This document shows positions 1 through 64,000 of a DNA stretch of 64,000 nt, one piece after another. The position numbers and the translations under genes were made by a program. Origin of the DNA: an uncultured Trueperaceae bacterium (lineage in GTDB: Bacteria; Deinococcota; Deinococci; Deinococcales; Trueperaceae); NCBI GenBank assembly GCA_963727505.1, contig CAVSGP010000010.1, positions 1 to 64,000 on the forward strand. Reading direction: 5' to 3'. The stretch's first letter is position 1; every line of letters starts with the position of its first letter. The notes under the pieces were generated by a model. It was not told the DNA's origin, made no database searches, and worked only from the letters and a program-made list of their open reading frames with translations.

Positions 1-146
1 ACGATTTCGTCCTCGAACAACAAGGACGTCACCGCGCTTCGACAAGAAGTGCTGTCGTAGACGGCACAGATCTTGTCGAGCTCGCTGCTCGTTTCGCTCC
101 TATTCCGCTGTCAATGTCCTCGCCGCCGTTTCGAGCGGCAAAAATG

Positions 147-176
147 AGTGTATACCTGCAGCGCGGAAGCTGTCAA
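147..176 (-). promoter_or_regulatory. Strong sigma70-type promoter firing towards the window's left edge
   Basis: Minus strand TTGACA (176-171), 18 nt, TACACT (152-147). Followed by a structured leader with no convincing ORF. Confidence 0.7.
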
Positions 177-240
177 GGGCCTACGGGCGAGACCGGCCGA
201 ACGGCGGGCCGAGCACCTCCAGCTGCGGAGTCTGGCGCGC

Positions 241-1044
241 TCAGCGAACACGCTTCAACTCGTCGCCCAGCTTCGCCACGGAGAGCTCGCCCAGCCAGCG
301 GCCTACCAGCTTCCCGCGGGCGTCGAAGAACAGGGTGGTGGGCAGCCCGCGGGTCGAGACCGCGGCCGAGAGCCGGCTGCCGGCGTCGAGGAAGACGTGC
401 TGCAGGGACAGGTGATGCTCCTTCAGGTAGGCAGCCACGCGTGGCTGCGGCTCACCCTGGGACACGAACAGGAAGGTCACGTCCGGGGTGGCGGCCGCTT
501 GCGAGGCCAGCATCGGCAGCTCTCGCTGGCAAGGAGCGCACCAGGTCGCCCACAGGTTGACCACCAGCGGCCGGCCCACGAAGGCCGCGACGTCACTGGT
601 GGAGCCGTCGAGCCCCTGCAGGCGGGTGGTAAGCACGTCAGGCGCAGGCGCCGGCGGAGGGCCGGAGGCGAGCTGCCAGCCGCCCCACACCACGGCGCCG
701 ATCAGCCCGGCCAGCAGGGCGCCGCCGAGCAGTGTCCTGCGCGCGCGCAGCACCGTCACTGCGTAGGCGACGGCGGCGACCGCCCCGAACGGCAAGCTGA
801 ACCCCCCCTGCCAGATGTACAGAGCGCTCAGGGGAGCGCGGACATAACTGCCCAGGTGCAGAGCCAGATAGCCCAGCCGGGCGGCCAGCAGGCCCACCAC
901 CACGGCATTCCAGGCCACCGGCGCCACCCCCTTGCGGCCGCGCCGCTCGAGGATCTCGGCCGTGACGAGCAGCGCGATCAGTGCCAGCGCCACGCCGAAG
1001 CGCGGTCCGCTCAACACCACGGGTCCCAGCGAGACGTCGTTCAT
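241..1044 (-). CDS. Lgt-like membrane domain fused to TlpA-family thiol-disulfide oxidoreductase
   Basis: N-terminal TM helices with ARLGY...IWQGG; C-terminal VVNLWATWCAPC and GLPTTLF motifs. Confidence 0.85.
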   Translation of the reverse strand: MNDVSLGPVVLSGPRFGVALALIALLVTAEILERRGRKGVAPVAWNAVVVGLLAARLGYLALHLGSYVRAPLSALYIWQGGFSLPFGAVAAVAYAVTVLRARRTLLGGALLAGLIGAVVWGGWQLASGPPPAPAPDVLTTRLQGLDGSTSDVAAFVGRPLVVNLWATWCAPCQRELPMLASQAAATPDVTFLFVSQGEPQPRVAAYLKEHHLSLQHVFLDAGSRLSAAVSTRGLPTTLFFDARGKLVGRWLGELSVAKLGDELKRVR

Positions 1045-1127
1045 GCTGCCCCATCCTATGCAGGCGCCGCTGTGCCCGCCCGCCGCGCGCCCGACACAGC
1101 GCGGCTGCGGCCGCCCGAACCGCTACC

Positions 1128-1907
1128 ATGGAGGCCGTGACCATCGACCTGAACAGCGACCTCGGCGAGTCGTTCGGACGCTGGCAACTCGGCGACGACG
1201 CCGCCCTGCTGCGGCTGGTGAGCTCCGCCAACGTGGCGTGCGGCTTCCATGCCGGCTATCCGCAGGGTCTGCGCCGCACCTTGCATGCCGCCCGCGAGGC
1301 CGGCGCCGCCGTCGGCGCCCACCCCGGCTACTGGGATCTGCGCGGCTTCGGGCGCGTCCCCATGGAGCTCCCGACCGACGTGGTGCGCGACGACGTGCTC
1401 TACCAGATCGGCGCCCTGGCGGCGCTGGCACGGGCCGAGGCCCTGCAGCTGGCGCATGTCAAGCCGCACGGCGCCCTGTACAACGCCATGGCGCAGAGTT
1501 CCGAGCTGGCGCTGGCGGTGGCCGAGGCCGTCGCCGCCTTCGACCCGCGGCTGCCCATCATGGTGCTGGCCGGGTCCGCCGCCGAGCGGGCCCTGGTCGG
1601 TGCCGGCGTGCCGGTGCTGCGCGAAGGGTTCCTGGACCGCGCCTACCTCGCCGACGGCACGCTGGCGCCGCGCGGCACCCCCGGGGCGGTGCACACCGAT
1701 CCCGAACGGGTGGTCGAGCAGGCGCTGACGCTCGCCACCCAAGGGCGCGTCCGCGCCGTCGACGGCAGCGAGCTCCGGCTGAGCGTCGACACCCTTTGCC
1801 TTCACGGCGACACCGCGGCGGCCGTCGCCCTCGCGCGCCGCGTCCGCGCCGCGCTCGAGGACGCGGGCGTGAGCGTCGCCCGACCGGACACGCAAGCGGG
1901 CGCGTGA
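1128..1907 (+). CDS. pxpA: 5-oxoprolinase subunit A (LamB/YcsF family)
   Basis: IDLNSDLGESFG, ANVACGFHAG, HVKPHGALYN, TLCLHGD. Confidence 0.92.
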   Translation: MEAVTIDLNSDLGESFGRWQLGDDAALLRLVSSANVACGFHAGYPQGLRRTLHAAREAGAAVGAHPGYWDLRGFGRVPMELPTDVVRDDVLYQIGALAALARAEALQLAHVKPHGALYNAMAQSSELALAVAEAVAAFDPRLPIMVLAGSAAERALVGAGVPVLREGFLDRAYLADGTLAPRGTPGAVHTDPERVVEQALTLATQGRVRAVDGSELRLSVDTLCLHGDTAAAVALARRVRAALEDAGVSVARPDTQAGA

Positions 1908-3487
1908 GGATCCGCAGCGCCGGGCCGGCCGCCTGGTACGTCGACGTCGCCGACGCCCCCTCCCCCGAGACGGCGCTACGCCTGGGCGCGCTGCAGCGCG
2001 CGCTGTTGGCGAGCGCACCCGCGACGGTGCGCGACGTGGTCCCGGGCTACACCAGCCTGCTGGTGGAGTTCCGCCCCGGCACCTCGCCGGCACGGCTACA
2101 GCGCTGGCTGGAGACGGTCGACGACCGGCTCGAGCACGACGCGCCGGCGGCGGCCCGCCGCCGCGTCGAGGTGCGCTACGGCGCGGACGCCGACAGCGCC
2201 GACCTCACGGAGCGGCTGGGGCTCCCCTGGGAGCGCATCGTGGCGCTCCATGCAGGAGCGCTCTACACCGTCGCCTTCCTGGGCTTCACCCCCGGCTTCC
2301 CCTACCTGCTGGGGCTGCCCCGGGCGCTGGTCACGCCGCGCCGGGAGACCCCCAGGATGCGCGTGCCCGCCGGCTCGGTGGCGATCGCCGGCGACCATGC
2401 CGGCATCTACCCCAGCGCCAGCCCCGGTGGCTGGTGGATCGTGGGACGTACCGATGAGCCGCTGTTCGACCCGCACCCCTGGCCCCCCCGCGCCTGGGCG
2501 CCCGGGGACGAGGTGCGCTTCGTCGCCGCCGAGCCCGAGCCCGACACGCCTGCCGACGGAAGGCCGCCCACCCAGGATCCGGCGCGTGGGACCGAGCGCA
2601 CCTCGCTGGGCGACGCCGCTTCACCGGCCGTCCTCGAGGTGATCGAGGCCTGGGCGCCCTCGGCGACCCTCCAAGCAGGACCGCGCTGGCGCGTCGGGCA
2701 CCTGGGCATGGCGCAGGCGGGCGCCCTCGACCCGCTGGCGTTGGAGCTCGCCAACGCCGCGGCGGGCAACGCCGCCGACGCCCCCGCGTTGGAGCTGCTG
2801 GCCCATCCGCTGACGCTGCGCGCCCTGGAGCCCGTCACCGCGGCCATGATCTGCGGCGGTCACCGGGCGCGGCTGAACGGGCGTCCGCAGGCGACGGGCG
2901 AGCCCTTCGCGTGGCCGGCGGGCGCCGTGCTCGAGCTCGTGCCCGGAGGCCGTGCCCACGGTCGCGCCAGCTACCTGGCGCTGGCCGGCGGCCTCGCCGC
3001 CGAGCGCTACGGCGACTCGGCCAGCACCGACCTGCGCGCCGGCGTCGGCGGCGGCCGGCGCGCGCTACGGCCGGGGGACCTGCTCGGCGCGGGCTCGGCG
3101 CGCGGCGGCCCCGCCGCGGGCCCGAGCGCGTACCGTCCGCGCTACCCCGAGCGGCTGCTGCTGAGCGTCCACCGAGGGCCGCAGTACGACCCGGAGACGT
3201 TCGCGCGCCTGACCTCCTCCCGCTTCCGGGTGGCCGGCTTCGACCGCACCGGCGTCCGCCTGGAAGGGCCCCCTCTGCCCCAGAGCGCACCCGACGTGCG
3301 CAGCGAGGGCTCCCCCTGGGGTGCGCTGCAGCTCCCGGCCGACGGCCACCCCATCGTGCTGCTGGCCGACCGCGGCCGCACCGGCGGCTACGCCAAGCCC
3401 GCGGTGGTCGACGTGCGCGAGCTGTGGCGGCTGGCGCAGGCCCCGCTCGGCACGGTGGTGGAGTTCGCCGCCGCCGATGCCGCCTGA
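1904..3487 (+). CDS. pxpBC: 5-oxoprolinase subunits B+C fusion (allophanate hydrolase-like)
   Basis: GTGA overlap with pxpA; FLGFTPGFPYL, GIYPSASPGGW, and C-terminal GALQLPADGHPIVLLADR..TGGY. Confidence 0.88.
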   Translation: MRIRSAGPAAWYVDVADAPSPETALRLGALQRALLASAPATVRDVVPGYTSLLVEFRPGTSPARLQRWLETVDDRLEHDAPAAARRRVEVRYGADADSADLTERLGLPWERIVALHAGALYTVAFLGFTPGFPYLLGLPRALVTPRRETPRMRVPAGSVAIAGDHAGIYPSASPGGWWIVGRTDEPLFDPHPWPPRAWAPGDEVRFVAAEPEPDTPADGRPPTQDPARGTERTSLGDAASPAVLEVIEAWAPSATLQAGPRWRVGHLGMAQAGALDPLALELANAAAGNAADAPALELLAHPLTLRALEPVTAAMICGGHRARLNGRPQATGEPFAWPAGAVLELVPGGRAHGRASYLALAGGLAAERYGDSASTDLRAGVGGGRRALRPGDLLGAGSARGGPAAGPSAYRPRYPERLLLSVHRGPQYDPETFARLTSSRFRVAGFDRTGVRLEGPPLPQSAPDVRSEGSPWGALQLPADGHPIVLLADRGRTGGYAKPAVVDVRELWRLAQAPLGTVVEFAAADAA

Positions 3488-3537
3488 CCCGAACGGCAGG
3501 CACGCGCTCCTCGGCCCGCAGCCACTACACTGGACAC

Positions 3538-3942
3538 ATGAAGTCCGTTGCGCTGATCGCGCACGACAAGAAGAAGCTCGATCTGGCGATCTTCGCCCGC
3601 GAGCACGCCGACATCCTGCGACGCTTCCCCCTCATCGCCACCAGCACCACCGGCACGGTGCTGGAGAGCAAGACGGGACTGAGCGTCGAGCGTCTGCGCT
3701 CCGGCCCGGAGGGCGGCGACCTGCAGGTCGGCGCCCGCATCGCCGAGGACCGGGTGAAGGCCGTCGTCTTCTTCCGTGACCCGCTCACCGCCCAGCCCCA
3801 CGAACCCGATGTTTCCGCGCTGCTGCGTATCTGCGACGTTCACAACGTCCCGCTGGCGACCAACCTCGGCACGGCCGAGGCCATCATCGCCTGGCTCGAG
3901 GAGCAGCTGGCGCTCGCCGAGGACGCCTCGAGCGCAGGTTAG
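3538..3942 (+). CDS. mgsA: Methylglyoxal synthase
   Basis: ALIAHDKKK, SGPEGGDLQVG, FFRDPLTAQPHEPDV; TACACT a few nt before the ATG (leaderless). Confidence 0.95.
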   Translation: MKSVALIAHDKKKLDLAIFAREHADILRRFPLIATSTTGTVLESKTGLSVERLRSGPEGGDLQVGARIAEDRVKAVVFFRDPLTAQPHEPDVSALLRICDVHNVPLATNLGTAEAIIAWLEEQLALAEDASSAG

Positions 3943-3965
3943 CGCGAGGCACGAGAGGACGCCCC

Positions 3966-4217
3966 ATGAGCAAGGAGACGATCCGCGCGTTCCTGGACGA
4001 GATGCGCAAGAACTACCGGGAGGAGATCGACGCCGTCGCGCTCCCCGAGGGGATCCACGAGTACGTCGAGGAGCGCATCGCGCAGGACGACTTCGACACC
4101 CTCCTGTTCATGCTCAAGCTCGGCTACCTGATGGGGTTGCAGACCGGCTTCGCGGCCGGTCGGGAGGGCGGCGACCGGCCTGCCGCCAGCGACATCCCGG
4201 GCCCTCTGCAGGCCTAG
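3966..4217 (+). CDS. ddrH: Small Deinococcota protein, DdrH-like
   Basis: 83 aa; LPEGI..YV...I...D...LLFMLKLGY.MG.Q.GFAAG resembles the DdrH family as recalled; RBS GAGGA. Confidence 0.6.
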   Translation: MSKETIRAFLDEMRKNYREEIDAVALPEGIHEYVEERIAQDDFDTLLFMLKLGYLMGLQTGFAAGREGGDRPAASDIPGPLQA

Positions 4218-4230
4218 CTCCGCGGCCGCC

Positions 4231-6405
4231 TCAGCCCGCCAGGCGACGCCGCTCGGACAGCTCCAGCAGCCGCTGCTGGGCGTCCAACCGGTGCTGGCCG
4301 GGCGCGCGCCGCGCCGACCGGTAGACACCGTCGGAACCGAGCTCGCGCGCCTTGATGTTGTCGCGCAGCAGCAGCTCGAGCACCTGGTGGACCTTGCGCT
4401 GGAGGCGCTCGTCCTCCACCGGGAACACCACCTCGATGCGGCGATCGAGGTTGCGCTGCATCCAATCGGCACTCCCCAGGTAGAGGTCGTCGGCGCCGCC
4501 GTGACGGAAGAAGTAGATGCGGGAGTGCTCCAGGAAACGCCCCACCACGCTCCGCACGCGGATGTTCTCGCTGACGCCCGGCACCCCGGGTCGCAGGCAG
4601 CACGTCCCCCGCACGATCAGATCGATCTCCACGCCGGCCTGCGAGGCGCGGTACAGCGCCCGGATGACCTCGGGGTCCACCAACGCGTTCATCTTGGCGA
4701 TGATGCGGCCCTTCTCGCCCTGCACCGCCAGCGCACGCTCGCGTTCGATGGCCTCCAGGACCCGCTCGCGCAACCCCTCGGGAGCCACCCACAGCTTCCT
4801 CCAGGTGCGCTGCTTGCTGTAGCCGGTGAGGTAGTTGAACAGGTCGCTGACGTCGGCTCCGAGCGCCTCGTCGCGGCTCATGAGCGCCAGGTCGGTGTAG
4901 ACGTCGGCGGTGGAGGGGTTGTAGTTGCCGGTGCCGAGGTGGACGTAGCGCCGCGTCAACTCCCGTCCGCCCTCGCCCTGCTCGCGCCGCACGACGAGCA
5001 GCGCCTTGCAGTGGGTCTTGAGCCCGACGAAGCCATAGACGACGTGCACGCCCGCGCGCTCCAGCTCGCGCGCCCACTCGATGTTGTTCTCCTCGTCGAA
5101 GCGCGCCTTGAGCTCCACCAGGGCGGTGACCAGCTTGCCGTTCCCCGCCGCGCGGGCCAGCGCCGCCACCACCGGTGACGCCAGCCCCACGCGGTAGAGC
5201 GTCATCTTGATCGCCAGCACGCGCGGGTCGTCGGCGGCCTCGTCGACCAGCATCTGCACCGCATCGAAGGCGTGGAAGGGGTGGTGGACGAGCACGTCGC
5301 CTGCCGCCACGGTGTCCAGCGCCCCGTCATGATCGCGATACTCGGTGGGCAAGCGGGCGGCGAAGGGCGGGTCGCACAGGTCCGGCAGGTCGAGCCGCGT
5401 CAGCTCCAGGAAGTCGCTGGCGTTGAGGTGGTTGGGGATGGTGTAGACGTCCTCGGGCTCGAGCTCGAGCGTCCGGCGCAGGCGCTCGCGCCAGGCCGCG
5501 GGCATGGTCCCGTCCACCTCCAGGCGGGCCGCGTCGCCCCAGCGGCGGCGGCGCACCTCGTCCTCGATGGCGTGCAGCAGATCGTCGGCCTCGTCCTCGG
5601 CGATCTCGATATCGGCGTTGCGGGTGATGCGGAAGCCGTGCGCGCGCCGCACCACGTGCCCGGGGAACAGCTCCCCGATACGCGCCAGGATGATGTCCTC
5701 CAGCATCACGAAGTCGTGCCCGGCGCCCGGCAGGCGCAGGAAGCGAGGCAACACGCTCGGCACCTGCACCACGGCGCCGCGCACCGCCCCCGTGACCTCG
5801 TCGGCCACGTCCAGCAGCAGCGAGAAGCTGAGGTTGGGCAGCCTCGGGAAGGGGTGGCTGCTGTCGACCGCCAACGGCGTGAGGACCGGGTAGAGCTCCT
5901 CGTCGAAGAAGGCGTGCACGGCGTCCCGCCCGGCGTCGTCGAGCTCGGCCACGGTGCGGATGCGCACGCCGCGCTCGGCCAGCGCCGGCAGCACGCTGTC
6001 GCGAAGGGTACGCCGGTGGCGATCCACCAGGCTGTGCAGCCGCTCCGCGATGGCGCGTACCTGCTCGGCGGGCGTCATCCCGTCGGGCGTGCGGCGCGTC
6101 ACGCCCGCCGCGAGCTGCTCCTTGAGACCGGCGTAGCGGATCATGATGAACTCGTCGAGGTTGGACCCGAAGATGGCCAGGAACTTCAGGCGCTCCAGCA
6201 GCGCCGCATCCTGGTTCTCGGCCTCTTCCAGGACCCGCTCGTTGAACGCCAGCCAGGACAGCTCGCGGTTGAAGTAGAGCGCGGGGTCGTACAGGTCGAT
6301 CGCCGGGGCCGCGGCGACGGGGAGCGGGAGGCCGGCGGCGGGCACCGCCGCCTCGACCGCCGGCCCGGCGGTCGGCGCCGGTGATCGGGGGAGCGGCTCA
6401 GCCAC
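4231..6405 (-). CDS. ppk1: Polyphosphate kinase 1
   Basis: YFNRELSWLAFNERVL, ELKARFDEENNI, HLGTGNYN, RFLEHSRIY. Confidence 0.96.
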   Translation of the reverse strand: MAEPLPRSPAPTAGPAVEAAVPAAGLPLPVAAAPAIDLYDPALYFNRELSWLAFNERVLEEAENQDAALLERLKFLAIFGSNLDEFIMIRYAGLKEQLAAGVTRRTPDGMTPAEQVRAIAERLHSLVDRHRRTLRDSVLPALAERGVRIRTVAELDDAGRDAVHAFFDEELYPVLTPLAVDSSHPFPRLPNLSFSLLLDVADEVTGAVRGAVVQVPSVLPRFLRLPGAGHDFVMLEDIILARIGELFPGHVVRRAHGFRITRNADIEIAEDEADDLLHAIEDEVRRRRWGDAARLEVDGTMPAAWRERLRRTLELEPEDVYTIPNHLNASDFLELTRLDLPDLCDPPFAARLPTEYRDHDGALDTVAAGDVLVHHPFHAFDAVQMLVDEAADDPRVLAIKMTLYRVGLASPVVAALARAAGNGKLVTALVELKARFDEENNIEWARELERAGVHVVYGFVGLKTHCKALLVVRREQGEGGRELTRRYVHLGTGNYNPSTADVYTDLALMSRDEALGADVSDLFNYLTGYSKQRTWRKLWVAPEGLRERVLEAIERERALAVQGEKGRIIAKMNALVDPEVIRALYRASQAGVEIDLIVRGTCCLRPGVPGVSENIRVRSVVGRFLEHSRIYFFRHGGADDLYLGSADWMQRNLDRRIEVVFPVEDERLQRKVHQVLELLLRDNIKARELGSDGVYRSARRAPGQHRLDAQQRLLELSERRRLAG

Positions 6406-6835
6406 TCGCGACGGCGGTTTCCTGCTCGTGCTCGAGCACGACCTCGTAGTCGATGGACGCGTTCAAGCTCGCCGACACCGAGCAGTACTTGGTCATGCCC
6501 AACCCCACGAAGCGCTTCGCCAGGCGCTCGTCGAGCCCAGGCACGTCGAAGACGTGGCGGGCGTGGATGCGGGTGTAGGGGCTCGGGGTCTCGTCCGCGC
6601 GCTCGCCGGTGAGCTCGACGCGATACGAGCGCACCTCCAGCTTGCGCTTGGCGAGCATCTCGACGATGTCGTAGGCGGCGCACGAGCCCAGCGCGTTGAG
6701 GAGCAGCTGCATGGGCCGCATGCCGGTCTGTGCCGCGTTCTCGCCATCGATCATCACGCGCTGCTGGTCGGGGGTGACACCCACGAAGCGCTTGCCGACG
6801 AGATGATGGACGGTCGTGGTCTGAGTCTTGGCCAT
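6398..6835 (-). CDS. OsmC/YhfA family protein
   Basis: RPMQLLLNALGSC and KYCSV motifs; overlaps ppk1 start. Confidence 0.88.
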   Translation of the reverse strand: MAKTQTTTVHHLVGKRFVGVTPDQQRVMIDGENAAQTGMRPMQLLLNALGSCAAYDIVEMLAKRKLEVRSYRVELTGERADETPSPYTRIHARHVFDVPGLDERLAKRFVGLGMTKYCSVSASLNASIDYEVVLEHEQETAVASG

Positions 6836-6932
6836 GCTGTCAGTATGCTGAATCCGGCGCTCGCCGGGGCGTCGTCAGGCGCACACGGCGAGCCGGCGCG
6901 CCCTCGCCCGGGCGGCGGTAGACTCGCGTGTC

Positions 6933-7559
6933 GTGCCCGACCCCGCCCCCCTCCCGGCCCCTCCGGCGCCGGACGCGCCGAAGACGTCCTGGCGCGCCTG
7001 GGCGCGGGCGACCCGGCGGCTGCTGGCGACCCGGGAGCGCAACCGCGCGGTGGTCGAGGCGCTCGCCGCCTGGCCGGTCTACCGGAGCGCCGGCACCGTC
7101 CTGCTGTATCTGGCGTTCGGCAGCGAGGTGGATCTGGGATCGCTCGCGAGCGATCCCGCCCGACGCGTGCTGGTCCCCCGGACCCGCCAGACGCCGGCCC
7201 CCGAGCTCAGCGTCCACCGCCTGCGCGAGGCCGACCTCGAGCCGACCTCGTTCGGTCCGCGACAGCCTCGCGCCGGGACGGCGCCCGTCGACCCGGCAAC
7301 GATCGAGCTGGCGCTGGTGCCGGGGCTGTGCTTCGATGAGGCGGGCACCCGCCTGGGCTACGGCCGCGGCTACTTCGACCGCTTCCTGGACCGCCTGCCG
7401 GTGGGCGTGCCGCGCGTCGGCGTCGGCTACGACGCGCTGGTGGTGGCGCGCTTGCCGCACGAGGCGCACGACCGGGCCATGACGCACCTGGTCACCGAGT
7501 CGGGCGTCCGTCCGGTCACAGCGCGGCCACCCGCGCCGCCAGCTCCGCCATCGAGGTGA
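6933..7559 (+). CDS. 5-formyltetrahydrofolate cyclo-ligase
   Basis: LVPGLCFD..GTRLGYGRGYFDRFL, LPHEAHD. Confidence 0.9.
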   Translation: MPDPAPLPAPPAPDAPKTSWRAWARATRRLLATRERNRAVVEALAAWPVYRSAGTVLLYLAFGSEVDLGSLASDPARRVLVPRTRQTPAPELSVHRLREADLEPTSFGPRQPRAGTAPVDPATIELALVPGLCFDEAGTRLGYGRGYFDRFLDRLPVGVPRVGVGYDALVVARLPHEAHDRAMTHLVTESGVRPVTARPPAPPAPPSR

Positions 7560-8154
7560 AGGGCACCGCACCCTCCGCCGCCAGCGCCTCGGCACCGACG
7601 CTGCCGGCGTAGCCGAGCACCGGCATGCCGGCGGCCACCGCCGCACGCACGCCGGCGGGGGAATCCTCGATGACCAGGCAGCGTTCGGCGGACACGCCCA
7701 GGCTGGCGGCGGCGTGCAGGAACAGGTCGGGCGCGGGCTTGCCGCGCGCGACCTCGGTGGCGCTGAAGACGCGCTCGAAGCTCCCCCACAGCCCCGCCGC
7801 CCCCAACACCTCGCGCAGGTAGCCGGGACCGCTGCTGGAGGCCACGCAGCGCCGCCACGGCAGCGTCTCGAGCGCATCGCGCACGCCCGCGACCACCCGC
7901 GGCTCGGCCACGAAGGCGTCGATCACGCGCCGGTAGAGGCGCTCGCTGAAGGCGGGCGAGAGCGGGCGCCCGAGTTCCTCCTCGACCTCACGCACCGTCT
8001 CAGGGACGGGCCTGCCGATGAAGCGCTCCACGCACGTCGGCGGGTCGATCGGATAGCCTTCGGCCGTCAGCATGTCGGCGAGCGCACGGTTCGCGATAGG
8101 CTCAGTGTCGACGAGAACGCCGTCGCAGTCGTAGATGATGAGATCGGGAGTCAT
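7516..8154 (-). CDS. HAD-IA family hydrolase/phosphatase
   Basis: YDCDGVLVDTE, GKPAPDLF, VIEDSPAG. Confidence 0.9.
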   Translation of the reverse strand: MTPDLIIYDCDGVLVDTEPIANRALADMLTAEGYPIDPPTCVERFIGRPVPETVREVEEELGRPLSPAFSERLYRRVIDAFVAEPRVVAGVRDALETLPWRRCVASSSGPGYLREVLGAAGLWGSFERVFSATEVARGKPAPDLFLHAAASLGVSAERCLVIEDSPAGVRAAVAAGMPVLGYAGSVGAEALAAEGAVPFTSMAELAARVAAL

Positions 8155-8237
8155 TCCGACGGCCATGCTAGCAGGGCCGTCGCACGCACGACCACCGCGG
8201 TCTGACGTCCGCGCGGGAGCGCACCCCGCTGCGGACC

Positions 8238-9086
8238 TCAGCCCTTGACGCCGGTGAGCACCACGCCCTCGATGATCTGCCGTTGGAAGATGAAGAACAC
8301 CAGCAGCACCGGCACGATCGCCAGCGCCGAGGCGGCCATGATCAGGTTCCACTGGGTGCTGGCCTCGCCCGAGAACAGCGCCATCCCTACCGGCACCGTG
8401 CGCATGGAGGGGGACTTGGCGATGATCAGCGGCCACAGGAAGGCGTTCCAGTTGCCCACGAAGTTGAAGATGCCGAGCGCGGCCAGGCCGGGCCGCACCA
8501 GGGGCAGGCCGACGCGCCAGAACAGCCCGAACTCGCTGACGCCGTCGACGCGGCCGGCGTCGAACAGATCGCGTGGCAGCGTCTGGAAGAACTGCCGCAT
8601 CAGGAACACCCCGAACGCCGGGATGAGGCCGGGGAAGGCCAGGCCCCAGTAGGTGTTGACCCAGTGGTACTGGGTCGACATCACGTACCAGGGGATGACC
8701 AGCATCTCGGTGGGGACCATCAACGTCGACAGGATGATCACGAACAGCACGCTGCGCCCGGGGAAGCGCAGCCTCGTCAGGGTGTAGCCCACCAGCGAGC
8801 AGAAGAACAGCACGCTCACCGTCGAGATGCCCGCCACCACCAGGCTGTTGAGGAACCAGCGCGGGAAGGCGGTGTGGAAGAGCACCTGCTGGAAGTTGGC
8901 GAGCGTCCAGGTGTGCGGGAACACGGTGAGCTGGAAGATCTCGCGCAGCGGTTTGAACGCCGACAGCAGCATCCACACGAACGGGAAGAACATCGCCACG
9001 CTGCCCACCGAGAGCAGCACGTAGGCGATGACGGTGCCGACGCTGGTGCGGGGGCGCGACTCGCCGAAGGTCTCCATCTCCATCAT
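8238..9086 (-). CDS. Carbohydrate ABC transporter permease (MalG-like)
   Basis: Six TM helices; EAA-like loop DLFDAGRVDG; WNAFLWPL. Confidence 0.92.
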   Translation of the reverse strand: MMEMETFGESRPRTSVGTVIAYVLLSVGSVAMFFPFVWMLLSAFKPLREIFQLTVFPHTWTLANFQQVLFHTAFPRWFLNSLVVAGISTVSVLFFCSLVGYTLTRLRFPGRSVLFVIILSTLMVPTEMLVIPWYVMSTQYHWVNTYWGLAFPGLIPAFGVFLMRQFFQTLPRDLFDAGRVDGVSEFGLFWRVGLPLVRPGLAALGIFNFVGNWNAFLWPLIIAKSPSMRTVPVGMALFSGEASTQWNLIMAASALAIVPVLLVFFIFQRQIIEGVVLTGVKG

Positions 9087-9087
9087 C

Positions 9088-10068
9088 TCAGTACTCCACT
9101 CGGCGCTGCAGCAGCCGCAGCTGCACCAGCGTCACGATCAGGATGAGCACGAACAGCAACACCGTCACCGCCGAGGCGTAGCCGATCTGGAAGCGCGAGA
9201 AGGCGACCTGGTACATGTACACCGCGATGCTCAAGGTGGCGCCGAGTGGGCCGCCCTGGTCCGTGAAGTTGATGTTCACCACCTGATCGAAGAGCTGTAG
9301 CGTGGCGATGGTCGAGATGATGACGCTGAACACCATCACCGGGTTCAACAGCGGCAGCGTGATGTGGCGGAAGCGCTGCACCGCGCCGGCGCCGTCGATG
9401 GCGGCGGCGTCGTAGAAGATTCGCGGGATGCCCTGCAATCCCGCGAGGAAGATGACGACCTGGAAGCCGAGCTGCTGCCACACCACCACCGCCGCCACCG
9501 CCGGCAGCGCCTGGCGCGGGTCGTTGAGGAACAGCTGGGTAGGGATGGACAGCCACGGCAGACCCAGCTTGCTCACGAAGTCGCTCCAGGCCACCAGAGC
9601 GCTGTTGAAGATACCGAAGTTGACCGAATACATCCATCCCCACACCCACGCAACGGCAGCGGCGGGCGTGACGTAGGGCGAGAAATAGATGGCTCGGAAG
9701 AGCGGTCGGAGCCGCCGCACCGCGTTGAGAAGCACCGCGATGGTGAGACCCAGCACCAGTTGCGCCGGCACCACGATGGCGGCATACAGCAGCGTGTTCC
9801 TCAGCGCCTGGTGGAGCCTGGGGTCCGTGAGCATCTCCCGGTAATAGGTGAGGCCAAGATAGGTGCGCTGCGCCGGGTCCACGTGCCACTTGTGCAAGGA
9901 CAGGTTGAACGACTGGATCGCCGGATAGATGCGCAGGAAGCCGTAGAACGCCAGCGGTATCAGCAGGAAGGCGTAAGCCCACAGCGCCTCGCGCGTGGTC
10001 AGGCTGAGGCGCCGCCGCCGACGCCGGGGCATCTCGGGTGGCTCCACGTCGGTTGCGGTCGGTCGCAT
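9088..10068 (-). CDS. Carbohydrate ABC transporter permease (MalF-like)
   Basis: YDAAAIDGA..VQRFRHITLPLL; GGP motif. Confidence 0.92.
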   Translation of the reverse strand: MRPTATDVEPPEMPRRRRRRLSLTTREALWAYAFLLIPLAFYGFLRIYPAIQSFNLSLHKWHVDPAQRTYLGLTYYREMLTDPRLHQALRNTLLYAAIVVPAQLVLGLTIAVLLNAVRRLRPLFRAIYFSPYVTPAAAVAWVWGWMYSVNFGIFNSALVAWSDFVSKLGLPWLSIPTQLFLNDPRQALPAVAAVVVWQQLGFQVVIFLAGLQGIPRIFYDAAAIDGAGAVQRFRHITLPLLNPVMVFSVIISTIATLQLFDQVVNINFTDQGGPLGATLSIAVYMYQVAFSRFQIGYASAVTVLLFVLILIVTLVQLRLLQRRVEY

Positions 10069-10147
10069 GGCGTCTCCGGGGGTGCAGCTGGGGGTGGGGG
10101 ATCGTGGCGGGGGATCGGGGGATCGGGAGGGACCGGTCGGACGGCGC

Positions 10148-10179
10148 GCGGGCGGGACGTCGTGACACGTCCCGCCCGC
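10148..10179 (-). terminator. Intercistronic hairpin after the solute-binding protein gene
   Basis: GCGGGCGGGACGT...ACGTCCCGCCCGC inverted repeat. Confidence 0.6.
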
Positions 10180-10192
10180 TCACCCGAGCCGT

Positions 10193-11458
10193 CTACATGC
10201 CGTGGGCCTTGTTGAGGATGGCCTGCTCCTCCTTCGCGGCCTGCGACCAGGACGTGGCCGGGTCCTGGTTCTGCAGGACCACACGGTTCACGGCGTCCAT
10301 GAACACCTGGCGCTGGGCGCTCTCGTCCACGAACTGGGTGGCGTGCGAGTAGGCCAGCGACTTGATGAACGGGCCGTACACCGGGTCCGAGGAGAGCGTG
10401 GGGTCGTCGACCAGGCTGGCGCGGGCCGGCAGCTCACCCACCGTGTTCAGCCACAGCTTCATGGCACTCTCGCTGGTGACGAACTCGAGGAACTTCGAGG
10501 CGGCCTCGAGCTTGGCCGGGTCCTTGAAGGCGTTGGGGGTGAGGCCGTTCATCCAGAACGAGCCGAAGTCCGACCGCACGCCGTTGGCCAGCGTAGGCAG
10601 CTCGGCGACGCCCCAATCGAACTTGGCAGCGGCCTTGACCGAACCGATGGCGAAGCTGCCGTCGACGATCATCGCGATGTTCCCGATCTGATCGAATCCG
10701 TCCCGGTAACCGTTGTTGCCGGGCACGAAGTTCAGCTGGGCGACCTTGTCCTTGGTCACCAGGCCGGTGTAGAACTCGAAGGCCTTCAGCCCGGCTTCGC
10801 TGTCGTAGGCGACCTTGGTGCCGTCGGCCGAGTAGGGCTGGCCGCCGTACTGACGGATCAGCACCTCGCGCAGCAGGTTGTGGCCCTGACCGTCCGGGGC
10901 GATGCCGTACCCCTCCTGGGTCATCCGCGAGCCGCTGCTCTTGGTGAGCGCCTTGGCGTCCTGGACGAGCTCGTCCCAGGTCTTGGGAGGGGACTGGATG
11001 CCGGCGGCCTTGAACATGTCCTTGTTGTAGAAGAGCGCCAGACTGCGCACGGCGGTCGGCAGGCCGTAGTACTCGCCGTTGCGCTTGGCCGCCTGCACCA
11101 TGGGGATGAATTCCTTGTCGAGCGCGGCCGTGTCGAAGTACTGACTCGGCAACGGCTTCACGTAGCCAGCGTTCATCCAGGTGTCCAGCCAGCCGTAGTA
11201 GAGCTGCACCACGTCGGCGCCCTGGCCTGCGGGCAGCGAGGCCGCGACCTGCTGCTGGTAGCCGTCGTAGGGGAACGTCTCCTGCTTGACGGTGATGTCC
11301 GGGTTGGCCTGCTCGAACTGCTTGATGAGCTCGGTCATCGCGTTCACGCGGGTGTCGTAGGCGTACTGCCAGTAGGTGATGGTGACCTTCTGGGCGAAGG
11401 CCACGCCGAGCATCGCCACCAGGGCCAGTCCGAGGATCGCTCTCTTCAAACCACTCAT
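10193..11458 (-). CDS. Carbohydrate ABC transporter substrate-binding protein
   Basis: Signal peptide; YGLP..LFYNKDMF..AGI..PPKTWDEL. Confidence 0.92.
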   Translation of the reverse strand: MSGLKRAILGLALVAMLGVAFAQKVTITYWQYAYDTRVNAMTELIKQFEQANPDITVKQETFPYDGYQQQVAASLPAGQGADVVQLYYGWLDTWMNAGYVKPLPSQYFDTAALDKEFIPMVQAAKRNGEYYGLPTAVRSLALFYNKDMFKAAGIQSPPKTWDELVQDAKALTKSSGSRMTQEGYGIAPDGQGHNLLREVLIRQYGGQPYSADGTKVAYDSEAGLKAFEFYTGLVTKDKVAQLNFVPGNNGYRDGFDQIGNIAMIVDGSFAIGSVKAAAKFDWGVAELPTLANGVRSDFGSFWMNGLTPNAFKDPAKLEAASKFLEFVTSESAMKLWLNTVGELPARASLVDDPTLSSDPVYGPFIKSLAYSHATQFVDESAQRQVFMDAVNRVVLQNQDPATSWSQAAKEEQAILNKAHGM

Positions 11459-11515
11459 ACGATCTTCCTCCTTCGATGGGCGGCCGCCCCCTGCGGGCGG
11501 ACCGATGTCGCTACG

Positions 11516-12946
11516 TCAACGGGCGCGCAGATCTTCGCGCGCGTGGGAGAGCGCTCGCCTCCTTCCGAGCAAGGCTTCGCCGTCGAGCGCGGCGCGACGG
11601 CGCGCCCGCTCGAGCTGCTCCTTCACGGCGTCCGGGGCGGGGCCTCCCCCGCCGCGGCGCCGGACGAACGCCTCGGGATCGAGCGCTGCGCGCAGCGCCT
11701 CGGGCGTGAGCTCGGGCCCGCCGAGCTCCGCCACGTCCCGTACCGTGGCCTGCGTCAACGGCCGGCCGTCGGCCTGCAGCTTCGCCACCAGCCTACCGAC
11801 CAGCGCGTGCGCCTCCGGGAAGGAGAGATGCCCCTCGCGCACCAGCTCGTCGGCCAGCTCGGTGGCGGTGGTGTCGGTAGCGGCGGCGGCGGCGCGCAGA
11901 CGCTGAACGTCGAAATCGCCGCCCTCCAGGCAGGCGAGCAGCAGCTCCACGCCACCGGCGAGCTGCACGTGCTGCATCTGCAGCGCGCCCTGCACATCCG
12001 GCCCGAAATCGTTCAGGTCGGCGTAGGGGATGTTGTGGCTCGAGTACAGCACCATCTGCGCGGCGCCCAGCGCCCGGCTGAAGCGCGTTCTGGCATGCTC
12101 CAACGCCACCGGGTTGCGCTTCTGCGGCATGATCGAGCTGCCCTGCACCAGCCCCTCGTCCAGCCGGTACCAGCCGGCCGCCGCCCACGACAGCAGGTCG
12201 CACACGAAGCGGCTGAGGTTCAAAGCGACGCTCTGCGCCACGCTCACCACCTCCGCCTCCCAATCCGAGGAAGCGACCGCGTCGTAGGTGTTCTCCACCG
12301 GCCCTTCGAAGCCGAGCAGCGCAGCCGTGAGCTCCCGGTCCAGCGGATGGCTGCTGCCCGCCAGCGCCGCGGCGCCCAACGGGCAGCGGTTCAAGCGCCC
12401 GTACGCGCCCAGCAGGCGCTCGCTGTCGCGCGACAGCAGCGCCTCCACCGCCGCCAGGTAGTGCGCCACCGTGGTCGGCTGGCCCGGCTGGTGATGCGTC
12501 TGAGCGATCAGCACCGTCTCCAGGTGCGCGTCCGCCTTGGCGAGCACCGCGCGCCGCAGCGTCAGCAGCTGCTCGCCGGTGGCCAGCAGCAGCTCGCGCG
12601 CGCGCATCCGGTACACCGTCATGTCCAGATCGTTGCGGCTCAGGCCGATGCGCACCCAGCTCACCGCGTGCGCGCCCAGCGCCTGCTCCAGCTCGCTCTG
12701 GATGGCGAAGTAGGCGTCCGGCACGTCCGGCCCCTGCGCCGGCAGGGGGGTCGTCTCGAGCCCCTCCAACGCCCGGTGCAGAGCCTGGATCTCGCGCTGC
12801 GCCTCGGGCCCCTGCGCCACCGGCAACCGCGCCACCGCCTGCAGATGCGCGCACAACGCACGCACGAAGTGCGGCAGCAGATGCCGCGACGCGAACAGAT
12901 AATCCGGCTCCAGGACCCTACCGCGATAACTCGGATGCCAGGGCAT
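11516..12946 (-). CDS. Argininosuccinate-lyase-like enzyme (fumarase/aspartase superfamily), probably a catabolic paralogue
   Basis: SRND, THHQPGQP, PLGAAALAG, signature GSSIMPQKRNP; embedded in a sugar ABC operon. Confidence 0.85.
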   Translation of the reverse strand: MPWHPSYRGRVLEPDYLFASRHLLPHFVRALCAHLQAVARLPVAQGPEAQREIQALHRALEGLETTPLPAQGPDVPDAYFAIQSELEQALGAHAVSWVRIGLSRNDLDMTVYRMRARELLLATGEQLLTLRRAVLAKADAHLETVLIAQTHHQPGQPTTVAHYLAAVEALLSRDSERLLGAYGRLNRCPLGAAALAGSSHPLDRELTAALLGFEGPVENTYDAVASSDWEAEVVSVAQSVALNLSRFVCDLLSWAAAGWYRLDEGLVQGSSIMPQKRNPVALEHARTRFSRALGAAQMVLYSSHNIPYADLNDFGPDVQGALQMQHVQLAGGVELLLACLEGGDFDVQRLRAAAAATDTTATELADELVREGHLSFPEAHALVGRLVAKLQADGRPLTQATVRDVAELGGPELTPEALRAALDPEAFVRRRGGGGPAPDAVKEQLERARRRAALDGEALLGRRRALSHAREDLRAR

Positions 12947-13030
12947 ACGCTCCCCCCTCGGTGAGCTGGGCCGGGTGCTGGCCCGTGAACTGGGCAGGGC
13001 GCGCGCCCGGGCGGCCCGTCCGAACGTCGC

Positions 13031-13993
13031 TCACGAGCCCCCGCCCCCCACCGCCGCGGCGTCGCCGTCGAGGTGGAGTAGGCGCGCGGCGTTGCCGCCG
13101 AAGATGAGCCGGACGGCGTCGTCGGGCACGTTCAGGGTGTAGCAGGCGCGGAGCTGGTCGAGCAGATAGCGCTCGGAGAAGCCCCGCGGGAAGCTGCTGG
13201 AATCGCTGCCGAACACGATGCGCTCGGGCCCCACCGTCTCCAGCGCCTTGCGGTAGAGGTCCTCCAGGGTGAGCGGATAGGGCATCCACCGCATCCACTG
13301 GTTGGAGCCGGAGGTGTCGATGTAGATGTTGGGAAGACTCCAGCACAGCGCCAGCAGCTCACGGAAGTACCCCGCTCCGAAGTGCGGGATCACGAAGGGG
13401 ATCTCGGGGAAGTCGCGGGCCACCTCGAACAGCGACAGCGGGTCGATGCGCGGATGCTTGACCACGCCCCCGCCGCGCCCCAGGAAGCCGAAGTGGATGA
13501 GCGCCGGCAGCCGCCGCTCGGCCAGGAACTCCCACACGCCCCGCAGCTCGGGGGCCTCGAACGGGTAGTCGGTGAGGGGGCCGAGCAGCTTGTAGCCGCG
13601 CAGGCCCAGAACGTCGACGGCACGCCGCAGCTCGGCGTCCGCTCCGGGCTCGAGCCGGTGGTGCGCCAGCCCCAGGAAGCGCTCGGGGTGGCGCCGCACG
13701 ATGCCCGCCAGCCGATCGTTGGTGCCGGCGCTGACGAACACCACCCGCCGGAGCCGGTGACCATCGACCTCGCCGATCCAGCGCTCGAGCGCCGCCTCGA
13801 TCTCGTCGTCGGTCCGCGCCGGCGGCTCGGCCGGCTCGGTGTTCCACTCGCGCGCCATGCGCTCGCCACGCTCGCGCGCATAGGCCTGCAGCTCGGGGTG
13901 CGGCGGCGGCCGCTTGGCCTCGGGCGTGCCCATGGTGTTCTCCACCGGGAAGTGGACGTGGAAGTCGATGACCCCTAGGTCGTGGTAGCTCAT
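13031..13993 (-). CDS. Amidohydrolase_2 family metallo-hydrolase
   Basis: IDFHVH, IHFG, IPHFG, YIDTS, IVFGSD. Confidence 0.88.
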   Translation of the reverse strand: MSYHDLGVIDFHVHFPVENTMGTPEAKRPPPHPELQAYARERGERMAREWNTEPAEPPARTDDEIEAALERWIGEVDGHRLRRVVFVSAGTNDRLAGIVRRHPERFLGLAHHRLEPGADAELRRAVDVLGLRGYKLLGPLTDYPFEAPELRGVWEFLAERRLPALIHFGFLGRGGGVVKHPRIDPLSLFEVARDFPEIPFVIPHFGAGYFRELLALCWSLPNIYIDTSGSNQWMRWMPYPLTLEDLYRKALETVGPERIVFGSDSSSFPRGFSERYLLDQLRACYTLNVPDDAVRLIFGGNAARLLHLDGDAAAVGGGGS

Positions 13994-14114
13994 GCCCCTT
14001 CCGCCCCTCCGAACCGGCGACGCTACCCCGTGCCCGACGCGGGCGACAATACCTCTGCGCGCGAGCGTGGCCGGCGCGGGGAGTCGTATGTCGCCCCGGC
14101 GCGAGGATGCCAGG

Positions 14115-14160
14115 GTGAACCGGTTGCATCAAGGCTAGGCCGGGCTTCCCGGCCCGTCAA
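14115..14160 (-). promoter_or_regulatory. sigma70 promoter plus LacI-type operator for the amidohydrolase/ArgH-like/ABC operon
   Basis: TTGACG (14160-14155), 17 nt, TAGCCT (14137-14132), then TGCAACCGGTTCAC (14128-14115) around +1. Confidence 0.7.
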
Positions 14161-14230
14161 GGGGCGACGGCACGGGGCGGGGACTCACACGGCCCCACAC
14201 GGCCGGGTTCCGGCACGCCGGAGCGGGACC

Positions 14231-15592
14231 TCAGCGCCAGGGGAAGCCGGTGCGGCGCCAGCCGGTGCGCATCTCGCGCAACAGGTCGCGGGTGCGCCAG
14301 GCCTCCGCCTCCTGGACCGGTCGCAACAGCCGCCATGCCTGGCTGCGCCCCAGTCCGGAGATCAGGAACAGCGAGTGGTAGCCCGTCCAGGTCATCCCGA
14401 ACAGGTGCAGCGGGGCGGTCTGCAGCAGCGTCAGCAGCGGGCCGGAGAGGACGCCGCCGATGAAGCCCGCCAACCCTGCCACCAGCGAGTACATGGCGAT
14501 GAAGGCCACCCGACCTTCGCGCGGCGCCGACACCAGCGCCAGGTTGAACAGGGCCGGCGTGGCGGCGCCCCACGCCAGGGCGTCGCAGAAGCCGGCGATC
14601 CAGATCCAGTAGACGTGGCCGGTGAAGCCCGCCAGGATCCAGGTGGCCGGCAGCAGGGTCCCCGCCAGGAAGGCGCCGAGCGCCAGCACCGACTTGTTGC
14701 CCACGCGGTCGGCCACCCGCCCCCACAGACTGCTGGTGAGCAGCGCCGTGACCGCGGCGATGCCGCTCCAGATGGCGATCTCCGTGAAGCTGAGCTTGAG
14801 CTGCTCCAGGAAGTACGGGATCACGAAGGGCGCGGCCAGGAGCACCACGAACTGCCAGTAGGCGGCGAAGACCAGGAAGCGCCGGAAGTTGGCGTCGCGT
14901 AGCGGCGTGACCAGCACGTCGCGCAGGGCAGCCCGGCGGCGCGGGCTGGGCGGGTCGTACTGCCGGAAGTACAGCGCGACGCCCACACCGGCGCTCAACA
15001 TCGCCACCACGATCACCACCTGGAAACCGATCGGGGCGGCCACGCGGTCGAGGAACCAGCCGGCGGCGAGGTTCGCCAGCATGCCCACCACACCCACCAC
15101 GCCGGCCCGGAAGCCGAAGTAGCGGCCGCGCTGCTTCTCCGGCACCACGTCGCCCATCCAGGCGCTCCAGAGCGTGCCGTTCGACGCCTGGAAGACCGCG
15201 GACACCAGCACCAGCAGCACCATCAGGCCGGGAAGCTCGGCGGCGGGAAGGCCCAGGCTCGGGAGCAGCGCGGCGAGCACCCAGATGCCGCGGCCGAGGA
15301 CCGCCACGAGCGCCGTCAGCAGGCGCCGGCGCCCCAGCAGGTCGGCCGCCAGAGCGGCCAGCGGGCTGGCGGCCTGGGCCAGGAGCGGCACGCTCGAGAC
15401 CAGGGCGATCTCGGTGGCGCCCGCGCCGAGGTGGAGCATGAACCCGATCAGCACGGCGCCCGAGGTCCAGTTGAGGAAGACCTGGGTGGCGCTCCCCTCC
15501 AGCACCGACACGCGCATGGTGCGGCGCACCAGCTCGGAGACCGAGGGGAAGGACCTGAACGGGCGGGGGTGGGGGATGGGGGTCGCTTGCAT
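14231..15592 (-). CDS. MFS transporter
   Basis: About 12 hydrophobic segments; WGRVADRVGNK motif. Confidence 0.85.
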   Translation of the reverse strand: MQATPIPHPRPFRSFPSVSELVRRTMRVSVLEGSATQVFLNWTSGAVLIGFMLHLGAGATEIALVSSVPLLAQAASPLAALAADLLGRRRLLTALVAVLGRGIWVLAALLPSLGLPAAELPGLMVLLVLVSAVFQASNGTLWSAWMGDVVPEKQRGRYFGFRAGVVGVVGMLANLAAGWFLDRVAAPIGFQVVIVVAMLSAGVGVALYFRQYDPPSPRRRAALRDVLVTPLRDANFRRFLVFAAYWQFVVLLAAPFVIPYFLEQLKLSFTEIAIWSGIAAVTALLTSSLWGRVADRVGNKSVLALGAFLAGTLLPATWILAGFTGHVYWIWIAGFCDALAWGAATPALFNLALVSAPREGRVAFIAMYSLVAGLAGFIGGVLSGPLLTLLQTAPLHLFGMTWTGYHSLFLISGLGRSQAWRLLRPVQEAEAWRTRDLLREMRTGWRRTGFPWR

Positions 15593-15787
15593 GGCTGGGG
15601 GCGTGCGTGCTGCGGGGCTCGGCGCGGCGGCGCCCCGGCCGCGATCGGCGCCCCCCGATGTCGGCCGGGGCGCCTCGGGCGAACGTCAGTGTACGGCACC
15701 GGACAACGCGTTCGCGAGGGTCCTGGGCACCGGCGGCCGGACGCCGACGGGTAGACTGCGTCGTCGCGTCTTCCTGGCACAGGCGCG

Positions 15788-15813
15788 GCATCCGTTTCGG
15801 CGGCCGCCGCGTA
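15788..15813 (+). promoter_or_regulatory. Putative autoregulatory ECF promoter
   Basis: GCATCC-N16-CGTA directly upstream of the ECF sigma gene; same motif at 30871-30896. Confidence 0.6.
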
Positions 15814-15824
15814 GGAGAGGGTAG

Positions 15825-16387
15825 GTGTACGACACGGTGGAACAGACACCGAGCGACGCCGAGCTGGTCGCGCGGGTCGCGCGGGGCGAGGAAGACGCCC
15901 TGCAAGCGCTGTACCGGCGCCACGGTGGAGCGGTCACCGCGCTCGCGCACCGCATGCTGGGGGACCGACAGGAGGCGGAGGAGATCCTTCAAGACACCTT
16001 TCTCCGGCTCCACCGTCACGCTGCCAGCTTCGACCACCGGCGCGCGGCGCTCCGGACCTACCTCTTCGCGATCGCCCGGAACCTGTGCCTGTCGCGTCTG
16101 CGGGCCCGCTCGAGCCGTCCCCGCAAGGCGGCCGAGGCCGACCCGCACGACGTCGCCTTCCAGGCGGCGGTGGGCTCGTACGACGACCCGCTGCCCGGCA
16201 TCGTGGTCCGTGGCGCGCTGGCGCGGCTGGAGAGCGACGAGCGGTCATGCTGGAAGCGGCCTTCTACCAGGGCTTCAGCCACAGCGAGTTGGCGGAGCTG
16301 ACCGACCTGCCACTGGGCACCGTGAAGAGCCGCCTGCGCCGCGCACTCGCCAGACTCCGCACGATGCTGGAAGGGGGCGCCGCGTGA
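15825..16387 (+). CDS. ECF sigma factor (SigK-like), one frameshift near 16245
   Basis: Region 2 AEEILQDTF..YLFAIARN in one frame; region 4 SHSELAELTDLPLGTVKSRLRRAL in the next. Confidence 0.88.
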
Positions 16388-17120
16388 ACGCCGAGCCGAC
16401 GCTCCGCGAGCTGCTGCCCGACTACCTGCTCGGGTTGCTGGCGCCGGAGGAGGCCACCCGGGTGGGCGAGGCACTGGCACGCTCGACGGAGCTGCGTGCC
16501 GAGGCCGACGCCCTGAGGGCCGCCCTGTTCGCACTGCCCGGAAGCGCTCGAGCCCGAAGCCCCGGCTCCCGGCTCCTGGGAGACGCTGCTGGCACGCGTC
16601 CGTGGCGAGCGCTCCGAGCCGCCGCGGGAGCCCGCGCCCAGCGCGCCGCCTGCGGCGCGCAGGCGGCGCCGGCGCCGGTCCCCGGCCGCCCTGGGGGCCC
16701 GCCGCACGCCCGGCGCCCCGTCCTGGCCGTGGCGCTCGCCATCGCCCTGACGCTGCTCGTCGGCACCGCGGGCTGGGGCGCCCTGCAGCAGCGCCGCGCC
16801 GACCTCGCCGCGCACGAGGAAGCGGTGATCGCCTACTGGATGCGCATCCCCGAGTTCAAGATCGTGCCGCTCGAGGCCGTGCGGGGCGGCCACCCCGGCG
16901 TGGCCTGCGTGCTCCCCGACGGGCGCGCCATGGTGCTCCAGCCCCACGCTCCCGGCGCGGGTCGTTCCTACGTGCTGTACGGGTTGACCGGCACCGGCCG
17001 GGTCGAGCTGGGCCGGACCCGCGGCCGCCTCCTGCTGTTCCGCGCCGACGGCCTGAAGGGCGTCGAGCTGGCCGTCGGCGGTCCGTCCGGCGGGGTGGTC
17101 GCCCGGGCCGGGTTGAACCA
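16384..17120 (+). CDS. Anti-sigma factor (RskA-like); internal indels, end approximate
   Basis: GTGA overlap with the sigma gene; ELLPDYLLGLL..EE anti-sigma domain; single TM helix; extracytoplasmic C-terminus. Confidence 0.7.
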
Positions 17121-17154
17121 GCGGCGGTCCGCGCGGCCCGCACCCCGGTCCGAG

Positions 17155-18465
17155 CTAGGAGGCCACGCCGCACCACGCCAGCGTCGCGCGGGCCAGCACC
17201 TTGGTGACGTCGCGCACGCTGGGGAGATCGACCCACTCGTCGGGCGCGTGCAGGTTGGCGCCGACGGGACCGTAGCAGGTCGCGGGGATGCCGTGGTGGT
17301 GCGCGAAGAAGCGCACGTCGGTGGTGGCGGTGCTGACGTAGGGCAGGGCGTCGTCGCCCATCACCACGCGGTGGGCGCTGCGCAGCCCCTCGAACAGCGG
17401 CGTCGTGGTGTCGATCAGACAACCCTCGGCCTTGAAGCCGTAGAACTCGATCTCCGGCGGATGCTCGGCCAGCCAGGGGTCCTGGGCCGCGAACGCCAGC
17501 AGGTCCCGCCGGAAGTTGGCCTGCGCCGCATCCAGGTCCGCTCCCGGGTAGGCCGAGAAGCGCACCTCCAGGACGCACTCCGAAGGCACCGAGGAGGGCC
17601 AGTCGCCGCCGCGCACCACGCCCACGTTGTAGTTGAGCGGGTGCGCCACCTCGCGGTAGGCCGGGTGGCGGGCGCCGGGCTCGTTGGCCGCGGCCTCCAG
17701 CGCCCGGATCCCCTGCATCAGGAAGGCGGCCTTGTCGTTGGCGTTGACCGCCCGGTCCGCGCCCAGCACGTGCGCGCCCGCGCCCAGCACGGTGATGCGC
17801 GCCCACAGCACCCCGATCTGGGCGGTGAGCAGCGTCTGGTTGAAGGGCTCGGGGATGATCGCGGCGTCGGCACGCCCGCCGGCGGCGAGGTCGGTCACGG
17901 CCGCCAGGCTACCGTTGCCGGTGCACTCCTCCTCGATCACGGTCTGCAGCAGCACGTCCCCGGCCAGCGCCACGCCGGCGCGGCGGATGGCGGCGACGGC
18001 GTAGAGCATGGCGGCGATACCGGCCTTCATGTCGGCCGCGCCCCGCCCGTACATCCGCTCCCCGACGATCTCGGCACCCCACGGGTCGACTCTCACAGCC
18101 GCTCGGGGGTGGCCGGCACCACGTCGATGTGGCCGTTGAGCACCAGTGAGCGTCCGCCCCTGCGCTCGCCGGCGCGCTCGCCGGTGTGTCCGGCGAGTCG
18201 GGCGGCCACGTTGGGCCGGTCGCGGTAGGCCCAGTCGGCGGGCGAGTAGCCCGGGAGCCGGGCGATGGCGGCGTGGTCGACGTCCTTCGCGGTGGCCTCC
18301 AGGCCCACGGCGCGGAGCTCCTCGATCACCCGCTCCTGCGCGGGCGCTGTCACCCAGCGTGCTGGGCCGTCGCACCAGCTCCCCGAGGAAGGCGACCTCG
18401 GCGTCCCAGGCGCGGTCGACCTGCCGCTCGACCTCCCCCCACGCGTCGTCGAGCACGGCGCTCAT
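17155..18465 (-). CDS. ArgE/DapE family (M20) deacylase; two compensating frameshifts (~18350, ~18095)
   Basis: GRSLVLNGHIDVVP in a shifted frame; GRGAADMKAG, EEECTGNG, H.PDEWV. Confidence 0.85.
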   Translation of the reverse strand: MSAVLDDAWGEVERQVDRAWDAEVAFLGELVRRPSTLGDSARAGAGDRGAPRRGPGGHREGRRPRRHRPAPGLLARRLGLPRPAQRGRPTRRTHRRARRRAQGRTLTGAQRPHRRGAGHPRAAVRVDPWGAEIVGERMYGRGAADMKAGIAAMLYAVAAIRRAGVALAGDVLLQTVIEEECTGNGSLAAVTDLAAGGRADAAIIPEPFNQTLLTAQIGVLWARITVLGAGAHVLGADRAVNANDKAAFLMQGIRALEAAANEPGARHPAYREVAHPLNYNVGVVRGGDWPSSVPSECVLEVRFSAYPGADLDAAQANFRRDLLAFAAQDPWLAEHPPEIEFYGFKAEGCLIDTTTPLFEGLRSAHRVVMGDDALPYVSTATTDVRFFAHHHGIPATCYGPVGANLHAPDEWVDLPSVRDVTKVLARATLAWCGVAS

Positions 18466-19205
18466 GCCCGTCCTCCCGGCGTCGTGCGGCCCTCGTCCCG
18501 CGCCGCCCGTTCCATCGCCTCTTCCATCGCTCGTTCCATCGCCTGTTCCATCGCGTCCTCCATGACCGCCACCGGCCCCCGCGTCACGACCCGGACCGGG
18601 GTGGCGGCCCTCACGTCCTCGACCGACACCTCGCGAGCGCGTTCCCTGAGCCGTAGGCCGTCGTCGGTGACCTCGAACAGCCCCAGCTCGGTCACGATCA
18701 GGCCGGCGGCGCGCGGCGCCGTCAGGGGGAGATCGCAGCGCTCCACGATCTTGGGCTCGCCCGAGCGGGTGCGGTGGCGCGTCAGCACGATGGTGCGGCG
18801 CGCCTTGGCCGCCAGCTCCATGCTGCCGCCCATGCCGGGGCTGGGGCCGCCCGGCGCCTTCCAGCTCGCGATGTCGCCGCGGCCGCTCACCTGCATGGTG
18901 CCGAGCACCGCCGTGCCGAGGCGCCCGCTGCGCACCAGCGCGAAGGCCAGGGCGCTGTCGAAGACGGCGGTCTCCGGTGCGCGCGAGATCGGTTCGCCGC
19001 CGGCGTTGATGAGGTCGACGTCCACCTCGCCTGCGGGAGGGCGCGGTCCGATGCCGGCGATGCCGTCCTCGGCGAACAGCACCACCCGCCGCCCCGGCGG
19101 GATGTGGTTGCCGACCAGGGTGGGCAGCCCGATGCCGAGGGCGACCAGCTCGCCGTCCTCGAGCAGCAACGCCGCGCGCCGCGCGATCAGCTGACGTGGG
19201 TCCAC
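18462..19205 (-). CDS. 3-oxoacid CoA-transferase subunit B
   Basis: IARRAA..LGIGLPTLV, AEDG catalytic Glu, GMGGSMEL; RBS GAGGAGG. Confidence 0.88.
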   Translation of the reverse strand: MDPRQLIARRAALLLEDGELVALGIGLPTLVGNHIPPGRRVVLFAEDGIAGIGPRPPAGEVDVDLINAGGEPISRAPETAVFDSALAFALVRSGRLGTAVLGTMQVSGRGDIASWKAPGGPSPGMGGSMELAAKARRTIVLTRHRTRSGEPKIVERCDLPLTAPRAAGLIVTELGLFEVTDDGLRLRERAREVSVEDVRAATPVRVVTRGPVAVMEDAMEQAMERAMEEAMERAARDEGRTTPGGRA

Positions 19206-19236
19206 GACGGAGCCTCCTCTCCGGTACGCGCCCGGC

Positions 19237-19953
19237 TCATGTCTTGGGCGCCGGGATGCCGGCCGGGACCGGGCTCCCCGGCACCAGGTAGTCGACGAAC
19301 GCCCCCGGGATGTGGACGGCGTCGGGGTCGAGCTCTCCCGCCGGCACCAACGTGCGCACCTCGGCGACGACCACGTCCGCCGCCATCGCCACCAGCGGGT
19401 TGAAGTTGCGGGCCGTGCCGCGGAACACGAGGTTGCCGTAGGCGTCGCCGACGTCGGCCAGCACGATGCCCAGCGGCGCGCGCAGAGCGGGCTCGAGCAG
19501 GTAGGCACGGCCGTCGACCTCGACGAGGCGCTTGCCCTGTTCGACCTCGGTCCCCAGACCCACGTCCACCAGCACGCCCCCCAGGCCCGCGCCGCCGGCG
19601 CGGATACGTTCGGCCAGCGTGCCCTGCGGCACGAAGGTCACGTGCAGACGGCCCTCGTTCATCTGCTCGATGGCGATCGGGTTGGAGCCGATGTGCGACA
19701 CCACGGCACGCTCCACCTGCCCGGCGCGGATCAGCTTGCCCACGCCGTGGGAGGGGTAGCCGGCGTCGTTGCCGATGATGCTCAGCCGCCCGAAGCCGGC
19801 GGCCACCAGGGCGTCGACGAGCAGCGGCGGCGTACCGATGCTGCCGAAGCCCCCGAACAGGAAGGTGGCGCCGTCGGAGAACAGCGCCATGGCGGCCTCG
19901 GCGTCGATGACCTTGCCGTAGCTCCCGCTCCCCTGCAGCTTCGCGCCGTTCAT
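19237..19953 (-). CDS. 3-oxoacid CoA-transferase subunit A
   Basis: GGFG, PQGTLAERIRAGGAG, ARNFNP, VHIPGAFVD. Confidence 0.9.
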   Translation of the reverse strand: MNGAKLQGSGSYGKVIDAEAAMALFSDGATFLFGGFGSIGTPPLLVDALVAAGFGRLSIIGNDAGYPSHGVGKLIRAGQVERAVVSHIGSNPIAIEQMNEGRLHVTFVPQGTLAERIRAGGAGLGGVLVDVGLGTEVEQGKRLVEVDGRAYLLEPALRAPLGIVLADVGDAYGNLVFRGTARNFNPLVAMAADVVVAEVRTLVPAGELDPDAVHIPGAFVDYLVPGSPVPAGIPAPKT

Positions 19954-19956
19954 GCG

Positions 19957-21459
19957 CTACGCGTCCTCCTCGATCACCAGGCGATCGTACGCGTCACGCC
20001 ACGGCCGGGCGCGTTCGAACGCGGCGCTGGCGGCGAGCACGCGGGCGTCCTCGAAGCGGCGGCCGATCAGCTGCAGGCCCACGGGCAGGCCGTCGGACGT
20101 GAACCCGGCGGGGATCGACGCCGCCGGGTGGCCGGTGAAGTTGATGGGGTAGGTGAGGCACCAGCCGATGAAGGGATCGACGGCCTGCCCCTCGACCTCC
20201 GACGGACCGCGCGTGGTGCCGTCGCCGGCGTTGTCGATGCCGGCCACCGAGAGGGTGGGGGTCACCACCAGATCGAAGCGGTCGAAGACGTCCTGGAGGC
20301 GGTCGAAGACCTCGGTCCGGAGCACGTCGTCGAGCCGGTAGTCGACCGCCATTTGCTCGCGCCCGAGCTCCAGCTTGTGGCGGTAGTCGGGGTCGAGCTG
20401 GTCGGCGAGCTCGCCCAGCAGGTCGATGCCGGCCCGCGCCATGGACACCGCGGACTCGACCGCCCGCACCGCGCTGGTGCGCGTCCACATGTCGGCCAGC
20501 TCCTGGTGGGGACGGGTCCAGGCGAGGTCGATGCGCTCGACGTGCATACCGAGCTCCTCCAGCGCGCTTAGCGCGCGCTCGACCGCGTCGCGCACCTGCG
20601 GCTCGACCGGGAAGCCCCCGAAGTCGGGGCTGTAGGCGACCCGCAACCCCGCCACCGGCGCGCGCGTGGCAGCGACCAGGTCGTCGCCCAGCTCCGGCAG
20701 GCACAACGGGTCGCGGGGATCGGGACCGACCATCGCCTGCAGCATGAGCGCGGCGTCCTCCACCGTGCGGGTCAGCGGGCCGCTGTGGGCGTAAGGGGTG
20801 TGCAGCAAGAAGGCGTCCGGGCGGGCCGCCACCGGCACCCGGCCGAAGGTCGCTTTGAAGCCGTAGACGCCGCACAGGGCCGCCGGGATGCGGATGGAGC
20901 CGCCGCCGTCGGAGCCCTCGCCCAGCGGCGCCAGCCCGGCGGCCACCGCGGCGGCGCTGCCGCCCGAGGAGCCCCCCGCGTTCTTGCCGGGCGCGAACGG
21001 GGTGCTGGTCGGTCCGAACAGCCGGTTGTCGGTGGTCCCCTTGTAGCCGAACTCGGGGGTGTTGGTCTTGCCGATGGCGATGGCCCCGGCCGCCTCCAGC
21101 CGCGCCACCGGCGTGGAGGTCTGGCTCGCGACGTGATCCCGGAAGGGGAGCGAGCCGTAGGTGGTGCGCACCCCGGCCTTGGTCTCGAACAGGTCCTTGA
21201 GGGCGAAGGGCACGCCGTGGAGCGGGCCCAGCGGCCCGCCGGCCATGACCGCGCGCTCGGCCTCGCGTGCGGCGTCCAGCGCCGCCTCGGCGAGGACGGT
21301 GACGAACGCGTTGAGCGCGCCGTTGTGGCGGTCGATGCGGTGCAGGTGCGCCTGAACGACCTCGACGGGCGAGATCCGGCGGGTGCGGATGAGGCGCGCC
21401 AGCTCGCTGGCGGAGAGGGTGACGGGCGATCGTTCCAAGGGTGGGTCTCCTGGGTTCAC
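19957..21459 (-). CDS. Amidase signature family enzyme
   Basis: GVPFALKD, GKTNTPEFG, GGSSGGSAAAVA, GSDGGGSIRIPA. Confidence 0.92.
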   Translation of the reverse strand: MNPGDPPLERSPVTLSASELARLIRTRRISPVEVVQAHLHRIDRHNGALNAFVTVLAEAALDAAREAERAVMAGGPLGPLHGVPFALKDLFETKAGVRTTYGSLPFRDHVASQTSTPVARLEAAGAIAIGKTNTPEFGYKGTTDNRLFGPTSTPFAPGKNAGGSSGGSAAAVAAGLAPLGEGSDGGGSIRIPAALCGVYGFKATFGRVPVAARPDAFLLHTPYAHSGPLTRTVEDAALMLQAMVGPDPRDPLCLPELGDDLVAATRAPVAGLRVAYSPDFGGFPVEPQVRDAVERALSALEELGMHVERIDLAWTRPHQELADMWTRTSAVRAVESAVSMARAGIDLLGELADQLDPDYRHKLELGREQMAVDYRLDDVLRTEVFDRLQDVFDRFDLVVTPTLSVAGIDNAGDGTTRGPSEVEGQAVDPFIGWCLTYPINFTGHPAASIPAGFTSDGLPVGLQLIGRRFEDARVLAASAAFERARPWRDAYDRLVIEEDA

Positions 21460-21510
21460 ACCCGCGGCTGCGGGGCGGTCCGGACCGGCCGGCGGCCCGG
21501 CAGGCGCGGT

Positions 21511-21578
21511 GCCGGTGGGGTGGATGCCGGTGGGGTGGATGCCGGTGGGGTGGGTGCCGGCGGGGTGGGTGCCGGCGG
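21511..21578 (+). repeat. 15-bp tandem repeat (GCCGGTGGGGTGGRT, ~4.5 copies)
   Basis: Seen directly between the ABC ATPase and amidase genes. Confidence 0.85.
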
Positions 21579-21595
21579 CATCCGATGCGGTGAGA

Positions 21596-22341
<746 letters not shown>

Positions 22342-22345
<4 letters not shown>

Positions 22346-23106
22346 GGGCTCCCCTCATCATCGACCGACGCGAGCCGCGTCAGCCGCCGGCCGCGCCGAC
22401 GATGGATGGGATCGGCGACGCGCTCGAAATAGACGAACAGGAAACTGGCAACCATCGACAGCACAAGATAGATGACCGCTGCGGCGGCCCACATCATCGC
22501 CGGCTGGTAGTTGTAGGCGATGCCCCGCTCGGTCGCGAGGGTGAGCTCCACCACGCTGATGGTCGAGGCCAGCGAGGAGTCCTTGAGCAGCGCCAGGGCG
22601 TAGTTGCCGAACGGCGGGATCATGATGCGCACGGCCGGCGGGATGACCACGAAGCGCATGATGTCGTTGCTGCCCAGCCCCAGGCTGGCGGCGGCCTCGA
22701 CCTGCCCCTTGTGGATCGACTCGATGCCCGCGCGGATGACCTCCGCCAGATAGGCGCCGTACCCGAGCGAGAGCGCGGTCACGGCGGCGGCGAAGGGGCT
22801 GAGGTGGGGAGGGAGCATGACGCTCCCTCCACTCAGCGGTCCGAAGACGAACCTGTTCAACCAGGTGAAGATCTGCGGCGTCGCGAAGTAGGCGAAGAAG
22901 ATCTGCACCAACGCCGGCGTGCCGCGGAAGAGCTCGATGTAGAACCTCGCCAGGCCCCGCACGACCACGACACGGGAGCGCCGCATCAACGCCGCGATCA
23001 GGCCGAACAGCAGCGCCAGGACGTAGGTGAGGACCGACAGCTCCACGCTGAGCACGGCGCCGCGCAGCAGCGCGTGGACGATGGCGGGGGTGAGGATCTG
23101 GCTCAT
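22342..23106 (-). CDS. Polar amino acid ABC transporter permease
   Basis: [29 protein letters not shown]. Confidence 0.93.
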
Positions 23107-23130
23107 GTCACCGGTCGAACGACGTCATGG

Positions 23131-23931
23131 CTACTTGGTGGTGATCGGCATGTTGAAGCAGCGGGACACGATGTCCTGGTTGAACCACTTCATGCTGATC
23201 TGCTTGAGCGTGCCGTCGTTGTAGAGCGCCACGAGCGCCTTGTTGAGCGCCGCCTTGAGCTCGGGGTTGTCCTTGGAGACGGTGACGTTGGCCAGGTCGA
23301 CGTAGAGCAGGTCGCCGACCGGCTTCAGCGGGGCGCCCTGGCTGATGGCGTACGAGCCCACCGCGAGGTCGGTCACGAGGCCGCCGACGATGCCCGACTG
23401 CACGGCCTGGATGCCGGTGGGGTCGTCCTTGTAGGTCTTGAAGGCGATGCCCTGCTTGGTGAGGTACTGCTCGTAGGTGGTGCCGAGCGCCACGGCCACC
23501 GGCTGCTTGAGCTGGGTGATGTCGGTGACGGTGGAGTCCTTGGGCACGAAGAGCTGGGCCCCGCCGCAGTGGTAGGGGTGGTCGAGATAGTCGACGGCGG
23601 CGGCGCGCTGCGGCGTGTACGCCTGGCTGGCCACGGCGACGTCGAAGATGCCGGACTGGACGCCCTGCACGATGGTGGCGAACTCGGCGGCGTCGACGCG
23701 GGCGGCGACCCCGAGCTGCTTGGCCAGCGCCTTGGCGACGTCGGCGTCGTAGCCGACGAGCTGCTGGTCGGCGTTGAAGAGGCTGAACGGCGGGTAGCCG
23801 CCGGACATGACCTCGATCATGTAGCCGCGCTTCTGGATCGTGGCCAGGTCCGCCGCACTGGCGATGCCACCTACCAGGAGCACCGCCGCCAGCACGGCTC
23901 CGATGACGAATTTCAAGCGTGCACGTGTCAT
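23131..23931 (-). CDS. Polar amino acid ABC transporter substrate-binding protein
   Basis: Signal peptide; YPPFS, GYDAD, DGTL..IS.KWF. Confidence 0.9.
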   Translation of the reverse strand: MTRARLKFVIGAVLAAVLLVGGIASAADLATIQKRGYMIEVMSGGYPPFSLFNADQQLVGYDADVAKALAKQLGVAARVDAAEFATIVQGVQSGIFDVAVASQAYTPQRAAAVDYLDHPYHCGGAQLFVPKDSTVTDITQLKQPVAVALGTTYEQYLTKQGIAFKTYKDDPTGIQAVQSGIVGGLVTDLAVGSYAISQGAPLKPVGDLLYVDLANVTVSKDNPELKAALNKALVALYNDGTLKQISMKWFNQDIVSRCFNMPITTK

Positions 23932-23989
23932 TCCTACCTCCATACCGGAGCCTTGCTCTCCAGCATTGCTCCCACGAACGGGTGGCCGG

Positions 23990-25357
23990 TCAGGCGGGTT
24001 CCGGCGCGGGCATGCCGAGCTCGCGCTCGAGCGCGCTCACAGCGCCGTCCACCATGCCGACCAGGGCGTCGACCTCCGCCGCACCGATGGTGAGGGGAGG
24101 AGCGATCATCACGGCGTCGCCGGCGCCCTCCAGGGCGCCGGAGGCCGGGTAGATGAGGAGCCCCCGCTCGAACGCCTGGCGCACCAGGCGCCCGGTGACG
24201 TTCGTCTCGGGGGCGAAGGAAGCGAGCGACCCGTCGGTCACGAGCTCGAGCCCGACCAGCAGGCCGAGGCCGCGCACGTCGCCGAGGACGGGGTGGCGCG
24301 CCGCGAGGGTCTTCAGGGCGTTCATGAGCTGAGCGCCGCGCTCGCGCGCATTCCTGACCAGGTCGTGCTTCTCGACGTAGTCGAGGACGGCCAGCGCGGT
24401 GGCGGCGGACAGCGGGTTGAAGCTCAGGGTATGGCCGTAGAGGACGGCGCCGGAGCCCTGCCGGATCGGCTCCATCAGCGCGTCGCTGGCCAGCACCGCG
24501 GCGATCGGGGTATAGCCGGCGCCGAGACCCTTGCCGAGCACCAGCAGGTCCGGCACGACACCGTAGTGCTCGACGGCGAACATGGCGCCGGTGCGGCCCA
24601 CGCCCGTCATCACCTCGTCGGCGATGAACAGCACGTCGTTGGCGTCGCAGATGGCGCGGATGCGTGCGTAGTACTCGTGCGGCGGCGTGATGGCGGCGCC
24701 GCTGGCGCCCACCACCGGCTCTGCGATGAAGGCGGCGACGTTGTCCGCGCCCAGCGCGTCGATGTGCGTCTGCAGGTCGTCGGCGCAGGCGAGCTCGCAC
24801 GACGGGTAGGCGAGCGACAGCGGGCAGCGCAGGCAGTACGGGGTGGCGACACCGGCGTCCTTGGCCAGCAGCGCCTCGAAGCGCGAGCGCCGGAGGACGT
24901 GGCCCGACATCGACAGCGCGCCCAGGGTGATGCCGTGGTAGCTGATGCGCCGCGACAGCACGTGGGTCTTCTCGGGCCGGCCGCGCTCCTGCCAGTGCTG
25001 CAGGGCCATCTTCGCGGCCAGCTCGGTAGCCTCGCTGCCGCTGTTGACCAGGAACAACCAGCGCAGGTCGCCCGGCGCCAGAGCGCCGAGGCGCTCGGCC
25101 AGCGCATCCGCCGGCCGGTTGCCGAACTGCGAGCGGAACGCGAAGGTGAGCCTCTGGGCCTGCGCGTGCATGGCCTCGAGCACCTCCGGCACGCCGTGCC
25201 CGATGTTGGAGCAGACGGCGCCGGAGCAGCCGTCGAGGTAGCGCCGTCCCTCCTCGTCGTAGAGGTAGAGCCCCTCGCCCCGCACCGCGGTGGGCGGGAC
25301 GTGGTCGAGCCACGGGTGGATGACGTGACCGGTGCGACCCGGAGCGTCGTCGCTCAC
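23990..25357 (-). CDS. Class III PLP aminotransferase (YodT-like)
   Basis: YLDGCSGA, SGSEA, FIAEPVVG, FIADEVMTG.GRTG, PDLLVLGKGL. Confidence 0.9.
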   Translation of the reverse strand: MSDDAPGRTGHVIHPWLDHVPPTAVRGEGLYLYDEEGRRYLDGCSGAVCSNIGHGVPEVLEAMHAQAQRLTFAFRSQFGNRPADALAERLGALAPGDLRWLFLVNSGSEATELAAKMALQHWQERGRPEKTHVLSRRISYHGITLGALSMSGHVLRRSRFEALLAKDAGVATPYCLRCPLSLAYPSCELACADDLQTHIDALGADNVAAFIAEPVVGASGAAITPPHEYYARIRAICDANDVLFIADEVMTGVGRTGAMFAVEHYGVVPDLLVLGKGLGAGYTPIAAVLASDALMEPIRQGSGAVLYGHTLSFNPLSAATALAVLDYVEKHDLVRNARERGAQLMNALKTLAARHPVLGDVRGLGLLVGLELVTDGSLASFAPETNVTGRLVRQAFERGLLIYPASGALEGAGDAVMIAPPLTIGAAEVDALVGMVDGAVSALERELGMPAPEPA

Positions 25358-25361
25358 GCCC

Positions 25362-26672
25362 TCACCCCCCGATCCCTTCGGCCCGTACCGCGGCGAACGC
25401 CTCGCCCAGGATGGCGAAGGCGCGCGCCAGCTCGTCGTCCTCGACCGTGAGCGGCACCAGCACGCGCACCACGTTGCCGTCCCGGCCCGCCTTGAGCAGC
25501 AGCAGGCCGCGCCGGCGCGCCTCGGCGATGATGCGCTCGACCTGCCGTGCGCCGCGGCGCACGCCGTCCTCGCCGGGTTCGATCAGCTCCGCGGCCACCA
25601 TGGCGCCGAGGCCGCGCACCTCCGCGATGACGTCGTGTTCGGACTGCAGCGCCTCGAAGCGTTCGAACAGCGCGGCGCCGACGGCGCCGGCGCGCTCCAG
25701 CAGTCCGGTCTCCTCGAACACGTCGAGCACCGCCAGGGCCGCGGCGCACGCCAGCGGGTTGCCGCCGTAGGTGCCGCCGAGACCGCCCGGATCGGGGGCG
25801 TCCATGACGTCGGCGCGCCCGATCACTCCCGACAGCGGCAACCCGCCGGCGAGGCTCTTGGCCACCGTGATGAGGTCGGGCACGACGCCGCTGTGTTCGA
25901 TCGCGAAGAGGCTGCCGGTGCGCCCGAAGCCGCTCTGGATCTCGTCGACGATCAACAGCATGCCGTGGCGCTCGGTGAGCTCCCGCAGGGCGCGCAGGAA
26001 CGCGAACGGGGCGGGCACGAAGCCGCCCTCGCCGAGCACCGGCTCGATGAGCACCGCGGCCACCCGCTCGGGCGCCACCTGGCTGGCGAAGACGTCGTCC
26101 AGCGCGCGCAGCACGTCGGCAACGCTCCAACCCCGCAGGGGGTAGGGGAAGGGCGCGTGGTACACGTCCGGCGCGAACGGCCCGAACGTCTGCTGATAGG
26201 GGTCCGTCTTCCCGGTCAGGGTCATGCCGAGCAGGGTGCGCCCGTGGAAGCTGCCGCTGAAGGCGACGATGCCGGGCCGGCCGGTGGCGGCCCGGGCGAT
26301 CTTGACGGCGTTCTCGACGGCTTCCACGCCGGTGGTGAGCAGCAGCGTCTTCTTGGGCGCCTCGCCCGGCGCCAGCGCGTTGAGGCGCTCGGCCAGCCTC
26401 ACGTAGGGCTCGTACATGGCGACCTGCGCCGAGGTGTGGCTGAAGCGCTCGAGCTGCGCCTGTACGGCGTTGGTCACGCGCTCGTTGGCGTGCCCGATGT
26501 TCATGACGCCGATACCGCCGGTGAAGTCGATGTACTCGGCACCGTCGACGTCCCACAAGCGCGCGCCCTTGGCGCGCGCCGGGAAGATGGGATGGGCCGT
26601 CGCCAGCCCCCGCGGGACGTTGGCGTCCCGGACCCGGCCCAGCAGTACGTTTCGGGCTTCTGTCGACTCCAC
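25362..26672 (-). CDS. gabT: 4-aminobutyrate--2-oxoglutarate aminotransferase
   Basis: YIDFTGGIGV, EAVENAVKIAR, EPVLGEGG, AKSLAGGLPLS, GGLGGTYGGNP. Confidence 0.88.
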   Translation of the reverse strand: MESTEARNVLLGRVRDANVPRGLATAHPIFPARAKGARLWDVDGAEYIDFTGGIGVMNIGHANERVTNAVQAQLERFSHTSAQVAMYEPYVRLAERLNALAPGEAPKKTLLLTTGVEAVENAVKIARAATGRPGIVAFSGSFHGRTLLGMTLTGKTDPYQQTFGPFAPDVYHAPFPYPLRGWSVADVLRALDDVFASQVAPERVAAVLIEPVLGEGGFVPAPFAFLRALRELTERHGMLLIVDEIQSGFGRTGSLFAIEHSGVVPDLITVAKSLAGGLPLSGVIGRADVMDAPDPGGLGGTYGGNPLACAAALAVLDVFEETGLLERAGAVGAALFERFEALQSEHDVIAEVRGLGAMVAAELIEPGEDGVRRGARQVERIIAEARRRGLLLLKAGRDGNVVRVLVPLTVEDDELARAFAILGEAFAAVRAEGIGG

Positions 26673-26757
26673 CTCAGCCCAGCGCTCCCTTCGTTGTTGA
26701 ACGGGCCACCCTACCCCACGATGCGGCGACGCGCTACGGCTGCGGAGTACAAATGCG

Positions 26758-28392
26758 CTATGCAGTTTTGTCGTTCAACGACAACAGCTCGCCGGCGAGC
26801 TGCAGTTTGAAGCGCACGCCGGGGTCGGCCAGGTCGGCGTGAAGCGCCTGCGACACGCGCTCCAAACGGTAGCGCACGGTATTGACGTGTACGCCCATGC
26901 TCTGTGCCGTGCGCTTCGCCTCGAAACCGGCCCGCGCCCAGGCGACGACGGTGGCGACCAGCCGCTCGCCGCCACGGAGCGCGCGTACGGGCCCGAAGGC
27001 CTCGTCCAGCAGGGCGGCGCGCGCATCGGTGTCACCCAGCAGCACGCGCGGCACCAGCCAGGCGTCGTAGACGAGCACGCGCCGTGGAGCCAGCTGCGGC
27101 AGCAGCGAGCGCGCCTCGCGGAAGCTGAGCTCGATGCCCTCCACGCCGCTGCGGGCCCGGCCCCACACCATCCCCACCGCCTCGTCGACGCGCCCGACCT
27201 CCAGGGCACGCGGATCGATGCCGTCCTCGAGCAGGACGCTCACCTCGTTGAGCGACACCGACAGGAAGGGCGTGCCCCCCAGATCGGCGATGCGCCGCCC
27301 CAGGCGGTCGGCCAGCCGCTCGCGGCGCAGGAACCCCTCGCGCGAGAGCGGCAGCGGCACGTCGTGCAGCACCGCGATCCCGACGCGATAGCCGCGCCCC
27401 CACTCGAAGCCGAGCAGGCGGGCGCGCTCCAGGTTCTGGGGGGTGGGCTCGAGCCGGCCCTCCAACAGCGAGTCGAGGAAGGCGTAGCCCAGCCGCGACT
27501 CGAGCTGCGCCAGCGTCTGCTGGTGGGTGATGTGCAGCGCCACCACGGTGGCGGCGTGCTCGGCGGCGCGCAGGTCCAACTCCCCGACCGGACTGTCGCC
27601 CTCGAGGACCCACACCAGCCCCACCAGCTCGCCGCTCACCCGGATGGGGCAGGCGACGCGCGCCGACAGCTCGAGCTCGGGCAGCGCCGGCACACGCACC
27701 GGATCCTTCTGGCTGCGCAACCGCTGGAGGTAGCCCAGCCGCTCCAGCTCGGCCATCACGTCGGGGGGCGTGACCCCGTCGTGGAGGGTGGTGGTCCGCA
27801 CCCGGTCACGCTCGAGCCCCGGCCCCGTCGCGTCGGCGTCGGCCGGCAGATAGGAGGCGGCGAAGAGCTGCCCGGTCGGGCTCTCGAAGGTCACGTCGCG
27901 GCGGATGAGCTCACTGAGCACGTTGGCGATCTGCTGCAGGCTGGAGGCCTGCACCGCGGCCTGCGTCAGCGCCCGGTGGATGGCCTCGGAGCGCTCGATC
28001 ACGCGGTGCTGTTCGGTCAGCAGCGCACGCTGCGCCTCCTCGGTGATGCGCGCGAAGGGGATCTCCCAGGGCACCTCCAGCACCGGCAGCCCCACCGCAT
28101 CGGCCTCCTCCACCACCGCCGGCGGAACCTCGCTGAAGAACTGCGGCACCGCCAGCGCCAGCGCCGCCAGCCCGCGCTCCTCCAACGAGCGCACGAACCG
28201 GCGCTGCCCCGCCTCGTCGCGCGGCCAGGCGTAGCCGGTACTCAGCAGGAGCTGCCCCGGCTGCAGCCACTGGTGCGGGTCGGGGATGTCGACCACGCCG
28301 CTCCAGGACACCTCACGGCCGATCCCGGCGCGCCCGGCCACGAGCCGGGCACGGCCCAGCAGCGGCAGCGTCAGCAGCTCGGACACGCGCAC
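26758..28392 (-). CDS. PucR/CdaR family transcriptional regulator
   Basis: N-terminal PucR domain (LVAGRAG..REV, WLQPGQLLLSTG); C-terminal HVNTVRYRL HTH. Confidence 0.92.
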   Translation of the reverse strand: MRVSELLTLPLLGRARLVAGRAGIGREVSWSGVVDIPDPHQWLQPGQLLLSTGYAWPRDEAGQRRFVRSLEERGLAALALAVPQFFSEVPPAVVEEADAVGLPVLEVPWEIPFARITEEAQRALLTEQHRVIERSEAIHRALTQAAVQASSLQQIANVLSELIRRDVTFESPTGQLFAASYLPADADATGPGLERDRVRTTTLHDGVTPPDVMAELERLGYLQRLRSQKDPVRVPALPELELSARVACPIRVSGELVGLVWVLEGDSPVGELDLRAAEHAATVVALHITHQQTLAQLESRLGYAFLDSLLEGRLEPTPQNLERARLLGFEWGRGYRVGIAVLHDVPLPLSREGFLRRERLADRLGRRIADLGGTPFLSVSLNEVSVLLEDGIDPRALEVGRVDEAVGMVWGRARSGVEGIELSFREARSLLPQLAPRRVLVYDAWLVPRVLLGDTDARAALLDEAFGPVRALRGGERLVATVVAWARAGFEAKRTAQSMGVHVNTVRYRLERVSQALHADLADPGVRFKLQLAGELLSLNDKTA

Positions 28393-28443
28393 GATGGCGC
28401 CAGCCTACCCCCGGCGGTCCCCCGAGCGGCCGCTCTGCGCCGG

Positions 28444-28486
28444 GGGACGTTCTTCCCTTCGGCGCTCCGGGCGTTTACCGTAGCGT
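28444..28486 (+). promoter_or_regulatory. GGGAC-N4-GTCCC-type box plus -10 element
   Basis: GGGACGTTCTTCCC (one mismatch), 23 nt, TAGCGT. Confidence 0.5.
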
Positions 28487-28527
28487 CGGAGCCGGAGAAC
28501 GGCCGGAGAGGTCGGGTCGGGAGCATC

Positions 28528-29805
28528 ATGCGCATCGTCACCGCAGAACAGGCCGTCGAGGTCGTCCACTCGCGCGACCGCGTGTTCGTCCACAGCGTGG
28601 CCGCCGCCCCGCAGCGCCTGCTCGCGGCGCTCACGGCTCGCTGGCGCGAGTTGCAGGGCGTCGAGATGATCCACCTGCACACCGAGGGACCCGCACCCTA
28701 CGCCGACGCGGCGTACGCCAGGAGCTTCCACACCAGCGCGCTGTTCGTCGGACCCAACGTACGAGCGGCGGTCGAGCAGGGACAGGCGGACTACATCCCC
28801 ATCTTCCTGAGCGAGGTGCCGGACCTGTTCCGCAGCGGCGCCATGCCGCTCGACGTGGCACTGGTGCAGGTCTCGCCGCCGGACCGTCACGGCTACTGCT
28901 CGCTCGGCGTGTCCGTCGACGCCACCCGAGCCGCCGTGCACGCGGCCCGAACGGTGGTCGCGCAGGTCAACCCGAACATGCCCCGCACGCACGGCGACGG
29001 CCTGCTGCACGTCTCGAACATCGACCTGGCGGTGGACGTGGACGATCCCATCCCCGAGGTGCCCCCCGCTCCGGCGGGCCCGGAGGCGCGCGCCATCGGC
29101 CTCCACTGCGCCGCCCTGATCGAGGACGGCGCCACCCTGCAGATGGGCATCGGCGCCATCCCCGACGCGGTGCTGGCCTCCCTCGGCGACCACCGCGACC
29201 TCGGCATCCACACCGAGATGTTCTCCGACGGCGCCATCGACCTGATCGAGAGGGGCATCATCACCGGCGAACGGAAGGTCAGCCACCCCGGCAAGGTGGT
29301 CGCGAGCTTCGTGATGGGCACGCGCCGGCTCTACGACTTCGTCGACGACAACCCGCTGCTGGCGCTGCTCGATGCCGGCTACGTCAACGACACCGCCGTC
29401 ATCCGGCGCAACCCGCGGGTGACCGCCATCAACAGCGCCGTCGAGGTCGACCTCACGGGCCAGGTGTGCGCCGACTCCATCGGCACCCGTCAGTACTCCG
29501 GCGTCGGCGGCCAGATGGACTTCATACGCGGCGCCTCGCTCTCCGAGGGCGGCAAGCCGATCATCGCCCTGCCCTCGACCACCCACGACGGGGCGAGCCG
29601 GATCGTGCCGTTCCTGAAGCAGGGGGCGGGCGTGGTCACCACCCGCGCCCACGTCCACTTCGTGGTGACCGAGTACGGCGTGGCCAGCCTCTACGGCAAG
29701 GCGCTGCGCCAACGCGCGCGGGCGCTCATCGGCATCGCCCACCCCGACCATCGCGAGGCGCTGGAACGCGCGGCCTTCGAGCGCTTCCAGCGGATGCCCG
29801 CCTGA
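28528..29805 (+). CDS. Acetyl-CoA hydrolase / 4-hydroxybutyrate CoA-transferase family
   Basis: LQMGIGAIP, LGIHTEM, SGVGGQMDF, VVTEYG. Confidence 0.92.
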   Translation: MRIVTAEQAVEVVHSRDRVFVHSVAAAPQRLLAALTARWRELQGVEMIHLHTEGPAPYADAAYARSFHTSALFVGPNVRAAVEQGQADYIPIFLSEVPDLFRSGAMPLDVALVQVSPPDRHGYCSLGVSVDATRAAVHAARTVVAQVNPNMPRTHGDGLLHVSNIDLAVDVDDPIPEVPPAPAGPEARAIGLHCAALIEDGATLQMGIGAIPDAVLASLGDHRDLGIHTEMFSDGAIDLIERGIITGERKVSHPGKVVASFVMGTRRLYDFVDDNPLLALLDAGYVNDTAVIRRNPRVTAINSAVEVDLTGQVCADSIGTRQYSGVGGQMDFIRGASLSEGGKPIIALPSTTHDGASRIVPFLKQGAGVVTTRAHVHFVVTEYGVASLYGKALRQRARALIGIAHPDHREALERAAFERFQRMPA

Positions 29806-29905
29806 CGCCGCCGCCGAGACTGCCGCGGCGGCCGCCGCCGAAGCACAAGCGCGCGGCGCCCGCTGCCTCAGGCAGCGGGCGCCGCGATCCAGCCCTGAAG
29901 GCGAT

Positions 29906-30115
29906 TCAGGCGCGTTTACGTGGCTTCGTGCTGGCGCCGAACAGGGTGTACAGCGGGCAGAAGCCCACCGCCCCGGTGAGCAGCAGGATCGCTCCGACGA
30001 TGGCGAAGACAACCATCCATACGCCGGAGAGCCAACCGAACACCCACGCGGAGAGCAGAACGAGCCCGGCGATGACCCGGATGACCCGATCGGTAGTGCT
30101 TTCGTTGATCGTCAT
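29906..30115 (-). CDS. DUF2892 (YgaP-like) membrane protein
   Basis: NE.TTDR..R, GFCPLY.LFG.ST; RBS GAGGAGG. Confidence 0.88.
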   Translation of the reverse strand: MTINESTTDRVIRVIAGLVLLSAWVFGWLSGVWMVVFAIVGAILLLTGAVGFCPLYTLFGASTKPRKRA

Positions 30116-30182
30116 GGCCTTGCCTCCTCGGACTGCAGCATAGCGCACTATTGGCGCCATAGGAATGGTAGAAATAGGAACA

Positions 30183-30830
30183 ATGTCGAGCCGCGACGAA
30201 CTCCTGCGCCACCTCAAGATCCGCGGGCCCAGCACCGTCCGCCAGCTCGCCGAGGCCACCGGCCTGTCCGACAACGCGGTGCGCCACCACCTGGCGCGGC
30301 TGCGCCAGCAGGGCTTCGTCGACGAGCACGCCCTGCGCGAGGGGGTGGGCCGGCCGGCGCACCGCTACGCCCTCACCGCTCAGGCCGAAGGCGCCTTCCC
30401 CAAGCGCTACGTCGACCTGCTGGAGGCCGTGCTCGAGAGCGCCGCCGCGCGGGGCCTGCTCGACACGCTGCTCGACGACGTGGCGGCCGCGCTCGCCGCG
30501 CGCGTCAAGGACGAGCTCGAGCCGCTCCCGCCGCGCGCACGGCTGCTCAAGCTGATGCAGCAGCTCGACTACGGCGAGATGCTGGGGCGCCTCGCCAATA
30601 CGCCGGGAGGCTGGGAGTTCGAGGCCTACAACTGCGTCTACCGCGCCACCGGAGAACGCTTCGTCGGCGTCTGCGACCTGCTGCCGAAGGTCGTCGTGGA
30701 CGCCACCGGGATGGATGCAGAACGCGTGCGCTGCCAGCGCGACGGCAACCACACCTGCCACTTCGCAGGTAGCTACGGGACGAGCCCGAACGGGCAGCGC
30801 GACGGGGCGAGAGAGCGACGGCTCGTAGGG
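30183..30830 (+). CDS. Winged-helix regulator with Cys-rich C-terminus (SufR/COG2345-like); stop codon missing in this assembly, end approximate
   Basis: LS.NAVRHHL..L, GRP..RY.LT, YNC..C..C......C; runs in frame into the next gene. Confidence 0.75.
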
Positions 30831-30870
30831 CGACCGACCCGCACGAGGCACCGAGCCCGCCCGAGCGCCT

Positions 30871-30896
30871 GCATCCGGACGCCCTCCCCGTGCGTA
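30871..30896 (+). promoter_or_regulatory. Putative ECF-dependent promoter
   Basis: GCATCC-N16-CGTA, same as upstream of the ECF sigma gene. Confidence 0.55.
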
Positions 30897-30917
30897 GGGG
30901 TGGATGGAGGTACTCCC

Positions 30918-31745
30918 ATGCACGTAAGGCAGGCGCTCGTCCACAAGCGACAGGCTCGGCACCGGCGCACCCTTGGGAAGTGGGCCCCGGCAGGTCCGCT
31001 CGCCACCCGCATGCTCGCCGCCCTCGCGCTCACCGCCCTCGCACTGGGCGGCGCCGCGTTGGCGCAGGCGGTGAGCCCGACCGTCCAGGTCCGCTACGAC
31101 GCCAAGCTGGGCTACTTCCTGACCGACGCCCAGGGCATGACGCTGTACCTCTATGCCAAGGACACCCCCGGCAAGAGCGCCTGCAACGGCGCCTGCGCTC
31201 AGGCCTGGCCGCCGCTGCTGGCCGACAGCGCCACCGTTGCGCCGCTGAACCTGCCGGGCGCGTTCAGCGTCGTCACCCGCGATGACGGCAGCAAGCAGAT
31301 CGCCTACCACGGCCTCCCCCTGTACACCTGGCAGGGCGACAAGAAGCCCGGCGACACCAGCGGCCAGGCCTTCAAGGACGTCTGGTGGGTGGCCAACCTC
31401 GAGCCCGCGGTGCAGACGCTGGCGACCGCCAACGGCACCCTGCTGGTCGGCCCGACCGGCATGACGCTCTACACCTTCGGCAAGGACGGCCCCAACCAGT
31501 CCGCGTGCAGCGGGACCTGCGCCGCCAACTGGCCGCCGCTGGTCGGCGGCTACGACGTCGCCCACGGCAACGCGCCCACAGCCGGCAACGGCGTCAAGGG
31601 AACGCTCGGCGTCATCGCGCGCCCGGACGGTTCCAGCCAGCTGACGCTGGACGGCAAGCCGCTGTACTACTTCCGCGGCGACCGCTCCCCCGGCCAGGCG
31701 ACCGGCGACGGCCTTCTCGGCGAGTGGGCGAAGGTCACGCAATGA
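30918..31745 (+). CDS. Secreted COG4315 (Lipoprotein_15 repeat) protein
   Basis: Own RBS GGAGG; signal peptide; two GMTLY..KD...S.C...CA..WPPL / DG..Q....G.PLY modules. Confidence 0.85.
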   Translation: MHVRQALVHKRQARHRRTLGKWAPAGPLATRMLAALALTALALGGAALAQAVSPTVQVRYDAKLGYFLTDAQGMTLYLYAKDTPGKSACNGACAQAWPPLLADSATVAPLNLPGAFSVVTRDDGSKQIAYHGLPLYTWQGDKKPGDTSGQAFKDVWWVANLEPAVQTLATANGTLLVGPTGMTLYTFGKDGPNQSACSGTCAANWPPLVGGYDVAHGNAPTAGNGVKGTLGVIARPDGSSQLTLDGKPLYYFRGDRSPGQATGDGLLGEWAKVTQ

Positions 31746-31929
31746 CCGCCAGCGCCTCCCGGACGCAGGCGCGGGCGCACCCCTAGACCCATCCTCCGGA
31801 GGCCCTGGGCAGGCCTCCATCAACTCGGCGAGGACCGCATCCACCCCCGGGCATGCGGTCCTCGGTTCTTCCTGGCCCGAGCCAGGCGGGCCGTCCGGTC
31901 GGGCCGTCCGGTCGGGCCGTCCGCTGCGC

Positions 31930-33252
31930 TCAGGCCGACGCTTCGCGTCCGCGGAACATCAGCGGCACCGCCGGGATGCCCAGCAGGGCTACCAGCGCGG
32001 CGACCAGGAAGGCGCGCTCGAGCCCGGCGCCGTCGGCGAGCAGGCCGATGGTGTAGATGCCGGCGGCGCGCACCAGGAAGTTCATCGCCAGGAAGGTGCC
32101 GTTGGCGAGCGCCCGGTTCTCCGGGAAGGCGTCCTGGACCGTGGCCAGCAGGACCGGCGTCCCGCTCACCGCCGACAGGCCGAGCAGGATCAGCAGCGGG
32201 AACGCCAGCGCCGTCGGCGCGTAGAGGAACGCGATCATCACCAGCGGCGCGGAGATGGCCAGGGTGAGCAGCACGCTCCCGCGACCCAGGCGGTCGGACA
32301 CGGTGCCGGCCGACAGCGCGCCGACCACGCCCGCAGCCTCCAGGATGGTGAGCGAGGCCCCGGCGAGCCACAGACCGGTACCCATCACGTCCTTCATGAA
32401 CAGCGGCAGGTAGATGGTGGCCGCCACCAGTAGCATCACGCGGGTCGCGATCAGCAACCCGATCGCCGGGAACACCCGCCGCGCCGTGGACCACGGCAGG
32501 AAGCCCGATCGACCGCCGGCGCCCTGCGCCGAGACATTGCGCAGCCGGAAGTAGAGGATCACGCTGACTGCCCAGCCGATGAAGGCGAGCCGCCACAGCC
32601 CTTCCAGGCCGAACCAGCCGACCGCCGCCACCGCCAACAGCGGGCCCAGCGAGCGCCCGAGCTCACCGCCGGCCATGAAGATGCTCATGCCGGCACCGAC
32701 CCGACGCCCGGACACGTGCGCCACCATCGCCGGGGCGGGCGAGTGGAACGACGCCACGCTGACGCCCGCGGCCAGCAGCAAGAACACGATGGAGAGGTAG
32801 TTCGGCGCGCGTCCCAGCAGGGTGATGAACGTCGCCGTCACGGCCGGCGCCAGGATCACGAAGTAGCGCAGGCTGACCTTGTCGGCCATGTAGCCGATGA
32901 CCGGGTTGAGCAGGCTGGGGAGCTGCAGGAAGACGGCCAGGCCGCCGGTCATGGTGTAGTCGGTGTTGAGCTTCTGCTGCAGGACCGGGAGCAGCGGCGC
33001 CACGAAGGCCGTGAAGCTGTCGTGCGCGAAGTGCCCGCCGGCGATGGTGGCGACGTCGGCCGTGTGGAAGCGCTCGTCGAAGGGCGCAGCGACCCCGGCC
33101 TCGCCGGACCGTGACGCGGCGCCGGCCGCTCCGGCGACAGCACCGGGCGCAGCACCGGGCGCAGCACCGGGCGCAGCCTCGGCCGCGGCGTCGGACGCCG
33201 CCGGCCCGGCTACGCCGCCGACGGGTGCCTGGTGGACGTCGTCTCGATCCAT
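31930..33252 (-). CDS. MFS transporter (Fsr-like)
   Basis: GHFAHD, FHSPAP, GMSIFMAGGELG, SDRLGR. Confidence 0.88.
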   Translation of the reverse strand: MDRDDVHQAPVGGVAGPAASDAAAEAAPGAAPGAAPGAVAGAAGAASRSGEAGVAAPFDERFHTADVATIAGGHFAHDSFTAFVAPLLPVLQQKLNTDYTMTGGLAVFLQLPSLLNPVIGYMADKVSLRYFVILAPAVTATFITLLGRAPNYLSIVFLLLAAGVSVASFHSPAPAMVAHVSGRRVGAGMSIFMAGGELGRSLGPLLAVAAVGWFGLEGLWRLAFIGWAVSVILYFRLRNVSAQGAGGRSGFLPWSTARRVFPAIGLLIATRVMLLVAATIYLPLFMKDVMGTGLWLAGASLTILEAAGVVGALSAGTVSDRLGRGSVLLTLAISAPLVMIAFLYAPTALAFPLLILLGLSAVSGTPVLLATVQDAFPENRALANGTFLAMNFLVRAAGIYTIGLLADGAGLERAFLVAALVALLGIPAVPLMFRGREASA

Positions 33253-33429
33253 GCGGACCAGCATAGCCCGCGTTCCCCGCGCGGCGAGACTTCCGGGCGG
33301 CGCGTACCGCGGCACTCGACGGCACGCGGGACGCAGCGCCGGGTGCAGGCGGGGCAGAGCCGGGGCGGAGCCGGGCGCAGAGCCGGGCGCAGAGCCCGGT
33401 ACAGGTCCTCGTGCGGGGCCGGGCAGCGC

Positions 33430-34449
33430 TCAGCGGCTGACCAGCAGCAGGAAGCGGTCCATCCAGCGGTCGGGCAGGAAGCGCGTCAGCACGCCCACCA
33501 CGTGCGCGTCCAGCCCCACCCGATAACGCGTGCGCGCGCGCGGCGCGGTGAGCGCGTGCAGCACCGCACGCGCCACGCCGTCGGGCGCGATGCCGCCCGC
33601 ATCGACGTCGGTCACGCCGCGGGAGATGGAGCGGATGGCGGCCTCGTAGAGCTCCCCCGCCGCTTCGGGCATGCGCGAAAGGCGCGCCTCGCCGGCGCCC
33701 TTCGTCTTGCCCCAGATGGGGGTGCGCACGCGGCCGGGCTCCACGATCGAGACCTGCAGGCCCCAGGGACTGAGCTCGAGCCGGTAGACGTCGCCGAGCG
33801 CCTCGATGGCGAACTTGGACGCCGCGTAGGCGCCCAGCAGCCGCGACGACACCAGCCCGGAGATGGATCCGACGAACACCACGCGACCGTGGCTTCCTCG
33901 GACCGGCGAGCGGCCGGCGCCCAGCGACCCGTCGATGCCGGCCGGAGCGGTCGATGCCCGCACCCCGAAGGCGCGGCGCTGCCCTTCCGCCGCCAGCTGG
34001 ACCTCACGCGCCCGCCGCAGCATCGGCAGCATCGCCTGCGTCACCGCGACCTGGCCGAGCACGTTGACCTCGAGCTGAAGCCGCAGGTCCTCGAGCGGCA
34101 GGAACTCCATGGGCCCCGCCACGACCATGCCGGCGTTGTTCACCACGCCGTGCAGGCCGCGCGCGCCGGTGCGCTCGTCGACGACGGCGGCCGCCCGCGC
34201 GATGCCCTCGGCGTCGGTGATGTCGAACAGCAGCGGCGTGATGCTACCGGTGGCGTCGTCCGGGGCTGCGTCCCGGCGCGCCTCCCGGCCTTCCTGCTCC
34301 AAGCACGCGGCGGACTCCTCGCGCCGCACGCCCGCGAAGACCTCGAAGCCGCGGCGAGCGAGCAGACCGGCGACCGCGCGACCGATCCCGGTCGACGCGC
34401 CGGTCACCAGAACGGCTGGCGGCGTGTCCCCCTCCGAAGCGACATGCAC
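33430..34449 (-). CDS. Short-chain dehydrogenase/reductase
   Basis: TGASTGIG, NNAG, YAASK; TAAGAT -10 just upstream (leaderless). Confidence 0.92.
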   Translation of the reverse strand: MHVASEGDTPPAVLVTGASTGIGRAVAGLLARRGFEVFAGVRREESAACLEQEGREARRDAAPDDATGSITPLLFDITDAEGIARAAAVVDERTGARGLHGVVNNAGMVVAGPMEFLPLEDLRLQLEVNVLGQVAVTQAMLPMLRRAREVQLAAEGQRRAFGVRASTAPAGIDGSLGAGRSPVRGSHGRVVFVGSISGLVSSRLLGAYAASKFAIEALGDVYRLELSPWGLQVSIVEPGRVRTPIWGKTKGAGEARLSRMPEAAGELYEAAIRSISRGVTDVDAGGIAPDGVARAVLHALTAPRARTRYRVGLDAHVVGVLTRFLPDRWMDRFLLLVSR

Positions 34450-34517
34450 GCAGCCATCTTAACGGTGTCGGGTCGGCGACGTTCTCCGGGCCCGCGATCG
34501 CGCGGGGGATCTCCTCC

Positions 34518-34552
34518 CAAAACGCAACCCGCGGGGAGGATTCCCCGCGGGT
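34518..34552 (-). terminator. Intrinsic terminator
   Basis: ACCCGCGGGGA-4-TCCCCGCGGGT followed by TGCGTTTT on the minus strand. Confidence 0.7.
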
Positions 34553-34745
34553 CACCGGCCGAAGGCCGTGAAGGAGAGAGTTGTGCTTCCGGAGCCCCAA
34601 CGCCGGGACGGTCCCGGCTACAGCACGTTCACCCTAACTCGTTTGCCTCATTTGAGGCCCGGAAGCACGTGCACCGGCGTCTCGGCGCCATTTCAGTCCT
34701 TGTCGGTCTCGTGGAGCGGCCTACTCAGCGCCTGCCCACCGGTGC
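34518..34745 (-). ncRNA. Unidentified structured RNA, about 230 nt
   Basis: Own -10 (TAGCAT), two long stem-closed domains, small hairpin, 11-bp terminator hairpin with U-tract; no convincing long ORF. Confidence 0.65.
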
Positions 34746-34751
34746 AACGTA

Positions 34752-34794
34752 ATGCTAGGCGGCCGCATTGTCCGGTGACAGGGACACATGTCCT
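34752..34794 (-). promoter_or_regulatory. GGGAC-N4-GTCCC-type box plus -10 element
   Basis: AGGACATGTGTCCC, 23 nt, TAGCAT on the minus strand. Confidence 0.6.
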
Positions 34795-34842
34795 GCTGCA
34801 CCCGGGACGGCCGGCACCGGGCCGGCTTGCGCTCGGTCCGGA

Positions 34843-34912
34843 GCGCTCAGCTCGGGGCGCTCAGCTCGCGGCGCTCAGCTCGCGGCGCTCAGCTCGGGGC
34901 GCTCAGCTCGCG
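34843..34912. repeat. 14-bp tandem repeat x5 (GCGCTCAGCTCGSG)
   Basis: Seen directly; the last unit contains the thioesterase stop codon. Confidence 0.9.
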
Positions 34913-35343
34913 GGCGCCGACCCCGCCAACAGCGTGGACCGTACGGCGTCCGGCACCGGCACGGGCCGTTGCGCGTCGTAGTCGAACCAGACCACCACCG
35001 ATTCGATGGTGGCCGCCCGTACCCCGTCGGCCCGCACCTCCTGGTGCAGGGCGATGCTGCTGCGCCCGATGCGCGCCACCTCGGTGGCGAGCACCACCCG
35101 GCTGCCCAGACGCACCTGGGCGTGGAAGTCGATGGCGATGCGCGCCAGGATGGGGCCGCCGCCGTCCCAGCTCACACGCCGCATCAGGGCGATGCGGCCG
35201 AGCTCGGCGTAGCTGGAGTACGCCGCGTTGTTGACGTGCCCAAGCGCATCGGTATCGCCGAAGCGCACCTGGATCTCGAGTTCGTGTGGGCCCGGCGCGG
35301 CGACGTCGGGGGTGTGGCTGGCGGCGGGATCCTCCGGGGTCAT
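34903..35343 (-). CDS. Acyl-CoA thioesterase (4HBT/FcbC family)
   Basis: VRFGDTDALGHVNNAAY. Confidence 0.9.
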   Translation of the reverse strand: MTPEDPAASHTPDVAAPGPHELEIQVRFGDTDALGHVNNAAYSSYAELGRIALMRRVSWDGGGPILARIAIDFHAQVRLGSRVVLATEVARIGRSSIALHQEVRADGVRAATIESVVVWFDYDAQRPVPVPDAVRSTLLAGSAPAS

Positions 35344-35526
35344 CAGGCAGGCTCCTCCCGAAATGGGGTGGCCTCGGCGGACGGCGCCGCGGCGGACGTC
35401 AGCCTACCGCGCGCCGCGCCGGTACACGGCGCGCGCGGGGCGCCGTCCGTGTGGTGGCGGGCGCGGCACTCTGAGCGCTATCGTGGACGCACAGTACGCA
35501 CCCATTTGCCCGCGATGGAGGGCAAC

Positions 35527-37922
35527 ATGCGGTTTCTGCGTGGTCTGCTCGTGCTCGTGTTGGTGGCCGCATCGGCCACGGCCTGCGCACCCGGTGTGGA
35601 CGTGGGTTCCGTGCGTCTGCCCAGCGACGTTCCCGGCACCCTGTCCGATGCCGACGCCGTCCTGCTCGACCCGGTCGGCGCTCTCGTGGGGCGCGACCCG
35701 CCCCTGAGCACCGACATCTACGACGCCACCTTCGACGCGCCCGAGCTCGACGGCTACACGCCCACCACGCCGGTGCCCTTGGAGGCGATGCCCCGCGCCT
35801 TCGACGGCAGCTACTACCTGGCGCCCGGCGACTACGAGATCACGGCCTGGGGGTTCTGCGCTCACGCCGGCACCTACGAGCCCGCCGTGGGGGGGCCGGG
35901 ATACGTCTATGCGCCGCTGAAGGGCTCGCTCGCGGATGTCATGACGCGCCTGCTCGAGGCCTCCTACCGCCACCCGGAGGTGTCGCAACGGTCCATCCAG
36001 GTCCTGTTGTGGGCCATCCTCGCGCGCACGCCGCTCCCCGACATGCCGCCCGAGTTGCAGGACACCTGCGCGGCGCCTGCTCGACGCCGACGACCTCGCG
36101 CGCCTGCGTGCGAACACCCCCAACGACGTCGGTCGAACCCTGTTCGAGCGCGCCCTGCAGCAACTACCTCCCGAGCTCCGCGAGGTGGCCCGCGCCGAGG
36201 ACCGCATCCGCACGCTGCTCCGCGGCGACAGCGTCGCCTACGCGGCGCTCGAGCGAGCCGCCGTCCTCACGGGCAACCCACCTCCGGGCCTGACCGTGCG
36301 CGCCATCCCCCAGGGCCGGTGGTCACACCACCCCGACGGCTACGACATCCGATACGCGCCCTCCGGGTACTCGGTGGTGCGCATCCAGATCCACGTGCCC
36401 GGGGCCGTCGGCGCCCGGCCCGACCCGGGCGTGATCAGCGCCCAGGGCTCGAGCGGCTCCCAGGGCGGTGACGGCATGGTCAACGCCGACGTGAGCGACG
36501 GCGCGGCGCTGTCCGGCAACACCTCCCGGCAGCGGCTCCTGAGCAACGGCACGAGCGCCGACGACAACGTCCTCGAACGGGCCAAGGACGCGGTCGGGTG
36601 GATGAAGCTCTTCGCCAACCTGCTGCCGTTCTTCGGTGGCCAGAGCCTCGAGCAGGGGGCGGTCCAGGGCTTCTCGGAACTCACCGCGGGAGCCTCGATG
36701 CTCTCCCCCGCAGCGATGGCGGGGTACCTGCTGGACTTCATCTTCAGCGCCGGCGCCGACATCATCAACGCCACCGCCGGCTACGAGGGGGGCGGGACAG
36801 GGGGCGGGGCAGGGTCCGACAACCGGGGCCCGCCATCGACGGGTGGCTCCTCCTCGGCGGGCTCCAGCGGCTCCCCGACGTGGAACGCGCACCCAGGATC
36901 GTCCGGCGGGTCCGGTGCGGGCGACAGCGGGACGGCCGGCGGAACGAGCAGCGGTACGAGCAGCGGCACGAGCAGCGGCACGAGCGGCTACCAGGACGGT
37001 AGCAGCGGGCAGCGGCGGCACCAGCGGCGGCACCAGCGGCGCCGGCGACACCAGCACCGGCACCGGCACCGGCACCGCCGGCGATACGACCGGGGACACC
37101 GGCACCAGCGGCGACACCAGTGGCGAAACGACCGGCGAAACGACCGGCGACACGACCGGCGACACGAGCAGCGGCGCGTCCGATGCCGGCGGCACCGGGA
37201 CGAGCGAGGCCGGGGCGAGCGAGACCGGGACGAGCGAGACCGGGGCGAGCGAGACCGGCACCGACGCGAGCGGCACCAGCGCCGGCGGCGGCACCACCGA
37301 CAGCACCAACGACGGCACGACCGACGGCACGACCACCGCCCCGGGCGGCGCCAGTAGCGGCGCCGGCACGAGCGGCTCCGGCGGCGCGCTGACCTTCCCC
37401 GAGGGCCTCCCCGACGACCTGCGGCGGGTGATCGAGTACCTCGTGACCACGGCCGGCGAGCTGTTGCGCGACCTGCAGCTCTACCAGGACTCCGCCGTGC
37501 GGCTCGACAGCGTCAGTCACGGTGACGCCGACGCGGGGTACGCGCTGGCCGCGCAGACGCTCGAACGCAAACGCAGCGCCGGAGTCTCCATGTTGCGCAC
37601 CTCGGCTGCGCTCGACCACCTCGGAGCCGTGCTCGATGCGCATCACCTGGGCAGTATCCCGCTCGGGGCGGACGCGGTGCGGGCCTTCCAACAACGGCTG
37701 CGGGACGAGGGCGTCCCCGAGGCACTGCGCGCGGAGCTGCGTCGCGCGGGCATGACCGACGCCGACATCGATCGATTGGCCCGGCGCTACCTGGAGCTCG
37801 ACGCCGACGAGGTTGCGGCCGGCTTCCGGCGCTCCCTGACCCGCACGGCCGCCGCCCTGCGCTCGCTGGGCACGATCTGGGCCGGCCTGCCCTCGATCCT
37901 GGCCGGCGGCACGGTCCACTGA
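35527..37922 (+). CDS. Large lipoprotein: putative thioester domain, Gly/Thr/Ser-rich linker, helical C-domain (frameshifts ~36070 and ~37010)
   Basis: Lipobox ATAC; GFC, IQVLLW and RQRLL motifs; coding-like sequence continues across three frames. Confidence 0.65.
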
Positions 37923-37965
37923 CCGGCGCGCGCGTCAGTCGGGGGCACGCGGTGCGCGGGCCGCC

Positions 37966-38787
37966 CTACCGGCGCCGTCGTTGACAGCGCGCGCAGTAGA
38001 CGGTGCCGCGCTGCCCCACCACGATCCGCCGGAGCGGCGCGCCGCAGCGCGGACAGGGCTCTTCGGCGTGACCGTAGGCGGCGAGTTGCTCGAGGTAGGC
38101 GCCGACCTCGCCGTTGACGGTGCGGTAGTCGTTGAGGGTGGTGCCCTGCGCCTCCAGGCTGGCGGCCAGCACCTCGACGATGGCGTGGTGCAGCCGCGCC
38201 GCCGCGGCCGCCGAGACGCGGCGCGCCGGCGACAGCGGGTGCACGCGGGCACGCCACAGGGCCTCGTCGGCGTAGATGTTGCCGACCCCGGCGACGGGGC
38301 GCTGACTGAGCAGGTAGGTCTTGACGGCGGTGTCCGAACGCAGCAACGCGCGCCGGAAGCCGGTCACGGTGAACGCCGGGGACAGCGGCTCGGGGCCCAT
38401 CCCGGCCAGCGTCGGCAGGCTCCGGTAGTCCCCCGCGGCCACCACAAGGAACCTCCCGAAGCGCCGGGGGTCGCGGAAGTACAGCGTGTCGGGCTCGCCC
38501 CCCGACAGGCGCAACCGCACCCGCAGATGGCCCTCGTTCTCCGGCGCCCGGTGCGACACCACACCGGTCATGCCCAGGTGGAGGATCAGCTCGTCGCCAC
38601 CGGAGAGCGGCATCACCAGGAACTTGCCGCGCCGCGTGACGGCGCGCAGCGTCTGGCCGACGGCACGGGGCAGGTCGCGATACTTGGGGCCCGGCGGCGC
38701 CAACCGTTCGGCAGCCAGGATGGTGCGGCCCTCCAGCCAGGGGGCCAGCTCGCGACGCACGGTCTCCACCTCGGGTAGCTCGGGCAC
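37966..38787 (-). CDS. mutM: Formamidopyrimidine-DNA glycosylase
   Basis: PELPEVET, RRGK, HLGMTG, GNIYADE, C-terminal zinc finger. Confidence 0.96.
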   Translation of the reverse strand: MPELPEVETVRRELAPWLEGRTILAAERLAPPGPKYRDLPRAVGQTLRAVTRRGKFLVMPLSGGDELILHLGMTGVVSHRAPENEGHLRVRLRLSGGEPDTLYFRDPRRFGRFLVVAAGDYRSLPTLAGMGPEPLSPAFTVTGFRRALLRSDTAVKTYLLSQRPVAGVGNIYADEALWRARVHPLSPARRVSAAAAARLHHAIVEVLAASLEAQGTTLNDYRTVNGEVGAYLEQLAAYGHAEEPCPRCGAPLRRIVVGQRGTVYCARCQRRRR

Positions 38788-38817
38788 GGTTGCATTTCGC
38801 TCGCGTGAACGGCGCGC

Positions 38818-39519
38818 TCAGGCCGGGCGCGGGTAGGTGATCGCTCCCTCGTACAGGGCGCGGCCCACGATGGCGCCGTCCAGCCCGAGGCGCTGGTAGA
38901 GATCCAGGTCGATGTCGGCGCCTACGCCGCCGCCGGCCACCAGCCGGTGAGGGAAGGCGGCGCGCATGCGGGCCACCGGCTCCTCATCGACGCCGCGCAG
39001 GGTGCCGTCGCGGCTGATGTCGGTGTAGATCAGGTGCCGCACGCCCTGGCCGGCCACCCGGCGAGCCAGCTCGGCGGCGTCGACGTCGGTGACCTCGGCC
39101 CAGCCGCGTACGGCCACCCGTCCCTCGCGGGCATCGATGGAGACCACCACCCGGTCGGGCCCGAACTCGGCCAGCAACGCGTCGACCACCTCGGGCTCGT
39201 GGATGGCGACGGTGCCGAGCACCACCCGGTCGACGTGCTCGAGCCAGTCGGTGGCGGCCTCGACGCTGCGCACGCCCCCGCCGATCTCCAGCCGCGCGCC
39301 TGCCTCCGCGGCCAGCGCGCGGATCAGTGCGCCGTTGTCGCTGCGCCCGAGCGCGGCGTCGAGGTCGACCACGTGGAGCCAGGGCGCTCCCAGCCCGACC
39401 CAGTGCCGCGCCGCCTCCAAGGGTGAGTCGAAGTACACGGTCTCGCGCGCCGGATCGCCCTCGTAGAGCCGCACGGCCCGTCCCTGTTGGATGTCCACTG
39501 CCGGGATCACGTCGAACAT
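38818..39519 (-). CDS. hisA: ProFAR isomerase
   Basis: IPAVD...GRAVRL, LHVVDLDAA, GGGVRS, YTDISRDGTL.G. Confidence 0.93.
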   Translation of the reverse strand: MFDVIPAVDIQQGRAVRLYEGDPARETVYFDSPLEAARHWVGLGAPWLHVVDLDAALGRSDNGALIRALAAEAGARLEIGGGVRSVEAATDWLEHVDRVVLGTVAIHEPEVVDALLAEFGPDRVVVSIDAREGRVAVRGWAEVTDVDAAELARRVAGQGVRHLIYTDISRDGTLRGVDEEPVARMRAAFPHRLVAGGGVGADIDLDLYQRLGLDGAIVGRALYEGAITYPRPA

Positions 39520-39595
39520 GGCACCGCGAGCATAGCGCGTGTCGCCGCCGGTGCCGCAGCGCCACCGGACAGCCGGCGCGCGGGACGACGGTCCG

Positions 39596-40573
<978 letters not shown>

Positions 40574-40745
40574 GCCTCGCTCCCCGGACGCGCCGCCATC
40601 TTCGCTGGACTACCCCGAGCATAGCTGCCATGATAGTCGCGTCGCAGGCGGGGGACGATAAAACTTCACACGTTTCCGACGCCGTCCGTCCGCCTGCCCG
40701 GAGCCGTCCCGAGCGCGCGGCGCAGGGGCGCCGTCACCCCCCGCC

Positions 40746-40773
40746 TTGACAGGCTGCGACCGTCACCTATACT
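40746..40773 (+). promoter_or_regulatory. sigma70 promoter of the yceD-rpmF-fab operon
   Basis: TTGACA, 16 nt, TATACT; ATG 8 nt downstream. Confidence 0.8.
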
Positions 40774-40781
40774 TTTAAGGG

Positions 40782-41357
40782 ATGGTTTCTCGCCGGGACG
40801 CTCTGCTCAACCTGGCTCCCCTCCTCAACCGTGCCCCAGGATCCGCCGATGAGGTGGTGGGGACCGGTCTGCTGGAGCCCGAGCCGGCGCTGCTCGAGGC
40901 CGACGGTCTGGTCCTCGGCGGGCCGCTCGAGTGGGGGGTCACGGTCCGCAATGTGGGCGGCGACGACGACTTCATCGTCGACGGCTGGGTGAGCGGTCAC
41001 GCGGTTCAGGAGTGCCGCCGCTGCCTCACCAAGGTCGTGACCGGGGCGCGGGCGACGTTCGTGATGCCGATGCTCTACCTCGCTCGCGAGGCGGGCCTGC
41101 GGCTCGACGAGGTCTCCGAAGACGACGAGGAACGTCTCGTCTTCGGCCGGCCCGAGGTGGACTTCGCACCGATGCTGGCGCAGCTGTTCGCCATCGAGCT
41201 GCCGCTCACCGCGCTGTGTCGGGAGGACTGCAAGGGGTTGTCGCTCGACGGCGTCAACCTCAACGAACACCCTGAGCTCGAGGCGGAGGACCGCGTCCGG
41301 CGCGACGCCGCCTCCCCGTTCGAAGTCTTGAAGGACATCGACCTGACGTCGCAGTGA
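40782..41357 (+). CDS. yceD: DUF177/YceD family protein
   Basis: ECRRCL and LCREDCKGL motifs; upstream of rpmF. Confidence 0.88.
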   Translation: MVSRRDALLNLAPLLNRAPGSADEVVGTGLLEPEPALLEADGLVLGGPLEWGVTVRNVGGDDDFIVDGWVSGHAVQECRRCLTKVVTGARATFVMPMLYLAREAGLRLDEVSEDDEERLVFGRPEVDFAPMLAQLFAIELPLTALCREDCKGLSLDGVNLNEHPELEAEDRVRRDAASPFEVLKDIDLTSQ

Positions 41358-41394
41358 GGCGGCGTCACGACCGACGAAGGAGTGAGTCTGCACC

Positions 41395-41580
41395 ATGGCC
41401 AAACACCCTGTTCCCAAGAAGCGCACGTCCGCCTCGAGGCGCGACCAGCGCCGCAGCCACCACGCGCTCACCGCGCCCAACCTGGTCGAGTGCCCCGAGT
41501 GCAAGGCCATGAAGCCGCAGCACGTGGTATGCCCGGAGTGCGGAAGCTATGCCGGTCGGCAAGTGGTCGAGGAGGCCTGA
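41395..41580 (+). CDS. rpmF: 50S ribosomal protein L32
   Basis: MAKHPVPKKRTS..RR.QRRSH; CxxC/CxxC. Confidence 0.96.
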   Translation: MAKHPVPKKRTSASRRDQRRSHHALTAPNLVECPECKAMKPQHVVCPECGSYAGRQVVEEA

Positions 41581-41681
41581 GGGCCTTCCGTACCAACTAA
41601 CGGGTAGTTAGCGGATCGCGAGCCTCGCCCACCGGGCGCAGATGCCCCCGCGTGCGGCGACGGGGACGGAGTTCGGGTGGC

Positions 41682-42677
41682 GTGAATCAGAGCGGTAGCC
41701 AGCGTGCCGGTGTCACGGCGCTGGGCGCGTACGCGCCTGCGCGCATCCTGACCAACCAGGACCTCGAGGCGATGATGGACACCTCGGACGAGTGGATCAC
41801 CACCCGGACCGGGATCAAGCGTCGTCACATCGCCGCGGAGAACGAGTTCACCACCGACCTGGCCTTCAGCGCCGTCGAGGACCTGCTGGCCCGCCACGGC
41901 GACGATGCCCTGGCCGGCGTGGACATGGTGATCGTGGCGACCAACACGCCCGACGCCCTGTTCCCGTCGACGGCGGCGATGGTACAGGACCGCTTCCGGC
42001 TCCGCGCCGGCGGCTTCGACATGCTGGCGGGTTGCCCCGGCTGGATCTACTCGCTGGGCATGGCCAAGTCGCTGGTGGAGTCGGGTCAGTGCCGGCGGGT
42101 GCTGGCGATCGGGGCCGAGGCGCTCACCAAGATCACCAACTGGGACGACCGCTCCACCGCCGTGCTGTTCGGCGACGGCGCCGGCGCGGTGGTGGTGGAG
42201 GCGGTCGACGAGCCCTACGGCCTGCGCTCGGTGGTGCTCGGCGCCGACGGCTCGGGCGCGCACCACCTGCACAAACGCTCGGTCGCCCACTCCCTGCCCA
42301 ACGGCGACCCGCTCTCCGAGACGCTCTACATGAACGGCCGCGAGGTCTTCAAGTTCGCCGTCAGGGTGATGAACACCGCCACCATCGAGGCGGTCGAGAA
42401 GGCCGGCCTGCACATCGACGACATCAGCCTGTTCGTGCCGCATCAGGCGAACCTGCGCATCATCGAGGCCGCCCGCGAGCGGCTGGGGCTGCCACGCGAG
42501 CGCGTGGTCGTGACGGTCGACGAGTACGGCAACAACTCCACGGCCAGCATCCCGCTGGCGCTGCACACCGCCCTCGACGACGGCCGCATCGAGCCCGGCG
42601 ACAACCTGCTGCTGGTCAGCTTCGGCGCCGGCCTCACCTGGGCCGCCGCCGTCCTGACCTGGGGGGGCGGGGCGTGA
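41682..42677 (+). CDS. fabH: Beta-ketoacyl-ACP synthase III
   Basis: DTSDEWI..RTGI, AGCPG, FGDGAGA, PHQAN.RII, GNNSTASIP. Confidence 0.95.
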   Translation: MNQSGSQRAGVTALGAYAPARILTNQDLEAMMDTSDEWITTRTGIKRRHIAAENEFTTDLAFSAVEDLLARHGDDALAGVDMVIVATNTPDALFPSTAAMVQDRFRLRAGGFDMLAGCPGWIYSLGMAKSLVESGQCRRVLAIGAEALTKITNWDDRSTAVLFGDGAGAVVVEAVDEPYGLRSVVLGADGSGAHHLHKRSVAHSLPNGDPLSETLYMNGREVFKFAVRVMNTATIEAVEKAGLHIDDISLFVPHQANLRIIEAARERLGLPRERVVVTVDEYGNNSTASIPLALHTALDDGRIEPGDNLLLVSFGAGLTWAAAVLTWGGGA

Positions 42678-43619
42678 GCGCGGCCCCGAGCCGCGGCGAC
42701 GCCGGACTCGCCGTCGTCTTCCCCGGCCAGGGCTCGCAGGCGGTCGGCATGGCGAGGAGCTTCTACGACCACAGCGCCGCCGCCCGCAAGGTGCTGGACG
42801 AGGCCGAGGCGGCCCTCCCGGGCCTGCTGGAGCTGATGTGGGAGGGCCCGGCCGAGAGCGCTGCAGCTCACCGCCAACCAGCAGCCCGCGCTGGTCGCCG
42901 CCGGCGCCGCCGCCTTCGCCGCCTGGCGCGAGGCGGGCGGGCCCGAGCCGCGCTACGCCGCCGGGCACAGCCTGGGGGAGTACACCGCGCACGTCGCCGC
43001 AGGCTCGCTCAGCGTGGCCGAAGCGGTCTAGCTGGTGCGCGCCCGCGGCACCTACATGCAGGAGGCGGTGCCCGAGGGTGAAGGCGCCATGGCGGCGGTC
43101 ATGAAGCTCGACGCCGCCGCCATCCGCAACGCCTGCAAGCACGTCGACGGGGTGGCGGAGGTGGCCAACCTCAACGCCCCCGGACAGACCGTCATCTCCG
43201 GGGAGGCCGCCGCCGTGGCCGCCGCCGCCGAGCGCCTCAAGGCCGACGGCGGGCGGGTGGTGCCGCTCAAGGTGTCCGCCCCCTTCCACTGCAGCCTGAT
43301 GCAGCCCGCGGCCGACCGGCTGGCGCAGGACCTGGGCCGCGTGCGCTTCAAGGAGCCGGCCTTCGGCATCGTCTGCAACGTCACGGCCGACCTGCTGCCC
43401 GAGGCGGCGGAGGCGCCCGACCTGCTCACCCGGCAGGTCACCTCGCCGGTGCGGTGGGTGGAGTCGGTCAAGCACCTGCGCGCGCTGGGCGCGCGACGCT
43501 TCGTGGAGCTGGGCGCCGGCAAGGTGCTCACCGGACTGATCGTTCGCATCCTCGACGGCGTCGACGCCGTGAGCGTGCCCGACATGGACGCGCTGCGCGC
43601 GGCGCTGGAGGCGGCGTGA
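42674..43619 (+). CDS. fabD: Malonyl-CoA:ACP transacylase (frameshift ~42857 and in-frame TAG at 43029; probably assembly errors)
   Basis: FPGQGSQ, GHSLGEY, SAPFH, SPVRW. Confidence 0.88.
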
Positions 43620-44376
43620 GCGGCGAACGCCGGCGCAGACGGCGCGCAACGCGCTGGTCACGGGCTCGAGCCGCGGCCTGGGCCGCGCCATCGCGATCGA
43701 GCTGGGCCGTCGCGGCTACCGCGTGGCGGTGCACTACGTCCGCAGCGAGGCGCCGGCGCACGAGGTCGCCGACGCGATCCGCGCGGCCGGCGGGGTGGCC
43801 GAGGTGTTCGGCGCCGACGTCGCCGACCCGGCGGCCTGTCAGCAGCTGGTGAAGGACGTGACGAACAGCCTCGGCGGACTCGAGGTGCTGGTGAACAACG
43901 CCGGCATCACCCGCGACACGCTGGCGCTGCGCATGAAGCCCGACGACTGGCAGAGCGTGCTCGACACCAACCTGTCCGGCGCGTTCCACCTCTCCAAGGC
44001 CGCGCTGCGAGGCATGTTGCGCAGCGAGCACGGCCGCATCGTCAACATCGCCTCGATCGTGGGCATCCGCGGCAACGTCGGGCAGGCCAACTACGTCGCC
44101 GCCAAGGCGGGTCTGATCGGCCTCACCAAAGCGCTGGCGCGCGAGTACGGATCGCGCGGCGTGACCGTCAACGCCGTCGCGCCCGGCTTCATCGAGTCGG
44201 ACATGACGGCCGCACTGACGGAAGAGCTCAGGCAGGCGTACCTGAAGGAGATCCCTGCAGGACGCTTCGGACGCCCCGAGGACGTCGCCGCCGCGGTGGC
44301 GTTCCTCGCCAGCGAGGAGGCCGCCTACATCAACGGGCAGACGCTGCCGGTTGACGGTGGCATGGTCATGCCGTAA
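43616..44376 (+). CDS. fabG: 3-oxoacyl-ACP reductase (frameshift in the first ~12 codons)
   Basis: TGSSRGLG, NNAGITRD, NYVAAKAG, DGGM. Confidence 0.92.
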
Positions 44377-44633
44377 TGTTTTCGGGGCTCCGGACCGGTG
44401 TCGGCAGCTGCGCCTGAAGCGCGCGGCGCCGTACCCTCGGCCGGGAAAGCCGGATCGGACCGCGTGTCGGAGTGCCGGGAACCGCCCCGCAACAGTCGCC
44501 GTGAAGCAGCCTCGACGACCGCCGAGAACGGCGGCGTGGCCGCACGGACCGATGAAGGAAGCGCGCAGGTGCCGTGCTAGAATCACCAGGATTCAGTCGC
44601 GGTAACCCACGCCTGCGTGAGGAGGAGCGAACG

Positions 44634-44873
44634 ATGGACGAGCAGGAGATTCTCGAGAAGATCAAGGAGGTCGTCGCCGACAAGCTGGATGCCGACCCCG
44701 GCGACGTGACCGAAAGCGCCTCCTTCGTGGACGACCTGGGCGCGGACTCGCTCGACGTAGTCGAGCTCGTCATGGGCCTCGAGGACGAGTTCGGCGTCGA
44801 GATCAGCGACGAGGAAGCGGAGAACATCCGCACCGTCGGCGACGCGGTCAAGTTCATCTCGGCCAAACAGTGA
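44634..44873 (+). CDS. acpP: Acyl carrier protein
   Basis: [15 protein letters not shown]; strong RBS; extended -10 TGCTAGAAT at 44575. Confidence 0.97.
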
Positions 44874-44881
44874 CCTAGCGC

Positions 44882-44912
44882 TCTTCCCGCCGGGAACGTC
44901 CCGGCGGGAAGA
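44882..44912 (+). terminator. Hairpin after acpP
   Basis: TCTTCCCGCCGGGA...TCCCGGCGGGAAGA. Confidence 0.65.
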
Positions 44913-44999
44913 CGCCTGGCGTGGGGAACCAACCGCGCGCGTGATGCGCGCGGTATCGAACAGGCCGCTCGGGCGCGGTCCGGTATCGTGGTGGAACTT

Positions 45000-46229
<1,230 letters not shown>

Positions 46230-46240
46230 CGGAGCCCTCC

Positions 46241-47179
46241 CTGAGCCTCTACGTAGGCGTCGACGGCGGCGGCAGCAAGACCCGCGTGGTGGCCGTCGAC
46301 GGCGGCGGTGTGGTGCGCCTCGACGCGCTGGCCGACGGGTGCGACCTGCCGGCGCGCGGCGAAGCGTTCGTGCGCCGGGTCCTCGCGGAGGTGCGCGGCC
46401 GGGTGGCGGAGGCGGCGGCCGCCGCAACCGCCGAGCCCGTGTTGGCCCTGGGGTTGCCCGCCTACGGCGAGACCCCCTCCTGGGACGAAGCGCTCGACCG
46501 CCTGGCGGCCGAAGCGTTCGCGCCCTGGCGCTACCGCACCTACAACGACGTCCGCCTCGCCCTCGAAGGGGCGCTCCCGGATGGCGCGGGCGTGCTGGTG
46601 CTCTCCGGCACCGGATCGATGGCCTGGGGCAAGGACGGCGCCGGGCACGAAGCGCGCTGCGGGGGCTGGGGCACGCTGCTCGGCGACGAGGGGAGCGGTT
46701 TCGACCTGGGGGTGGGCGCCCTGCGGGCCGCCTGCCGGGCCGCCGACGGCCGCGGGCCCGGCACCCGGCTCGAGACCGACGTGCCCGCAGCGCTCGCCGT
46801 GCCCGACATGCACGCCGCGCTGGCGCTGCTGAGCGAGCTGCCTCAACCTCCGCGCGCCCGGGTCGCGTCGCTGGCGCGCGCCGTGGCGCGCGCGGCCGAG
46901 GACGGGGACGCCGTGGCCGTGGAGCTCGTCGTCGGGGCCGCGCGGGAGCTGGCCGATCTCGTCGACGCCCTGCGCGTGCGCCTGGGTCTCGGGGCGGCCG
47001 TTCCGGTGTCGACGGCGGGCGGGAGCTTCCGCAGCCCGGTGCTGGCGACGGCGTTCGCAGCCGCGCTGGCAGGGCGCGGTTACGGCGCGCCGCGCCCGCC
47101 CCGGCATGCACCGGCCTTCGGCGGGGCCCTGCTGGCGGGGCTGCCGCCCGAGCGCCTGCAGCCTGCCGGGAGCAGCTGA
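46241..47179 (+). CDS. BadF/BadG/BcrA/BcrD-type ATPase (GlcNAc-kinase-like); start uncertain
   Basis: GVDGGGSKT, ND, LSGTGS, GGWGTLLGDEGSG. Confidence 0.85.
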   Translation: MSLYVGVDGGGSKTRVVAVDGGGVVRLDALADGCDLPARGEAFVRRVLAEVRGRVAEAAAAATAEPVLALGLPAYGETPSWDEALDRLAAEAFAPWRYRTYNDVRLALEGALPDGAGVLVLSGTGSMAWGKDGAGHEARCGGWGTLLGDEGSGFDLGVGALRAACRAADGRGPGTRLETDVPAALAVPDMHAALALLSELPQPPRARVASLARAVARAAEDGDAVAVELVVGAARELADLVDALRVRLGLGAAVPVSTAGGSFRSPVLATAFAAALAGRGYGAPRPPRHAPAFGGALLAGLPPERLQPAGSS

Positions 47180-47388
47180 GCCGGATCGAGGCGTCGCCCG
47201 CTGCGGGCGGCGGCACATGCGTCGATCCACTCCATCTCGACCTCGTTGTTGAGCGAACTCGTCGAAGTTGGGCGTTTGTCCGTTGATGGTTGCTCGAAAC
47301 CGCTCCTATGATGGAAGGGCACATCAACCGAACCGGGGCTCCGCCCCGACCCTTGCACACCTGGACACGGAAGGATCAGGGGGTACGC

Positions 47389-48624
47389 ATGAAACGCCGC
47401 CATTCACTCGCAATGCTGCTCGGCCTGGCGCTCTCGATGGTGCTCGGCCTCGCCAGCGCGACCACGGTCACGGTAGAGATCCCGAAATACTCCGACGCCA
47501 CCAAGCCCTTCTTCGAGGGCGCCGCCAAGGCCTTCATGCAGGATCACCCGGACATCAAGATCAACATCCAGGAGACCTCCTGGGACAACCTGCATCAGGT
47601 GCTGGTCACCGACATCGCCGCGAAGAAGGCGCCCGACATCTCCATCATCGGCACGCGCTGGCTTCCCGAGTACATCTCCTCGAACGTCGCGATGCCGCTC
47701 GACCTGCCGTCGTCGTTCACCGACCGCTTCATCCCGGCCTTCCTGACCCCGTCGTCGATCCAGGGGCAGCTCTACGGCCTGCCCTGGGCTGCGTCGGACC
47801 GGGCGCTGATCTACAACAAGGACCTGTTCAAGCAGGCCGGCATCACGGATCCGCCCAAGACCTGGGATGAACTCCAGGCCGACGCCGCCAAGATCGCCAA
47901 GCTGCCCGGCCGCTACGGCTTCGGGCTGCAGGGCTCGCAGATCGAGACCGACGTCTACTACTACTACTTCCTGTGGGGCGCCGGCGGCGAGATCGTCGGA
48001 GCGGACGGCAACAGCGGGCTGCATTCGCAAGCCGCCAGCGAGGCGCTGACCTACCTCAAGGGCCTGGTCGACGCCAAGGTGGTCGAGCCGAACGTCACCA
48101 GCAACACGCGCGAGGACCTGCGCACGCTGTTCGGGCAGGGCCGCCTCGGCATGTTCATCTACCTGCCGCCCGTCATCGGCTGGCTCAAGGACAACGCCCC
48201 GAACGTCGACTACGGCATCGCGCCGCTGCCCTACAAGACCACGCCGGTCACCTACGCCGTCACCGACACGATCATGATGTACAAGCCGTCGGTCACGGGC
48301 GCCTCGGACCAGCAGGTGAAGGACGCCCAGACCTTCCTGGAGTACATCTTCAGCAAGGACAACCGCGTCAACTACAACAAGCAGGAGGGCTTCCTGCCGG
48401 TGCTGCAGGACGTCGCGACGGACCCCTTCTTCACCAACAACGAGAAGCTGAACGCCTTCGTGCAGCTCCTCCCCGACGCCAAGTTCGCGCCGATCATCCC
48501 CAACTGGGAGAAGATCGCGCAGCGCACCACCACCATGCTGCAGAACGTCTACCTCGGCAAGGAGCAGCCGCAGCCCGCGCTCGACGCGGCCGCCTCGGAC
48601 ATCGACCAGGTCCTGAAGCAGTAG
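47389..48624 (+). CDS. Carbohydrate ABC transporter substrate-binding protein
   Basis: Signal peptide; LYGLPW, YNKDLFKQAGI..PPKTWDEL. Confidence 0.92.
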   Translation: MKRRHSLAMLLGLALSMVLGLASATTVTVEIPKYSDATKPFFEGAAKAFMQDHPDIKINIQETSWDNLHQVLVTDIAAKKAPDISIIGTRWLPEYISSNVAMPLDLPSSFTDRFIPAFLTPSSIQGQLYGLPWAASDRALIYNKDLFKQAGITDPPKTWDELQADAAKIAKLPGRYGFGLQGSQIETDVYYYYFLWGAGGEIVGADGNSGLHSQAASEALTYLKGLVDAKVVEPNVTSNTREDLRTLFGQGRLGMFIYLPPVIGWLKDNAPNVDYGIAPLPYKTTPVTYAVTDTIMMYKPSVTGASDQQVKDAQTFLEYIFSKDNRVNYNKQEGFLPVLQDVATDPFFTNNEKLNAFVQLLPDAKFAPIIPNWEKIAQRTTTMLQNVYLGKEQPQPALDAAASDIDQVLKQ

Positions 48625-48656
48625 GCGCGCCAACGTCGTAGCCTGATCGCAAGTGC

Positions 48657-48694
48657 CGGTGTTCCCGGGGCGGAGACCCGCCCCGGGAACACCG
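48657..48694 (+). terminator. Perfect 17-bp intercistronic hairpin after the SBP gene
   Basis: CGGTGTTCCCGGGGCGG-AGAC-CCGCCCCGGGAACACCG. Confidence 0.7.
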
Positions 48695-48713
48695 AGTCAG
48701 GAGAGGACCCCCG

Positions 48714-49619
48714 TTGGCCGCGCGTCGCAGCAGGCCCACCGCCACCGCCTTCAACGAACAGGCGTTCGCATACCTGCTGCTTGCGCCGGCCTTCCTGCTC
48801 GCCATCGCGGTGGTGGGCTACCCCATCCTCAACACCGTCGTCACCGCCTTCTCCAAGACCAACGCGGTCGGGCAGCTCGCCGGGCCCGCGGGCTTCGCCA
48901 ACTTCCGGCAGATCTTCAGCGACCCCATCTTCCTGCAGGCGCTGTGGCGCACGGCGCTGTGGACGCTGTGGGTGGTCGGGCTCACCACCATCGTGTCGAT
49001 GCTGCTGGCCCTCATCCTCTACGAGGACCTGCGCGGCAAGCGGGTGTTCCAGCTCATCCTGCTGATCCCCTGGGCCACCTCGGTCACCATGACCACGATC
49101 GCCTGGATGTGGACCATCAACGGCCAGGTGGGGCTCATCAGCAACACCCTGCAGGTGTGGGGCTGGATCCCCGAGCCTCTGGGCTTCCTGGCGCGCGGCC
49201 CGTCGGCGCTGGTGGTCGCCATCGCCATCGGCATCGTGGTGTCGATCCCGTTCACCACGTCGGTGCTCGTCTCGGGGCTGCACTCCATCCCCGAAGAGAT
49301 CCTGGAGGCCGGGGTGCTCGACGGCGCCTTCGGCTGGGCGCGCTTCCGCTATCTGATCATGCCCATGCTCGGGCCCTTCCTGACGATCACCCTGGTCATC
49401 AACCTGATCAACGTCTTCAACAGCTTCCCCATCATCTGGACGCTCACGCAGGGCGGCCCGGCGCACGGCACCGAGGTCGTCGTGACCTATCTGTACACGA
49501 CCGCCTTCCGCTTCAACGAGTTCGGCCAGGCGGCGGCCATGTCGCTGATCACCTTCATCATCCTGCTGGCGCTGTCCATCGCCTTCTCGGTGCAGACCAT
49601 GCGCACGAGGCTGTCGTGA
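48714..49619 (+). CDS. Carbohydrate ABC transporter permease
   Basis: EAGVLDGA loop, TQGGP. Confidence 0.92.
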   Translation: MAARRSRPTATAFNEQAFAYLLLAPAFLLAIAVVGYPILNTVVTAFSKTNAVGQLAGPAGFANFRQIFSDPIFLQALWRTALWTLWVVGLTTIVSMLLALILYEDLRGKRVFQLILLIPWATSVTMTTIAWMWTINGQVGLISNTLQVWGWIPEPLGFLARGPSALVVAIAIGIVVSIPFTTSVLVSGLHSIPEEILEAGVLDGAFGWARFRYLIMPMLGPFLTITLVINLINVFNSFPIIWTLTQGGPAHGTEVVVTYLYTTAFRFNEFGQAAAMSLITFIILLALSIAFSVQTMRTRLS

Positions 49620-49674
49620 GCGGCGCGCGGCACCGGCGAGCGTTCCGGGCCAGGCCGGCCGTGGGAGCGCTGCC

Positions 49675-50502
49675 GTGAGGAACCCCATCGTCAAGGGCCT
49701 CGCCTACGCGTTCCTGACGGTCATCTCGATCGTCATCCTGCTGCCCTACCTGATCATGCTGATCACCTCGCTGAAGACCCGGCAGGAGGTCTTCGCGTTC
49801 CCGCCGCCCTGGATCCCCAAGAGCTTCTACATCGGCAACTTCATCGACCTGTTCACCAAGGTCGAGTTCGGCCACGCCATGCTCAACAGCATCATCGCCG
49901 TCGGCTCGGCCACCGTCCTGACGCTCCTGATCGCCACGCCGGCGGCGTACGCCATCGCGCGGCTGCGCTTCCGGGGCCGCAACTGGGTGGTGTCGATCTT
50001 CCTGGTCACCCAGATGTTCAAGCCGGTGGTCATCATCGTGGGGATGTTCCAGGTGATGGTCTTCTACCATCTGCTCGACAACCTGGTCTCCGTCATCCTG
50101 GCCTACGCCACGTTCAACCTGGCGTTCAGCATCTGGATGCTGTCGAGCTACTTCCAGACCATCCCACCCGCCATCGAGGAGGCCGCCTGGATCGACGGCG
50201 CGTCGCGCTGGACGGCCATCCGCACCATCTTCGTGCCCATGGCGAGGCCGGGGATGGTGGTCGCCTTCCTGTTCTCCTTCGTGGCCGGCTGGAACGACCT
50301 GGTGCTGGCGCTGAGCTTCCTGCGCTCGTCGGGCAACTACACCGCGACGCTCGACATCTTCAGCCTGGTCAGCGGCCAGTACGTGGTGGAGTGGCAGCTC
50401 GTCATGGCCGCGGTGCTGATGGCGACCGTGCCGGTGGTCATCATGTTCGGCTTCGTGCAGCGCTACTTCGTGGAGGGGTTCACGGCCGGCGCGGTGCGCT
50501 GA
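49675..50502 (+). CDS. Carbohydrate ABC transporter permease
   Basis: IEEAAWIDGA, VQRYFVEG. Confidence 0.92.
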   Translation: MRNPIVKGLAYAFLTVISIVILLPYLIMLITSLKTRQEVFAFPPPWIPKSFYIGNFIDLFTKVEFGHAMLNSIIAVGSATVLTLLIATPAAYAIARLRFRGRNWVVSIFLVTQMFKPVVIIVGMFQVMVFYHLLDNLVSVILAYATFNLAFSIWMLSSYFQTIPPAIEEAAWIDGASRWTAIRTIFVPMARPGMVVAFLFSFVAGWNDLVLALSFLRSSGNYTATLDIFSLVSGQYVVEWQLVMAAVLMATVPVVIMFGFVQRYFVEGFTAGAVR

Positions 50503-50611
50503 GACGAGCCTCCCGCTTCGGGCTCCGTAGCGCGATCCCGGACCCGCCGATAACGCTCCAGTAACGCCGTATTGCCTAGCCTCCTTCCGTAAGGAAGGAA
50601 AGGAGAGGCCC

Positions 50612-53236
50612 ATGCGACGTTCCCATCGGCCGGCGCCCGTGCTGGCGATCCTCGTTCTCACGCTGTCGACGCTGGCGATCACCGCCCTGCTCGCCGCCTG
50701 CGGGGGAGGCGCCACCAGCACCCCGCCACCCGACACCACGGCACCGAGCCTCACCATCACCTCACAGACCACCGCGGCCGGCGCAACCTACCACCTGACC
50801 GGGAAGACCAGCGACAACGTCGGGGCGACCAAGATCACCTACACGGTGGACGGCGGCCCCACCAAGACCGTCGACCTCACGGGCGGTACCTTCGACATCA
50901 CCGTCACGCTGCAGGCCGGTCAGAACACGATCGACGTGAAGGCGTACGACGCGGCCGGGAACGTCAAGGACGTGGTCTTCCACGTCACGTACACGCCGCC
51001 GCCGGGAACGACCGGCAGCCTGAAGGTGACGATCCAGAACCTGCCGTCCGGCTCGCCCGCGAACGTCGACGTGACCGGCCCTTCGAGCTACAGCAAGAAC
51101 GTCACGGGAACGACCACGCTGAACAACCTTGCGCCGGGCACGTACACCATCACGCCGCACGACGTCTTCGTCAACCTCGTCGACTTCAAGGGCGCGGCCA
51201 CGCCGAGCTCGGTGAGCGTCACCGCCGGGGCCACCGCCTCGACGACCGTCGCCTACACCGCGACCTACGGCTTCCTCGACCTCACCGTGACCGGCCTGCC
51301 GAGCGGCGTGAACGCCGATATCACCGTCACCGGCCCGGGCTCCTACAGCCAGAGCGTCACGAAGACCACCACCCTCAGCGCGCTGAACAAGGGCGACTAC
51401 ACGATCACGGCGAAGAACGTGACGCAGACGACCACCAAGGACGCCTTCTCGCCGACCGTGACGGGCTCGCCGGCGTCGGTGGTTCCGAGCCAGCACACCA
51501 CAGCTTCCGTCGCCTACGCGCGGACCACCGATCACCTCACCGTCAACATCAGCGGTCTGCCAAGCGGGGCGAATGCCGCCGTGACGGTCACCGGCAACAA
51601 GGGGTTCGGGCAGTCCATCACCGGAACGACGACCCTGACGGGTCTCGCCGACGACACCTACACCGTCACCGCAGCCAACGTGAGCTCGGGCGGGAAGACC
51701 TACGTGCCGACCGCCAGCAGCCAGCAGGTCCAGTTGCAGAACGGCAAGAACGGCAGCGTCGACGTCGCCTACGCCGTGCCCGCCCCCACCACCGGAACTC
51801 TGACGGTGACGATCTCCGGGCTGAAGAACGGGGCGCCGGGCTACGTCAAGGTGACGGGGCCGTCCGGTTCCGGCACGCCGGCGAGCTACACGCTGCAAGC
51901 CGATGCGACGCTCAACAACCTGGCGCCTGGCACCTACACCGTCACCGTCAACAACGTCTCCGGGAACCTTTACGACTACACCGGCACGGCCGCGCAAGCC
52001 AGCGTCACCGTCCCCTCCGGCGGATCGGCGACCGATAGCGTCACCTACACGGCGACGACCGGAGCCCTGTCCCTGGCGATGACGGGCCTGCCCGGATCGA
52101 CCGCCGCCGGCGTCAGCATGACCGGACCCGGGGGGCCCTACTTCGCGGACACCACGCACACCTTCGGGCACCTGCAGCCCGCGGCCTACACCCTCGCGAC
52201 GAAACAGGTCAAGGGCAGCGACGGCGAGCTCTACGACGACACCGCGGACAACGGAGCGACCGTCCAGGTCACGGCCGGCGCCACGGCCACCAAGACGCTC
52301 GCCTTCGTGCAGGTCTCCGGGGACCTCTCCGTCACCATCAACGGCGGGGTCACGAGCCCGAGGATCGACATCTACGGCGTGGGGACGGTGATCGACACCG
52401 TGACGCAGACGACCACCGTCAAGGGCCTGTACGCTGCGCCCGGCGGAACGACGTACGGGATCGTCCCGAACCCCCTCAAGGAGAGCAACTACGACTGGTC
52501 GGGCACGGTCGTCATGAACAACGCCAACGTGACCAGCGCCCCTATCCAGCGCGGCCAGACGACGAGCGTGTCGGTGAACTACGTCGCCACGACGGGGGCC
52601 ATCTCGCTCATCGTCAACTCGCGCTACGTCGCCGCCGGCAACGTCGACATCACCAAGGTGTCCTCGGGGGCCGCGCTCGTCACGGGCGCGAGTGTCGGGT
52701 TCAACAAGGTCTTCCCCTATCAGCAGCCCGTGAAGTACGCCCTGACGGTGCACCCGGTTCACAGCTCGGATTACGACTATGGGATGCAGGGCTACCAGAC
52801 CATGCCCGTGGACTTCACATACCAGTTCCTGGTCTCAGCAGGCAACACGGCGAGTTTCGACGTCGAGTACGTTCCGATCGACGGCAAGCTGGTGCTGAAC
52901 TTCTCGGGGCCCATCCCCTCGGACTCGGGTGGGAGCACCAAGACGTACACGGCGACGGTCACCGATACGGCCACTGGCAGCACCTACAAGTCGGCCTCCA
53001 AGCAGGTCTCCTCGTCGACGATCAGCACGTCGGTCGCCTACCCGTACACCCCGAACAGCAGCTACGCCGTCACGGCCCCCACGCGCTTCTCGGGCATGGC
53101 GATCTGCAGCACCCTGCCCACAGCCAACTACAAGCAGTACACGCCGACCATCCAGTCGAGCCCGGCGTCCATCACCAGCGGCACCACCACTTCGGTCGCC
53201 GTCATCTACACGGAGACGACGGTCCCATGCAATTGA
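50612..53236 (+). CDS. Thr-rich surface lipoprotein with tandem Ig-like beta-sandwich repeats
   Basis: Lipobox LAAC; DTTAPSLTIT Big-type domain; about 8 repeats resembling L.VTI.GLP...A.VTVTGP. Confidence 0.8.
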   Translation: MRRSHRPAPVLAILVLTLSTLAITALLAACGGGATSTPPPDTTAPSLTITSQTTAAGATYHLTGKTSDNVGATKITYTVDGGPTKTVDLTGGTFDITVTLQAGQNTIDVKAYDAAGNVKDVVFHVTYTPPPGTTGSLKVTIQNLPSGSPANVDVTGPSSYSKNVTGTTTLNNLAPGTYTITPHDVFVNLVDFKGAATPSSVSVTAGATASTTVAYTATYGFLDLTVTGLPSGVNADITVTGPGSYSQSVTKTTTLSALNKGDYTITAKNVTQTTTKDAFSPTVTGSPASVVPSQHTTASVAYARTTDHLTVNISGLPSGANAAVTVTGNKGFGQSITGTTTLTGLADDTYTVTAANVSSGGKTYVPTASSQQVQLQNGKNGSVDVAYAVPAPTTGTLTVTISGLKNGAPGYVKVTGPSGSGTPASYTLQADATLNNLAPGTYTVTVNNVSGNLYDYTGTAAQASVTVPSGGSATDSVTYTATTGALSLAMTGLPGSTAAGVSMTGPGGPYFADTTHTFGHLQPAAYTLATKQVKGSDGELYDDTADNGATVQVTAGATATKTLAFVQVSGDLSVTINGGVTSPRIDIYGVGTVIDTVTQTTTVKGLYAAPGGTTYGIVPNPLKESNYDWSGTVVMNNANVTSAPIQRGQTTSVSVNYVATTGAISLIVNSRYVAAGNVDITKVSSGAALVTGASVGFNKVFPYQQPVKYALTVHPVHSSDYDYGMQGYQTMPVDFTYQFLVSAGNTASFDVEYVPIDGKLVLNFSGPIPSDSGGSTKTYTATVTDTATGSTYKSASKQVSSSTISTSVAYPYTPNSSYAVTAPTRFSGMAICSTLPTANYKQYTPTIQSSPASITSGTTTSVAVIYTETTVPCN

Positions 53237-53432
53237 CCTCCGCGCGTCCGCTGGCTCCATCCGAGAGCTAGGTCTCGTACCCTTCCTGCCTCCCCCCCGC
53301 GCCGGCTTCCCAACCGGCGCGGGGCCCTCCTTGGGATCTCCCGCGATACCCACCACGCGGGGCGACCGGGGCGGCGGCCTCGGGCCGGTGGGGTCAGGCC
53401 GGTGGGGTCGGGTCGCTGCTAGACTTCGCCTC

Positions 53433-54231
53433 ATGGGCCGTCCGAACGAGCACGCCATGATCGAGGCCAACCGCGCCTCCTGGGAAGCGTCGGCGAAGCT
53501 CCACGAGCGCAGCCAACTGCCACGGCTGCTCGAGGGCTTCCGCGGCCCCGGCTTCTCCACGCTCGACGAGGTGGAACGCGGGATCTACGCGTCGATCGGC
53601 GTGGAGGGCAAGCGCGCGCTGCAGGTGTGCTGCAACAACGGCCGCGAGCTACTGTCGGTGGTGCGTCTCGGCGCCGCGAGTGGCGTGGGGGTCGACCTGG
53701 CCGAGGGCAACCTCGCGCAGGCACGGCGTCTGGCACAGGCCGCGGGGTTGCACGAGCGGGTCCGGTTCGTCCAGGGCAACGCCCTGGAGCTGCCCGACGA
53801 GCTGGGGCCGGTTCGACCTCGCCTTCCTCACCGTCGGCGCGCTGGGATGGCTGCCCCGGCTGCAACCGCTGTTCGACGGGGTGGCGAGGCTCCTGACGGA
53901 CGGCGGGCACCTGTTCGTCTACGAGATGCACCCGCTCCTCGACATGTTCGAGCCGGACACCGGCACCACGGTCCGGCGCGACTACTTCTCGCGCGAGCCG
54001 GTGGCCGACGAGAGCGGCCCCGACTACTACGAACCCGACAAGGTGGTGGACGCCCCGTCGTACTGGTTCCACCACACCCTGGCCGACGTCATCGGGGGTT
54101 GTCTGGAGGCGGGGCTGGTCCTCGAGCGCTTCGAGGAGTACCCGCACGACGTCTCGATGGTCTACCGCGCCTTCGAGGACCTGCCGCTGCGGCCGCCGCT
54201 CAGCTACACGCTGGTGGCGCGCAAGGGGTAG
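53433..54231 (+). CDS. Class I SAM-dependent methyltransferase (frameshift ~53805)
   Basis: NRASW, LQVCCNNG, GVDL; FDL..GALGWLP, YEMHP in the second frame. Confidence 0.8.
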
Positions 54232-54243
54232 CGAGGTCCCGGG

Positions 54244-56127
54244 CTAGCGTCTCAGGAAGCGGAGCAGCTGCCGGATCTCCGGCAGCCCCAGGAGCGCGCC
54301 CACCAGAGCGTAGGCGCCCGCCACCACCGCCGTGCCCACACCCACCTGCGCCAGCGAGCCGAGCCAGCCGGCGGGCAGCGACACCGCCCGCAAGACCATC
54401 ACGGCGGCCACCGACGCCAGCAACCCCGCCAGCCACACCCGCGCCAGATAGCGCAGGTAGGCGCCGAGCGCGAAGTGCTCTCGCCCGTACACCAGGGCGG
54501 TGAGGACGCCGAGCTGGATCCAGGACGCGAGGACGGTCCCCCAGGAGAGACCGGCGATGCCGTAGGGCCGTACCAGCAGCACGTAGAGCGCTCCCTGCAG
54601 CACCAGGAAGGTCAGCACCAGCACCACCGGTGTCACGACGCGCTGGCGCACGTAGAAGACGCGCACCAGCAGGTTGAACATGCCGAGCGGGAACACGGCC
54701 AGCCCGAGCGGCGCGGTCGCCGCCATCGAGAGGGTGAGCCGGGCGGCATCGAGGCCGGGGCCGTAGAGGCTCTTCCAGTTGAAGATGACCTCCACCGCGG
54801 GCGTCGCCATGATCGTCAACGCCAGGCCGGCGGGCACCGTCAGGAAGGTGATGAAGCGCATGCCCTGCTCGAGGGTGTCGTTGAACTCGTGCGGATCGCG
54901 CACGGCGTTGTCGGCGAGGCGCGAGTAGTAGGCGAGCGCCGGCGAGATGCTGAACAGCCCGAGCGCCAGGCTGAGGAACAGGTCGGCGTTGTAGAAGGCG
55001 GTCTGGGCGCCGGCCGCGATGTTGGTGACGACGTTGGACGCCACCACGTTGAGCACCTGCCGGCCGCCGGTCGTGAAGGCGAACGGCAGCATCAGGAGCA
55101 CCACGCTTCCCACGGCGGGGTGCCATAGGCCGGCCAGGCGCGGAAGCAGCTTGAGGCGCACCAGCGCCGGGATCTGCACGACGAGCTGCGCCACGCCGCC
55201 GAGCACGTGGGCGACCGTCAACATGATCGCCTGCCCCGGGAAGAGCGCCATCAGCGCGACGGTCACGACGTTGAGCGCGACGGGCGCCCACGCCGGCGCC
55301 AGGAAGCGCTCCTCGGCCTGCAGGATGCCCATGGCCAGGGCCGAGAAGGAGATCGCCGGCAGGAACGGGAACACGATGCGCACCAGCTGGGCGGTGAGAG
55401 CGACATCGACGTTGGCGGGGTCGGCGATGAGCAGCCGCGCCAGCAGCGGCGCCGTGACGTACGCGAGCAGCATGAGCAGCCCGTTGACGAGCGTGAGCAG
55501 GCCCAGCAACGCACCCGACAGCCGGCGCTGCTCGGCCCGATCGAGCGTCGCGTAGACCGGGATGAACGAGTTGGTCAGCGCGCCCTCGGCGAGCAGCTCG
55601 CGGAACAGGTTGGGCACCTTGAAGGCGGTGATGAAGGCGTCGCTGATCTCCTTGCTGAACAGCGCGTTGAGCAGGGAGTTGCGCACCAGCCCGGTGACGC
55701 GGCTGGCGAGCGTGCCACCCATCATGACAAGGGCGCCGTGGGCTGACGAGCGCCGCTCGCGCGGCTGGGCGCCACCGCCGAACAGCGCGTCGTGGTCGGC
55801 GTCGTGCGCGGTGTCCGGGACGGTGCCAGGGTTGGCCGCGAGCGGGGCGGGCGGGTGCGCGCGGTCGGGCGTCGCGGGGGCGAGGGTTCCGGGGACCGCG
55901 GTTCCAGGGACCGCGGTTCCTGGGACCAGCGTCGCGGGGGCCAGCGTCGCGATGTCGTCGGGATCGAGGTCGATGTGGCGGCGCGAAGGCTCAGCGGGTG
56001 TGTTCTCGCCGGCGCGGTTCTCGCCGGAGTCGTTCTCGCGCCGGTCGTTCTCGCGCCGGTCGTTCTCGCGCCGGTCGTTCTCGCGCCGGTCGTTGTCGTC
56101 AGGAGCGCGCTCGCCCACGTCGGTCAT
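54244..56127 (-). CDS. murJ: Lipid II flippase with low-complexity N-terminal extension; start uncertain
   Basis: SRVTGLVR, AFKVPNLFRELLAEGAL..SFIP. Confidence 0.92.
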   Translation of the reverse strand: MTDVGERAPDDNDRRENDRRENDRRENDRRENDSGENRAGENTPAEPSRRHIDLDPDDIATLAPATLVPGTAVPGTAVPGTLAPATPDRAHPPAPLAANPGTVPDTAHDADHDALFGGGAQPRERRSSAHGALVMMGGTLASRVTGLVRNSLLNALFSKEISDAFITAFKVPNLFRELLAEGALTNSFIPVYATLDRAEQRRLSGALLGLLTLVNGLLMLLAYVTAPLLARLLIADPANVDVALTAQLVRIVFPFLPAISFSALAMGILQAEERFLAPAWAPVALNVVTVALMALFPGQAIMLTVAHVLGGVAQLVVQIPALVRLKLLPRLAGLWHPAVGSVVLLMLPFAFTTGGRQVLNVVASNVVTNIAAGAQTAFYNADLFLSLALGLFSISPALAYYSRLADNAVRDPHEFNDTLEQGMRFITFLTVPAGLALTIMATPAVEVIFNWKSLYGPGLDAARLTLSMAATAPLGLAVFPLGMFNLLVRVFYVRQRVVTPVVLVLTFLVLQGALYVLLVRPYGIAGLSWGTVLASWIQLGVLTALVYGREHFALGAYLRYLARVWLAGLLASVAAVMVLRAVSLPAGWLGSLAQVGVGTAVVAGAYALVGALLGLPEIRQLLRFLRR

Positions 56128-56197
56128 TGTCGCACGGGCGGCGTTCCGGAGCTCATGGGGTGGTGCGGGCGCCTGCGCCGGGCGCATCGGAGGACCC

Positions 56198-56279
56198 GAT
56201 GTTCAGGCTGGCTTTCGACGCAGAGTCGGGGCGGGAAGGGGGGGTGCGCGGACCCCCGGGGACCCAAGGTACAGCCCCG
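56198..56279 (-). repeat. Dispersed inverted-repeat element, copy 1
   Basis: Similar to copies at 56447, 61215 and 61401. Confidence 0.55.
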
Positions 56280-56446
56280 TGCTACATGTTCGAGTCCGGA
56301 GAGCCGGCCCCGCCGCCAACGCGCGTGCTGGCCGGCTCTCCTGGCCACCAACGCCACAGGGCCGGGCGCTGGCGAAAGCCACGTTTCCCCCGGCACCTGC
56401 GCAGCCCTGGGCTCGAACCGCGTGCCGGGCCGCCCCCGGCACGCGC

Positions 56447-56502
56447 CGTTCAACCGGCCTTTACCTTCGGAGGAGGGGGTTCGGGGACCCCCCTGCCCTC
56501 CC
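56447..56502 (+). repeat. Dispersed inverted-repeat element, copy 2
   Basis: CGTTCAACCGGCCTTTACCTTCGGAGGAGGGGG...CCCCCC. Confidence 0.6.
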
Positions 56503-56545
56503 GCGCGCGCCGCGATACGGGCGCCAGGACCCAGCGCCTGGGGGC

Positions 56546-56923
56546 TCAGTCCTGCAGTTGCTCGAACGCTTCCTTGGGGAAGACCTCGACGGCGGGCTGC
56601 ACCTGGGGATCGGGCGCGGGGCCGGTATCGGACCAGCCCTCGGACTCCAGCGTCTTCAGCGGGCGCACCGTCATGTCGTGCGTGCAGCGGATCTGGCAGG
56701 ACAGCCGGACCTGCCCGAGCAACTCCTTCTCCTGGAGCTTGTCGTGCTCGGCGCGGGTCATGACGCCGGGCTCGCCCCGGTCGAACACCACCCGGCAGGT
56801 GGTGCAGCGCGCCTTGCCGCCGCAGCGGTGTCCGATGTGCACGCCGGCCTGCTCGATGGCCAGCACCAGGCGCTTGCCTTCGTCGACCTCGATGGTCGTG
56901 TCGTGGACGGTGAGCTTGGGCAT
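56546..56923 (-). CDS. 2Fe-2S ferredoxin
   Basis: HRCGGKARCTTC...RLSCQ; RBS GAGGAGG. Confidence 0.9.
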   Translation of the reverse strand: MPKLTVHDTTIEVDEGKRLVLAIEQAGVHIGHRCGGKARCTTCRVVFDRGEPGVMTRAEHDKLQEKELLGQVRLSCQIRCTHDMTVRPLKTLESEGWSDTGPAPDPQVQPAVEVFPKEAFEQLQD

Positions 56924-56986
56924 CGATCCTCCTCGTGCCGGCCTGGCCGCCGGCCGCCCCAACCTAACGCGGGCGGGGCGCGCCTG

Positions 56987-58489
56987 TCACGCGGGATCGA
57001 GGCGGCCGGCCACCTCGCGCCCCACGGCGCGCGCGTCGTGTACGCAGTCGTTGAGTCCGATGCCGCGGTAGGCATTGCCGGTCAGCGCCAGACCGGGCAC
57101 CGACCCGGCGGCCTCGGTGGCGGCTTCCACCCGGTCGAGGTGGCCGAGGGTGTACTGCGGGATGCCGCGGCGCCAGCCCACCACATGCGCCATCGTCGGC
57201 TCGGCGGCGACGCCGAGGCTGGTGCGGAGGTCGGCGCGCACCGCGTCGATCGCCTCGTCCTCGTCGAGATCGAGGAAGCCGGGGTCGCGCATGCCGCCCG
57301 CCAGCGAGCGCAGCAGCACCATGCCCTCGGGAGCCTGGGGCGGGAACAGCGTCGACGTCCACAGCGAGCCGAGAATGCGCAACCCCTGCCCCGGGGGAAC
57401 CAGGAACCCGAAGCCGTCGAGGGGCCGGGGCACGGCGGAGCGCGGGAATCCCAGCGCCACCACCCGGATGCCCGCGTAGGGGATGGCCTCGAGCGGGCCC
57501 GCCGCGTCCGGCGCGACGCCCCGGAGCAGTTCGGCCGCAACGTACGCCGGCGTGGCGACGATGACGGCATCGGCCTCGACGATCCTGGGCACCGGCCCGC
57601 TACCGTCCCGACCCCGACCGTCACCACCCCGACCGTCACCACCCGACGTCACCACCCGCAACCGCCGCTCGCCGCCGCGCTCGATGGTCTCCACGCTCAC
57701 GCCGAGGGCCACGTCGCCGTGCGCGACGCCGCGCAGCGCTTCGGCCAGCGCCTGTGTGAGCCGCCCGGCTCCGCCGCGGCGGAAGCTCGTCAGCCGGCCG
57801 CCCGGCCCGGACGGTCCGCCCGCGACCCGTCCCCCGCTCTCGCCGCGCGCCTTCGCCGCCTTACGAGCGCGCTGCTGCGCGAGCATGCCGCGCACCAGCC
57901 CGCCGTGTTCGGCCTCCAGCCGGTGCATGCGCGGGAACAGCGCCTGCAGGCTCGACTGCCGGGCGTCCCCCGCCGACACGCCGGCGACCATCGGGGCCAC
58001 CATCACGTCAGCGAACTCGCGGCCCAGCCGGCGCGCGGCGAAGCCGTGCACGCTCTCCTCGCGGCGCGGGTCGGCGGCCGGCAGGAACGGCTCGAGCACC
58101 ATGCGCGCCTTGGCCAGCGGTGACAGCAGCGGCGAGCGCAGCAGCGCCCCTGCTCCCGTAGGCACCGGCACCAGCCGACCGCCGAAGAACAGGAAACGCT
58201 TGCCGGCGGCCTCGGAGGCCGGCAGCAACTCGTCGTGCAGCCCGAGCTCGAGGCTCAGGTTGTAGGCATCGGGGACGTTGGTGAGGAACCCGTTGGGCCC
58301 GCGATCGACCAGGAAGCCGTCGACGGCGTCGCTGGTGGCGGTGCCGCCGACGCGGTCCTCGCGCTCGAGCACCATCACCTCGACATCGGGCCGCTCCTGG
58401 CGCACCTGGAACGCGGCCGTGAGTCCGGAGATGCCACCCCCCACCACCACGACGCGCGGCCTCCCGGAGGCCGCTCCGCGGGTCGTCAT
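56987..58489 (-). CDS. hemY: FAD-dependent protoporphyrinogen/coproporphyrinogen oxidase (HemY family)
   Basis: GGGISGL, GPNGF, GFGFLVP, IPQY.LGH, GNAYRGIGLNDC. Confidence 0.9.
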   Translation of the reverse strand: MTTRGAASGRPRVVVVGGGISGLTAAFQVRQERPDVEVMVLEREDRVGGTATSDAVDGFLVDRGPNGFLTNVPDAYNLSLELGLHDELLPASEAAGKRFLFFGGRLVPVPTGAGALLRSPLLSPLAKARMVLEPFLPAADPRREESVHGFAARRLGREFADVMVAPMVAGVSAGDARQSSLQALFPRMHRLEAEHGGLVRGMLAQQRARKAAKARGESGGRVAGGPSGPGGRLTSFRRGGAGRLTQALAEALRGVAHGDVALGVSVETIERGGERRLRVVTSGGDGRGGDGRGRDGSGPVPRIVEADAVIVATPAYVAAELLRGVAPDAAGPLEAIPYAGIRVVALGFPRSAVPRPLDGFGFLVPPGQGLRILGSLWTSTLFPPQAPEGMVLLRSLAGGMRDPGFLDLDEDEAIDAVRADLRTSLGVAAEPTMAHVVGWRRGIPQYTLGHLDRVEAATEAAGSVPGLALTGNAYRGIGLNDCVHDARAVGREVAGRLDPA

Positions 58490-58490
58490 G

Positions 58491-60002
58491 TCACACGGTC
58501 CGCGAGAACGGCGACGGCCCTGTCGACTTCATCCGCAAGTAGCGGTCGAAGACCATGGCCACGTTGCGCGGCAGCAACTTGCCGAGCTCGGCCGCTTCGA
58601 TGCGGTCGGGACCGAAGCGGACCAGCCCCTCGTCGGCCAGCGGGACGAGCGCCTCCAGCTCGCGCGCGAAGTAACGGTCGAAAACGATGCCGTGGCGCGC
58701 CTCCAGGGCCCGCTTATCGATCCGGAAGTGGCACATCCAGTCGCGGATGAGCTGCTGGCGCACGCGGTCGTCCTCGTCGAGGCGGAAGCCGCGCGCCACC
58801 GGGAGGCGGCCGGAATCGACGACGTCCTCGTAGCGGTTCAGCTTCTTCTCGTTCTGCACGTAGGCGCCGCCCACCTCCCCGATGGCGGAGACGCCGAAGC
58901 CCACCATGTCGGGCGCGCGGGCCGTGGTGTAGCCCATGAAGTTGCGCCACAGGCGCCCGTCCTGTTGCGCGCGCACCAGCTCGTCGGTCGGCAGGGCGAA
59001 GTGGTCCATGCCGACGTCGACATAGCCGGCGCTCAGCAGGGACTCGCGCACCAGCTCCAGCAGGGCCAGCTTGGCCTCGCCACGCGGGATCGCCTCCTCG
59101 GGCAACGACCGCTGGTGGGCGTGCGTCTTGGGCAAGAAGGCGAACGAGTAGACGGCAAGCCGATCGGGCCGCAGCTCGAGCACCTGCGCCAGCGTCCGCG
59201 CCAGGCTCACCGGCGTCTGGTAGGGCAAGCCGTAGATGAGGTCGAAGTTGGTGGAGCCGTATCCCAGACGCCTGGCGGCGTCCGTCAGGTCGGCCGTGTG
59301 CTCGACGCTCTGCACCCGGCCGATGCTGCGCTGCACCTCGGGATCGAAGTCCTGGACACCCATCGAGAGACGGTTGAAGCCGAGCGCCCCGAGGCGCTCC
59401 AGGTGCTCCACCGAAGTGACGCGCGGGTCGACCTCGAGGGCGACCTCGGCCTCCGGCAGGATCCGGAAGTGCCGGCGGTAGTGCTCCATCAGCGCGGCCA
59501 GCGCGTCGGGATCGTAGTAGGTGGGCGTGCCCCCGCCGAGGTGGAACTGCGCCACGTCCCGGCGCTCGCCGAGCAGCGGCGCCACCGCGTCGATCTCGCG
59601 GTACAGGCGGTCCAGATAGGCGTCGGCGACGGCCAGGTGGGGCGTGATCACGACGTTGCAGGCGCAGTACAGGCAGCGCTCGGCACAGAAGGGAAGGTGG
59701 GTGTAGAGCGCCAGCGGGAGTTCGGGCGTCTGCGCGGCGCGGGCCAGGGCGGCGCGGTAGTCGTCCTCGCCGAAACCGTCGCTGAACTCGACCGCCGTCG
59801 GGTAGGAGGTGTAGCGCGGACCCGGCCGATCGAGCCGGCGGACGCGCTCGAGCAGGTGGGCGCGCTCGCTGGAGCGCGCGGCATCGTGCGCCGCGCCCAT
59901 CCCGACCCCCCGGTCGAACCGGTCGGAGCTGCCCTCGATCCCGCCTCCACGGCGTTCGCCGTCGTGCCAGGCGTCGTTGGGCGTGCGTTTCGGAGTCGTC
60001 AC
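58491..60002 (-). CDS. hemN: Oxygen-independent coproporphyrinogen III oxidase (radical SAM)
   Basis: GPRYTSYPT, HLPFC...CLYC.C, GMDHFA, RNFMGY. Confidence 0.94.
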   Translation of the reverse strand: MTTPKRTPNDAWHDGERRGGGIEGSSDRFDRGVGMGAAHDAARSSERAHLLERVRRLDRPGPRYTSYPTAVEFSDGFGEDDYRAALARAAQTPELPLALYTHLPFCAERCLYCACNVVITPHLAVADAYLDRLYREIDAVAPLLGERRDVAQFHLGGGTPTYYDPDALAALMEHYRRHFRILPEAEVALEVDPRVTSVEHLERLGALGFNRLSMGVQDFDPEVQRSIGRVQSVEHTADLTDAARRLGYGSTNFDLIYGLPYQTPVSLARTLAQVLELRPDRLAVYSFAFLPKTHAHQRSLPEEAIPRGEAKLALLELVRESLLSAGYVDVGMDHFALPTDELVRAQQDGRLWRNFMGYTTARAPDMVGFGVSAIGEVGGAYVQNEKKLNRYEDVVDSGRLPVARGFRLDEDDRVRQQLIRDWMCHFRIDKRALEARHGIVFDRYFARELEALVPLADEGLVRFGPDRIEAAELGKLLPRNVAMVFDRYLRMKSTGPSPFSRTV

Positions 60003-60008
60003 GGGCCC

Positions 60009-60051
60009 AGTCTAGGTGCGCCCCGGAGGGGGCCGTTGGGACAAATGTCCC
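60009..60051 (-). promoter_or_regulatory. GGGAC-N4-GTCCC box plus -10 element of hemN (leaderless)
   Basis: GGGACATTTGTCCC, 23 nt, TAGACT, 6 nt, GTG. Confidence 0.7.
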
Positions 60052-60219
60052 TCCGGGCGTACGGCGCTCGGACCGGGTCGCAAGCCAAGCCTGCCTAGGC
60101 TCCTGCCGAGGGCGCTGGCCGGGCCCGGAGCGTGCGGGTGCATGCTGGCCGCAAGCGGGGGCGCACTTCACTCGGGAGGTCCATCGCGCCCCCGCCCCCC
60201 CTCCCCGATCCCGTGCCGC

Positions 60220-61215
60220 ATGCCCGATCACGACGCCCTCCTCCACACCGCGCACCTGCAGTGGGGCTACGTCACGATCACGCAGGCCCAGGCCGCCGGC
60301 TTCAGCCGCCAGCTGTGCAACTACTACTGCCGCAAGGGCTCCTGGTACCACGTGGCCCGCTCGATCTACCGCATCCGCGCTGTCCCCGAGCGGGCCGACG
60401 AGGACCTCGTGCGGCTGAGCCTGCTCGCGCGCGACAAGCGCGGCCGACCGGCAGGCGTGCTCTCGCACCACACCGCTCTCTACCTCCACGGCATGCTCGA
60501 CGAGCGGCCGGCCGCGGTGCACCTCAGCCTCGACCCCCTCTCCCGCCCGTTCGAGCCGGAGGGCGCGGTCGTGTTCCATCGCCGGATCGATCTGCCCTGG
60601 CGCGTGGCGGGGCTGCCCACCAATCCGGTGGTCGCCGTGACGCCACCGGAGTATCGCGACGTACCGCAGCCGCAACGCGACCCCTGGGCCGAACCCTGGA
60701 ACGCCCGCGCGAACGCCACCGGCCCGCCCGACGCGGGGCGCCACCCCTCGCTCCCGGCCGAGGACATCGAGGACCGCGGCAGCTTCCGCGTCACCACCCC
60801 GCTCCGCTCCGTCGTCGACGCCATGGCCTGGCGCCGTCACCACGACCTCTCCGACATCGTGGAGCGCGGCCTGCGGCTCGGGCTCTTCGACGTCGACGCC
60901 TACCTGAGCGGTATCGAGGGCCTGCTGAGGTTCCCGGGCGAACGCGCCATGTGGGAGCTGCTGCGGGCCGTCCGCGCGCGGGCAGACACGGTGGTGCACG
61001 ATCTCGAACGGGTCCGCCTTCGCATCCTGTCGGTGCAGCACAGCAGCCAGGCCCGCTTCGGCCGGTCCGGGGCGGCCTACGACGGGGTCGACGAGCGCAT
61101 CGGCGATCGCATCGATCGCGTCCGCGACGCTGCGGAGGCCGCGTTTGAGGGGGCGGTTGAGGGGGCGGTTGAGGGAACGGCGGAGGAGCCTGGCGACGAT
61201 GGTACGGGGCGGTAG
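60220..61215 (+). CDS. AbiEi-family (type IV antitoxin-like) domain protein
   Basis: A..QWGYVT..QA..AG, W..VAR.IYR, LSHHTAL.LHG, VTTPLRSVVD. Confidence 0.7.
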   Translation: MPDHDALLHTAHLQWGYVTITQAQAAGFSRQLCNYYCRKGSWYHVARSIYRIRAVPERADEDLVRLSLLARDKRGRPAGVLSHHTALYLHGMLDERPAAVHLSLDPLSRPFEPEGAVVFHRRIDLPWRVAGLPTNPVVAVTPPEYRDVPQPQRDPWAEPWNARANATGPPDAGRHPSLPAEDIEDRGSFRVTTPLRSVVDAMAWRRHHDLSDIVERGLRLGLFDVDAYLSGIEGLLRFPGERAMWELLRAVRARADTVVHDLERVRLRILSVQHSSQARFGRSGAAYDGVDERIGDRIDRVRDAAEAAFEGAVEGAVEGTAEEPGDDGTGR

Positions 61216-61262
61216 GGGGGGCTCGCGCAGACCCTCCTTCGAACGTAAAGCCTGGTTGAACG
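61215..61262 (-). repeat. Dispersed inverted-repeat element, copy 3
   Basis: Minus strand CGTTCAACCAGGCTTTACGTTCGAAGGAGGG...CCCCCC. Confidence 0.6.
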
Positions 61263-61400
61263 TTTGCAGCCGCCGCCGGGATCCGGGCCGGACGCCAACG
61301 GCTCGCTCGACCCCCGATCGCTCCGCGACCCGGTTCCTGCCACGTCCACGCCGATGACCGCATACGCGTCCCTCACGCGCGCTCAGTCCTCGGCTCAGAG

Positions 61401-61483
61401 CGAAAGCCAGCCTTTACCTTCGGAAGAGGGGGCCCGCGCACCCCCTCCCCCTCCTCCGCCACCGCGAAAGCCGAGCTTAACGT
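61401..61483 (+). repeat. Dispersed inverted-repeat element, copy 4
   Basis: GCCTTTACCTTCGGAAGAGGGGGCCCGCGCACCCCC...CGAAAGCCGAGCTTAACGTC. Confidence 0.6.
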
Positions 61484-61583
61484 CGCCCCCCGCGGCAAGA
61501 CACCGTGCACGCCCCCGAACCCGCCCCCGAACCCACCGCCTACCGCGGCCCCGGTAAGCTGGGGCGATACGAAGGAGGGTTCG

Positions 61584-61991
61584 ATGAAAGAGAGCATCCT
61601 CCGAGCGGCAGCGATCGCATCGCTCGCCCTCGCGCTCATCATGTCCGTCACCACCTGGATCGGCGTGAGCACCTCGTCGCAGCGTGGCAGCGTCCTGATC
61701 GGTTTCTTCGAGTTCGCGCTCATCCTGTTCCTGGGAGCGGTGGCGTGGGCCTTGTTCAATGCGTTCGCCGACATCGTGACGAGCCGCAACACGCTCGAGA
61801 TGCTCACCGTGCGCCTCGTCAAGCTCGAGGAGGCCGTCGCCAGGATCGCGCCCGCCACCGACGCACCCGCCACCGACGCACCCGCCACCGACGCACCCAC
61901 GACCGACGCACCCACGACCGGGTCGACACCCGAGGCCGCCACCCAGAACGCGTCCGCGCCCCGTTCCCTGGAAGGAGACGAGCCGCGATGA
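61584..61991 (+). CDS. Hypothetical two-TM membrane protein with (A/T)TDAP repeats
   Basis: RBS AAGGAGG; two hydrophobic helices; ATGA overlap with the next gene. Confidence 0.7.
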   Translation: MKESILRAAAIASLALALIMSVTTWIGVSTSSQRGSVLIGFFEFALILFLGAVAWALFNAFADIVTSRNTLEMLTVRLVKLEEAVARIAPATDAPATDAPATDAPTTDAPTTGSTPEAATQNASAPRSLEGDEPR

Positions 61992-62803
61992 TCCATCCCA
62001 CCGTGCAGGGCACCTCCGTCCCCGCCCTCGGCTTCGGCACCTTCCGGCTGCCCGGCGACGACTGTCGCGAAGGCGTCGAGCACGCGCTCGAGATCGGTTA
62101 CCGCCACATCGACACCGCGCAGGGCTACCACAACGAGGAGTTCGTCGGCGAGGGGCTGCGGCGCGCCGGCGTCTCGCGCGAGGACATCTTCCTGGTCTCC
62201 AAGGTCTCCCCCGACAACTACGCCGAGGACCGCGCCGGCACCAGCACCCTCGAGAGCCTGCGCAAGCTCGGCACCGATTACGTCGACCTGATGCTGCTGC
62301 ACTGGCCCAACCCCGACGTCCCGCTGGAGGAGCCCCTGACCAGCCTCGCGCGGCTACAGCGCGAGGGCGCGGTGCGTCACATCGGCGTAAGCAACTTCCC
62401 GCCCAGTCTCGTCGAGCAGGCGCGCGGCGTCACGACGCTCTACTGCAACCAGGTCGAGTACCACCCCTACCTGTCGCAGACCAAGCTCCTCAAGCAGGCG
62501 CGCAAGCACGATCTGCTGCTCACCGCCTACTGCCCCATCGCGCGCGGCAAGGTCCTGCAGGACCCGGTGCTGCGCGACATCGGCGCGAAGTACGGCAAGA
62601 CGCCGGCCCAGGTGACGCTGCGCTGGCTGGTGCAGCAGGAGCGCGTGGCCGCCATCCCCAAGTCGGCGCACGCCCAGCGGCGCATCGACAACTTCGACAT
62701 CTTCGACTTCGAGCTCACCGCCGACGAGATGAAGGCGGTGTTCGCACTCGATCGCGACGAACGGCTGGTCGATCCCGCCGGCGGCCCCGACTGGGAGCGC
62801 TGA
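61988..62803 (+). CDS. Aldo/keto reductase
   Basis: GFGT, GYRHIDTAQGY.NE, DLMLLHWP, IGVSNF, IPKS. Confidence 0.94.
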   Translation: MIHPTVQGTSVPALGFGTFRLPGDDCREGVEHALEIGYRHIDTAQGYHNEEFVGEGLRRAGVSREDIFLVSKVSPDNYAEDRAGTSTLESLRKLGTDYVDLMLLHWPNPDVPLEEPLTSLARLQREGAVRHIGVSNFPPSLVEQARGVTTLYCNQVEYHPYLSQTKLLKQARKHDLLLTAYCPIARGKVLQDPVLRDIGAKYGKTPAQVTLRWLVQQERVAAIPKSAHAQRRIDNFDIFDFELTADEMKAVFALDRDERLVDPAGGPDWER

Positions 62804-62894
62804 GCCGGCGCCCCGCTCCCAAGAACACCGCCCCCAAGCGCCCCCCAAGCGCACCGGCGGCCGGCCGAGCGGCCCGCCGCTCCGCCACGCCCCT

Positions 62895-63224
62895 CTACCC
62901 CCCGGGCAGCACCCAGAGCGCCAGCCATAGCACGCCCATCCCGACCGCCAGCGTGAAGGGCACGCTGCGGGTGCGGTAGGCGACCAGCGCCGCCGCCGTC
63001 CCGGCGACGAGCTGCGCGGTCTGCAGCGCACCCCAGGGCGCGCCCAGGTCGACGAACACCGGAAGCACCAGCGCGGCCAGCACCGCGGGCGGCACGAAGT
63101 CGAGCGCCCGCTTGAGCATCGGCGGCAACGACAGGCGGTCGCCCAGGAAGAGGAACGAGGCGCGGAAGAGATAAGCGGCCAGCGCCATCCCCAGCGCCAC
63201 GATCCAGAAAGCCGCGGGGCTCAC
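62895..63224 (-). CDS. azlD: AzlD-family branched-chain amino acid exporter small subunit
   Basis: ALDFVPPAVLAALV; overlaps azlC. Confidence 0.85.
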   Translation of the reverse strand: MSPAAFWIVALGMALAAYLFRASFLFLGDRLSLPPMLKRALDFVPPAVLAALVLPVFVDLGAPWGALQTAQLVAGTAAALVAYRTRSVPFTLAVGMGVLWLALWVLPGG

Positions 63225-63934
63225 CGGCTCGCCTCCCCGGCGGCGGTCCGCCGCTCGCGGCCGTCGCTCATCGTGCCGACGGCGATCCCGGCGAGCGAAC
63301 CCAGCAGCATCCCGAGGTTGAGCGGCAGGCCCGCCAGCAAGACGGCGAGGACGCCGCCCACCGACGCGGCCAGGACGGTCGGACGGCCGCGCAGCGCGCC
63401 GGCCAGCAGCGACAGGAACACCAGCGGCACCGCGAAGTCGAGATGCCAGGAGGGCGGCACCACCGTGCCGAGCAGCGCGCCGGCCACGGCCGAGGACGTC
63501 CACACGAACCACATCGGCATCCACGACGCCAGCAGGTAGCCCAGCACGCTGGTGGGCGGCGCGGCCGACTCGAAGCGGTGCACGGCCAGCACGAACCCCT
63601 GGTCGGTGGTGAAGAACGCGATGAAGAACCGCCACAGGCGCGGCACGCCGCCCAGGTAGCGCGACAGCGAGGCGCTGTACATGGTGAAGCGCAGGTTGAT
63701 CATGGTCGTGGTCGCGAGGATGACCAGCACGGGCGCGCCCACCTTGATGAGCTGGTAGGCCGCGAGTTGCGAGGCTCCCGCGAACACCAGGTACGGCATC
63801 ACGATGGCCTGCAGCTTGTCGAGGCCCGCCTGCACCGCCGCCAGCCCCGTGATCGCCCCGAACGGGATGACCGCGAGGGCGATGGGGACGCCGTCGCGCA
63901 GGCCAAGGGCGACGGAGCGGCGATCGACGGTCAT
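63221..63934 (-). CDS. azlC: AzlC-family branched-chain amino acid exporter
   Basis: FAGASQL, INLRF..YSAS, TDQ, LDFA. Confidence 0.9.
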   Translation of the reverse strand: MTVDRRSVALGLRDGVPIALAVIPFGAITGLAAVQAGLDKLQAIVMPYLVFAGASQLAAYQLIKVGAPVLVILATTTMINLRFTMYSASLSRYLGGVPRLWRFFIAFFTTDQGFVLAVHRFESAAPPTSVLGYLLASWMPMWFVWTSSAVAGALLGTVVPPSWHLDFAVPLVFLSLLAGALRGRPTVLAASVGGVLAVLLAGLPLNLGMLLGSLAGIAVGTMSDGRERRTAAGEASR

Positions 63935-64000
63935 GCGCACGAGTGTACCCGGCGCCCAGCGCCGGCGGGTCCGGCACGGCGGGCACGGCGGCGGGACCGG

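Follow-up and report, generated by a model that had tools for sequence, protein, structure and literature searches.

A minus-strand run of ten genes, in a 64,000-nucleotide stretch of DNA from an uncultured Trueperaceae bacterium (this whole stretch is called the window below), raises the question of which compound its products import and degrade. An earlier note on the same DNA proposed N6-acetyl-beta-lysine or a related N-acyl amine. The enzyme core found here is the same one that Bacillus keeps beside its beta-lysine-making genes.

Gene order and its conservation

ORF, Pfam and NCBIfam searches placed the ten genes at window positions 17155-28392, which confirms the run described in the earlier note, with intergenic gaps of -4 to 136 bases (Table 1). 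Eight loci from the same family as the window, probably the Trueperaceae, were compared. In seven of them, from three genera, the order PucR, gabT, aminotransferase, binding protein, permease, (ATPase), amidase, CoA-transferase A, CoA-transferase B and M20 deacylase is kept, and it persists down to 61-64% aminotransferase identity. The ATPase gene is missing from the cluster in genomes G012 and G013. The genes flanking these seven loci are unrelated and, because the same order recurs between differing flanks, the ten-gene arrangement is not due to chance. The eighth locus (G053) holds only a four-gene core of aminotransferase, CoA-transferase A and B, and M20 deacylase. Two copies of the cluster are found in the window's genome, on contigs C10 and C3. 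The host of the operon is a salt-tolerant relative of Deinococcus.

An acetyl-CoA hydrolase/transferase-family gene lies divergent from the PucR gene. Its best NCBIfam match is butyryl-CoA:acetate CoA-transferase, at 298 bits against a cut-off of 675. Five of the eight family loci, each from the window's genus, and none of the 29 core loci from other taxa carry it; its membership in the system is uncertain.

Table 1. Genes of the minus-strand cluster and the divergent neighboring gene, with their profile matches.
Gene product	Window position	Strand	Profile match
PucR-family transcriptional regulator, first gene of the run	26758..28392	-	PF07905 119 bits, PF13556 62.5 bits, GGDEF_2
gabT, 4-aminobutyrate aminotransferase	25362..26672	-	TIGR00700 528.8 bits (cut-off 506.65)
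YodT-type class III aminotransferase	23990..25357	-	NF005375 608.8 bits (cut-off 535)
Family-3 solute-binding protein (SBP_bac_3)	23131..23943	-	PF00497 115 bits
ABC permease, HEQRo type	22342..23106	-	PF00528; TIGR01726 82.6 bits (cut-off 42.2)
ABC ATPase	21596..22345	-	Best NCBIfam match GlnQ 342 bits (below cut-off 379)
Amidase-signature amidase	19957..21459	-	PF01425 355 bits
3-oxoacid CoA-transferase subunit A	19237..19953	-	TIGR02429 204.9 bits (cut-off 128.5)
3-oxoacid CoA-transferase subunit B	within 18462..19205	-	TIGR02428 238.6 bits (slightly below cut-off 243.55)
M20 ArgE/DapE-family deacylase, PRK06837 subfamily	17155..18465	-	NF005306 394.6 bits (cut-off 376)
Acetyl-CoA hydrolase/transferase-family protein, divergent from PucR	28528..29805	+	PF13336, PF02550

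The enzyme core and its kinship with the yod genes

The aminotransferase passes the cut-off of the PRK06917 equivalog (NF005375), on which kamA-linked Bacillales aminotransferases score 748-853 bits (748 for L046, 853 for L063). Its identity to the Bacillales enzymes is 50-58%, and its K276 is invariant in alignment A1. A quick tree search, run without bootstraps, placed it together with Bacillales YodT-type enzymes in a clade of 42 rows (SH-aLRT 90, unstarred; 86-90, also unstarred, on the branch that unites the family clade with the Bacillales clade), which supports the affinity to YodT proposed earlier. CoA-transferase A/B and M20 partner genes adjoin 36 of the 42 rows. Four partner-less sequences share the subclade of the window enzyme; partner-less aminotransferases from Arthrobacter, Streptomyces and Ottowia belong to this subclade, and specificity may therefore vary there. 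The Arthrobacter relative fails NF005375, with 489 bits against the cut-off of 535. A Paenibacillus protein (P0099) that is 54% identical to the window enzyme is named N6-acetyl-beta-lysine transaminase (EC 2.6.1.65), which is an automatic label. Judged from its sequence, the window enzyme is a putative N6-acyl-beta-lysine (beta-amino acid) transaminase.

In Bacillus albus, a YodT/S/R/Q-like set adjoins genes for a GNAT, a sigma-54 activator and KamA, and its reciprocal best matches are the window's aminotransferase, both CoA-transferase subunits and M20 deacylase. Searched against the window's genome, the B. albus aminotransferase finds the cluster gene at 436 bits (next match 200) and the M20 protein finds it at 230 bits (next match 113). 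The cluster genes are the sole matches of the CoA-transferase queries, those of subunit A being the copies on contigs C10 and C3. Subunit A is 47-57% identical to its counterparts in other core loci. In class I 3-oxoacid CoA-transferases, subunit B carries the catalytic glutamate in an (S/A)ENG motif. This motif reads AEDG in the window, against AENG or SENG in five relatives, with the glutamate kept and the asparagine replaced by aspartate.

The earlier note equated the four enzymes with yodT-yodS-yodR-yodQ, and the reciprocal matches support this; the deacylase, however, does not reach the YodQ-type model. The YodQ-type model (NF005373, PRK06915) has a cut-off of 428 bits, and all seven M20 proteins tested from Bacillales, Cyclobacteriaceae and an Actinomycetota MAG score 640-842 bits on it, whereas the window protein scores 231 bits, and intact family copies and that of locus L117 score 282-336 bits. 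Profile matches point to PRK06837, a sister subfamily of YodQ, for the window deacylase. Because the YodQ-type model is not reached and identity to the Bacillales enzymes is only 32-39%, the acyl group or the step of this enzyme may differ.

The M20 reading frame is disrupted in this assembly between about 18093 and 18348, which had been missed when the ORF was first listed as an ArgE deacylase, at coordinates that hold. The ORF is open at 436 amino acids, and about 85 residues, including the NGHIDVVP metal-binding stretch, lie in another frame ending in TGA; by three-frame translation, profile positions 40-115 are encoded in the other frame at 18099-18347. As this N-terminal stretch is out of frame, the NF005306 match spans residues 120-435 only. 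Intact copies (the C3 copy, G095, G097, G012 and G053) score 488-524 bits on the same model. Extra bases at 18093, 18340/18343 and 18348 are present in G095 and in public-run contigs, and the frame break is probably technical, most likely reflecting consensus errors.

Association with beta-lysine genes in other taxa

The core was found in 37 of the 87 loci examined, comprising all eight family loci and 29 of 79 others. The CoA-transferase pair accompanies the aminotransferase in each of these 37 loci, and all 50 non-core loci lack an M20 gene. Outside the family, 26 of the 29 core loci have an AblB-like GNAT gene, 20 KamA and 18 a sigma-54 activator; gabT and aldehyde dehydrogenase genes are each present in nine, a PucR gene in six and a thiolase gene in five. 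Paenibacillus tyrfis carries an ABC importer, PucR, aminotransferase, CoA-transferase, thiolase, M20, gabT and aldehyde dehydrogenase in a single block.

We searched for the beta-lysine-making genes in the window's genome (97.4% complete) and in five other cluster-bearing genomes of the family (92-98% complete). Neither the KamA family (TIGR00238), which was matched in control genomes, nor the AblB/YodP GNAT (TIGR03827) was found in any of the six, and the B. albus KamA and GNAT queries had no match in the window's genome at E 1e-5. The observation that no thiolase or cleavage enzyme is encoded in the operon stands: the four thiolase matches of the genome sit on other contigs, and no BKACE cleavage enzyme is present in it. 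The step that appeared to be missing is filled by the thiolase gene beside the core in the five loci from other taxa. An SSADH-like gene (638 bits) is likewise found elsewhere in the genome.

A proposed route from N6-acylated beta-lysine to GABA

We consider it moderately probable that the operon is catabolic and substrate-inducible and that it scavenges an N6-acylated beta-lysine, most simply N-epsilon-acetyl-beta-lysine, an osmolyte made by other organisms, to GABA and succinate semialdehyde. This is the best reading because the enzyme core is YodT-like and linked to AblB and KamA elsewhere, while six genomes of the family have neither KamA nor AblB. We infer N6-acetyl-beta-lysine as the substrate from these gene associations. 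It would have to be extracellular, since the family is without the enzymes for making and acetylating beta-lysine.

The family-3 ABC system would import the compound, and the YodT-type aminotransferase would take its 3-amino group to give 6-acylamido-3-oxohexanoate; the family of this enzyme is established and its substrate is predicted. The CoA-transferase, also assigned by family, would form the 3-oxoacyl-CoA, from which a thiolase encoded elsewhere would cleave off acetyl-CoA to leave 4-acylamidobutyryl-CoA. The thiolase step is suggested by the loci of other taxa that hold a thiolase inside the cluster and, as the genome has no BKACE, cleavage would have to proceed by CoA-transferase and thiolase. 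The M20 deacylase, perhaps together with the amidase, may then release GABA, which the cluster's own GabT, a member of the expected family, would convert to succinate semialdehyde. An aldehyde dehydrogenase encoded elsewhere would complete the route, and the PucR regulator probably turns the operon on.

The cluster has a gabT of its own, in addition to the copy on contig C9 (TIGR00700, 535.4 bits). The cluster gabT adjoins the core in seven of the eight family loci, and PucR holds the first position in as many.

Importer, amidase and alternative substrates

The importer set is complete and of the PAAT type, with a family-3 binding protein, a HEQRo-type permease and an ATPase encoded together. 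The binding protein carries an N-terminal signal-like sequence. None of the importer genes reaches a substrate-specific equivalog cut-off in NCBIfam, and the family matches of the binding protein are generic (cystine, Lys/Arg/Orn, glutamine); it reaches no NCBIfam cut-off, its best matches being a cystine binding protein at 147 bits and a Lys/Arg/Orn one at 112 bits. Its closest solved chain is 3vv5_A (118 bits), which we take to be a Lys/Arg/Orn-binding protein. It is only 31-33% identical to the binding proteins adjoining the Paenibacillus and Sporolactobacillus aminotransferases.

Amidase-signature enzymes use a Lys/cis-Ser/Ser triad; in the window amidase, K88, S164 and S188 are invariant in an alignment of 11 sequences (A2) and a GGSSGGS stretch is present. 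The closest solved chain, in a full-length match of 413 bits, is 4yj6, deposited as 'Aryl acylamidase', and aryl acylamidases hydrolyze N-acetyl amines. The amidase is a lineage-specific addition to the operon. It is found in only eight of 364 genomes of the phylum, all of them cluster carriers, and in seven of the eight family loci, always with the importer, gabT and PucR. Its homologues in metagenomes lie in unrelated contexts, 78 of 79 loci having no cluster genes nearby. The classical route includes no step for the amidase, and the Bacillales loci contain no counterpart.

An operon with two distinct amide hydrolases, one beyond the need of the acetyl-beta-lysine route, could instead serve a different imported compound through the same enzyme logic (beta-amino acid to 3-oxoacid to 3-oxoacyl-CoA), a reading that we judge less probable. 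Such a compound might be a larger beta-lysine conjugate, or else another beta-amino acid (a 3-aminobutyrate-, beta-glutamine- or beta-alanine-type solute, for example) in the form of an amide or N-acyl conjugate. In this reading one amide bond would fall to the amidase and another to the M20 enzyme, and GabT would act on an omega-amino acid that replaces GABA or is used alongside it. The strict company that the amidase keeps, the departure of the M20 subfamily from YodQ and the partner-less aminotransferases in the same subclade are all consistent with such a compound. Against it, the window aminotransferase passes the equivalog of the kamA-linked type, which the partner-less Arthrobacter relative does not. 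The nine core loci with gabT outside the family are tied to KamA or GNAT, in keeping with a C6 beta-amino acid that bears a terminal nitrogen. Moreover, a Planctomycetaceae locus pairs a PRK06837-type M20 with aminotransferase, CoA-transferase, thiolase and gabT genes, with no amidase.

Deacetylation might also lie on an acetyl-polyamine route, in which the aminotransferase would act on N-acetylputrescine or a related amine, 4-acetamidobutyrate would lose its acetyl group to the amidase or the M20 enzyme, and the resulting GABA would pass to GabT as the last step. The presence of gabT and two candidate deacetylases, one with an aryl acylamidase as its closest solved relative, agrees with this route, but it is improbable: it leaves unexplained the CoA-transferase pair of all 37 core loci, no aldehyde dehydrogenase gene is found in any of the eight family loci, the polar-amino-acid importer has no polyamine binding protein among its NCBIfam matches above E 1e-5, and the aminotransferase groups with kamA-linked enzymes. 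Endogenous L-lysine catabolism via beta-lysine, as in Bacillales loci, with the importer bringing in lysine, would suit the resemblance of the binding protein to 3vv5 and the Paenibacillus loci that pair an importer with KamA and GNAT, but is close to refuted by the six genomes in which neither KamA-family nor AblB-type genes, nor in the window's genome any match to the B. albus proteins, were found.

Comparison with known systems

The proposed scavenging of an N6-acylated beta-lysine can be set against four known systems. The closest core is that of the Bacillales kam/yod locus, presumably ordered yodT-yodS-yodR-yodQ-yodP-kamA in B. subtilis. The same genes (YodT-type aminotransferase, CoA-transferase A and B, M20) stand in the same order and are reciprocal best matches. 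The Bacillales locus has KamA, the AblB/YodP GNAT and a sigma-54 activator, whereas the window cluster has none of the three and adds the ABC importer, the amidase, gabT and a co-directional PucR gene, with an M20 enzyme of the sister subfamily PRK06837. The B. thuringiensis kam locus is under sigma-54/KamR (PMC4428206), YodT is listed as uncharacterised (PMC6522883), and the portions of these two articles at hand give no biochemical assignment of the locus.

The nearest overall architectures are those of Paenibacillus tyrfis/elgii and Brevibacillus (L046, L068, L085, L054 and L060), which share PucR, the core and gabT with the window cluster and, in Paenibacillus, also the polar-amino-acid ABC importer. 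These extended loci additionally carry thiolase, aldehyde dehydrogenase and GNAT genes, with KamA in L068. They differ in having no amidase, a PucR gene divergent from the core, a YodQ-type M20 and a binding protein only 31-32% identical to that of the window.

In the beta-lysine pathway of Pseudomonas B4, N6-acetyl-beta-lysine transaminase (EC 2.6.1.65) and 4-acetamidobutyryl-CoA deacetylase (EC 3.5.1.51) are known activities. The proposed route resembles it in C3 transamination, CoA-dependent two-carbon cleavage, deacetylation to GABA and GABA transamination; our literature search found no gene sequences for that pathway, and Pseudomonas B4 acetylates beta-lysine itself. Finally, compatible-solute scavenging operons such as the ectoine Ehu/Doe genes handle a zwitterionic osmolyte derived from an amino acid, with the hydrolase, transaminase and regulator genes lying next to those of a binding-protein importer. 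The window operon follows the same logic, but its enzymes are unrelated to these and its transporter stays under the Ehu cut-offs (EhuA 301 against 345, EhuB 62 against 191).

Operon Organization

The window opens contig C10 of the source genome (3.26 Mb, about 70% G+C, 97.4% complete). Ten head-to-tail genes occupy positions 17155-28392 of the minus strand, with spacings of -4 to 136 bases. They were identified using Pfam and NCBIfam profiles, and this annotation reproduced the gene list and coordinates that the earlier note had drawn from the sequence.

Genes of the operon at 17155-28392, with their profile matches
Feature	Position	Strand	Evidence
PucR-family regulator	within 17155-28392	minus	Pfam/NCBIfam
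gabT		minus	TIGR00700, 528.8 bits (cut-off 506.65)
Class III aminotransferase (AT)		minus	NF005375, 608.8 bits (cut-off 535)
Polar-amino-acid ABC importer: family-3 binding protein (SBP), permease and ATPase	23131-23943 (SBP)	minus	Pfam/NCBIfam
Amidase-signature amidase		minus	Pfam/NCBIfam
3-oxoacid CoA-transferase subunit A (CoAT_A)		minus	204.9 bits (cut-off 128.5)
3-oxoacid CoA-transferase subunit B (CoAT_B)	18462-19205	minus	238.6 bits (cut-off 243.55)
M20 ArgE/DapE deacylase		minus	NF005306, 394.6 bits (cut-off 376)

The sole sizeable intergenic gap within the operon, 136 bases between the ATPase and amidase genes (21459-21596), contains a G-rich stretch (21547-21558) that is missing from the near-identical genome G095. 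A scan of positions 16000-30000 was uninformative, with no promoter-like sites and two terminator-like sites against 2.4 expected. The window CoAT_B carries an AEDG motif in place of the AENG or SENG found in five relatives, including G012 and G053 from the same family, and retains the glutamate. Divergent from PucR lies an acetyl-CoA hydrolase/transferase-family gene (28528-29805, plus strand), whose best match is a butyryl-CoA:acetate CoA-transferase (298 bits, cut-off 675). It is kept beside the cluster within the genus only (5 of 8 family loci), and we can guess that its product could recycle acetate released by the pathway. The 526-residue ORF at 30165-31745 (plus strand) has an ArsR-type HTH at its N-terminus and four copies of PF03640 (Lipoprotein_15, "secreted repeat of unknown function"), and is either an unusual architecture or two genes read as one. 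At 981-3487 (plus strand), LamB/YcsF and the carboxyltransferase C_D and A_B domains follow the layout of the three-part 5-oxoprolinase; an 851-residue ORF (932-3487) overlaps the LamB ORF, and the reading frames there are questionable.

Reading Frame of the M20 Gene and Status of Contig C3

The M20 ORF is open over 436 codons, with the family profile aligning to residues 120-435 only; profile positions 40-115 are encoded in another frame, at 18099-18347. In a three-frame translation, the homology exits the frame after ...RRPSTLG, continues through ...LNGHIDVVPATPERL to a TGA, and is back in the ORF frame at VDPWGAEI. The out-of-frame stretch presumably contains the His/Asp metal ligands. Against G095 (99.5% identity across 20 kb), one base is missing from the window at each of 18093, 18343 and 18348. 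These sites belong to a longer series of single-base indels that separate the window from G095 (15553, 15570, 16246, 16540, 16657, 17132, 18093, 18343, 18348 and 18435), which suggests poor consensus quality, such that further ORFs in this region may be mis-framed. Contigs from public runs carry the extra bases wherever they bridge the sites (X2 and X5 at 18093, X5 at 18340, X1 and X5 at 18348), and other contigs break precisely at these positions. Intact M20 copies from five relatives score 488-524 bits on NF005306. Because G095 and the bridging contigs carry the three missing bases and the indels cluster across 15.5-18.5 kb, we regard a consensus error in an assembly of mixed strains as the most likely cause of the disruption, and a true pseudogene as less likely.

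Contig C3 of the source genome (43,983 bases) is collinear throughout with window positions 1110-44517, at 81-94% DNA identity and with the whole cluster included. It also duplicates housekeeping genes (polyphosphate kinase and fabH/fabD/fabG/acpP/fabF), and G095 has a single copy, on a 43,412-base contig with the same start point. On these grounds we rejected a genuine paralogue and interpret C3 as either a co-binned sister strain or a bubble in the assembly, not a duplication.

Conservation Within the Family

A search of the 127 other family genomes gave AT orthologues with at least 59% identity in eight: five of the nine of the genus, plus G012, G013 and G053. The eight family loci compared derive from six other genomes, G095 and contig C3. 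Seven retain the order PucR-gabT-AT-SBP-permease-(ATPase)-amidase-CoAT_A-CoAT_B-M20. The clusters of G012 (locus L041) and G013 (L040) encode an SBP and a permease, have no ATPase gene, and place the amidase directly after the permease. The G053 locus comprises AT-CoAT_A-CoAT_B-M20 alone; the three ORFs upstream of it gave no Pfam match and are not inner-membrane-transporter-like. Flanks are not conserved in these three genomes and bring no added pathway genes. They differ between genera, and the block itself is therefore the conserved unit. Public runs labeled as sediment, soil and salt marsh (X1, X2, X3 and X5) include contigs closely related to the window DNA.

Models for the KamA family (lysine 2,3-aminomutase) and for AblB (beta-lysine N6-acetyltransferase) matched nothing in the source genome or in any of five other cluster-bearing family genomes (92-98% complete), and the control genomes matched. 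This search supports the absence of the biosynthetic genes.

Relation to the Bacillus yodT-yodS-yodR-yodQ Genes

Profile NF005375, passed by the window AT, is also passed by kamA-linked enzymes (748 and 853 bits), an Actinomycetota MAG (634) and G053 (564); a partner-less Arthrobacter relative falls below the cut-off, at 489 bits. We built a quick maximum-likelihood AT tree of 88 rows, with 87 aminotransferases and a gabT outgroup, omitting G095 as identical to the window, with SH-aLRT as the only measure of branch support. One clade (97, starred) unites the eight family sequences and lies inside a 42-row clade (90, unstarred) that also includes a 29-row Bacillales/Cyclobacteriaceae clade (99, starred). 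Partner genes are present for 36 of these 42 rows, and four partner-less sequences (two Arthrobacter, Streptomyces, Ottowia) lie near the family clade. When Bacillus albus proteins were searched against the source genome, the cluster genes were the best match for the AT (436 bits, next 200) and the M20 enzyme (230 bits, next 113), and the sole matches for the CoA-transferases; KamA and the GNAT acetyltransferase found no match there.

The deacylase behaves differently on the profiles. All seven M20 proteins tested from Bacillales, Cyclobacteriaceae and the Actinomycetota MAG exceed the cut-off (428 bits) of the YodQ-type model PRK06915, at 640-842 bits; five family proteins and the Planctomycetaceae one score just 282-336 bits and all belong to PRK06837. 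The two models cross-score strongly and therefore represent sister subfamilies, occupying the same syntenic slot. The earlier note had equated the aminotransferase, CoA-transferase and ArgE genes of the operon with the YodT/S/R/Q set. This equation holds for the AT, by profile, tree and best match, and for both CoA-transferase subunits, as sole matches, but not for the M20 enzyme, which falls in PRK06837. On these comparisons, three of the four core genes are orthologous to the kamA-linked set.

Core Loci in Other Lineages

A scan with one genome per species gave 79 loci around AT relatives, or 87 with the eight family loci. The full core (AT, CoAT_A, CoAT_B, M20) is found in 37 of the 87; the other 50 all lack an M20 gene. 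Outside the family there are 29 core loci, most of them from Bacillales, with two from Cyclobacteriaceae, one from Planctomycetaceae and one from an Actinomycetota MAG. They include an AblB-like GNAT in 26 cases, KamA in 20 (LAM_C and radical-SAM domains confirmed by Pfam in two) and a sigma-54 activator in 18; gabT and aldehyde dehydrogenase are each present in 9, PucR in 6, thiolase in 5 and a family-3 binding protein in 2. Paenibacillus tyrfis combines in one block an ABC importer, PucR, a Glu/Leu-type dehydrogenase, AT, CoAT, thiolase, M20, gabT and ALDH, which on paper would be a complete route.

At genome level, a KamA-family match above the cut-off was found in three of five other-lineage genomes, and was absent from those of Sporolactobacillus and Cyclobacteriaceae. 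The Cyclobacteriaceae loci L074 and L076, and genome G368, have the core and an AblB-like GNAT in a genome without such a match; loci of this type may represent a variant in which beta-lysine is imported and then acetylated.

Importer and Amidase

The importer missed every substrate-specific NCBIfam cut-off. The solved chain closest to its SBP is 3vv5 (118 bits), a Thermus Lys/Arg/Orn-binding protein, and the SBP is just 31-33% identical to those adjoining the Paenibacillus and Sporolactobacillus AT genes. The importer ligand is not deducible from its sequence.

The nearest solved relative of the amidase is 4yj6, which aligns over the full length (413 bits) and is deposited as an aryl acylamidase, an enzyme that cleaves an N-acetyl-arylamine; in the amidase, residues K88, S164 and S188 are invariant. 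Across the phylum, only 8 of 364 genomes have it, those with the full cluster. Metagenomes often contain homologues of about 60% identity, which also occur in Rubrobacteraceae, Actinomycetota and haloarchaea. No cluster genes were found near the homologues in 78 of 79 metagenome loci (36-62% identity), and six annotated neighborhoods were heterogeneous (MFS transporters; an IclR/ALDH/Fe-ADH/M20 set; acyl-CoA genes); these contexts gave no substrate lead. Its restriction to cluster carriers across the phylum, together with homologues elsewhere that lack cluster genes, therefore marks the amidase as a recruited, lineage-specific addition. Possible roles are deacetylation of 4-acetamidobutyrate, release of the true transaminase substrate from an amide-linked precursor, or hydrolysis of a lactam side-product.

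A Putative Scavenging Route and Its Alternatives

Four thiolase genes are present in the source genome, all on contigs other than C10, along with a second gabT on contig C9 and an SSADH-like gene (638 bits, cut-off 646). A BKACE-type enzyme, considered for the missing C-C cleavage step, is absent from this genome. This leaves CoA-transferase plus thiolase as the available cleavage route, in agreement with the in-cluster thiolases of other loci.

Given the gene families observed, the conserved block and the absence of biosynthetic genes, the best-supported reading, toward which we lean, is that the operon serves to import externally made N6-acyl-beta-lysine, most simply N-epsilon-acetyl-beta-lysine, and to degrade it via GABA under PucR control. 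The ABC importer would take up the compound, the AT would transaminate it at C3, and CoAT_A/CoAT_B would transfer CoA to the product. A thiolase acting in trans could then perform thiolysis, and deacylation by the M20 enzyme, perhaps with the amidase, would yield GABA, the order of these two hydrolases being presumptive. GabT and a dehydrogenase, the latter also supplied in trans, would handle the GABA, and PucR would regulate the operon.

The main alternative, that another beta-amino-acid amide or conjugate is the substrate, has perhaps half the appeal of the acetyl-beta-lysine reading; it rests on the amidase as an additional hydrolase and on the divergence of the M20 enzyme. An acetyl-polyamine route seems improbable, as it leaves the CoA-transferase unexplained, and endogenous lysine catabolism is nearly excluded.

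N-epsilon-acetyl-beta-lysine is an osmolyte of halophilic methanogens, in which it can be a major solute, and of some bacteria. The biochemistry of beta-lysine degradation is known from Pseudomonas B4 (EC 2.6.1.65 and EC 3.5.1.51). Our literature search found no genes assigned to acetyl-beta-lysine breakdown, and the kam-locus literature may still contain some. The operon is real and conserved and, judged by its genes, is a candidate for this osmolyte-scavenging pathway without assigned genes. We suggest tentatively, and with less confidence than the import reading itself, that it is the first genetically defined bacterial route for scavenging N-epsilon-acetyl-beta-lysine, providing carbon and nitrogen to aerobic Deinococcota of saline sediments. 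More boldly still, the lineage-specific amidase might extend the diet to amide-linked beta-lysine conjugates.

Comparison with Known kam and yod Loci

By keeping a YodT/S/R/Q-like core, dropping the biosynthetic genes and gaining an importer and gabT, the cluster offers a clean, testable candidate for the missing catabolic route. If the acetyl-beta-lysine reading is true, the orphan activities EC 2.6.1.65 and EC 3.5.1.51 would gain sequences, and osmolyte release by methanogens would be connected with aerobic heterotrophs of saline sediments. The widespread Bacillales yodTSRQ genes would then form the catabolic half of a pathway from lysine to succinate, and the yodT-yodQ genes of Bacillus, so far uncharacterised, would acquire a function. 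Should the substrate differ, the cluster would still be a conserved, portable module for beta-amino-acid degradation. In passages of PMC6522883, YodT and KamA are described as functionally unresolved. The B. thuringiensis kam locus, as described in PMC4428206, consists of kamA and six upstream genes controlled by sigma-54/KamR. The order observed in B. albus (AT, CoAT_A, CoAT_B, M20, GNAT, activator, KamA) matches that locus as described there.

Follow-up and report, generated by a model that had tools for sequence, protein, structure and literature searches.

The targets of mycobacterial DosR/DevR include USP, HPF, ferredoxin, Pfk, a P-type ATPase and a release-factor-like protein, and DrrS/MTS1338 is a DosR-induced small RNA of mycobacteria. 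The respiratory-redox two-component systems ResDE/SrrAB, RegBA (PrrBA) and ArcBA employ regulators of the OmpR or Fis type that bind other boxes. CRP, with the core GTGA-N6-TCAC, and FNR bind sites of one and the same 14-bp geometry, TGTGA-N6-TCACA for CRP and TTGAT-N4-ATCAA for FNR, and act near −41.5 to −43. The ba3 oxidase of Thermus is a high-affinity, chromosomally encoded enzyme that is induced at low oxygen; a literature search returned no account of how it is turned on under this condition. In the accessible part of one report, the DevR half-site is given as G4G5G6A7C8T9 and the primary site at tgs1 is centered at −42.5 (PMC3177182); part of another assigns the reading of bases to Lys179, Lys182 and Asn183 of DosR (PMC4082495). 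The available portions of two Thermus papers present DnrS, located on a mobile element, as the only described oxygen sensor, place DnrS, DnrT and NsrR on mobile clusters with CTTGACCNNGGTCATGG as the NsrR site, and report no FNR homologue (PMC5748679, PMC7694296).

The window analyzed here is a 64-kb stretch of DNA whose assignment to the Deinococcota in an initial annotation was correct. As judged from sequence, a box found in this window is likely the mark of a hitherto undescribed system of low-oxygen control, under a two-component regulator similar, but not equal, to mycobacterial DosR. The annotation had described three promoters, each with a box, a 23-nt spacer and a TAnnnT hexamer, the one of hemN being followed by a GTG codon 6 nt further on, and the letters agree with this description (Table 1). 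It had also stated that a consensus TTGACA is lacking; the six bases after each box, at the −35 position, differ from TTGACA at all three promoters. With the start site deduced from the −10 hexamer, the box center would fall at approximately −42.5, as annotated, a class II activator position that equals that of the DevR primary site at tgs1 (PMC3177182, available part).

Table 1. Features of the window and candidate genes of the source genome (G000); positions without a prefix are those of the window.
Feature	Position	Strand	Details
hemN box GGGACATTTGTCCC	60038..60051	−	perfect palindromic core; matrix score 20.8
hemN −10 hexamer TAGACT	60009..60014	−	23 nt after box; GTG start 6 nt further
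hemN, oxygen-independent coproporphyrinogen III oxidase	58491..60002	−	TIGR00538, 541.6 vs cut-off 325
Protoporphyrinogen oxidase (HemY-type)	56987..58450	−	directly downstream of hemN; TIGR00562 above cut-off
ncRNA box AGGACATGTGTCCC	34781..34794	−	matrix score 17.6
ncRNA −10 hexamer TAGCAT	34752..34757	−	23 nt after box
ncRNA	34520..34745	−	approximately 225 nt, ends inferred; three helical domains, 3′ GC hairpin
CoA-transferase box GGGACGTTCTTCCC	28444..28457	+	weakest of three; matrix score 10.6
CoA-transferase −10 hexamer TAGCGT	28481..28486	+	23 nt after box
CoA-transferase, acetyl-CoA hydrolase/transferase family	28528..29805	+	PF02550 + PF13336
PucR-family regulator gene	26758..28392	−	divergent from CoA-transferase gene
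Orphan NarL-family response regulator (candidate binder)	G000:C4:759649-760311		basis: recognition helix, co-occurrence
Orphan membrane GAF-GAF kinase (candidate partner)	G000:C9:374938-376764		basis: co-occurrence

The 6-nt distance from TAnnnT to GTG recurs in the orthologous hemN loci displayed, and the hemN mRNA is likely leaderless. The HemY-type gene and hemN likely form one operon. The CoA-transferase falls under every NCBIfam equivalog cut-off, the nearest being that of TIGR03948, and a second copy of this gene (contig C3) retains the box, the 23-nt spacer and TAGCGT. The PucR-family regulator was regarded as a local gene and not as the proposed box binder.

Over the whole genome the box has the consensus GGGAC-R-W-W-Y-GTCCC. 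The exact palindrome GGGAC-N4-GTCCC occurs in 14 copies, 12 of which are intergenic in a genome with an intergenic share of 12.7%, in agreement with the DosR-like 14-bp core proposed at the outset. Ten other spacer lengths (N0–N10) give 0–4 intergenic exact sites each. About 50 intergenic boxes are found in the source genome. A TAnnnT hexamer appears 22–24 nt downstream at 17 of 48 strong sites, compared with 2.7% at random, which places the motif with its spacing above background; roughly two thirds of these 48 sites are without this spacing. When a tandem partner is defined as a score of at least 6 within 14–24 nt of a strong site, tandem boxes are present at 6 of the 48 strong sites; the three promoters of the window have none, the best score there being 5.9 (ncRNA promoter). 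Cryptic sites of low score may escape this threshold. With a matrix from whose training the window was withheld, the three sites take ranks one to three in the window, in the order of their scores in Table 1.

Respiratory targets at a spacer of 23–25 nt in the source genome are a ba3-type oxidase, NirK (above the TIGR02376 cut-off) and the bc complex. Reductase and hydrogenase targets at this spacer comprise a type II DMSO-reductase-family enzyme (above the TIGR03479 cut-off), a PhsA/Psr-like operon and the hyp operon, and those of carbon metabolism and fermentation are 2-oxoacid:ferredoxin oxidoreductase, PPDK, Pta, Pfk, class I aldolase, FTHFS and citrate synthase. HPF, a P-type ATPase, peroxiredoxin and a DsrE-TusA operon complete the set. 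Boxes are also carried by aerobic or housekeeping genes (caa3, ctaAB for heme-A synthesis, citrate synthase, hemW) and by genes for the bc complex or ACIII, NDH-2, SCO1/cupredoxin, an iron ABC binding protein and a truncated globin. The regulon predicted from these boxes is broader than hypoxia, since it takes in NDH-2, the bc complex or ACIII and, on the aerobic side, caa3 together with the synthesis of heme A. The low-oxygen regulon proposed initially is retained for its many low-oxygen targets and is too narrow for the aerobic ones.

The box and its spacing are conserved over four families of the order. The box is kept at a spacer of 22–24 nt at 9 of 14 hemN loci, the locus of the window included, in accord with the annotated membership of hemN and with conservation among its orthologues. 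Upstream of ctaA/B, a box at shuffle p ≤ 0.02 is present in 30 of 50 cases (f1, 17/32; f2, 1/6; f3, 6/6; f4, 6/6), and the ba3 operon has one in 5 of 5 cases in family f4. One 23-nt-spaced site occurs in 26 of 30 Thermus (genus g31) genomes and is that of ba3 in the three checked; the Thermus genome G039 has 16 motif matches against 0 in the control. Boxes also precede NO-reductase-like and nitrate-reductase clusters. A variant of the box before ctaA was detected in 13 of 61 Deinococcus genomes, with the gene confirmed in five. A genome-wide excess of the strict motif was found in 0 of 6 Deinococcus and 0 of 6 f5 genomes, counts for the strict motif are near the control level in f5 (0/7) and f2 (32/105), and a shorter core pattern in five Deinococcus/f5 genomes is inconsistent against the control. 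No box was found in the upstream regions of HPF (0/5) and USP (0/14) at the Deinococcus/f5 loci tested. The oxidase promoters of f5 show a half-site only (GGGACAATTCTC), with a −10 at 24–25 nt in 2 of 4, which was taken as no more than a hint. Ahead of the bc operon in Deinococcus, the letters GGGGACATTTAA resemble a gene end and were excluded from the counts.

The best explanation of the box, held with moderate confidence, is that it would be the binding site of an activator, most likely an orphan NarL-family response regulator phosphorylated by an orphan membrane kinase as its partner. The recognition helix of the candidate regulator is EKTVRN, compared with EKTVKN in DosR, and is identical in all 17 orthologues displayed. 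Among the LuxR-type proteins of the source genome, only this protein, proposed as the binder for this reason, and one degenerate paralogue have the base-reading pattern of DosR, K-x-x-[K/R]-N. Regulator and kinase are each present in 60 of 61 genomes and both are absent only from G011; the motif-rich Thermus G039 encodes only two LuxR-HTH proteins, and the second of these was not found in the motif-rich genomes G005, G018, G027 and G028. A box precedes a same-helix paralogue at 10 of 11 loci, and another such paralogue is located in the nitrate-reductase cluster of G042, which has five boxes. No strong box precedes the regulator or kinase gene in the source genome. The EKTV[K/R]N helix is not diagnostic, since DegU of the B. 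subtilis type has EKTVKN in the alignment and binds a site different from the GGGAC box. Deinococcus and f5 bear the same recognition helix yet show no strict-motif excess. Although it has neither regulator nor kinase, G011 retains GGTACGATTGCCCC before ctaA (score 12.4, p = 0.007), which counts against the candidate binder; in a synteny comparison the peptidase neighboring the regulator was likewise not found in G011. This genome has one box-plus-spacing match and 11 near-consensus matches against 8 in the control, 9 of the 11 being inside ORFs. The LuxR-type regulator C9:669953 was rejected as the binder, since a search of several motif-rich genomes did not find it. A literature search by locus tags, among them DR_0432 as the presumed orthologue, returned no paper describing the candidate regulator.

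The candidate kinase has the domain order GAF-GAF-HisKA_3-HATPase after two N-terminal membrane helices, and its first GAF is truncated in f3/f4. Among 43 orthologues the sole invariant histidine is the phospho-acceptor H416, and sensor-region histidines are kept in at most 29. The sensor region contains no conserved regulatory cysteine, and no gas sensor was recognizable in the kinase. Residues F59, Y60, G64, P65 and W74 of its membrane part are invariant. A homologue search with this region gave at least 66 proteins, the named ones among the matches listed being all from Deinococcota; the folds retrieved by a structure search were generic ones of GAF domains and kinases, and no DosS GAF is among the structure or sequence matches listed. 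The kinase would sense the state of the respiratory chain or membrane through its conserved two-helix hairpin, not O2 at a GAF heme, a tentative proposal and the weakest step of the scheme.

The DosR-like system of the initial annotation is supported in part. The box shares with DevR the GGGAC half-site, the 14-bp palindromic core and the −42.5 position of the primary site, and it differs in the sixth base of the half-site, A/G here and T in DevR; the 2–4 tandem boxes obligatory in DevR are rare here (PMC3177182, available part). The candidate regulator has K, R and N at the places of Lys179, Lys182 and Asn183 of DosR, and its best PDB matches are LiaR/VraR (E 1e-52) compared with 4e-39 for DevR. 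The GAF-GAF-HisKA_3-HATPase order is that of DosS/DosT; DosS, however, is a soluble heme-GAF protein with proximal His149, whereas the kinase here spans the membrane with two helices and lacks a conserved heme histidine, and in the absence of a conserved sensor histidine no DosS-type heme-GAF kinase was found. The usp-regulator-kinase operon of DosR is box-autoregulated, whereas regulator and kinase are unlinked orphans here. The target types listed above for DosR overlap with those found here, and the regulon here differs in including aerobic oxidase and heme-A genes and in belonging to a different phylum. The system is not placed with DosRS because of the missing heme histidine, the rarity of tandem boxes and the LiaR/VraR matches. 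Its target logic resembles that of ResDE/SrrAB, RegBA and ArcBA, where a single membrane kinase governs ctaA, terminal oxidases and the bc complex as well as heme synthesis, fermentation and nitrite reduction, with the ArcB membrane hairpin as a weak Atlas lead to the kinase (0.89, below the 0.9 line); unlike these systems, the one here has a NarL-type candidate and a HisKA_3 kinase without the regulatory cysteine. DnrS/DnrT/NsrR belong to the same order, with oxygen-linked control and activator sites near −43 in the available text (PMC5748679, PMC7694296), but they use other sites and are mobile, whereas the GGGAC box is chromosomal and kept at core respiratory genes.

It is hardly credible that the signal arose by chance in a genome of 70% GC. 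The window alone contains three motif matches at up to two mismatches, compared with 1.05 expected, and 13 of 100 shuffles reach three; the window-only significance of the three boxes is weak, as is the CoA-transferase site. The intergenic excess, the spacer peak and the cross-genus conservation show that the genome-wide signal is not due to chance, which is refuted for the motif overall; the CoA-transferase site by itself could be incidental. Binding of the same regulon by a CRP/FNR-family activator is rather unlikely. Read as GGGA-N6-TCCC, the box matches the CRP core and FNR box in its 14-bp palindromic geometry near −41.5/−42.5, where it would replace the −35, and in anaerobic targets such as hemN; GTGACA variants are seen among the sites, DnrT of Thermus acts at approximately −43 (PMC7694296, available part), the source genome has at least ten CRP-type genes, and G011 keeps its ctaA box without the NarL regulator. 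The sequence of the box differs, however: the matrix consensus, GGGAC, matches neither the CRP nor the FNR consensus, and the geometry alone is common. The one CRP candidate profiled (C4:40607) is matched in 50 of 61 genomes, but was not found in the motif-rich G006 and G009 and is weakly matched in Deinococcus. CRP families were compared in five genomes, and some clades are common to the source genome and three f3/f4 genomes; by resemblance we take these to be SdrP/DdrI, TTHA1437-type CRP and a DnrT-like protein. The sites reported for these proteins are TGTGA-type or the Pnrc sequence (the latter in PMC7694296), not GGGAC. The missing FNR homologue in Thermus (PMC5748679, PMC7694296) also argues against this activator family.

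The NreC-like regulator of a usp-usp-kinase-regulator cluster (G000:C4:904721-907551) is very unlikely to be the binder. The gene order mimics Rv3134c-dosR-dosS, the short cytoplasmic kinase has three cysteines, with Cys residues in its N-terminal part, and the neighbors are box-bearing anaerobic operons and two USP genes. This dosRS-like locus is nevertheless probably not the source of the binder, and its regulator was rejected: neither of the two LuxR-HTH proteins in the motif-rich G039 is an orthologue of it, its helix is EKTVAT, and its promoter has no GGGAC box and carries a different palindrome, YGTNGGR-N5-YCCNACR. The latter, with 6 intergenic sites versus 1 coding, is probably the NreC-like regulator's own site. 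It is unlikely that the signal is heme or copper supply, energy limitation or stationary phase and not oxygen or respiratory redox, whether the regulator is the one proposed or another. Heme-A synthesis (ctaA/B) is the most conserved target in the order, SCO1/cupredoxin, hemW, the iron ABC binding protein and the truncated globin are among the targets, and the kinase is without a recognizable gas sensor; against this, class II sites of the source genome are dominated by low-oxygen-only genes (HemN, NirK, Phs/Psr-like and DMSO-family reductases, hydrogenase maturation, ferredoxin-dependent oxidoreductase, Pta, ba3).

With the orphan NarL-family regulator as the preferred binder, a dimer at approximately −42.5 would substitute for the absent −35 and recruit sigma-A polymerase (class II activation), and genes for low-oxygen respiration, fermentation, heme supply and dormancy would be switched on. 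Boxes that overlap or follow the −35/−10 (ctaA, ACIII and others; Thermaceae-like genomes) would repress or tune. A possible, still speculative joint reading is an ancestral chromosomal respiratory/low-oxygen master switch of Deinococcales, including Thermus thermophilus. The orphan regulator would have reached a DosR-like box independently, a lineage-specific membrane kinase would read the respiratory chain via an invariant intramembrane FYG-x-x-GP, and in one Trueperaceae clade the switch would have grown into a regulon of the dormancy type that includes a structured sRNA of its own, with a paralogue of degenerate receiver serving as feedback modulator. For Thermus, a precise site is supplied together with a named candidate pair of regulator and kinase, whose deletion is feasible in harmless, genetically tractable hosts. 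Use of a DosR-like box extends beyond Actinomycetota, and the sensor here appears to be another one.

Structured and conserved, the ncRNA is an uncatalogued element that is here assigned to the box regulon. No Rfam family reaches the gathering score, with sub-threshold matches only, and a strict scan of the region for sigma-70 promoters and terminators found none. The folding z score is −4.06 (0 of 200 shuffles), and an alignment of 19 partly redundant sequences shows a two-sided change at 9 of 57 consensus pairs. The ncRNA is present in 9 of 61 genomes from three genera; of seven genome matches to its pattern, two lay in other phyla, were attributed to chance and were left out. It resembles DrrS/MTS1338 as a small RNA under a DosR-type box and differs in being longer, multi-domain, restricted to three Trueperaceae genera among the 61 genomes searched and without an Rfam match. 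As an induced member of the regulon, it could possibly pair with ribosome-binding sites via its invariant CU-rich stretch, CUCUCUCCUUCAC. The annotated membership of the ncRNA is borne out by a box, 23/24 nt and TAnnnT at 16 of 16 true homologue loci, some of them redundant, and the TA..nT columns of the −10 are invariant in all eight aligned.

The three GGGAC-N4-GTCCC boxes upstream of hemN, the ncRNA, and the CoA-transferase gene were recovered with exactly the letters and positions of the initial annotation. Three matches are found in the 64 kb window versus 1.05 expected, and at least three appear in 13 of 100 shuffles. The count within the window alone is compatible with chance; that in the whole genome of this bacterium, G000 (3.26 Mb, 70% GC; 2853 genes by our own calls, 87% coding), is beyond chance. 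The exact box appears 14 times in G000, and 12 of these sites are intergenic; each of ten alternative spacer lengths provided 0–4 intergenic exact sites. A matrix was iterated on intergenic sites with the window left out and converged at 50 sites with the consensus GGGAC-R-W-W-Y-GTCCC. The intergenic excess of its hits is partly circular, and that of the exact count is not. When the window is scored with this matrix, the three boxes take ranks 1–3. The distance to the −10 hexamer TAnnnT played no part in the training; TAnnnT appears 22–24 nt from 17 of 48 strong intergenic sites, with 0–5 sites in each of the other twenty 3-nt bins and a frequency of 2.7% for 4125 random intergenic positions.

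Coordinates of boxes, genes, and minor features (contigs C are those of G000; L denotes extracted loci)
Feature	Location	Strand	Remark
Box, hemN	window 60038–60051	−	
Box, ncRNA	window 34781–34794	−	
Box, CoA-transferase	window 28444–28457	+	
Weak box-like site	window 47269–47282		rank 4, score 9.9; ~130 nt upstream of sugar ABC binding protein gene
Duplicated block	window 26758–35343; C3:26174–34791 (L026)		PucR, CoA-transferase, MFS, SDR, ncRNA, thioesterase
Tandem repeat	window 34850–34905		~14 nt (gagctgagcgccNc), 4–5 copies, between ncRNA promoter and thioesterase gene
Single gene call	window 30183–31745		ArsR-type HTH fused to four Lipoprotein_15 repeats
Long leader, aldolase	C2:220189–220490		
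Long leader, bc complex	C4:896001–896380		
Long leader, citrate synthase	C9:65652–65890		
Regulator P0003	C4:759649–760311		orphan
Kinase P0004	C9:374938–376764		orphan
P0003 paralogues	C5:102123–102827 (L058:6123–6824); L171:7605–8255		
Candidate-regulator copies, G042	L161:4333–4980; L162:4284–5123		near-identical, separate loci
Box-like site, two Deinococcus genomes	L236:3016; L239:2993		directly past −10 hexamer
usp-usp-kinase-regulator cluster	C4:904721–907551		
Second palindrome	includes C4:907660, C4:228869, C5:101953 (L422–L430)		

Proteins of the window and around box-bearing and regulator loci were annotated (239, then 68 and 30 further). Boxes with a spacer of 23–25 nt precede hemN-hemY, PhsA/Psr-like and hyp operons, and the genes for ba3-type oxidase, NirK, the bc complex, a type II DMSO-reductase-family enzyme, 2-oxoacid:ferredoxin oxidoreductase, PPDK, Pta, Pfk, class I aldolase, FTHFS, and citrate synthase, together with those for HPF, a P-type ATPase, peroxiredoxin, and a DsrE-TusA operon. 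Boxes lacking this spacer are located upstream of caa3, ctaA-ctaB-SURF1, Acs, USP, ferredoxin, transhydrogenase, SCO1/cupredoxin, and hemW. We read these annotations as a regulon of respiration and energy with a strong low-oxygen flavour, whose target logic resembles that of ResDE/RegBA. The box-driven promoters of the aldolase, bc-complex, and citrate synthase genes lie 270–400 nt 5' of the start codons, and these leaders may contain extra RNAs or uncalled small genes. The ArsR-type call in the window may represent two genes or an unusual fusion.

The box was compared across families f1–f5 of the Deinococcales, with genus labels taken from protein cluster names. A box with a spacer of 22–24 nt appears in 9 of 14 hemN loci from three genera, that of G000 included; one other has a weaker box without a −10 hexamer, and four have none. 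In 30 of 50 genomes, the top site upstream of ctaA/ctaB reaches a shuffle p ≤ 0.02 (f1 17/32, f2 1/6, f3 6/6, f4 6/6). The ba3 operon has a box in 5/5 f4 genomes, at 23 nt in the three Thermus among them, and the site recurs in 26 of 30 Thermus genomes (downstream gene checked in the first three only). Box-plus-spacing matches appear in 72/80 f1 genomes (counting the unpublished G271, on which no conclusion depends by itself), 32/105 f2, 3/12 f3, 46/60 f4, and 0/7 f5. In Deinococcus, the pattern frequency is not above its control; a shared variant site appears 23–24 nt upstream of the −10 hexamer at the ctaA promoter in 13 of 61 genomes (ctaA confirmed in five, the same divergent neighbour gene in three more), and further variant sites are located in front of genes for a truncated globin and an ABC binding protein. 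The box regulon is real and conserved. Numerous f3 and f4 boxes lie merely 11–16 nt from the −10 hexamer or downstream of it, a position that would fit repression. The tabulated Deinococcus site, in a repressor-like position, precedes a gene whose N-terminus resembles RNase Y (named by look, unscanned). Boxes also precede a NO-reductase-like heme-copper operon in two Thermus genomes (L230, L231); ~900 nt farther upstream, two boxes stand in tandem at a distance of 15 nt.

The ncRNA (~225 nt, folding z −4.06, two-sided changes in 9 of 57 consensus pairs) matched no Rfam family. It appears in 9 of 61 genomes, with two copies in G000. Its pattern gave 18 matches in public collections, two by chance and 16 true homologues (several redundant), and all 16 have the box followed by TAnnnT after 23 or 24 nt; this promoter is the best-conserved case of the architecture. 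The RNA contains a CU-rich stretch that is invariant and might base-pair with ribosome-binding sites. The two block copies are ~85% identical across the ncRNA region. Another genome (G003:C2) shares a 311-nt stretch with the window copy at 100% identity, suggestive of either a recent transfer or mixed binning.

The initial annotation had proposed a DosR-like regulon. The box core and position do resemble the DevR primary site, which a passage of PMC3177182 places at −42.5 with the half-site G4G5G6A7C8T9 and tandem boxes in every promoter. That part of the proposal holds; membership in DosRS fails on three points: tandem boxes are the exception in G000 (6 of 48 strong sites), the candidate kinase is not of the heme-GAF type, and the candidate genes form no operon autoregulated by the box. 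The Thermus regulators described in passages of PMC5748679 and PMC7694296 are encoded in mobile clusters and recognise different sites, and ba3 genes changed in the TTHB099 dataset of PMC7662524, where the table passage does not name the GGGAC box. The openly accessible literature searched contained no account of this box from Deinococcota, and the regulon is apparently undescribed so far.

We infer both binder and signal. G000 has 14 LuxR-HTH and five HisKA_3 matches; the orphans P0003 and P0004 each occur in 60 of 61 genomes, with G011 as the single genome that lacks the two. The P0003 recognition helix, EKTVRN, is identical across families and aligns with EKTVKN of DosR, for which a passage of PMC4082495 gives base contacts at Lys179, Lys182, and Asn183. 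Among G000 LuxR proteins, only P0003 and one degenerate paralogue have this pattern. Thermus G039 has 16 box matches versus 0 in the control and only two LuxR-HTH proteins; searches in several motif-rich genomes did not recover the second of these. In G011, 9 of 11 box matches lie inside ORFs and the caa3 promoter has no box. Against P0003, G011 keeps a two-mismatch box upstream of ctaA (p = 0.007), Deinococcus and f5 carry the identical helix yet no genome-wide motif excess, and EKTVKN also appears in a DegU-type protein and is not unique to the DosR type. Also against the assignment, neither the P0003 nor the P0004 promoter has a strong box. On balance, we lean toward P0003 as the binder. 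The paralogue at C5 appears in 11 of 121 genomes, belonging to the three genera in which the ncRNA also occurs, and 10 of its 11 loci carry an upstream box. Both tabulated paralogues, in box-controlled regions, combine the P0003 helix with a degenerate receiver pocket and are possible feedback modulators.

The predicted model of P0004 (pLDDT 78.5, pTM 0.44) combines a membrane hairpin and a long helix with two GAF-like domains and a kinase core; domains were also assigned by Pfam. Among 43 orthologues, histidine is invariant only at the phospho-acceptor position, none of the cysteines within residues 1–430 is conserved to 40%, and the hairpin invariants are P29, V36, F59, Y60, G64, P65, and W74. 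The first GAF is truncated in f3 and f4. Since the heme of DosS requires His149 (a passage of PMC4082495) and P0004 has no conserved sensor histidine, P0004 is not a DosS-type sensor. Its signal may be intramembrane, such as quinone redox state; the one tool result in favour is a sub-threshold Atlas lead (0.89) to the membrane domain of ArcB.

A second palindrome, YGTNGGR-N5-YCCNACR, appears at six intergenic sites versus one coding site in G000. It is present at the promoter of the usp-usp-kinase-regulator cluster, at a CBS-type gene (named from its N-terminal sequence, unscanned), and at the P0003-paralogue promoter, where it is retained in 9 of 11 loci. This palindrome is a candidate site of the NreC-like regulator of the cluster.

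Follow-up and report, generated by a model that had tools for sequence, protein, structure and literature searches.

The element described here occupies positions 34518-34745 on the minus strand of the window, the whole 64,000-base stretch of DNA that was analyzed from an uncultured Trueperaceae bacterium, and lies between a thioesterase gene and an SDR gene. Read directly, the sequence there is as an earlier note on this DNA had described it. The thioesterase gene (34903-35343, minus strand; Pfam 4HBT_2, E = 2e-21) is upstream and is a neighbor only; it also stands beside the RNA on contig C3 and in G007, G019, and G033, and, by a C-terminal reading, at the loci of genus g12. The SDR gene (33430-34461 including its promoter, minus strand; coding sequence 33430-34449; Pfam adh_short, E = 8e-35) encodes a protein that matched SDR subfamilies in NCBIfam with scores under their cut-offs. 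Its own promoter, TAAGAT at 34461-34456, is separated by six nucleotides from the GTG start at 34449, making this gene leaderless as the earlier note had held, and TANNNT-N5-7-(G/A)TG precedes the SDR gene in 17 of the 18 loci examined. The order of parts is the same at all loci: the GGGAC-N4-GTCCC box is followed after about 23 nt by a TANNNT -10 element, and then come domain 1 (variable across loci), domain 2 (conserved across loci), usually a terminator, and the leaderless SDR gene.

The minimum free energy fold of the minus strand (-118.4 kcal/mol, z = -4.32) was matched by none of 200 shuffled sequences, while the plus strand folds more weakly (-109.2 kcal/mol, z = -3.98; 1/200 shuffles as good). 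We take the minus strand as the sense strand because, read on the opposite strand, many conserved G-U pairs would turn into C-A mismatches, so that an argument first made from G-U pairs in the window now extends to the homologues. Domain 1 (34671-34745, minus strand) folds into a 9-bp closing stem, GCACCGGUG/CGCCGGUGC, an internal loop, and a 6-bp inner stem, GGCGCU/GGCGCC, around an interior of ~36 nt. Genera g1, g11, and g25 show no variation in this interior; in g12 and g37, domain 1 gives way to a diverged one, 76-148 nt long and closed by a stem of its own. Two-sided changes were found in three pairs of helix 1 and one pair of helix 2.

Domain 2 (34583-34668, minus strand) is the most widely conserved part of the RNA and consists of a long closing helix, a junction, and a hairpin. 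The closing helix, GUGCUUCCGG.../...CCGGAAGCAC, is extended by CCUCAA/UUGGGG, its long strands being GCUUCCGGGCCUC... and ...GGGGCUCCGGAAGC; the conserved junction is CGAGUUAGGGUGAACGU, and the inner hairpin is GCCGGGA-N3-UCCCGGC. Across 23 sequences, six pairs of the extended helix have changed on both sides, a number reached in 0/500 shuffles. A local hairpin proposed by the RNAalifold model R2 (GCCUC-loop-GAGGC) was rejected in favor of this better supported helix: it had two-sided changes in 0/5 pairs and was 82% paired, in a test in which the G114 clade was misaligned.

Domain 2 is followed by a CU-rich linker that is unpaired in the fold and then by a small hairpin, CGGCC-UUC-GGCCG (34556-34568, minus strand; helix 8), whose five pairs are 97.5% paired with one-sided variation in one of them. 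The last feature is a terminator-like GC-rich stem-loop followed by UUGCGUUUUG (34518-34555, minus strand; helix 9). Its stem comes to 14 bp in the fold rather than the 11 bp given earlier; it is 100% paired and has two-sided changes in five pairs, and it lacks a counterpart in 4 of 19 loci (G114, G119, G120, and G112). A simple consensus scan of 34000-35400 called no promoter and no terminator, which we do not count against the element because the scan requires a -35 element and an uninterrupted T-run, and the T-run here is interrupted. Over eight homologues, the whole structure is 95.6% paired, and 13 of its 68 pairs show two-sided changes, compared with 4.5 +/- 1.6 in shuffles (0/500 reach the observed value) and 1-6 in slid controls. 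The RNA is thus built of two domains, each with its own closing helix, joined to a linker and, in most lineages, to a terminator, and covariation backs its helices; the two-domain fold of the earlier note is borne out by both the fold and the homologues.

Upstream of domain 1, the -10 element TAGCAT (34752-34757, minus strand) could be read directly, with no recognisable -35, and places the predicted start of the RNA at about G34745. It had been reported from the window before, and the homologues retain it as TANNNT, 23-24 nt after GTCCC in all of those inspected. The promoter box itself, AGGACATGTGTCCC (34781-34794, minus strand), has the consensus (G)GGAC-N4-GTCCC(TG) and its center ~42.5 nt before the predicted start. 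Variants of this box precede the RNA in 18/19 genome loci and 10/11 true metagenome members. The pattern search that found box and TANNNT promoter together in those 18 genome loci agrees with the earlier view that the element is its own transcription unit.

The combination of box, 22-25 nt, and TANNNT occurs at 20 sites in the genome; reversing the genome leaves 3, and five Markov-1 simulations gave 3-8. The genes behind these sites include hemN (profile score 541 bits, cut-off 325), nirK (361, cut-off 296), a NarG-like reductase (a molybdoenzyme, alpha subunit of the DMSO-reductase-II family; 1039, cut-off 985), PFOR, HPF, PFK, and an aldolase, as well as the cytochrome oxidase and assembly genes COX2, CtaA, and SCO1. 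In five relatives, the perfect pattern was found at 9, 4, 1, 1, and 1 sites, with none in the backwards control. The hemN gene of G033 has a box with one mismatch, and conservation of the hemN box refers to G033 alone, the only one of the five relatives matched in a hemN orthologue search with a 200-residue query.

The promoter of the RNA and this stress-type gene set therefore have a candidate activator site in common, in box, spacing, and -10 element alike. Since the RNA shares its box and spacing with hemN, nirK, the NarG-like gene, PFOR, and others, it is probably made at low oxygen or during nitrate or nitrite respiration. Low-oxygen induction, which the earlier note had raised as a possibility, is in our view likely on this promoter evidence, which also takes in HPF and PFK. 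We propose that a predicted regulator would bind the GGGAC-N4-GTCCC palindrome near -42 and activate transcription from a class-II-like position at a promoter that lacks a -35 element. The genome encodes 14 GerE-domain proteins. One of them, encoded near a box site (C4:872033-872737), was considered as the regulator and set aside: it has no Pfam receiver domain, and its NarL/MadR-like matches are weak and far below the cut-offs.

The RNA is highly expressed, apart from its flanking genes. Two salt-marsh metatranscriptome runs, from different studies that may share one sampling campaign, yielded contigs that cover domains 1 and 2 with a depth in the hundreds to thousands, mean word depth reaching 1647 and 7927 in the two runs within 34581-34765. 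RNA depth was 0 in 34174-34580 and in 34766-35200, and the sole RNA from the flanks was, in each run, one short contig (34127-34160) well inside the body of the SDR gene, at a depth of 2-2.7. Among the DNA runs, X4 spans both flanks almost completely and X1 spans them in part. In the dominant RNA contigs, 2 of 85 and 2 of 78 letters depart from the window. Adapters abut 34734/34735 and 34638, not the predicted +1 of 34745, and no RNA contigs cover 34518-34589 (the tract and terminator) or 34736-34745, gaps that we do not take as evidence of processing. The transcript expected by the earlier note is thus abundant on the element and nearly absent from its flanks, in contigs that are strandless and have undefined ends. 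The high level of the RNA could come from its compact fold, which would make it stable and let it accumulate.

The RNA appears to represent a family that has not been described before and is confined to a subclade of Trueperaceae (Deinococcota). Rfam 15 (4227 models) gave no match at gathering threshold in the 64,000-base window. In a permissive search, the top match, to mir-298, reached 20.4 bits where gathering requires 80; it fell on the terminator hairpin and was at chance level. Searches of seven homologous loci returned four matches below gathering, every one of them on the same terminator. The statement that the element belongs to no known family has accordingly held for the window and for these seven loci. 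Rfam 15 holds FnrS, RsaE, 6S, raiA, riboswitch, and Y RNA-like models. Literature on small RNAs of Truepera, judged by titles and the openings of abstracts, contained none on such an RNA.

A search with model R2 located the RNA in 19 of 128 Trueperaceae genomes, representing 5 of 36 genera; among 114 genomes searched from four sister families of the same order, none was positive. Eleven of 12 metagenome pattern matches are true members with the same layout, and a strict exact-pattern scan of 185,579 species genomes gave five loci, seemingly within genomes already found; given the strictness of the pattern, this count does not bound the distribution. A second copy, on contig C3, was considered as a paralogue and rejected: it is part of a 44-kb block that is colinear with C10 (82-94% identity), and is probably an orthologue from a co-binned relative.

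Taken as a whole, these data suggest, with a probability of roughly 0.55, that the element is a stand-alone structured sRNA gene of ~225-230 nt that is activated at low oxygen, pairs in trans, and forms a new family of a Trueperaceae subclade. Action in trans by base pairing is the weakest step of the proposed mechanism. The candidate seed is the CU-rich, anti-Shine-Dalgarno-like single-stranded tract ACUCUCUCCUUCAC (34568-34581, minus strand), which in g1, g11, and g25 would pair with purine-rich ribosome-binding sites, while the structured domains would serve stability or act as a protein-binding platform. The tract is invariant in all eight aligned homologues, and its mean unpaired probability is 0.80-0.93 in seven of them and 0.31 in G033. 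It does not occur at this place in the RNAs of g37 or in the terminator-bearing RNAs of g12 (G118, G113, G020, and G111), and the proposed seed is therefore not family-wide; the G114 group of g12 has another CU-rich stretch at the tract position. The best complement of the tract in the genome is the ribosome-binding site of pnp, GAAGGAGAGAG, at 13/14 bases. We regard pnp as a lead only, since genomes that lack the RNA conserve this site just as well and ~0.4 matches with at most one mismatch are expected in the genome by chance (a rough estimate).

Alternatively, the RNA may work in bulk under oxygen limitation by binding protein or in some other way than pairing, for example by decoying an RNA-binding protein, RNA polymerase, or the ribosome, with its helices as the functional surface and the tract incidental. 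The very high depth in the RNA libraries would fit such a role, as would the lack of the CU tract in g37 and part of g12. Furthermore, what all five genera have in common is helix sequence, GCUUCCGGG...CCCGGAAGC and GCCGGGA...UCCCGGC. The possibility is nonetheless a doubtful one: no partner-protein gene is linked to the RNA at its loci, and the presence of the RNA in only 5/36 genera makes it unfit for a housekeeping role such as that of 6S RNA. The genome has no detectable Rfam 6S RNA, as a bulk polymerase-binding role might suggest, but this genome-wide null with RF00013 is uninformative, as the model also misses the Thermus and Deinococcus controls. Identity with 6S RNA was rejected on structure as well as distribution, given two separately closed domains and unpaired 5' and 3' ends in place of a rod with a central bubble. 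An SRP RNA is present elsewhere in the genome, at C9:737290.

The position of the RNA invites a different reading, in which it acts in cis on the SDR gene as a riboswitch or attenuator leader, or as part of a long 5' UTR made from a second, regulated promoter; transcription from the box promoter would then pass through the RNA into the SDR gene, with regulation exerted at the terminator. At all 19 genome and 11 metagenome loci, the SDR gene follows the RNA directly on the same strand; aptamer-like part, terminator stem, and U-run stand in the classic riboswitch order; domain 2 allows two mutually exclusive pairings in every lineage; and no terminator separates RNA from SDR gene at 4/19 loci, where (G114, G119, G120, and G112) transcription must for that reason enter the SDR gene. 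Against this, the SDR gene has its leaderless promoter at 17/18 loci and no consistent Shine-Dalgarno sequence from which a leadered mRNA could be translated, and the SDR orthologues of G014 and G017, from two genera, have the same promoter and a spacer of ~55-60 nt without the RNA, within the same Fpg-thioesterase-SDR neighborhood. Given these RNA-less neighborhoods, the synteny of RNA and SDR gene is explained by descent. The sequence also offers, on reading, no upstream complement to the 5' arm of the terminator that could act as an antiterminator; the terminator arms vary between species, whereas the RNA ahead of them either does not vary or covaries solely inside its own helices; and the would-be ligand pocket (domain 1 interior and domain 2 junction) is swapped between g1/g11/g25, g37, and g12 while the helix sequences persist. 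RNA contigs end before the SDR start, with a depth ratio of >100 to 0. We therefore consider a cis leader unlikely, in line with the earlier judgment, made from the leaderless promoter and now joined by the RNA-less orthologues of two genera, that the element is not a riboswitch of the SDR gene.

The alternative pairings of domain 2 could also belong to a bistable two-domain riboregulator that is made massively when oxygen runs out and offers the tract as a Shine-Dalgarno decoy, or itself senses a small molecule and acts in trans. In every lineage, a local and a distal copy of the same sequence are both available as pairing partners for the 5' segment of domain 2, and in one clade all three pairing segments have changed together. 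If this improbable scheme were true, the exposed tract CUCUCCUU would decoy Shine-Dalgarno-led mRNAs and shift translation to leaderless mRNAs, including that of hemN from the box regulon. Least credible, to the point of being nearly negligible, is that the fold is incidental to a 20-residue peptide, MAPRRRCTCFRASNEANELG (34691-34629), an option raised in the earlier note. The reading frame and an upstream AAGGA do exist in the window, but the ATG occurs in only one of eight aligned homologues, the window's own sequence; the others read AAAGGCG or AACCGCG, and G007 and G033 have no open reading frame of at least 18 codons on either strand. Substitutions track base pairing and not codons, and what the homologues keep is the pairing, not the peptide.

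To our knowledge, almost nothing is known of RNA regulators in Trueperaceae. With its covarying structure, defined promoter architecture, and high abundance in salt-marsh RNA libraries, the RNA is a candidate new Rfam family, and the box, the 23-24 nt spacing, and TANNNT, often at leaderless genes, outline a candidate low-oxygen or denitrification regulon for this lineage. The RNA may thus provide a handle on adaptation to anoxic sediment in radiation- and salt-tolerant bacteria, and could mark the state of anoxic adaptation in metatranscriptomes.

Several known systems resemble the stand-alone sRNA that we favor. Terminating riboswitches share a structured 5' part, a terminator hairpin, and a co-oriented position upstream of a gene. 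Unlike them, the Trueperaceae RNA has its own box-type promoter, a leaderless downstream gene, and no visible antiterminator; furthermore, its junctions vary across genera, and it is missing before orthologous genes in sister genera. FnrS of enterobacteria is an sRNA driven by an oxygen-sensing activator bound near -41.5, and it pairs with the ribosome-binding regions of mRNAs; it is ~120 nt long, simple in structure, and Hfq-dependent. The Trueperaceae RNA is FnrS-like in being an sRNA with a predicted activator site near -42, without sequence similarity, and we know of no role for Hfq in this lineage.

In RoxS/RsaE, pyrimidine-rich single-stranded tracts pair with Shine-Dalgarno sequences, and RoxS itself is short and carries C-rich loops. 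RoxS/RsaE is reported to be a nitric-oxide/redox-responsive sRNA of Firmicutes (PMC4409812). The logic is that proposed here for the CU tract, with no homology between the RNAs; unlike the C-rich loops of RoxS, the Trueperaceae RNA has one linear CU-rich linker between large domains.

DrrS (MTS1338) of Mycobacterium tuberculosis is a stress-induced, DosR-regulated sRNA that is reported to build up as an unusually stable, structured RNA from a promoter with a regulator site over the -35 region and a TANNNT-type -10, likened to class II CRP promoters (PMC5360333). The two RNAs have no sequence or Rfam similarity and come from different phyla, and the Trueperaceae RNA is about twice as long, is folded into two closed domains, and in most cases carries an intrinsic terminator; they are alike in the overlap of regulator site and -35 region and in the TANNNT -10, here as read from sequence alone. 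The box GGGAC-N4-GTCCC (AGGACTTTGGTCCC in g12) also resembles the core of the DosR consensus, GGGACTWWAGTCCC. The DosR regulon too includes PFK and an HPF/S30AE protein, and both are found in the box regulon described here.

The RNA encoded on the minus strand at window positions 34518-34745, between a thioesterase gene (34903-35343) and an SDR gene (33430-34449), represents a new structured RNA family that is real, expressed and of narrow taxonomic range, and it is very probably an independent noncoding RNA gene. On re-reading, its sequence agreed exactly with that in the earlier note. In the minimum-free-energy fold, a 75-nt domain 1 closed by GCACCGGUG/CGCCGGUGC precedes an 86-nt domain 2, whose long closing helix (GUGCUUCCGGGCCUCAA with UUGGGGCUCCGGAAGCAC) encloses a GCCGGGA/UCCCGGC hairpin. 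Beyond it come a CU-rich linker left unpaired, a small hairpin (CGGCC-UUC-GGCCG) and a 14-bp GC-rich 3' stem followed by UUGCGUUUUG. The fold energy was -118.4 kcal/mol versus -97.4 ± 4.9 in 200 shuffles (z = -4.32, none equal), and the plus-strand fold was less stable (-109.2 kcal/mol, z = -3.98). RNAalifold regained the structure originally proposed, with 68 pairs, from an alignment of eight sequences (A3; mean identity 87%), in which numerous conserved G-U pairs place the RNA on the minus strand, as had been argued from the single sequence. A simple consensus scan called no sigma-70 promoter or terminator in 34000-35400; we consider it silent, not contrary, because the promoter has no -35 element and the T-run is interrupted.

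Covariation supports the base pairing, for which the earlier note had suggested such a check. BLAST with a 271-base query matched the element in eight of 60 related genomes, on contigs labelled as Deinococci, Deinococcales and Trueperaceae MAGs, and in two copies in the window's own assembly (G000); the copy in G003 is identical to the window over all 271 bases searched. Conservation in A3 has sharp edges, running from the palindrome 5' of the -10 element TAGCAT (34757-34752) to just past the terminator. Under the 68-pair structure, 95.6% of cells are paired and 13 pairs changed on both sides, versus 4.5 ± 1.6 in shuffles (0 of 500), while sliding the partners by 1-3 columns left 1-6 such pairs and 32-44% pairing. 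Compensatory pairs fall in the domain 1 closing stem (3) and its inner stem (1), the long helix (3) and inner hairpin (1) of domain 2, and the terminator (5). Across 23 domain 2 sequences, an extended closing helix has six both-side-changed pairs (0 of 500 shuffles), including, at the inner end of the helix, A-U replaced by G-C and by U-A; a rival local hairpin (GCCUC/GAGGC) has none in the same set. A 20-codon ORF, raised previously as an alternative, did not survive comparison: its ATG occurs in one of eight homologues, and two homologues contain no ORF of at least 18 codons on either strand.

The initial failure to place the RNA in a known family was borne out by Rfam 15, which gave no match at gathering thresholds across the whole 64-kb window. 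At E values up to 10 there were four chance-level matches, every one on the terminator hairpin, and seven divergent homologous loci (21.6 kb) gave four sub-threshold matches, all on one terminator. The SRP RNA of G000 lies elsewhere in the genome; the 6S model had no match in G000 and was also blind to Thermus and Deinococcus controls. Full-text searching of the Truepera small-RNA literature, judged by titles and abstract starts, returned no publication on such an RNA.

A whole-RNA covariance model matched 13 of 128 Trueperaceae genomes and, in two further genera, the domain 2 part alone. A domain 2 model matched 19 of the 128 genomes and five of 36 genera (coded g1, 5/9 genomes; g11, 1/1; g25, 1/1; g37, 3/3; g12, 8/18), and none of 114 genomes from four sister families of the order. 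All loci share a single layout of box, -10, domain 1, domain 2, mostly a terminator (15 of 19 loci), and SDR gene. Pattern search located the box, (G)GGAC-N4-GTCCC(TG), in 18 of 19 loci; TANNNT lies 23-24 nt downstream of it. Domain 1 has diverged in sequence and always keeps its own closing stem; it spans 76-89 nt in most loci and ~147 nt in four. In metagenome contigs, scanning with a strict pattern picked out 12 loci: 11 true members sharing this layout and one chance match.

Several features of these loci vary. In a g12 subclade (L065-L068; G114, G119, G120, G112) and two metagenome loci (L102, L110), domain 1 has roughly double the usual length (~147 nt), the terminator is absent, and a different CU-rich stretch (CCCGUUCUCGU...) leads directly into the SDR's TAGGAT -10. 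Three ~21-nt tandem units resembling GCACGGAUGUACCGAGCGAGC lie between RNA and SDR promoter in the g37 loci (in L056, on G071:C6, about 10-150 nt past domain 2). In the window, a 14-nt tandem repeat (34839-34917; 5.6 copies, 93% matches) covers the thioesterase stop and the spacer that precedes the RNA promoter; one contig from a soil DNA run has it shorter by one unit (14 bases). Contig C3 of G000 (all 43,983 bases) is colinear with C10:1110-44517, the window's contig, across 42,290 bases (82-94% identity). The thioesterase-RNA-SDR locus is present on each, pointing to a related strain binned together with this one or to a very large assembly duplication.

The RNA is expressed strongly and, it seems, apart from its neighbouring genes. 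Two salt-marsh metatranscriptome runs (X19 and X20, from two coded studies, possibly one sampling campaign) yielded short contigs on the element, in pieces between 34590 and 34735, with peak mean word depths of 1647 and 7927; these contigs give no strand, level or true ends. RNA depth was 0 in the bins spanning 34174-34580 (the spacer and most of the examined part of the SDR) and across 34766-35200 (promoter and thioesterase). On the flanks, each run had just a single short contig, well inside the SDR body at 34127-34160 (depth 2-2.7). DNA runs covered nearly all of both flanks (X4, about 29x) or parts of them (X1, about 7x). Mismatches to the window number 2 in 85 letters and 2 in 78 in the dominant RNA contigs, whose source is therefore a close relative. 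Contigs adjoin adapter sequence at 34734/34735 and 34638, and the lack of RNA contig cover at 34518-34589 and 34736-34745 proves nothing either way.

The RNA could instead be a leader, or riboswitch, of the SDR gene, a reading the earlier note thought unlikely and which the comparative evidence weighs against. The GTG start of the SDR (34449) follows TAAGAT (34461-34456) by six bases, a leaderless arrangement, and pattern search found TANNNT, 5-7 nt and GTG/ATG before it in 17 of 18 loci. Among five RNA-less genomes searched, two (G014, G017) have the SDR orthologue with the same Fpg and thioesterase gene neighbours, preceded by a ~55-60 nt spacer that contains a leaderless-type promoter and nothing else; the adjacency of RNA and SDR thus reflects descent within a conserved gene order, and the RNA seems to have been inserted in one subclade. 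Because the terminator arms vary freely while the RNA upstream of them does not, no antiterminator partner is visible. Between genera, junctions are replaced and helix sequences retained; a ligand pocket would be expected to show the reverse pattern. The terminator-less g12 clade counts against full independence: in its four loci, domain 2 is separated from the SDR's -10 by ~25 nt that contain no terminator, so the RNA there must be cut from, or belong to, a longer transcript.

The box, which resembles the DosR site core, is centred ~42.5 nt upstream of the predicted RNA start at a promoter lacking a -35, the apparent geometry of a class-II activator site. Box (at most one mismatch), 22-25 nt and TANNNT occur together at 20 sites in G000, versus 3 in the reversed genome and 3-8 in five Markov-1 simulations. 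Behind the best sites (contig positions given here are those of the box sites) lie hemN (minus strand, 58491-60002, or 58491-60051 with promoter; TIGR00538, 541.6 bits, cut-off 325), copper nitrite reductase (nirK, C1:53167; 361 against 296), a NarG-like DMSO-reductase-II family alpha subunit (C9:67672; 1039 against 985), pyruvate:ferredoxin oxidoreductase (PFOR, C2:79510) with a second HemN-like radical-SAM protein, cytochrome oxidase subunit II (COX2-cytochrome c, C14:24820), CtaA (C5:260440), SCO1 (C4:624944), hibernation factor HPF (S30AE, C2:177475), phosphofructokinase (C9:505328), an aldolase (C2:220531) and DUF2239 (C4:871008). The leaderless hemN promoter consists of a perfect box (GGGACATTTGTCCC), 23 nt, TAGACT, 6 nt and GTG; the hemN product is oxygen-independent coproporphyrinogen III oxidase. 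Five relatives contain the perfect pattern 9, 4, 1, 1 and 1 times (backwards control, 0); the box before hemN in G033 has one mismatch, and the sole perfect instance in G020 is the RNA's own promoter. Several G000 sites lack an obvious gene (e.g., C5:141048, C4:196843, C9:609840) and could mark further RNAs. At L118 (G071:C16:36441-36483, minus strand), a box (GGGACGTCCGTCCCTGG) identical to that at the same genome's RNA promoter lies upstream of a cytochrome c-like gene (CAACH motif) whose leader is ~110 nt long.

This gene content is that of a candidate low-oxygen/denitrification regulon, to which the RNA probably belongs, so oxygen limitation probably induces it. Hypoxic induction had been floated before; the same box, spacing and -10 before hemN, nirK and the NarG-like gene lend it weight.

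How the RNA acts is a more tentative matter. Linker ACUCUCUCCUUCAC, complementary to purine-rich Shine-Dalgarno regions, is invariant in all eight homologues (g1, g11, g25), with a predicted mean unpaired probability of 0.80-0.93 in seven and 0.31 in G033; invariance and predicted accessibility are marks of an sRNA seed. The single-stranded anti-Shine-Dalgarno-like tract described earlier is conserved in these homologues and is missing at its place in g37 and terminator-bearing g12 RNAs. The most likely of several options, itself doubtful, is that the RNA would pair through ACUCUCUCCUUCAC with the Shine-Dalgarno regions of target mRNAs. The best genomic complement (13/14) is the pnp (polynucleotide phosphorylase) ribosome-binding site (G000:C4:191326-191339; L087 127-140), adjoining the GTG start, which lies immediately 3' of GUGAAGGAGAGACU. 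This ribosome-binding site, GAAGGAGAGAG, is unusually long, purine-rich and conserved across Trueperaceae genera. Since it is just as conserved in genomes without the RNA, and the tract is missing from g37 and part of g12, pnp is a lead only. A protein-binding or decoy role is a serious rival to pairing, fitting both the conservation of helix sequences and the very high RNA abundance.

We give the best explanation as a whole, a stand-alone sRNA induced by oxygen limitation, a probability of roughly 0.55. The general kind is already known; the gain is a solid new family and a regulon handle for an understudied lineage. FnrS and RoxS/RsaE are regulator-activated, oxygen/NO-responsive sRNAs, and by analogy the RNA may work most like these and DrrS. 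The account of M. tuberculosis DrrS in PMC5360333 describes a DosR site overlapping the -35, a TANNNT -10 and a very stable processed RNA. The element belongs to none of these groups: it has no sequence or model similarity (Rfam) to DrrS, FnrS or RoxS/RsaE, has about twice their length, and is built of two closed, covarying domains.

Follow-up and report, generated by a model that had tools for sequence, protein, structure and literature searches.

The window, a stretch of 64,000 nucleotides from an uncultured Trueperaceae bacterium, encodes a predicted lipoprotein whose N-terminal domain is predicted to resemble bacterial thioester domains (TEDs), and this protein belongs to a large unannotated family that is TED-like by prediction and lies outside both the Pfam TED cut-offs and the TIE architecture. 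In the reading that we favour, and hold to be somewhat better than an even bet, a Cys111-Gln335 thioester would bond covalently to a target amine outside the cytoplasm, with the C-terminal tail as cargo. The feature reported in a first-pass annotation of this DNA is real: the lipobox and its positions for GFC, IQVLLW and NTSRQRLL were all correct when checked on the sequence (Table 1; residue numbers follow the intact orthologue). Among the genome's 5802 six-frame open stretches with a length of at least 250 aa, a single one has the spaced trio [YF]C..Q...W..Q.LL, and it is the orthologue on contig C3.

Table 1. Features of the gene at 35527..37922 (+)
Feature	Position in window	Strand	Basis
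Start codon ATG	35527	+	Sequence
Signal peptide with lipobox ATA-C; Cys20 (35584-35586), predicted lipidation site	35527..35586	+	Sequence; same in orthologues P0001 and P0002
TED-like domain, about residues 55-343, spanning frameshift 1	35689..36556	+	AF2 model; VIA matches
FCAH motif (GFC); Cys111, codon TGC 35857-35859, predicted thioester Cys at strand end	35854..35865	+	Conservation; maps to CpTIE Cys138
IQVLLW helix motif, equivalent of TQxxxW; Gln158 (35998), Trp162 (36010)	35995..36012	+	Conservation; helix in model
Frameshift 1 from a single surplus base; probable assembly error	36067..36068	+	C3 copy, G003 and run contigs without the base
GNTSRQRLL motif; Gln335, codon CAG 36530-36532, predicted thioester Gln directly before last strand	36515..36541	+	Conservation; maps to Gln of solved TEDs
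C-terminal helical bundle, helices 1-2, Gly/Ala-rich, moderately hydrophobic	36560..36784	+	Sequence; model
Gly/Thr/Ser/Asp low-complexity tract, predicted disordered, inserted at ALGG-DP-PRxDY site within the bundle	36785..37385	+	pLDDT <50; 155 aa in C3 copy
Frameshift 2 from seven surplus bases within a short repeat; probable assembly error	37002..37008	+	X2 contig; G003 broken differently at same place
Rest of C-terminal helical bundle and stop codon (37920-37922)	37386..37922	+	Most blocks pLDDT 86-95; no specific fold match

The reading frame of this single gene is spread over three frames by two net +1 shifts. Intact orthologues of 745-767 aa (P0001, P0002, P0152-P0154, the 752-aa C3 copy and G019) are 90-93% identical to the first piece in the window, 84-87% to the second and 75-78% to the third. 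The extra base of frameshift 1 is missing from the C3 copy, from the near-identical genome G003 and from contigs of three of the four runs compared (X2, X3 and X4), and in the fourth (X1) the contigs stop on each side of the site. At frameshift 2, a 652-base X2 contig covers 36850-37150 with zero substitutions and without the seven bases, restoring the frame; an X5 contig, which has 19 fewer bases there, likewise restores it. Against this stands the G003 copy, also out of frame there, but with different letters. We read both breaks as likely assembly errors, in line with the two indels proposed earlier. The assembly holds two syntenic copies of the region (window 1-44517 against G000:C3, 82-94% identity); the window is nearly identical to G003:C2 from 20 to 42.5 kb and nearer to C3 from about 42.6 kb. 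The contig therefore appears to be a mosaic of strains, and it carries further small indels. A gene at 42674-43619, which we take to be fabD-like from its motifs and context, is interrupted near 42860 by one additional base, probably through an error of assembly. At 30165-31745 a transcription-regulator ORF continues in frame into a secreted repeat protein, and because of several indels in the copy of G003 at 30783-30825 this fusion may be an assembly error. Short imperfect direct repeats of about 14 codons (RSARGAQLAALSS in one frame) occupy 34768-34900, upstream of a divergent thioesterase-like gene at 34903-35343. The host DNA has a GC content of 70-72%. Omp85 was found in the host genome (97% complete) and no sortase was, which bears out the claim of a diderm host outside the usual Gram-positive range.

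In the AF2 model of the G003 copy, pLDDT is 85-98 in most core blocks of the TED-like domain, and the fold predicted for this domain is that of bacterial TEDs, a helical plus a beta subdomain. Cys111 ends strand 101-111 of the model, IQVLLW lies in a helix and Gln335 stands just before the last strand. The VIA comparison with 48,161 chains ranked the TEDs of CpTIE, Cpa, SaTIE, SfbI, FNE, BaTIE, EfmTIE86 and PnTIE 1-8; structural scores were low, and the list below rank 8 was single-helix noise. With the register taken from the VIA range ends, Cys111 falls on Cys138 of CpTIE and Gln335 on Gln267, Gln261 and Gln247 of solved TEDs, and the range offset for BaTIE corresponds to a Cys-Gln spacing of 195, the same as Cys71-Gln266. 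A passage of PMC4450167 defines the TED motif as [YFL]C-hydrophobic-polar in a strand, with the Cys invariant. The protein has FCAH at this place and the family YCL[HKR]; Ile replaces the Thr of TQxxxW in the helix motif, and the late Gln motif is RQRLL, though its first position is polar instead of hydrophobic. Mean-field DCA (203 rows) placed the pairs 64-330, 108-342, 257-331 and 143-338 at rank 2, 4, 5 and 8, and 112-340 and 113-338 at rank 32 and 51. This co-variation supports a tie of the Gln segment to the core, that is, strand docking rather than the Cys-Gln contact itself. Conservation, fold ranking and register together uphold the TED-like domain, and conservation and register against solved TEDs point to the same pair, Cys111 and the RQRLL Gln, that had been picked in the first-pass annotation; a thioester between them in the predicted domain is quite probable.

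The conservation in homologues on which the first-pass annotation had made its proposal depend was also found. With P0002 as query, a full search reached 877 clusters at E<=0.001; 149 of the best 150 of these, together with the G003 copy, were aligned with MAFFT in genafpair mode (in default mode the Gln strand was misplaced), the rows having been picked by whole-protein score and not by motif. Among these best-scoring rows Cys111, Gln158 and Trp162 are each present in 150/150 and Gln335 in 143/150, including one row, P0054, that looks misaligned; of the seven misses, three carry the motif in an earlier copy, three end near the column and one has Arg. The three motifs have the consensus SYCLxAG, PQxxIQxLxWAI and PGNTxxQRL. 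The distances between Cys and Gln have a bimodal distribution (30/143 at 200-299, 113/143 at 300 or more), and the Gln motif is conserved even though it follows the Cys by 200-250 residues in 24 rows and by 350-450 in 101/143. Long members (e.g. L008:1273-2820 and L009) have a 130-230 residue insertion before the Gln strand, which opens with RDxxGRI..YDD hairpin-like repeats and closes in predicted helical sequence. The family gave no Pfam, NCBIfam or PDB sequence match, and the cut-offs of Pfam TED (PF08341) and TED_2 (PF20610) were passed by 0/4 window pieces, 0/35 aligned members and 0/12 further members in a search in which both controls scored.

A motif-based scan of 185,579 genomes gave 210 relatives. 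Among the 79/210 loci listed are members from Meiothermus, cyanobacteria, Acidobacteriota, Armatimonadota, Gemmatimonadota, WOR-3, Cloacimonadota and Aminicenantes, as well as Myxococcales, Sphingomonadales, Aerolutibacter, Stenotrophomonas, Halanaerobiales and two Bacillota/Eubacteriales; because of these titles we regard the family as mostly but perhaps not only diderm. Cultured species with stand-alone members of about 320 aa are Croceibacterium xixiisoli (L048) and Aerolutibacter ruishenii (L066), and Meiothermus hypogaeus (L014) has a long-form member. Two family genes stand in tandem in an Acidobacteriota genome (L034:3911-7183), and locus L072 carries two matching frames. No neighbour gene recurs across phyla at the family loci, and a literature search of mostly open-access main texts turned up no publication about the family or about diderm TEDs.

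The lipid anchor proposed earlier stands, the lipobox with its Cys20 being kept in P0001 and P0002 and predicting lipidation there. A crude lipobox rule applied to 151 members gave 25 with a lipobox, 116 with a plain hydrophobic N-terminus and 10 with neither. The TED-like domain begins about 35 residues past Cys20 with no stalk between, and the part behind it is one helical domain, common to 48/161 tails and all helical in the model, as the helical C-domain of the earlier description required. In most relatives ALGG-DP-PRxDY joins the two halves of this bundle directly, whereas this protein has a Gly/Thr/Ser/Asp insertion of 155-200 residues there; a few relatives are likewise interrupted by an insertion at this point. 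The model of the C-half has a disordered loop with confident helices after it and weaker ones before it, and structural matches to the C-half span both sides of the loop. The Gly/Thr/Ser/Asp tract is therefore not a stalk between separate domains, as it had been called, and lies inside one domain. The picture of a stalked adhesin has to be given up with it: the TED is near the lipidated Cys and the tract interrupts the C-terminal bundle, and therefore the tract cannot project the TED outward. The C-termini of 149 members showed no LPxTG in the last 50 residues and no PEP-CTERM-like pattern, and the sortase anchor, isopeptide/ester stalk and distal TED of the TIE architecture are absent here.

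The short distance from lipid to TED with no stalk between would also suit a real thioester whose target is the envelope of the producing cell itself: the lipoprotein would face the periplasm and, with no need of a transpeptidase, cross-link a membrane to S-layer proteins or to amines of peptidoglycan. Stand-alone relatives of about 320 aa that carry a plain signal peptide are numerous, and such proteins reach the periplasm by default. According to a passage of PMC8092201, a TED with an N-terminal lipid would sit either on the cell surface or in the wall. We consider this role unlikely, since the family is patchy (13/301 genomes of the phylum, 8/61 relatives, 1/9 other genomes of the genus), which fits an accessory trait better, and a tether does not need variable enzyme-like tails.

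Tails were surveyed in 230 proteins (151 + 79, with some duplicates), of which 215 had the Gln motif. The tail is under 50 aa in 54/215, and the other 161 fall into 40 clusters, with Pfam matches, some below the curated cut-off, to M23, AMOP, papain-fold deamidase, JAB, TIG, STIG1, TSP3 and FecR. A FastTree tree built from 198 cores shows 8 changes for the helical tail, 16 for the HExxH-like tail and 15 for the absence of a tail, as against 39, 36 and 47 with shuffled labels; tails are inherited but repeatedly exchanged. The second commonest tail (40 members: L012, L014, L015 and 37 more) has an HExxH-like motif, HIEHEKDH in L012, and gave no Pfam match in the two members scanned. Because the TED is the constant part across the family and the tail is exchangeable or absent, the protein by prediction works like a TED, as a membrane-proximal or soluble covalent anchor and not as the tip of a stalked adhesin.

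A wider reading of the same survey is tentative and, in our judgement, doubtful: the family may be a third structural TED class, spread over more than 10 mostly diderm phyla, and a general covalent delivery module stapling tails onto other cells. The TED would then be secreted alone, lipid-anchored, or placed before dozens of interchangeable tails (peptidases, deamidase-like domains, binding modules and a helical bundle that may insert into membranes), which, if true, would make it a polymorphic effector system built on thioester chemistry. The constant N-terminal carrier and variable C-terminal domains of polymorphic toxins are found here (161 tails in 40 clusters, and the changes on the tree). 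The TED might fix the protein covalently on a competitor or prey that the tail harms, the helical bundle being a membrane-inserting effector; we give this rather little credence. The structural search found no specific fold for the bundle, with ClyA-type toxin components only within noise, and there is no cognate immunity gene directly downstream, where the next gene is a convergent mutM. The encoded MutM has as best PDB match 1EE8, a structure of Thermus origin; this match, and a protein of a genome from the same order with close homologues labelled Oceanithermus, place the host in Deinococcota.

Similarly improbable is a domain without a thioester, whose Cys and Gln owe their conservation to something else, for instance a catalytic or metal site in an unrelated or distantly TED-like fold. 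The low structural scores and the lack of a sequence-level link to Pfam TED would allow it, and G133, R228, A245 and W265 are among many residues equally conserved. Against it, the top structural matches are 8/8 TEDs with a register that agrees at both residues. In addition, the second copy of a duplicated domain in two proteins scanned (P0012 335-555 and P0062 407-637) has lost Cys, Trp and Gln together while its flanks are conserved, the Cys being replaced by Thr and the Gln by Asp or Glu. These degenerate copies may be dead binding domains or, speculatively, an ester-forming variant. Bacterial alpha-2-macroglobulin is a lipid-anchored diderm protein with an internal Cys-Gln thioester, far larger and of unrelated fold, whose CxEQ motif (in an alpha/alpha toroid) is absent here, the Cys and Gln being 224 apart. 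A protease trap of that kind, in which cleavage of the loop opens the bundle and exposes the thioester, would account for a lipoprotein that combines a predicted thioester with a folded domain containing a long disordered loop; it is scarcely credible, since there is no CxEQ, most relatives with the same bundle are without the loop, and its composition gives few protease sites.

For the covalent anchor carrying its tail as cargo, we propose the following course. The protein would be exported and, judging from the lipobox, lipidated at Cys20, after which the late Gln strand is predicted to dock into the core beside the Cys strand, in agreement with the co-variation. By analogy with Gram-positive TEDs the thioester would then form by itself, releasing ammonia. 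A protein of a neighbouring cell, the matrix or the envelope could attack it through a Lys-type amine to give a Gln isopeptide link, and the C-terminal helical bundle would be held at the target as cargo.

Passages of several papers treat TEDs as Gram-positive adhesin tips (PMC4450167, PMC6194298, PMC13685950, PMC9210967, PMC8286594, PMC8092201), and a passage of a 2026 paper names Firmicutes and Actinobacteria for them (PMC13685950). The present family would extend self-formed Cys-Gln thioesters to free-living diderms in architectures other than the stalked adhesin; with such hosts and architectures, the targets are therefore probably other microbes, matrix or the own envelope. New TED scaffolds might also be of use for coupling proteins covalently. 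The Pfam TED cut-off is passed by 1/301 Deinococcota genomes, so that Pfam TED already touches a diderm. A compact TED with a collagen-like Gly-X-Y stalk occurs in Oceanithermus-labelled and other proteins (L093:1-1878 (-), G166, P0155-P0169), one member being narrowly above the cut-off (22.5 vs 22 bits). It shares the Cys, QxxxW and late Gln motifs, and the order of the host, with the present family, but is a separate family of about 175 aa with a true Gly-X-Y stalk, and no significant profile match links the two. In P0169, of the compact family, Ser replaces the Cys. Class II TEDs (BaTIE, 6FWV; SaTIE, 6FX6; EfmTIE86, 6FWY; the TIE of plasmid pLS20; Pfam PF20610) have a beta-sandwich before the Gln hairpin, where the model of this protein has only a short disordered loop of low confidence. 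With class I TEDs (CpTIE-TED, 5A0G; SfbI-TED, 5A0L; PnTIE-TED, 5A0N; Cpa, 2XI9; FNE, 5DCQ; Pfam PF08341) the protein shares the motif order and its secondary-structure setting, and they are among the chains that match its structure best, both Cys and Gln being in register. Unlike them, it gives no Pfam match and has an N-terminal lipid anchor, no LPxTG, no isopeptide/ester stalk and a diderm host; its domain is also larger, about 290 residues with a larger helical part against 175-215, and its Cys and Gln lie 224 apart as compared with 129-153.
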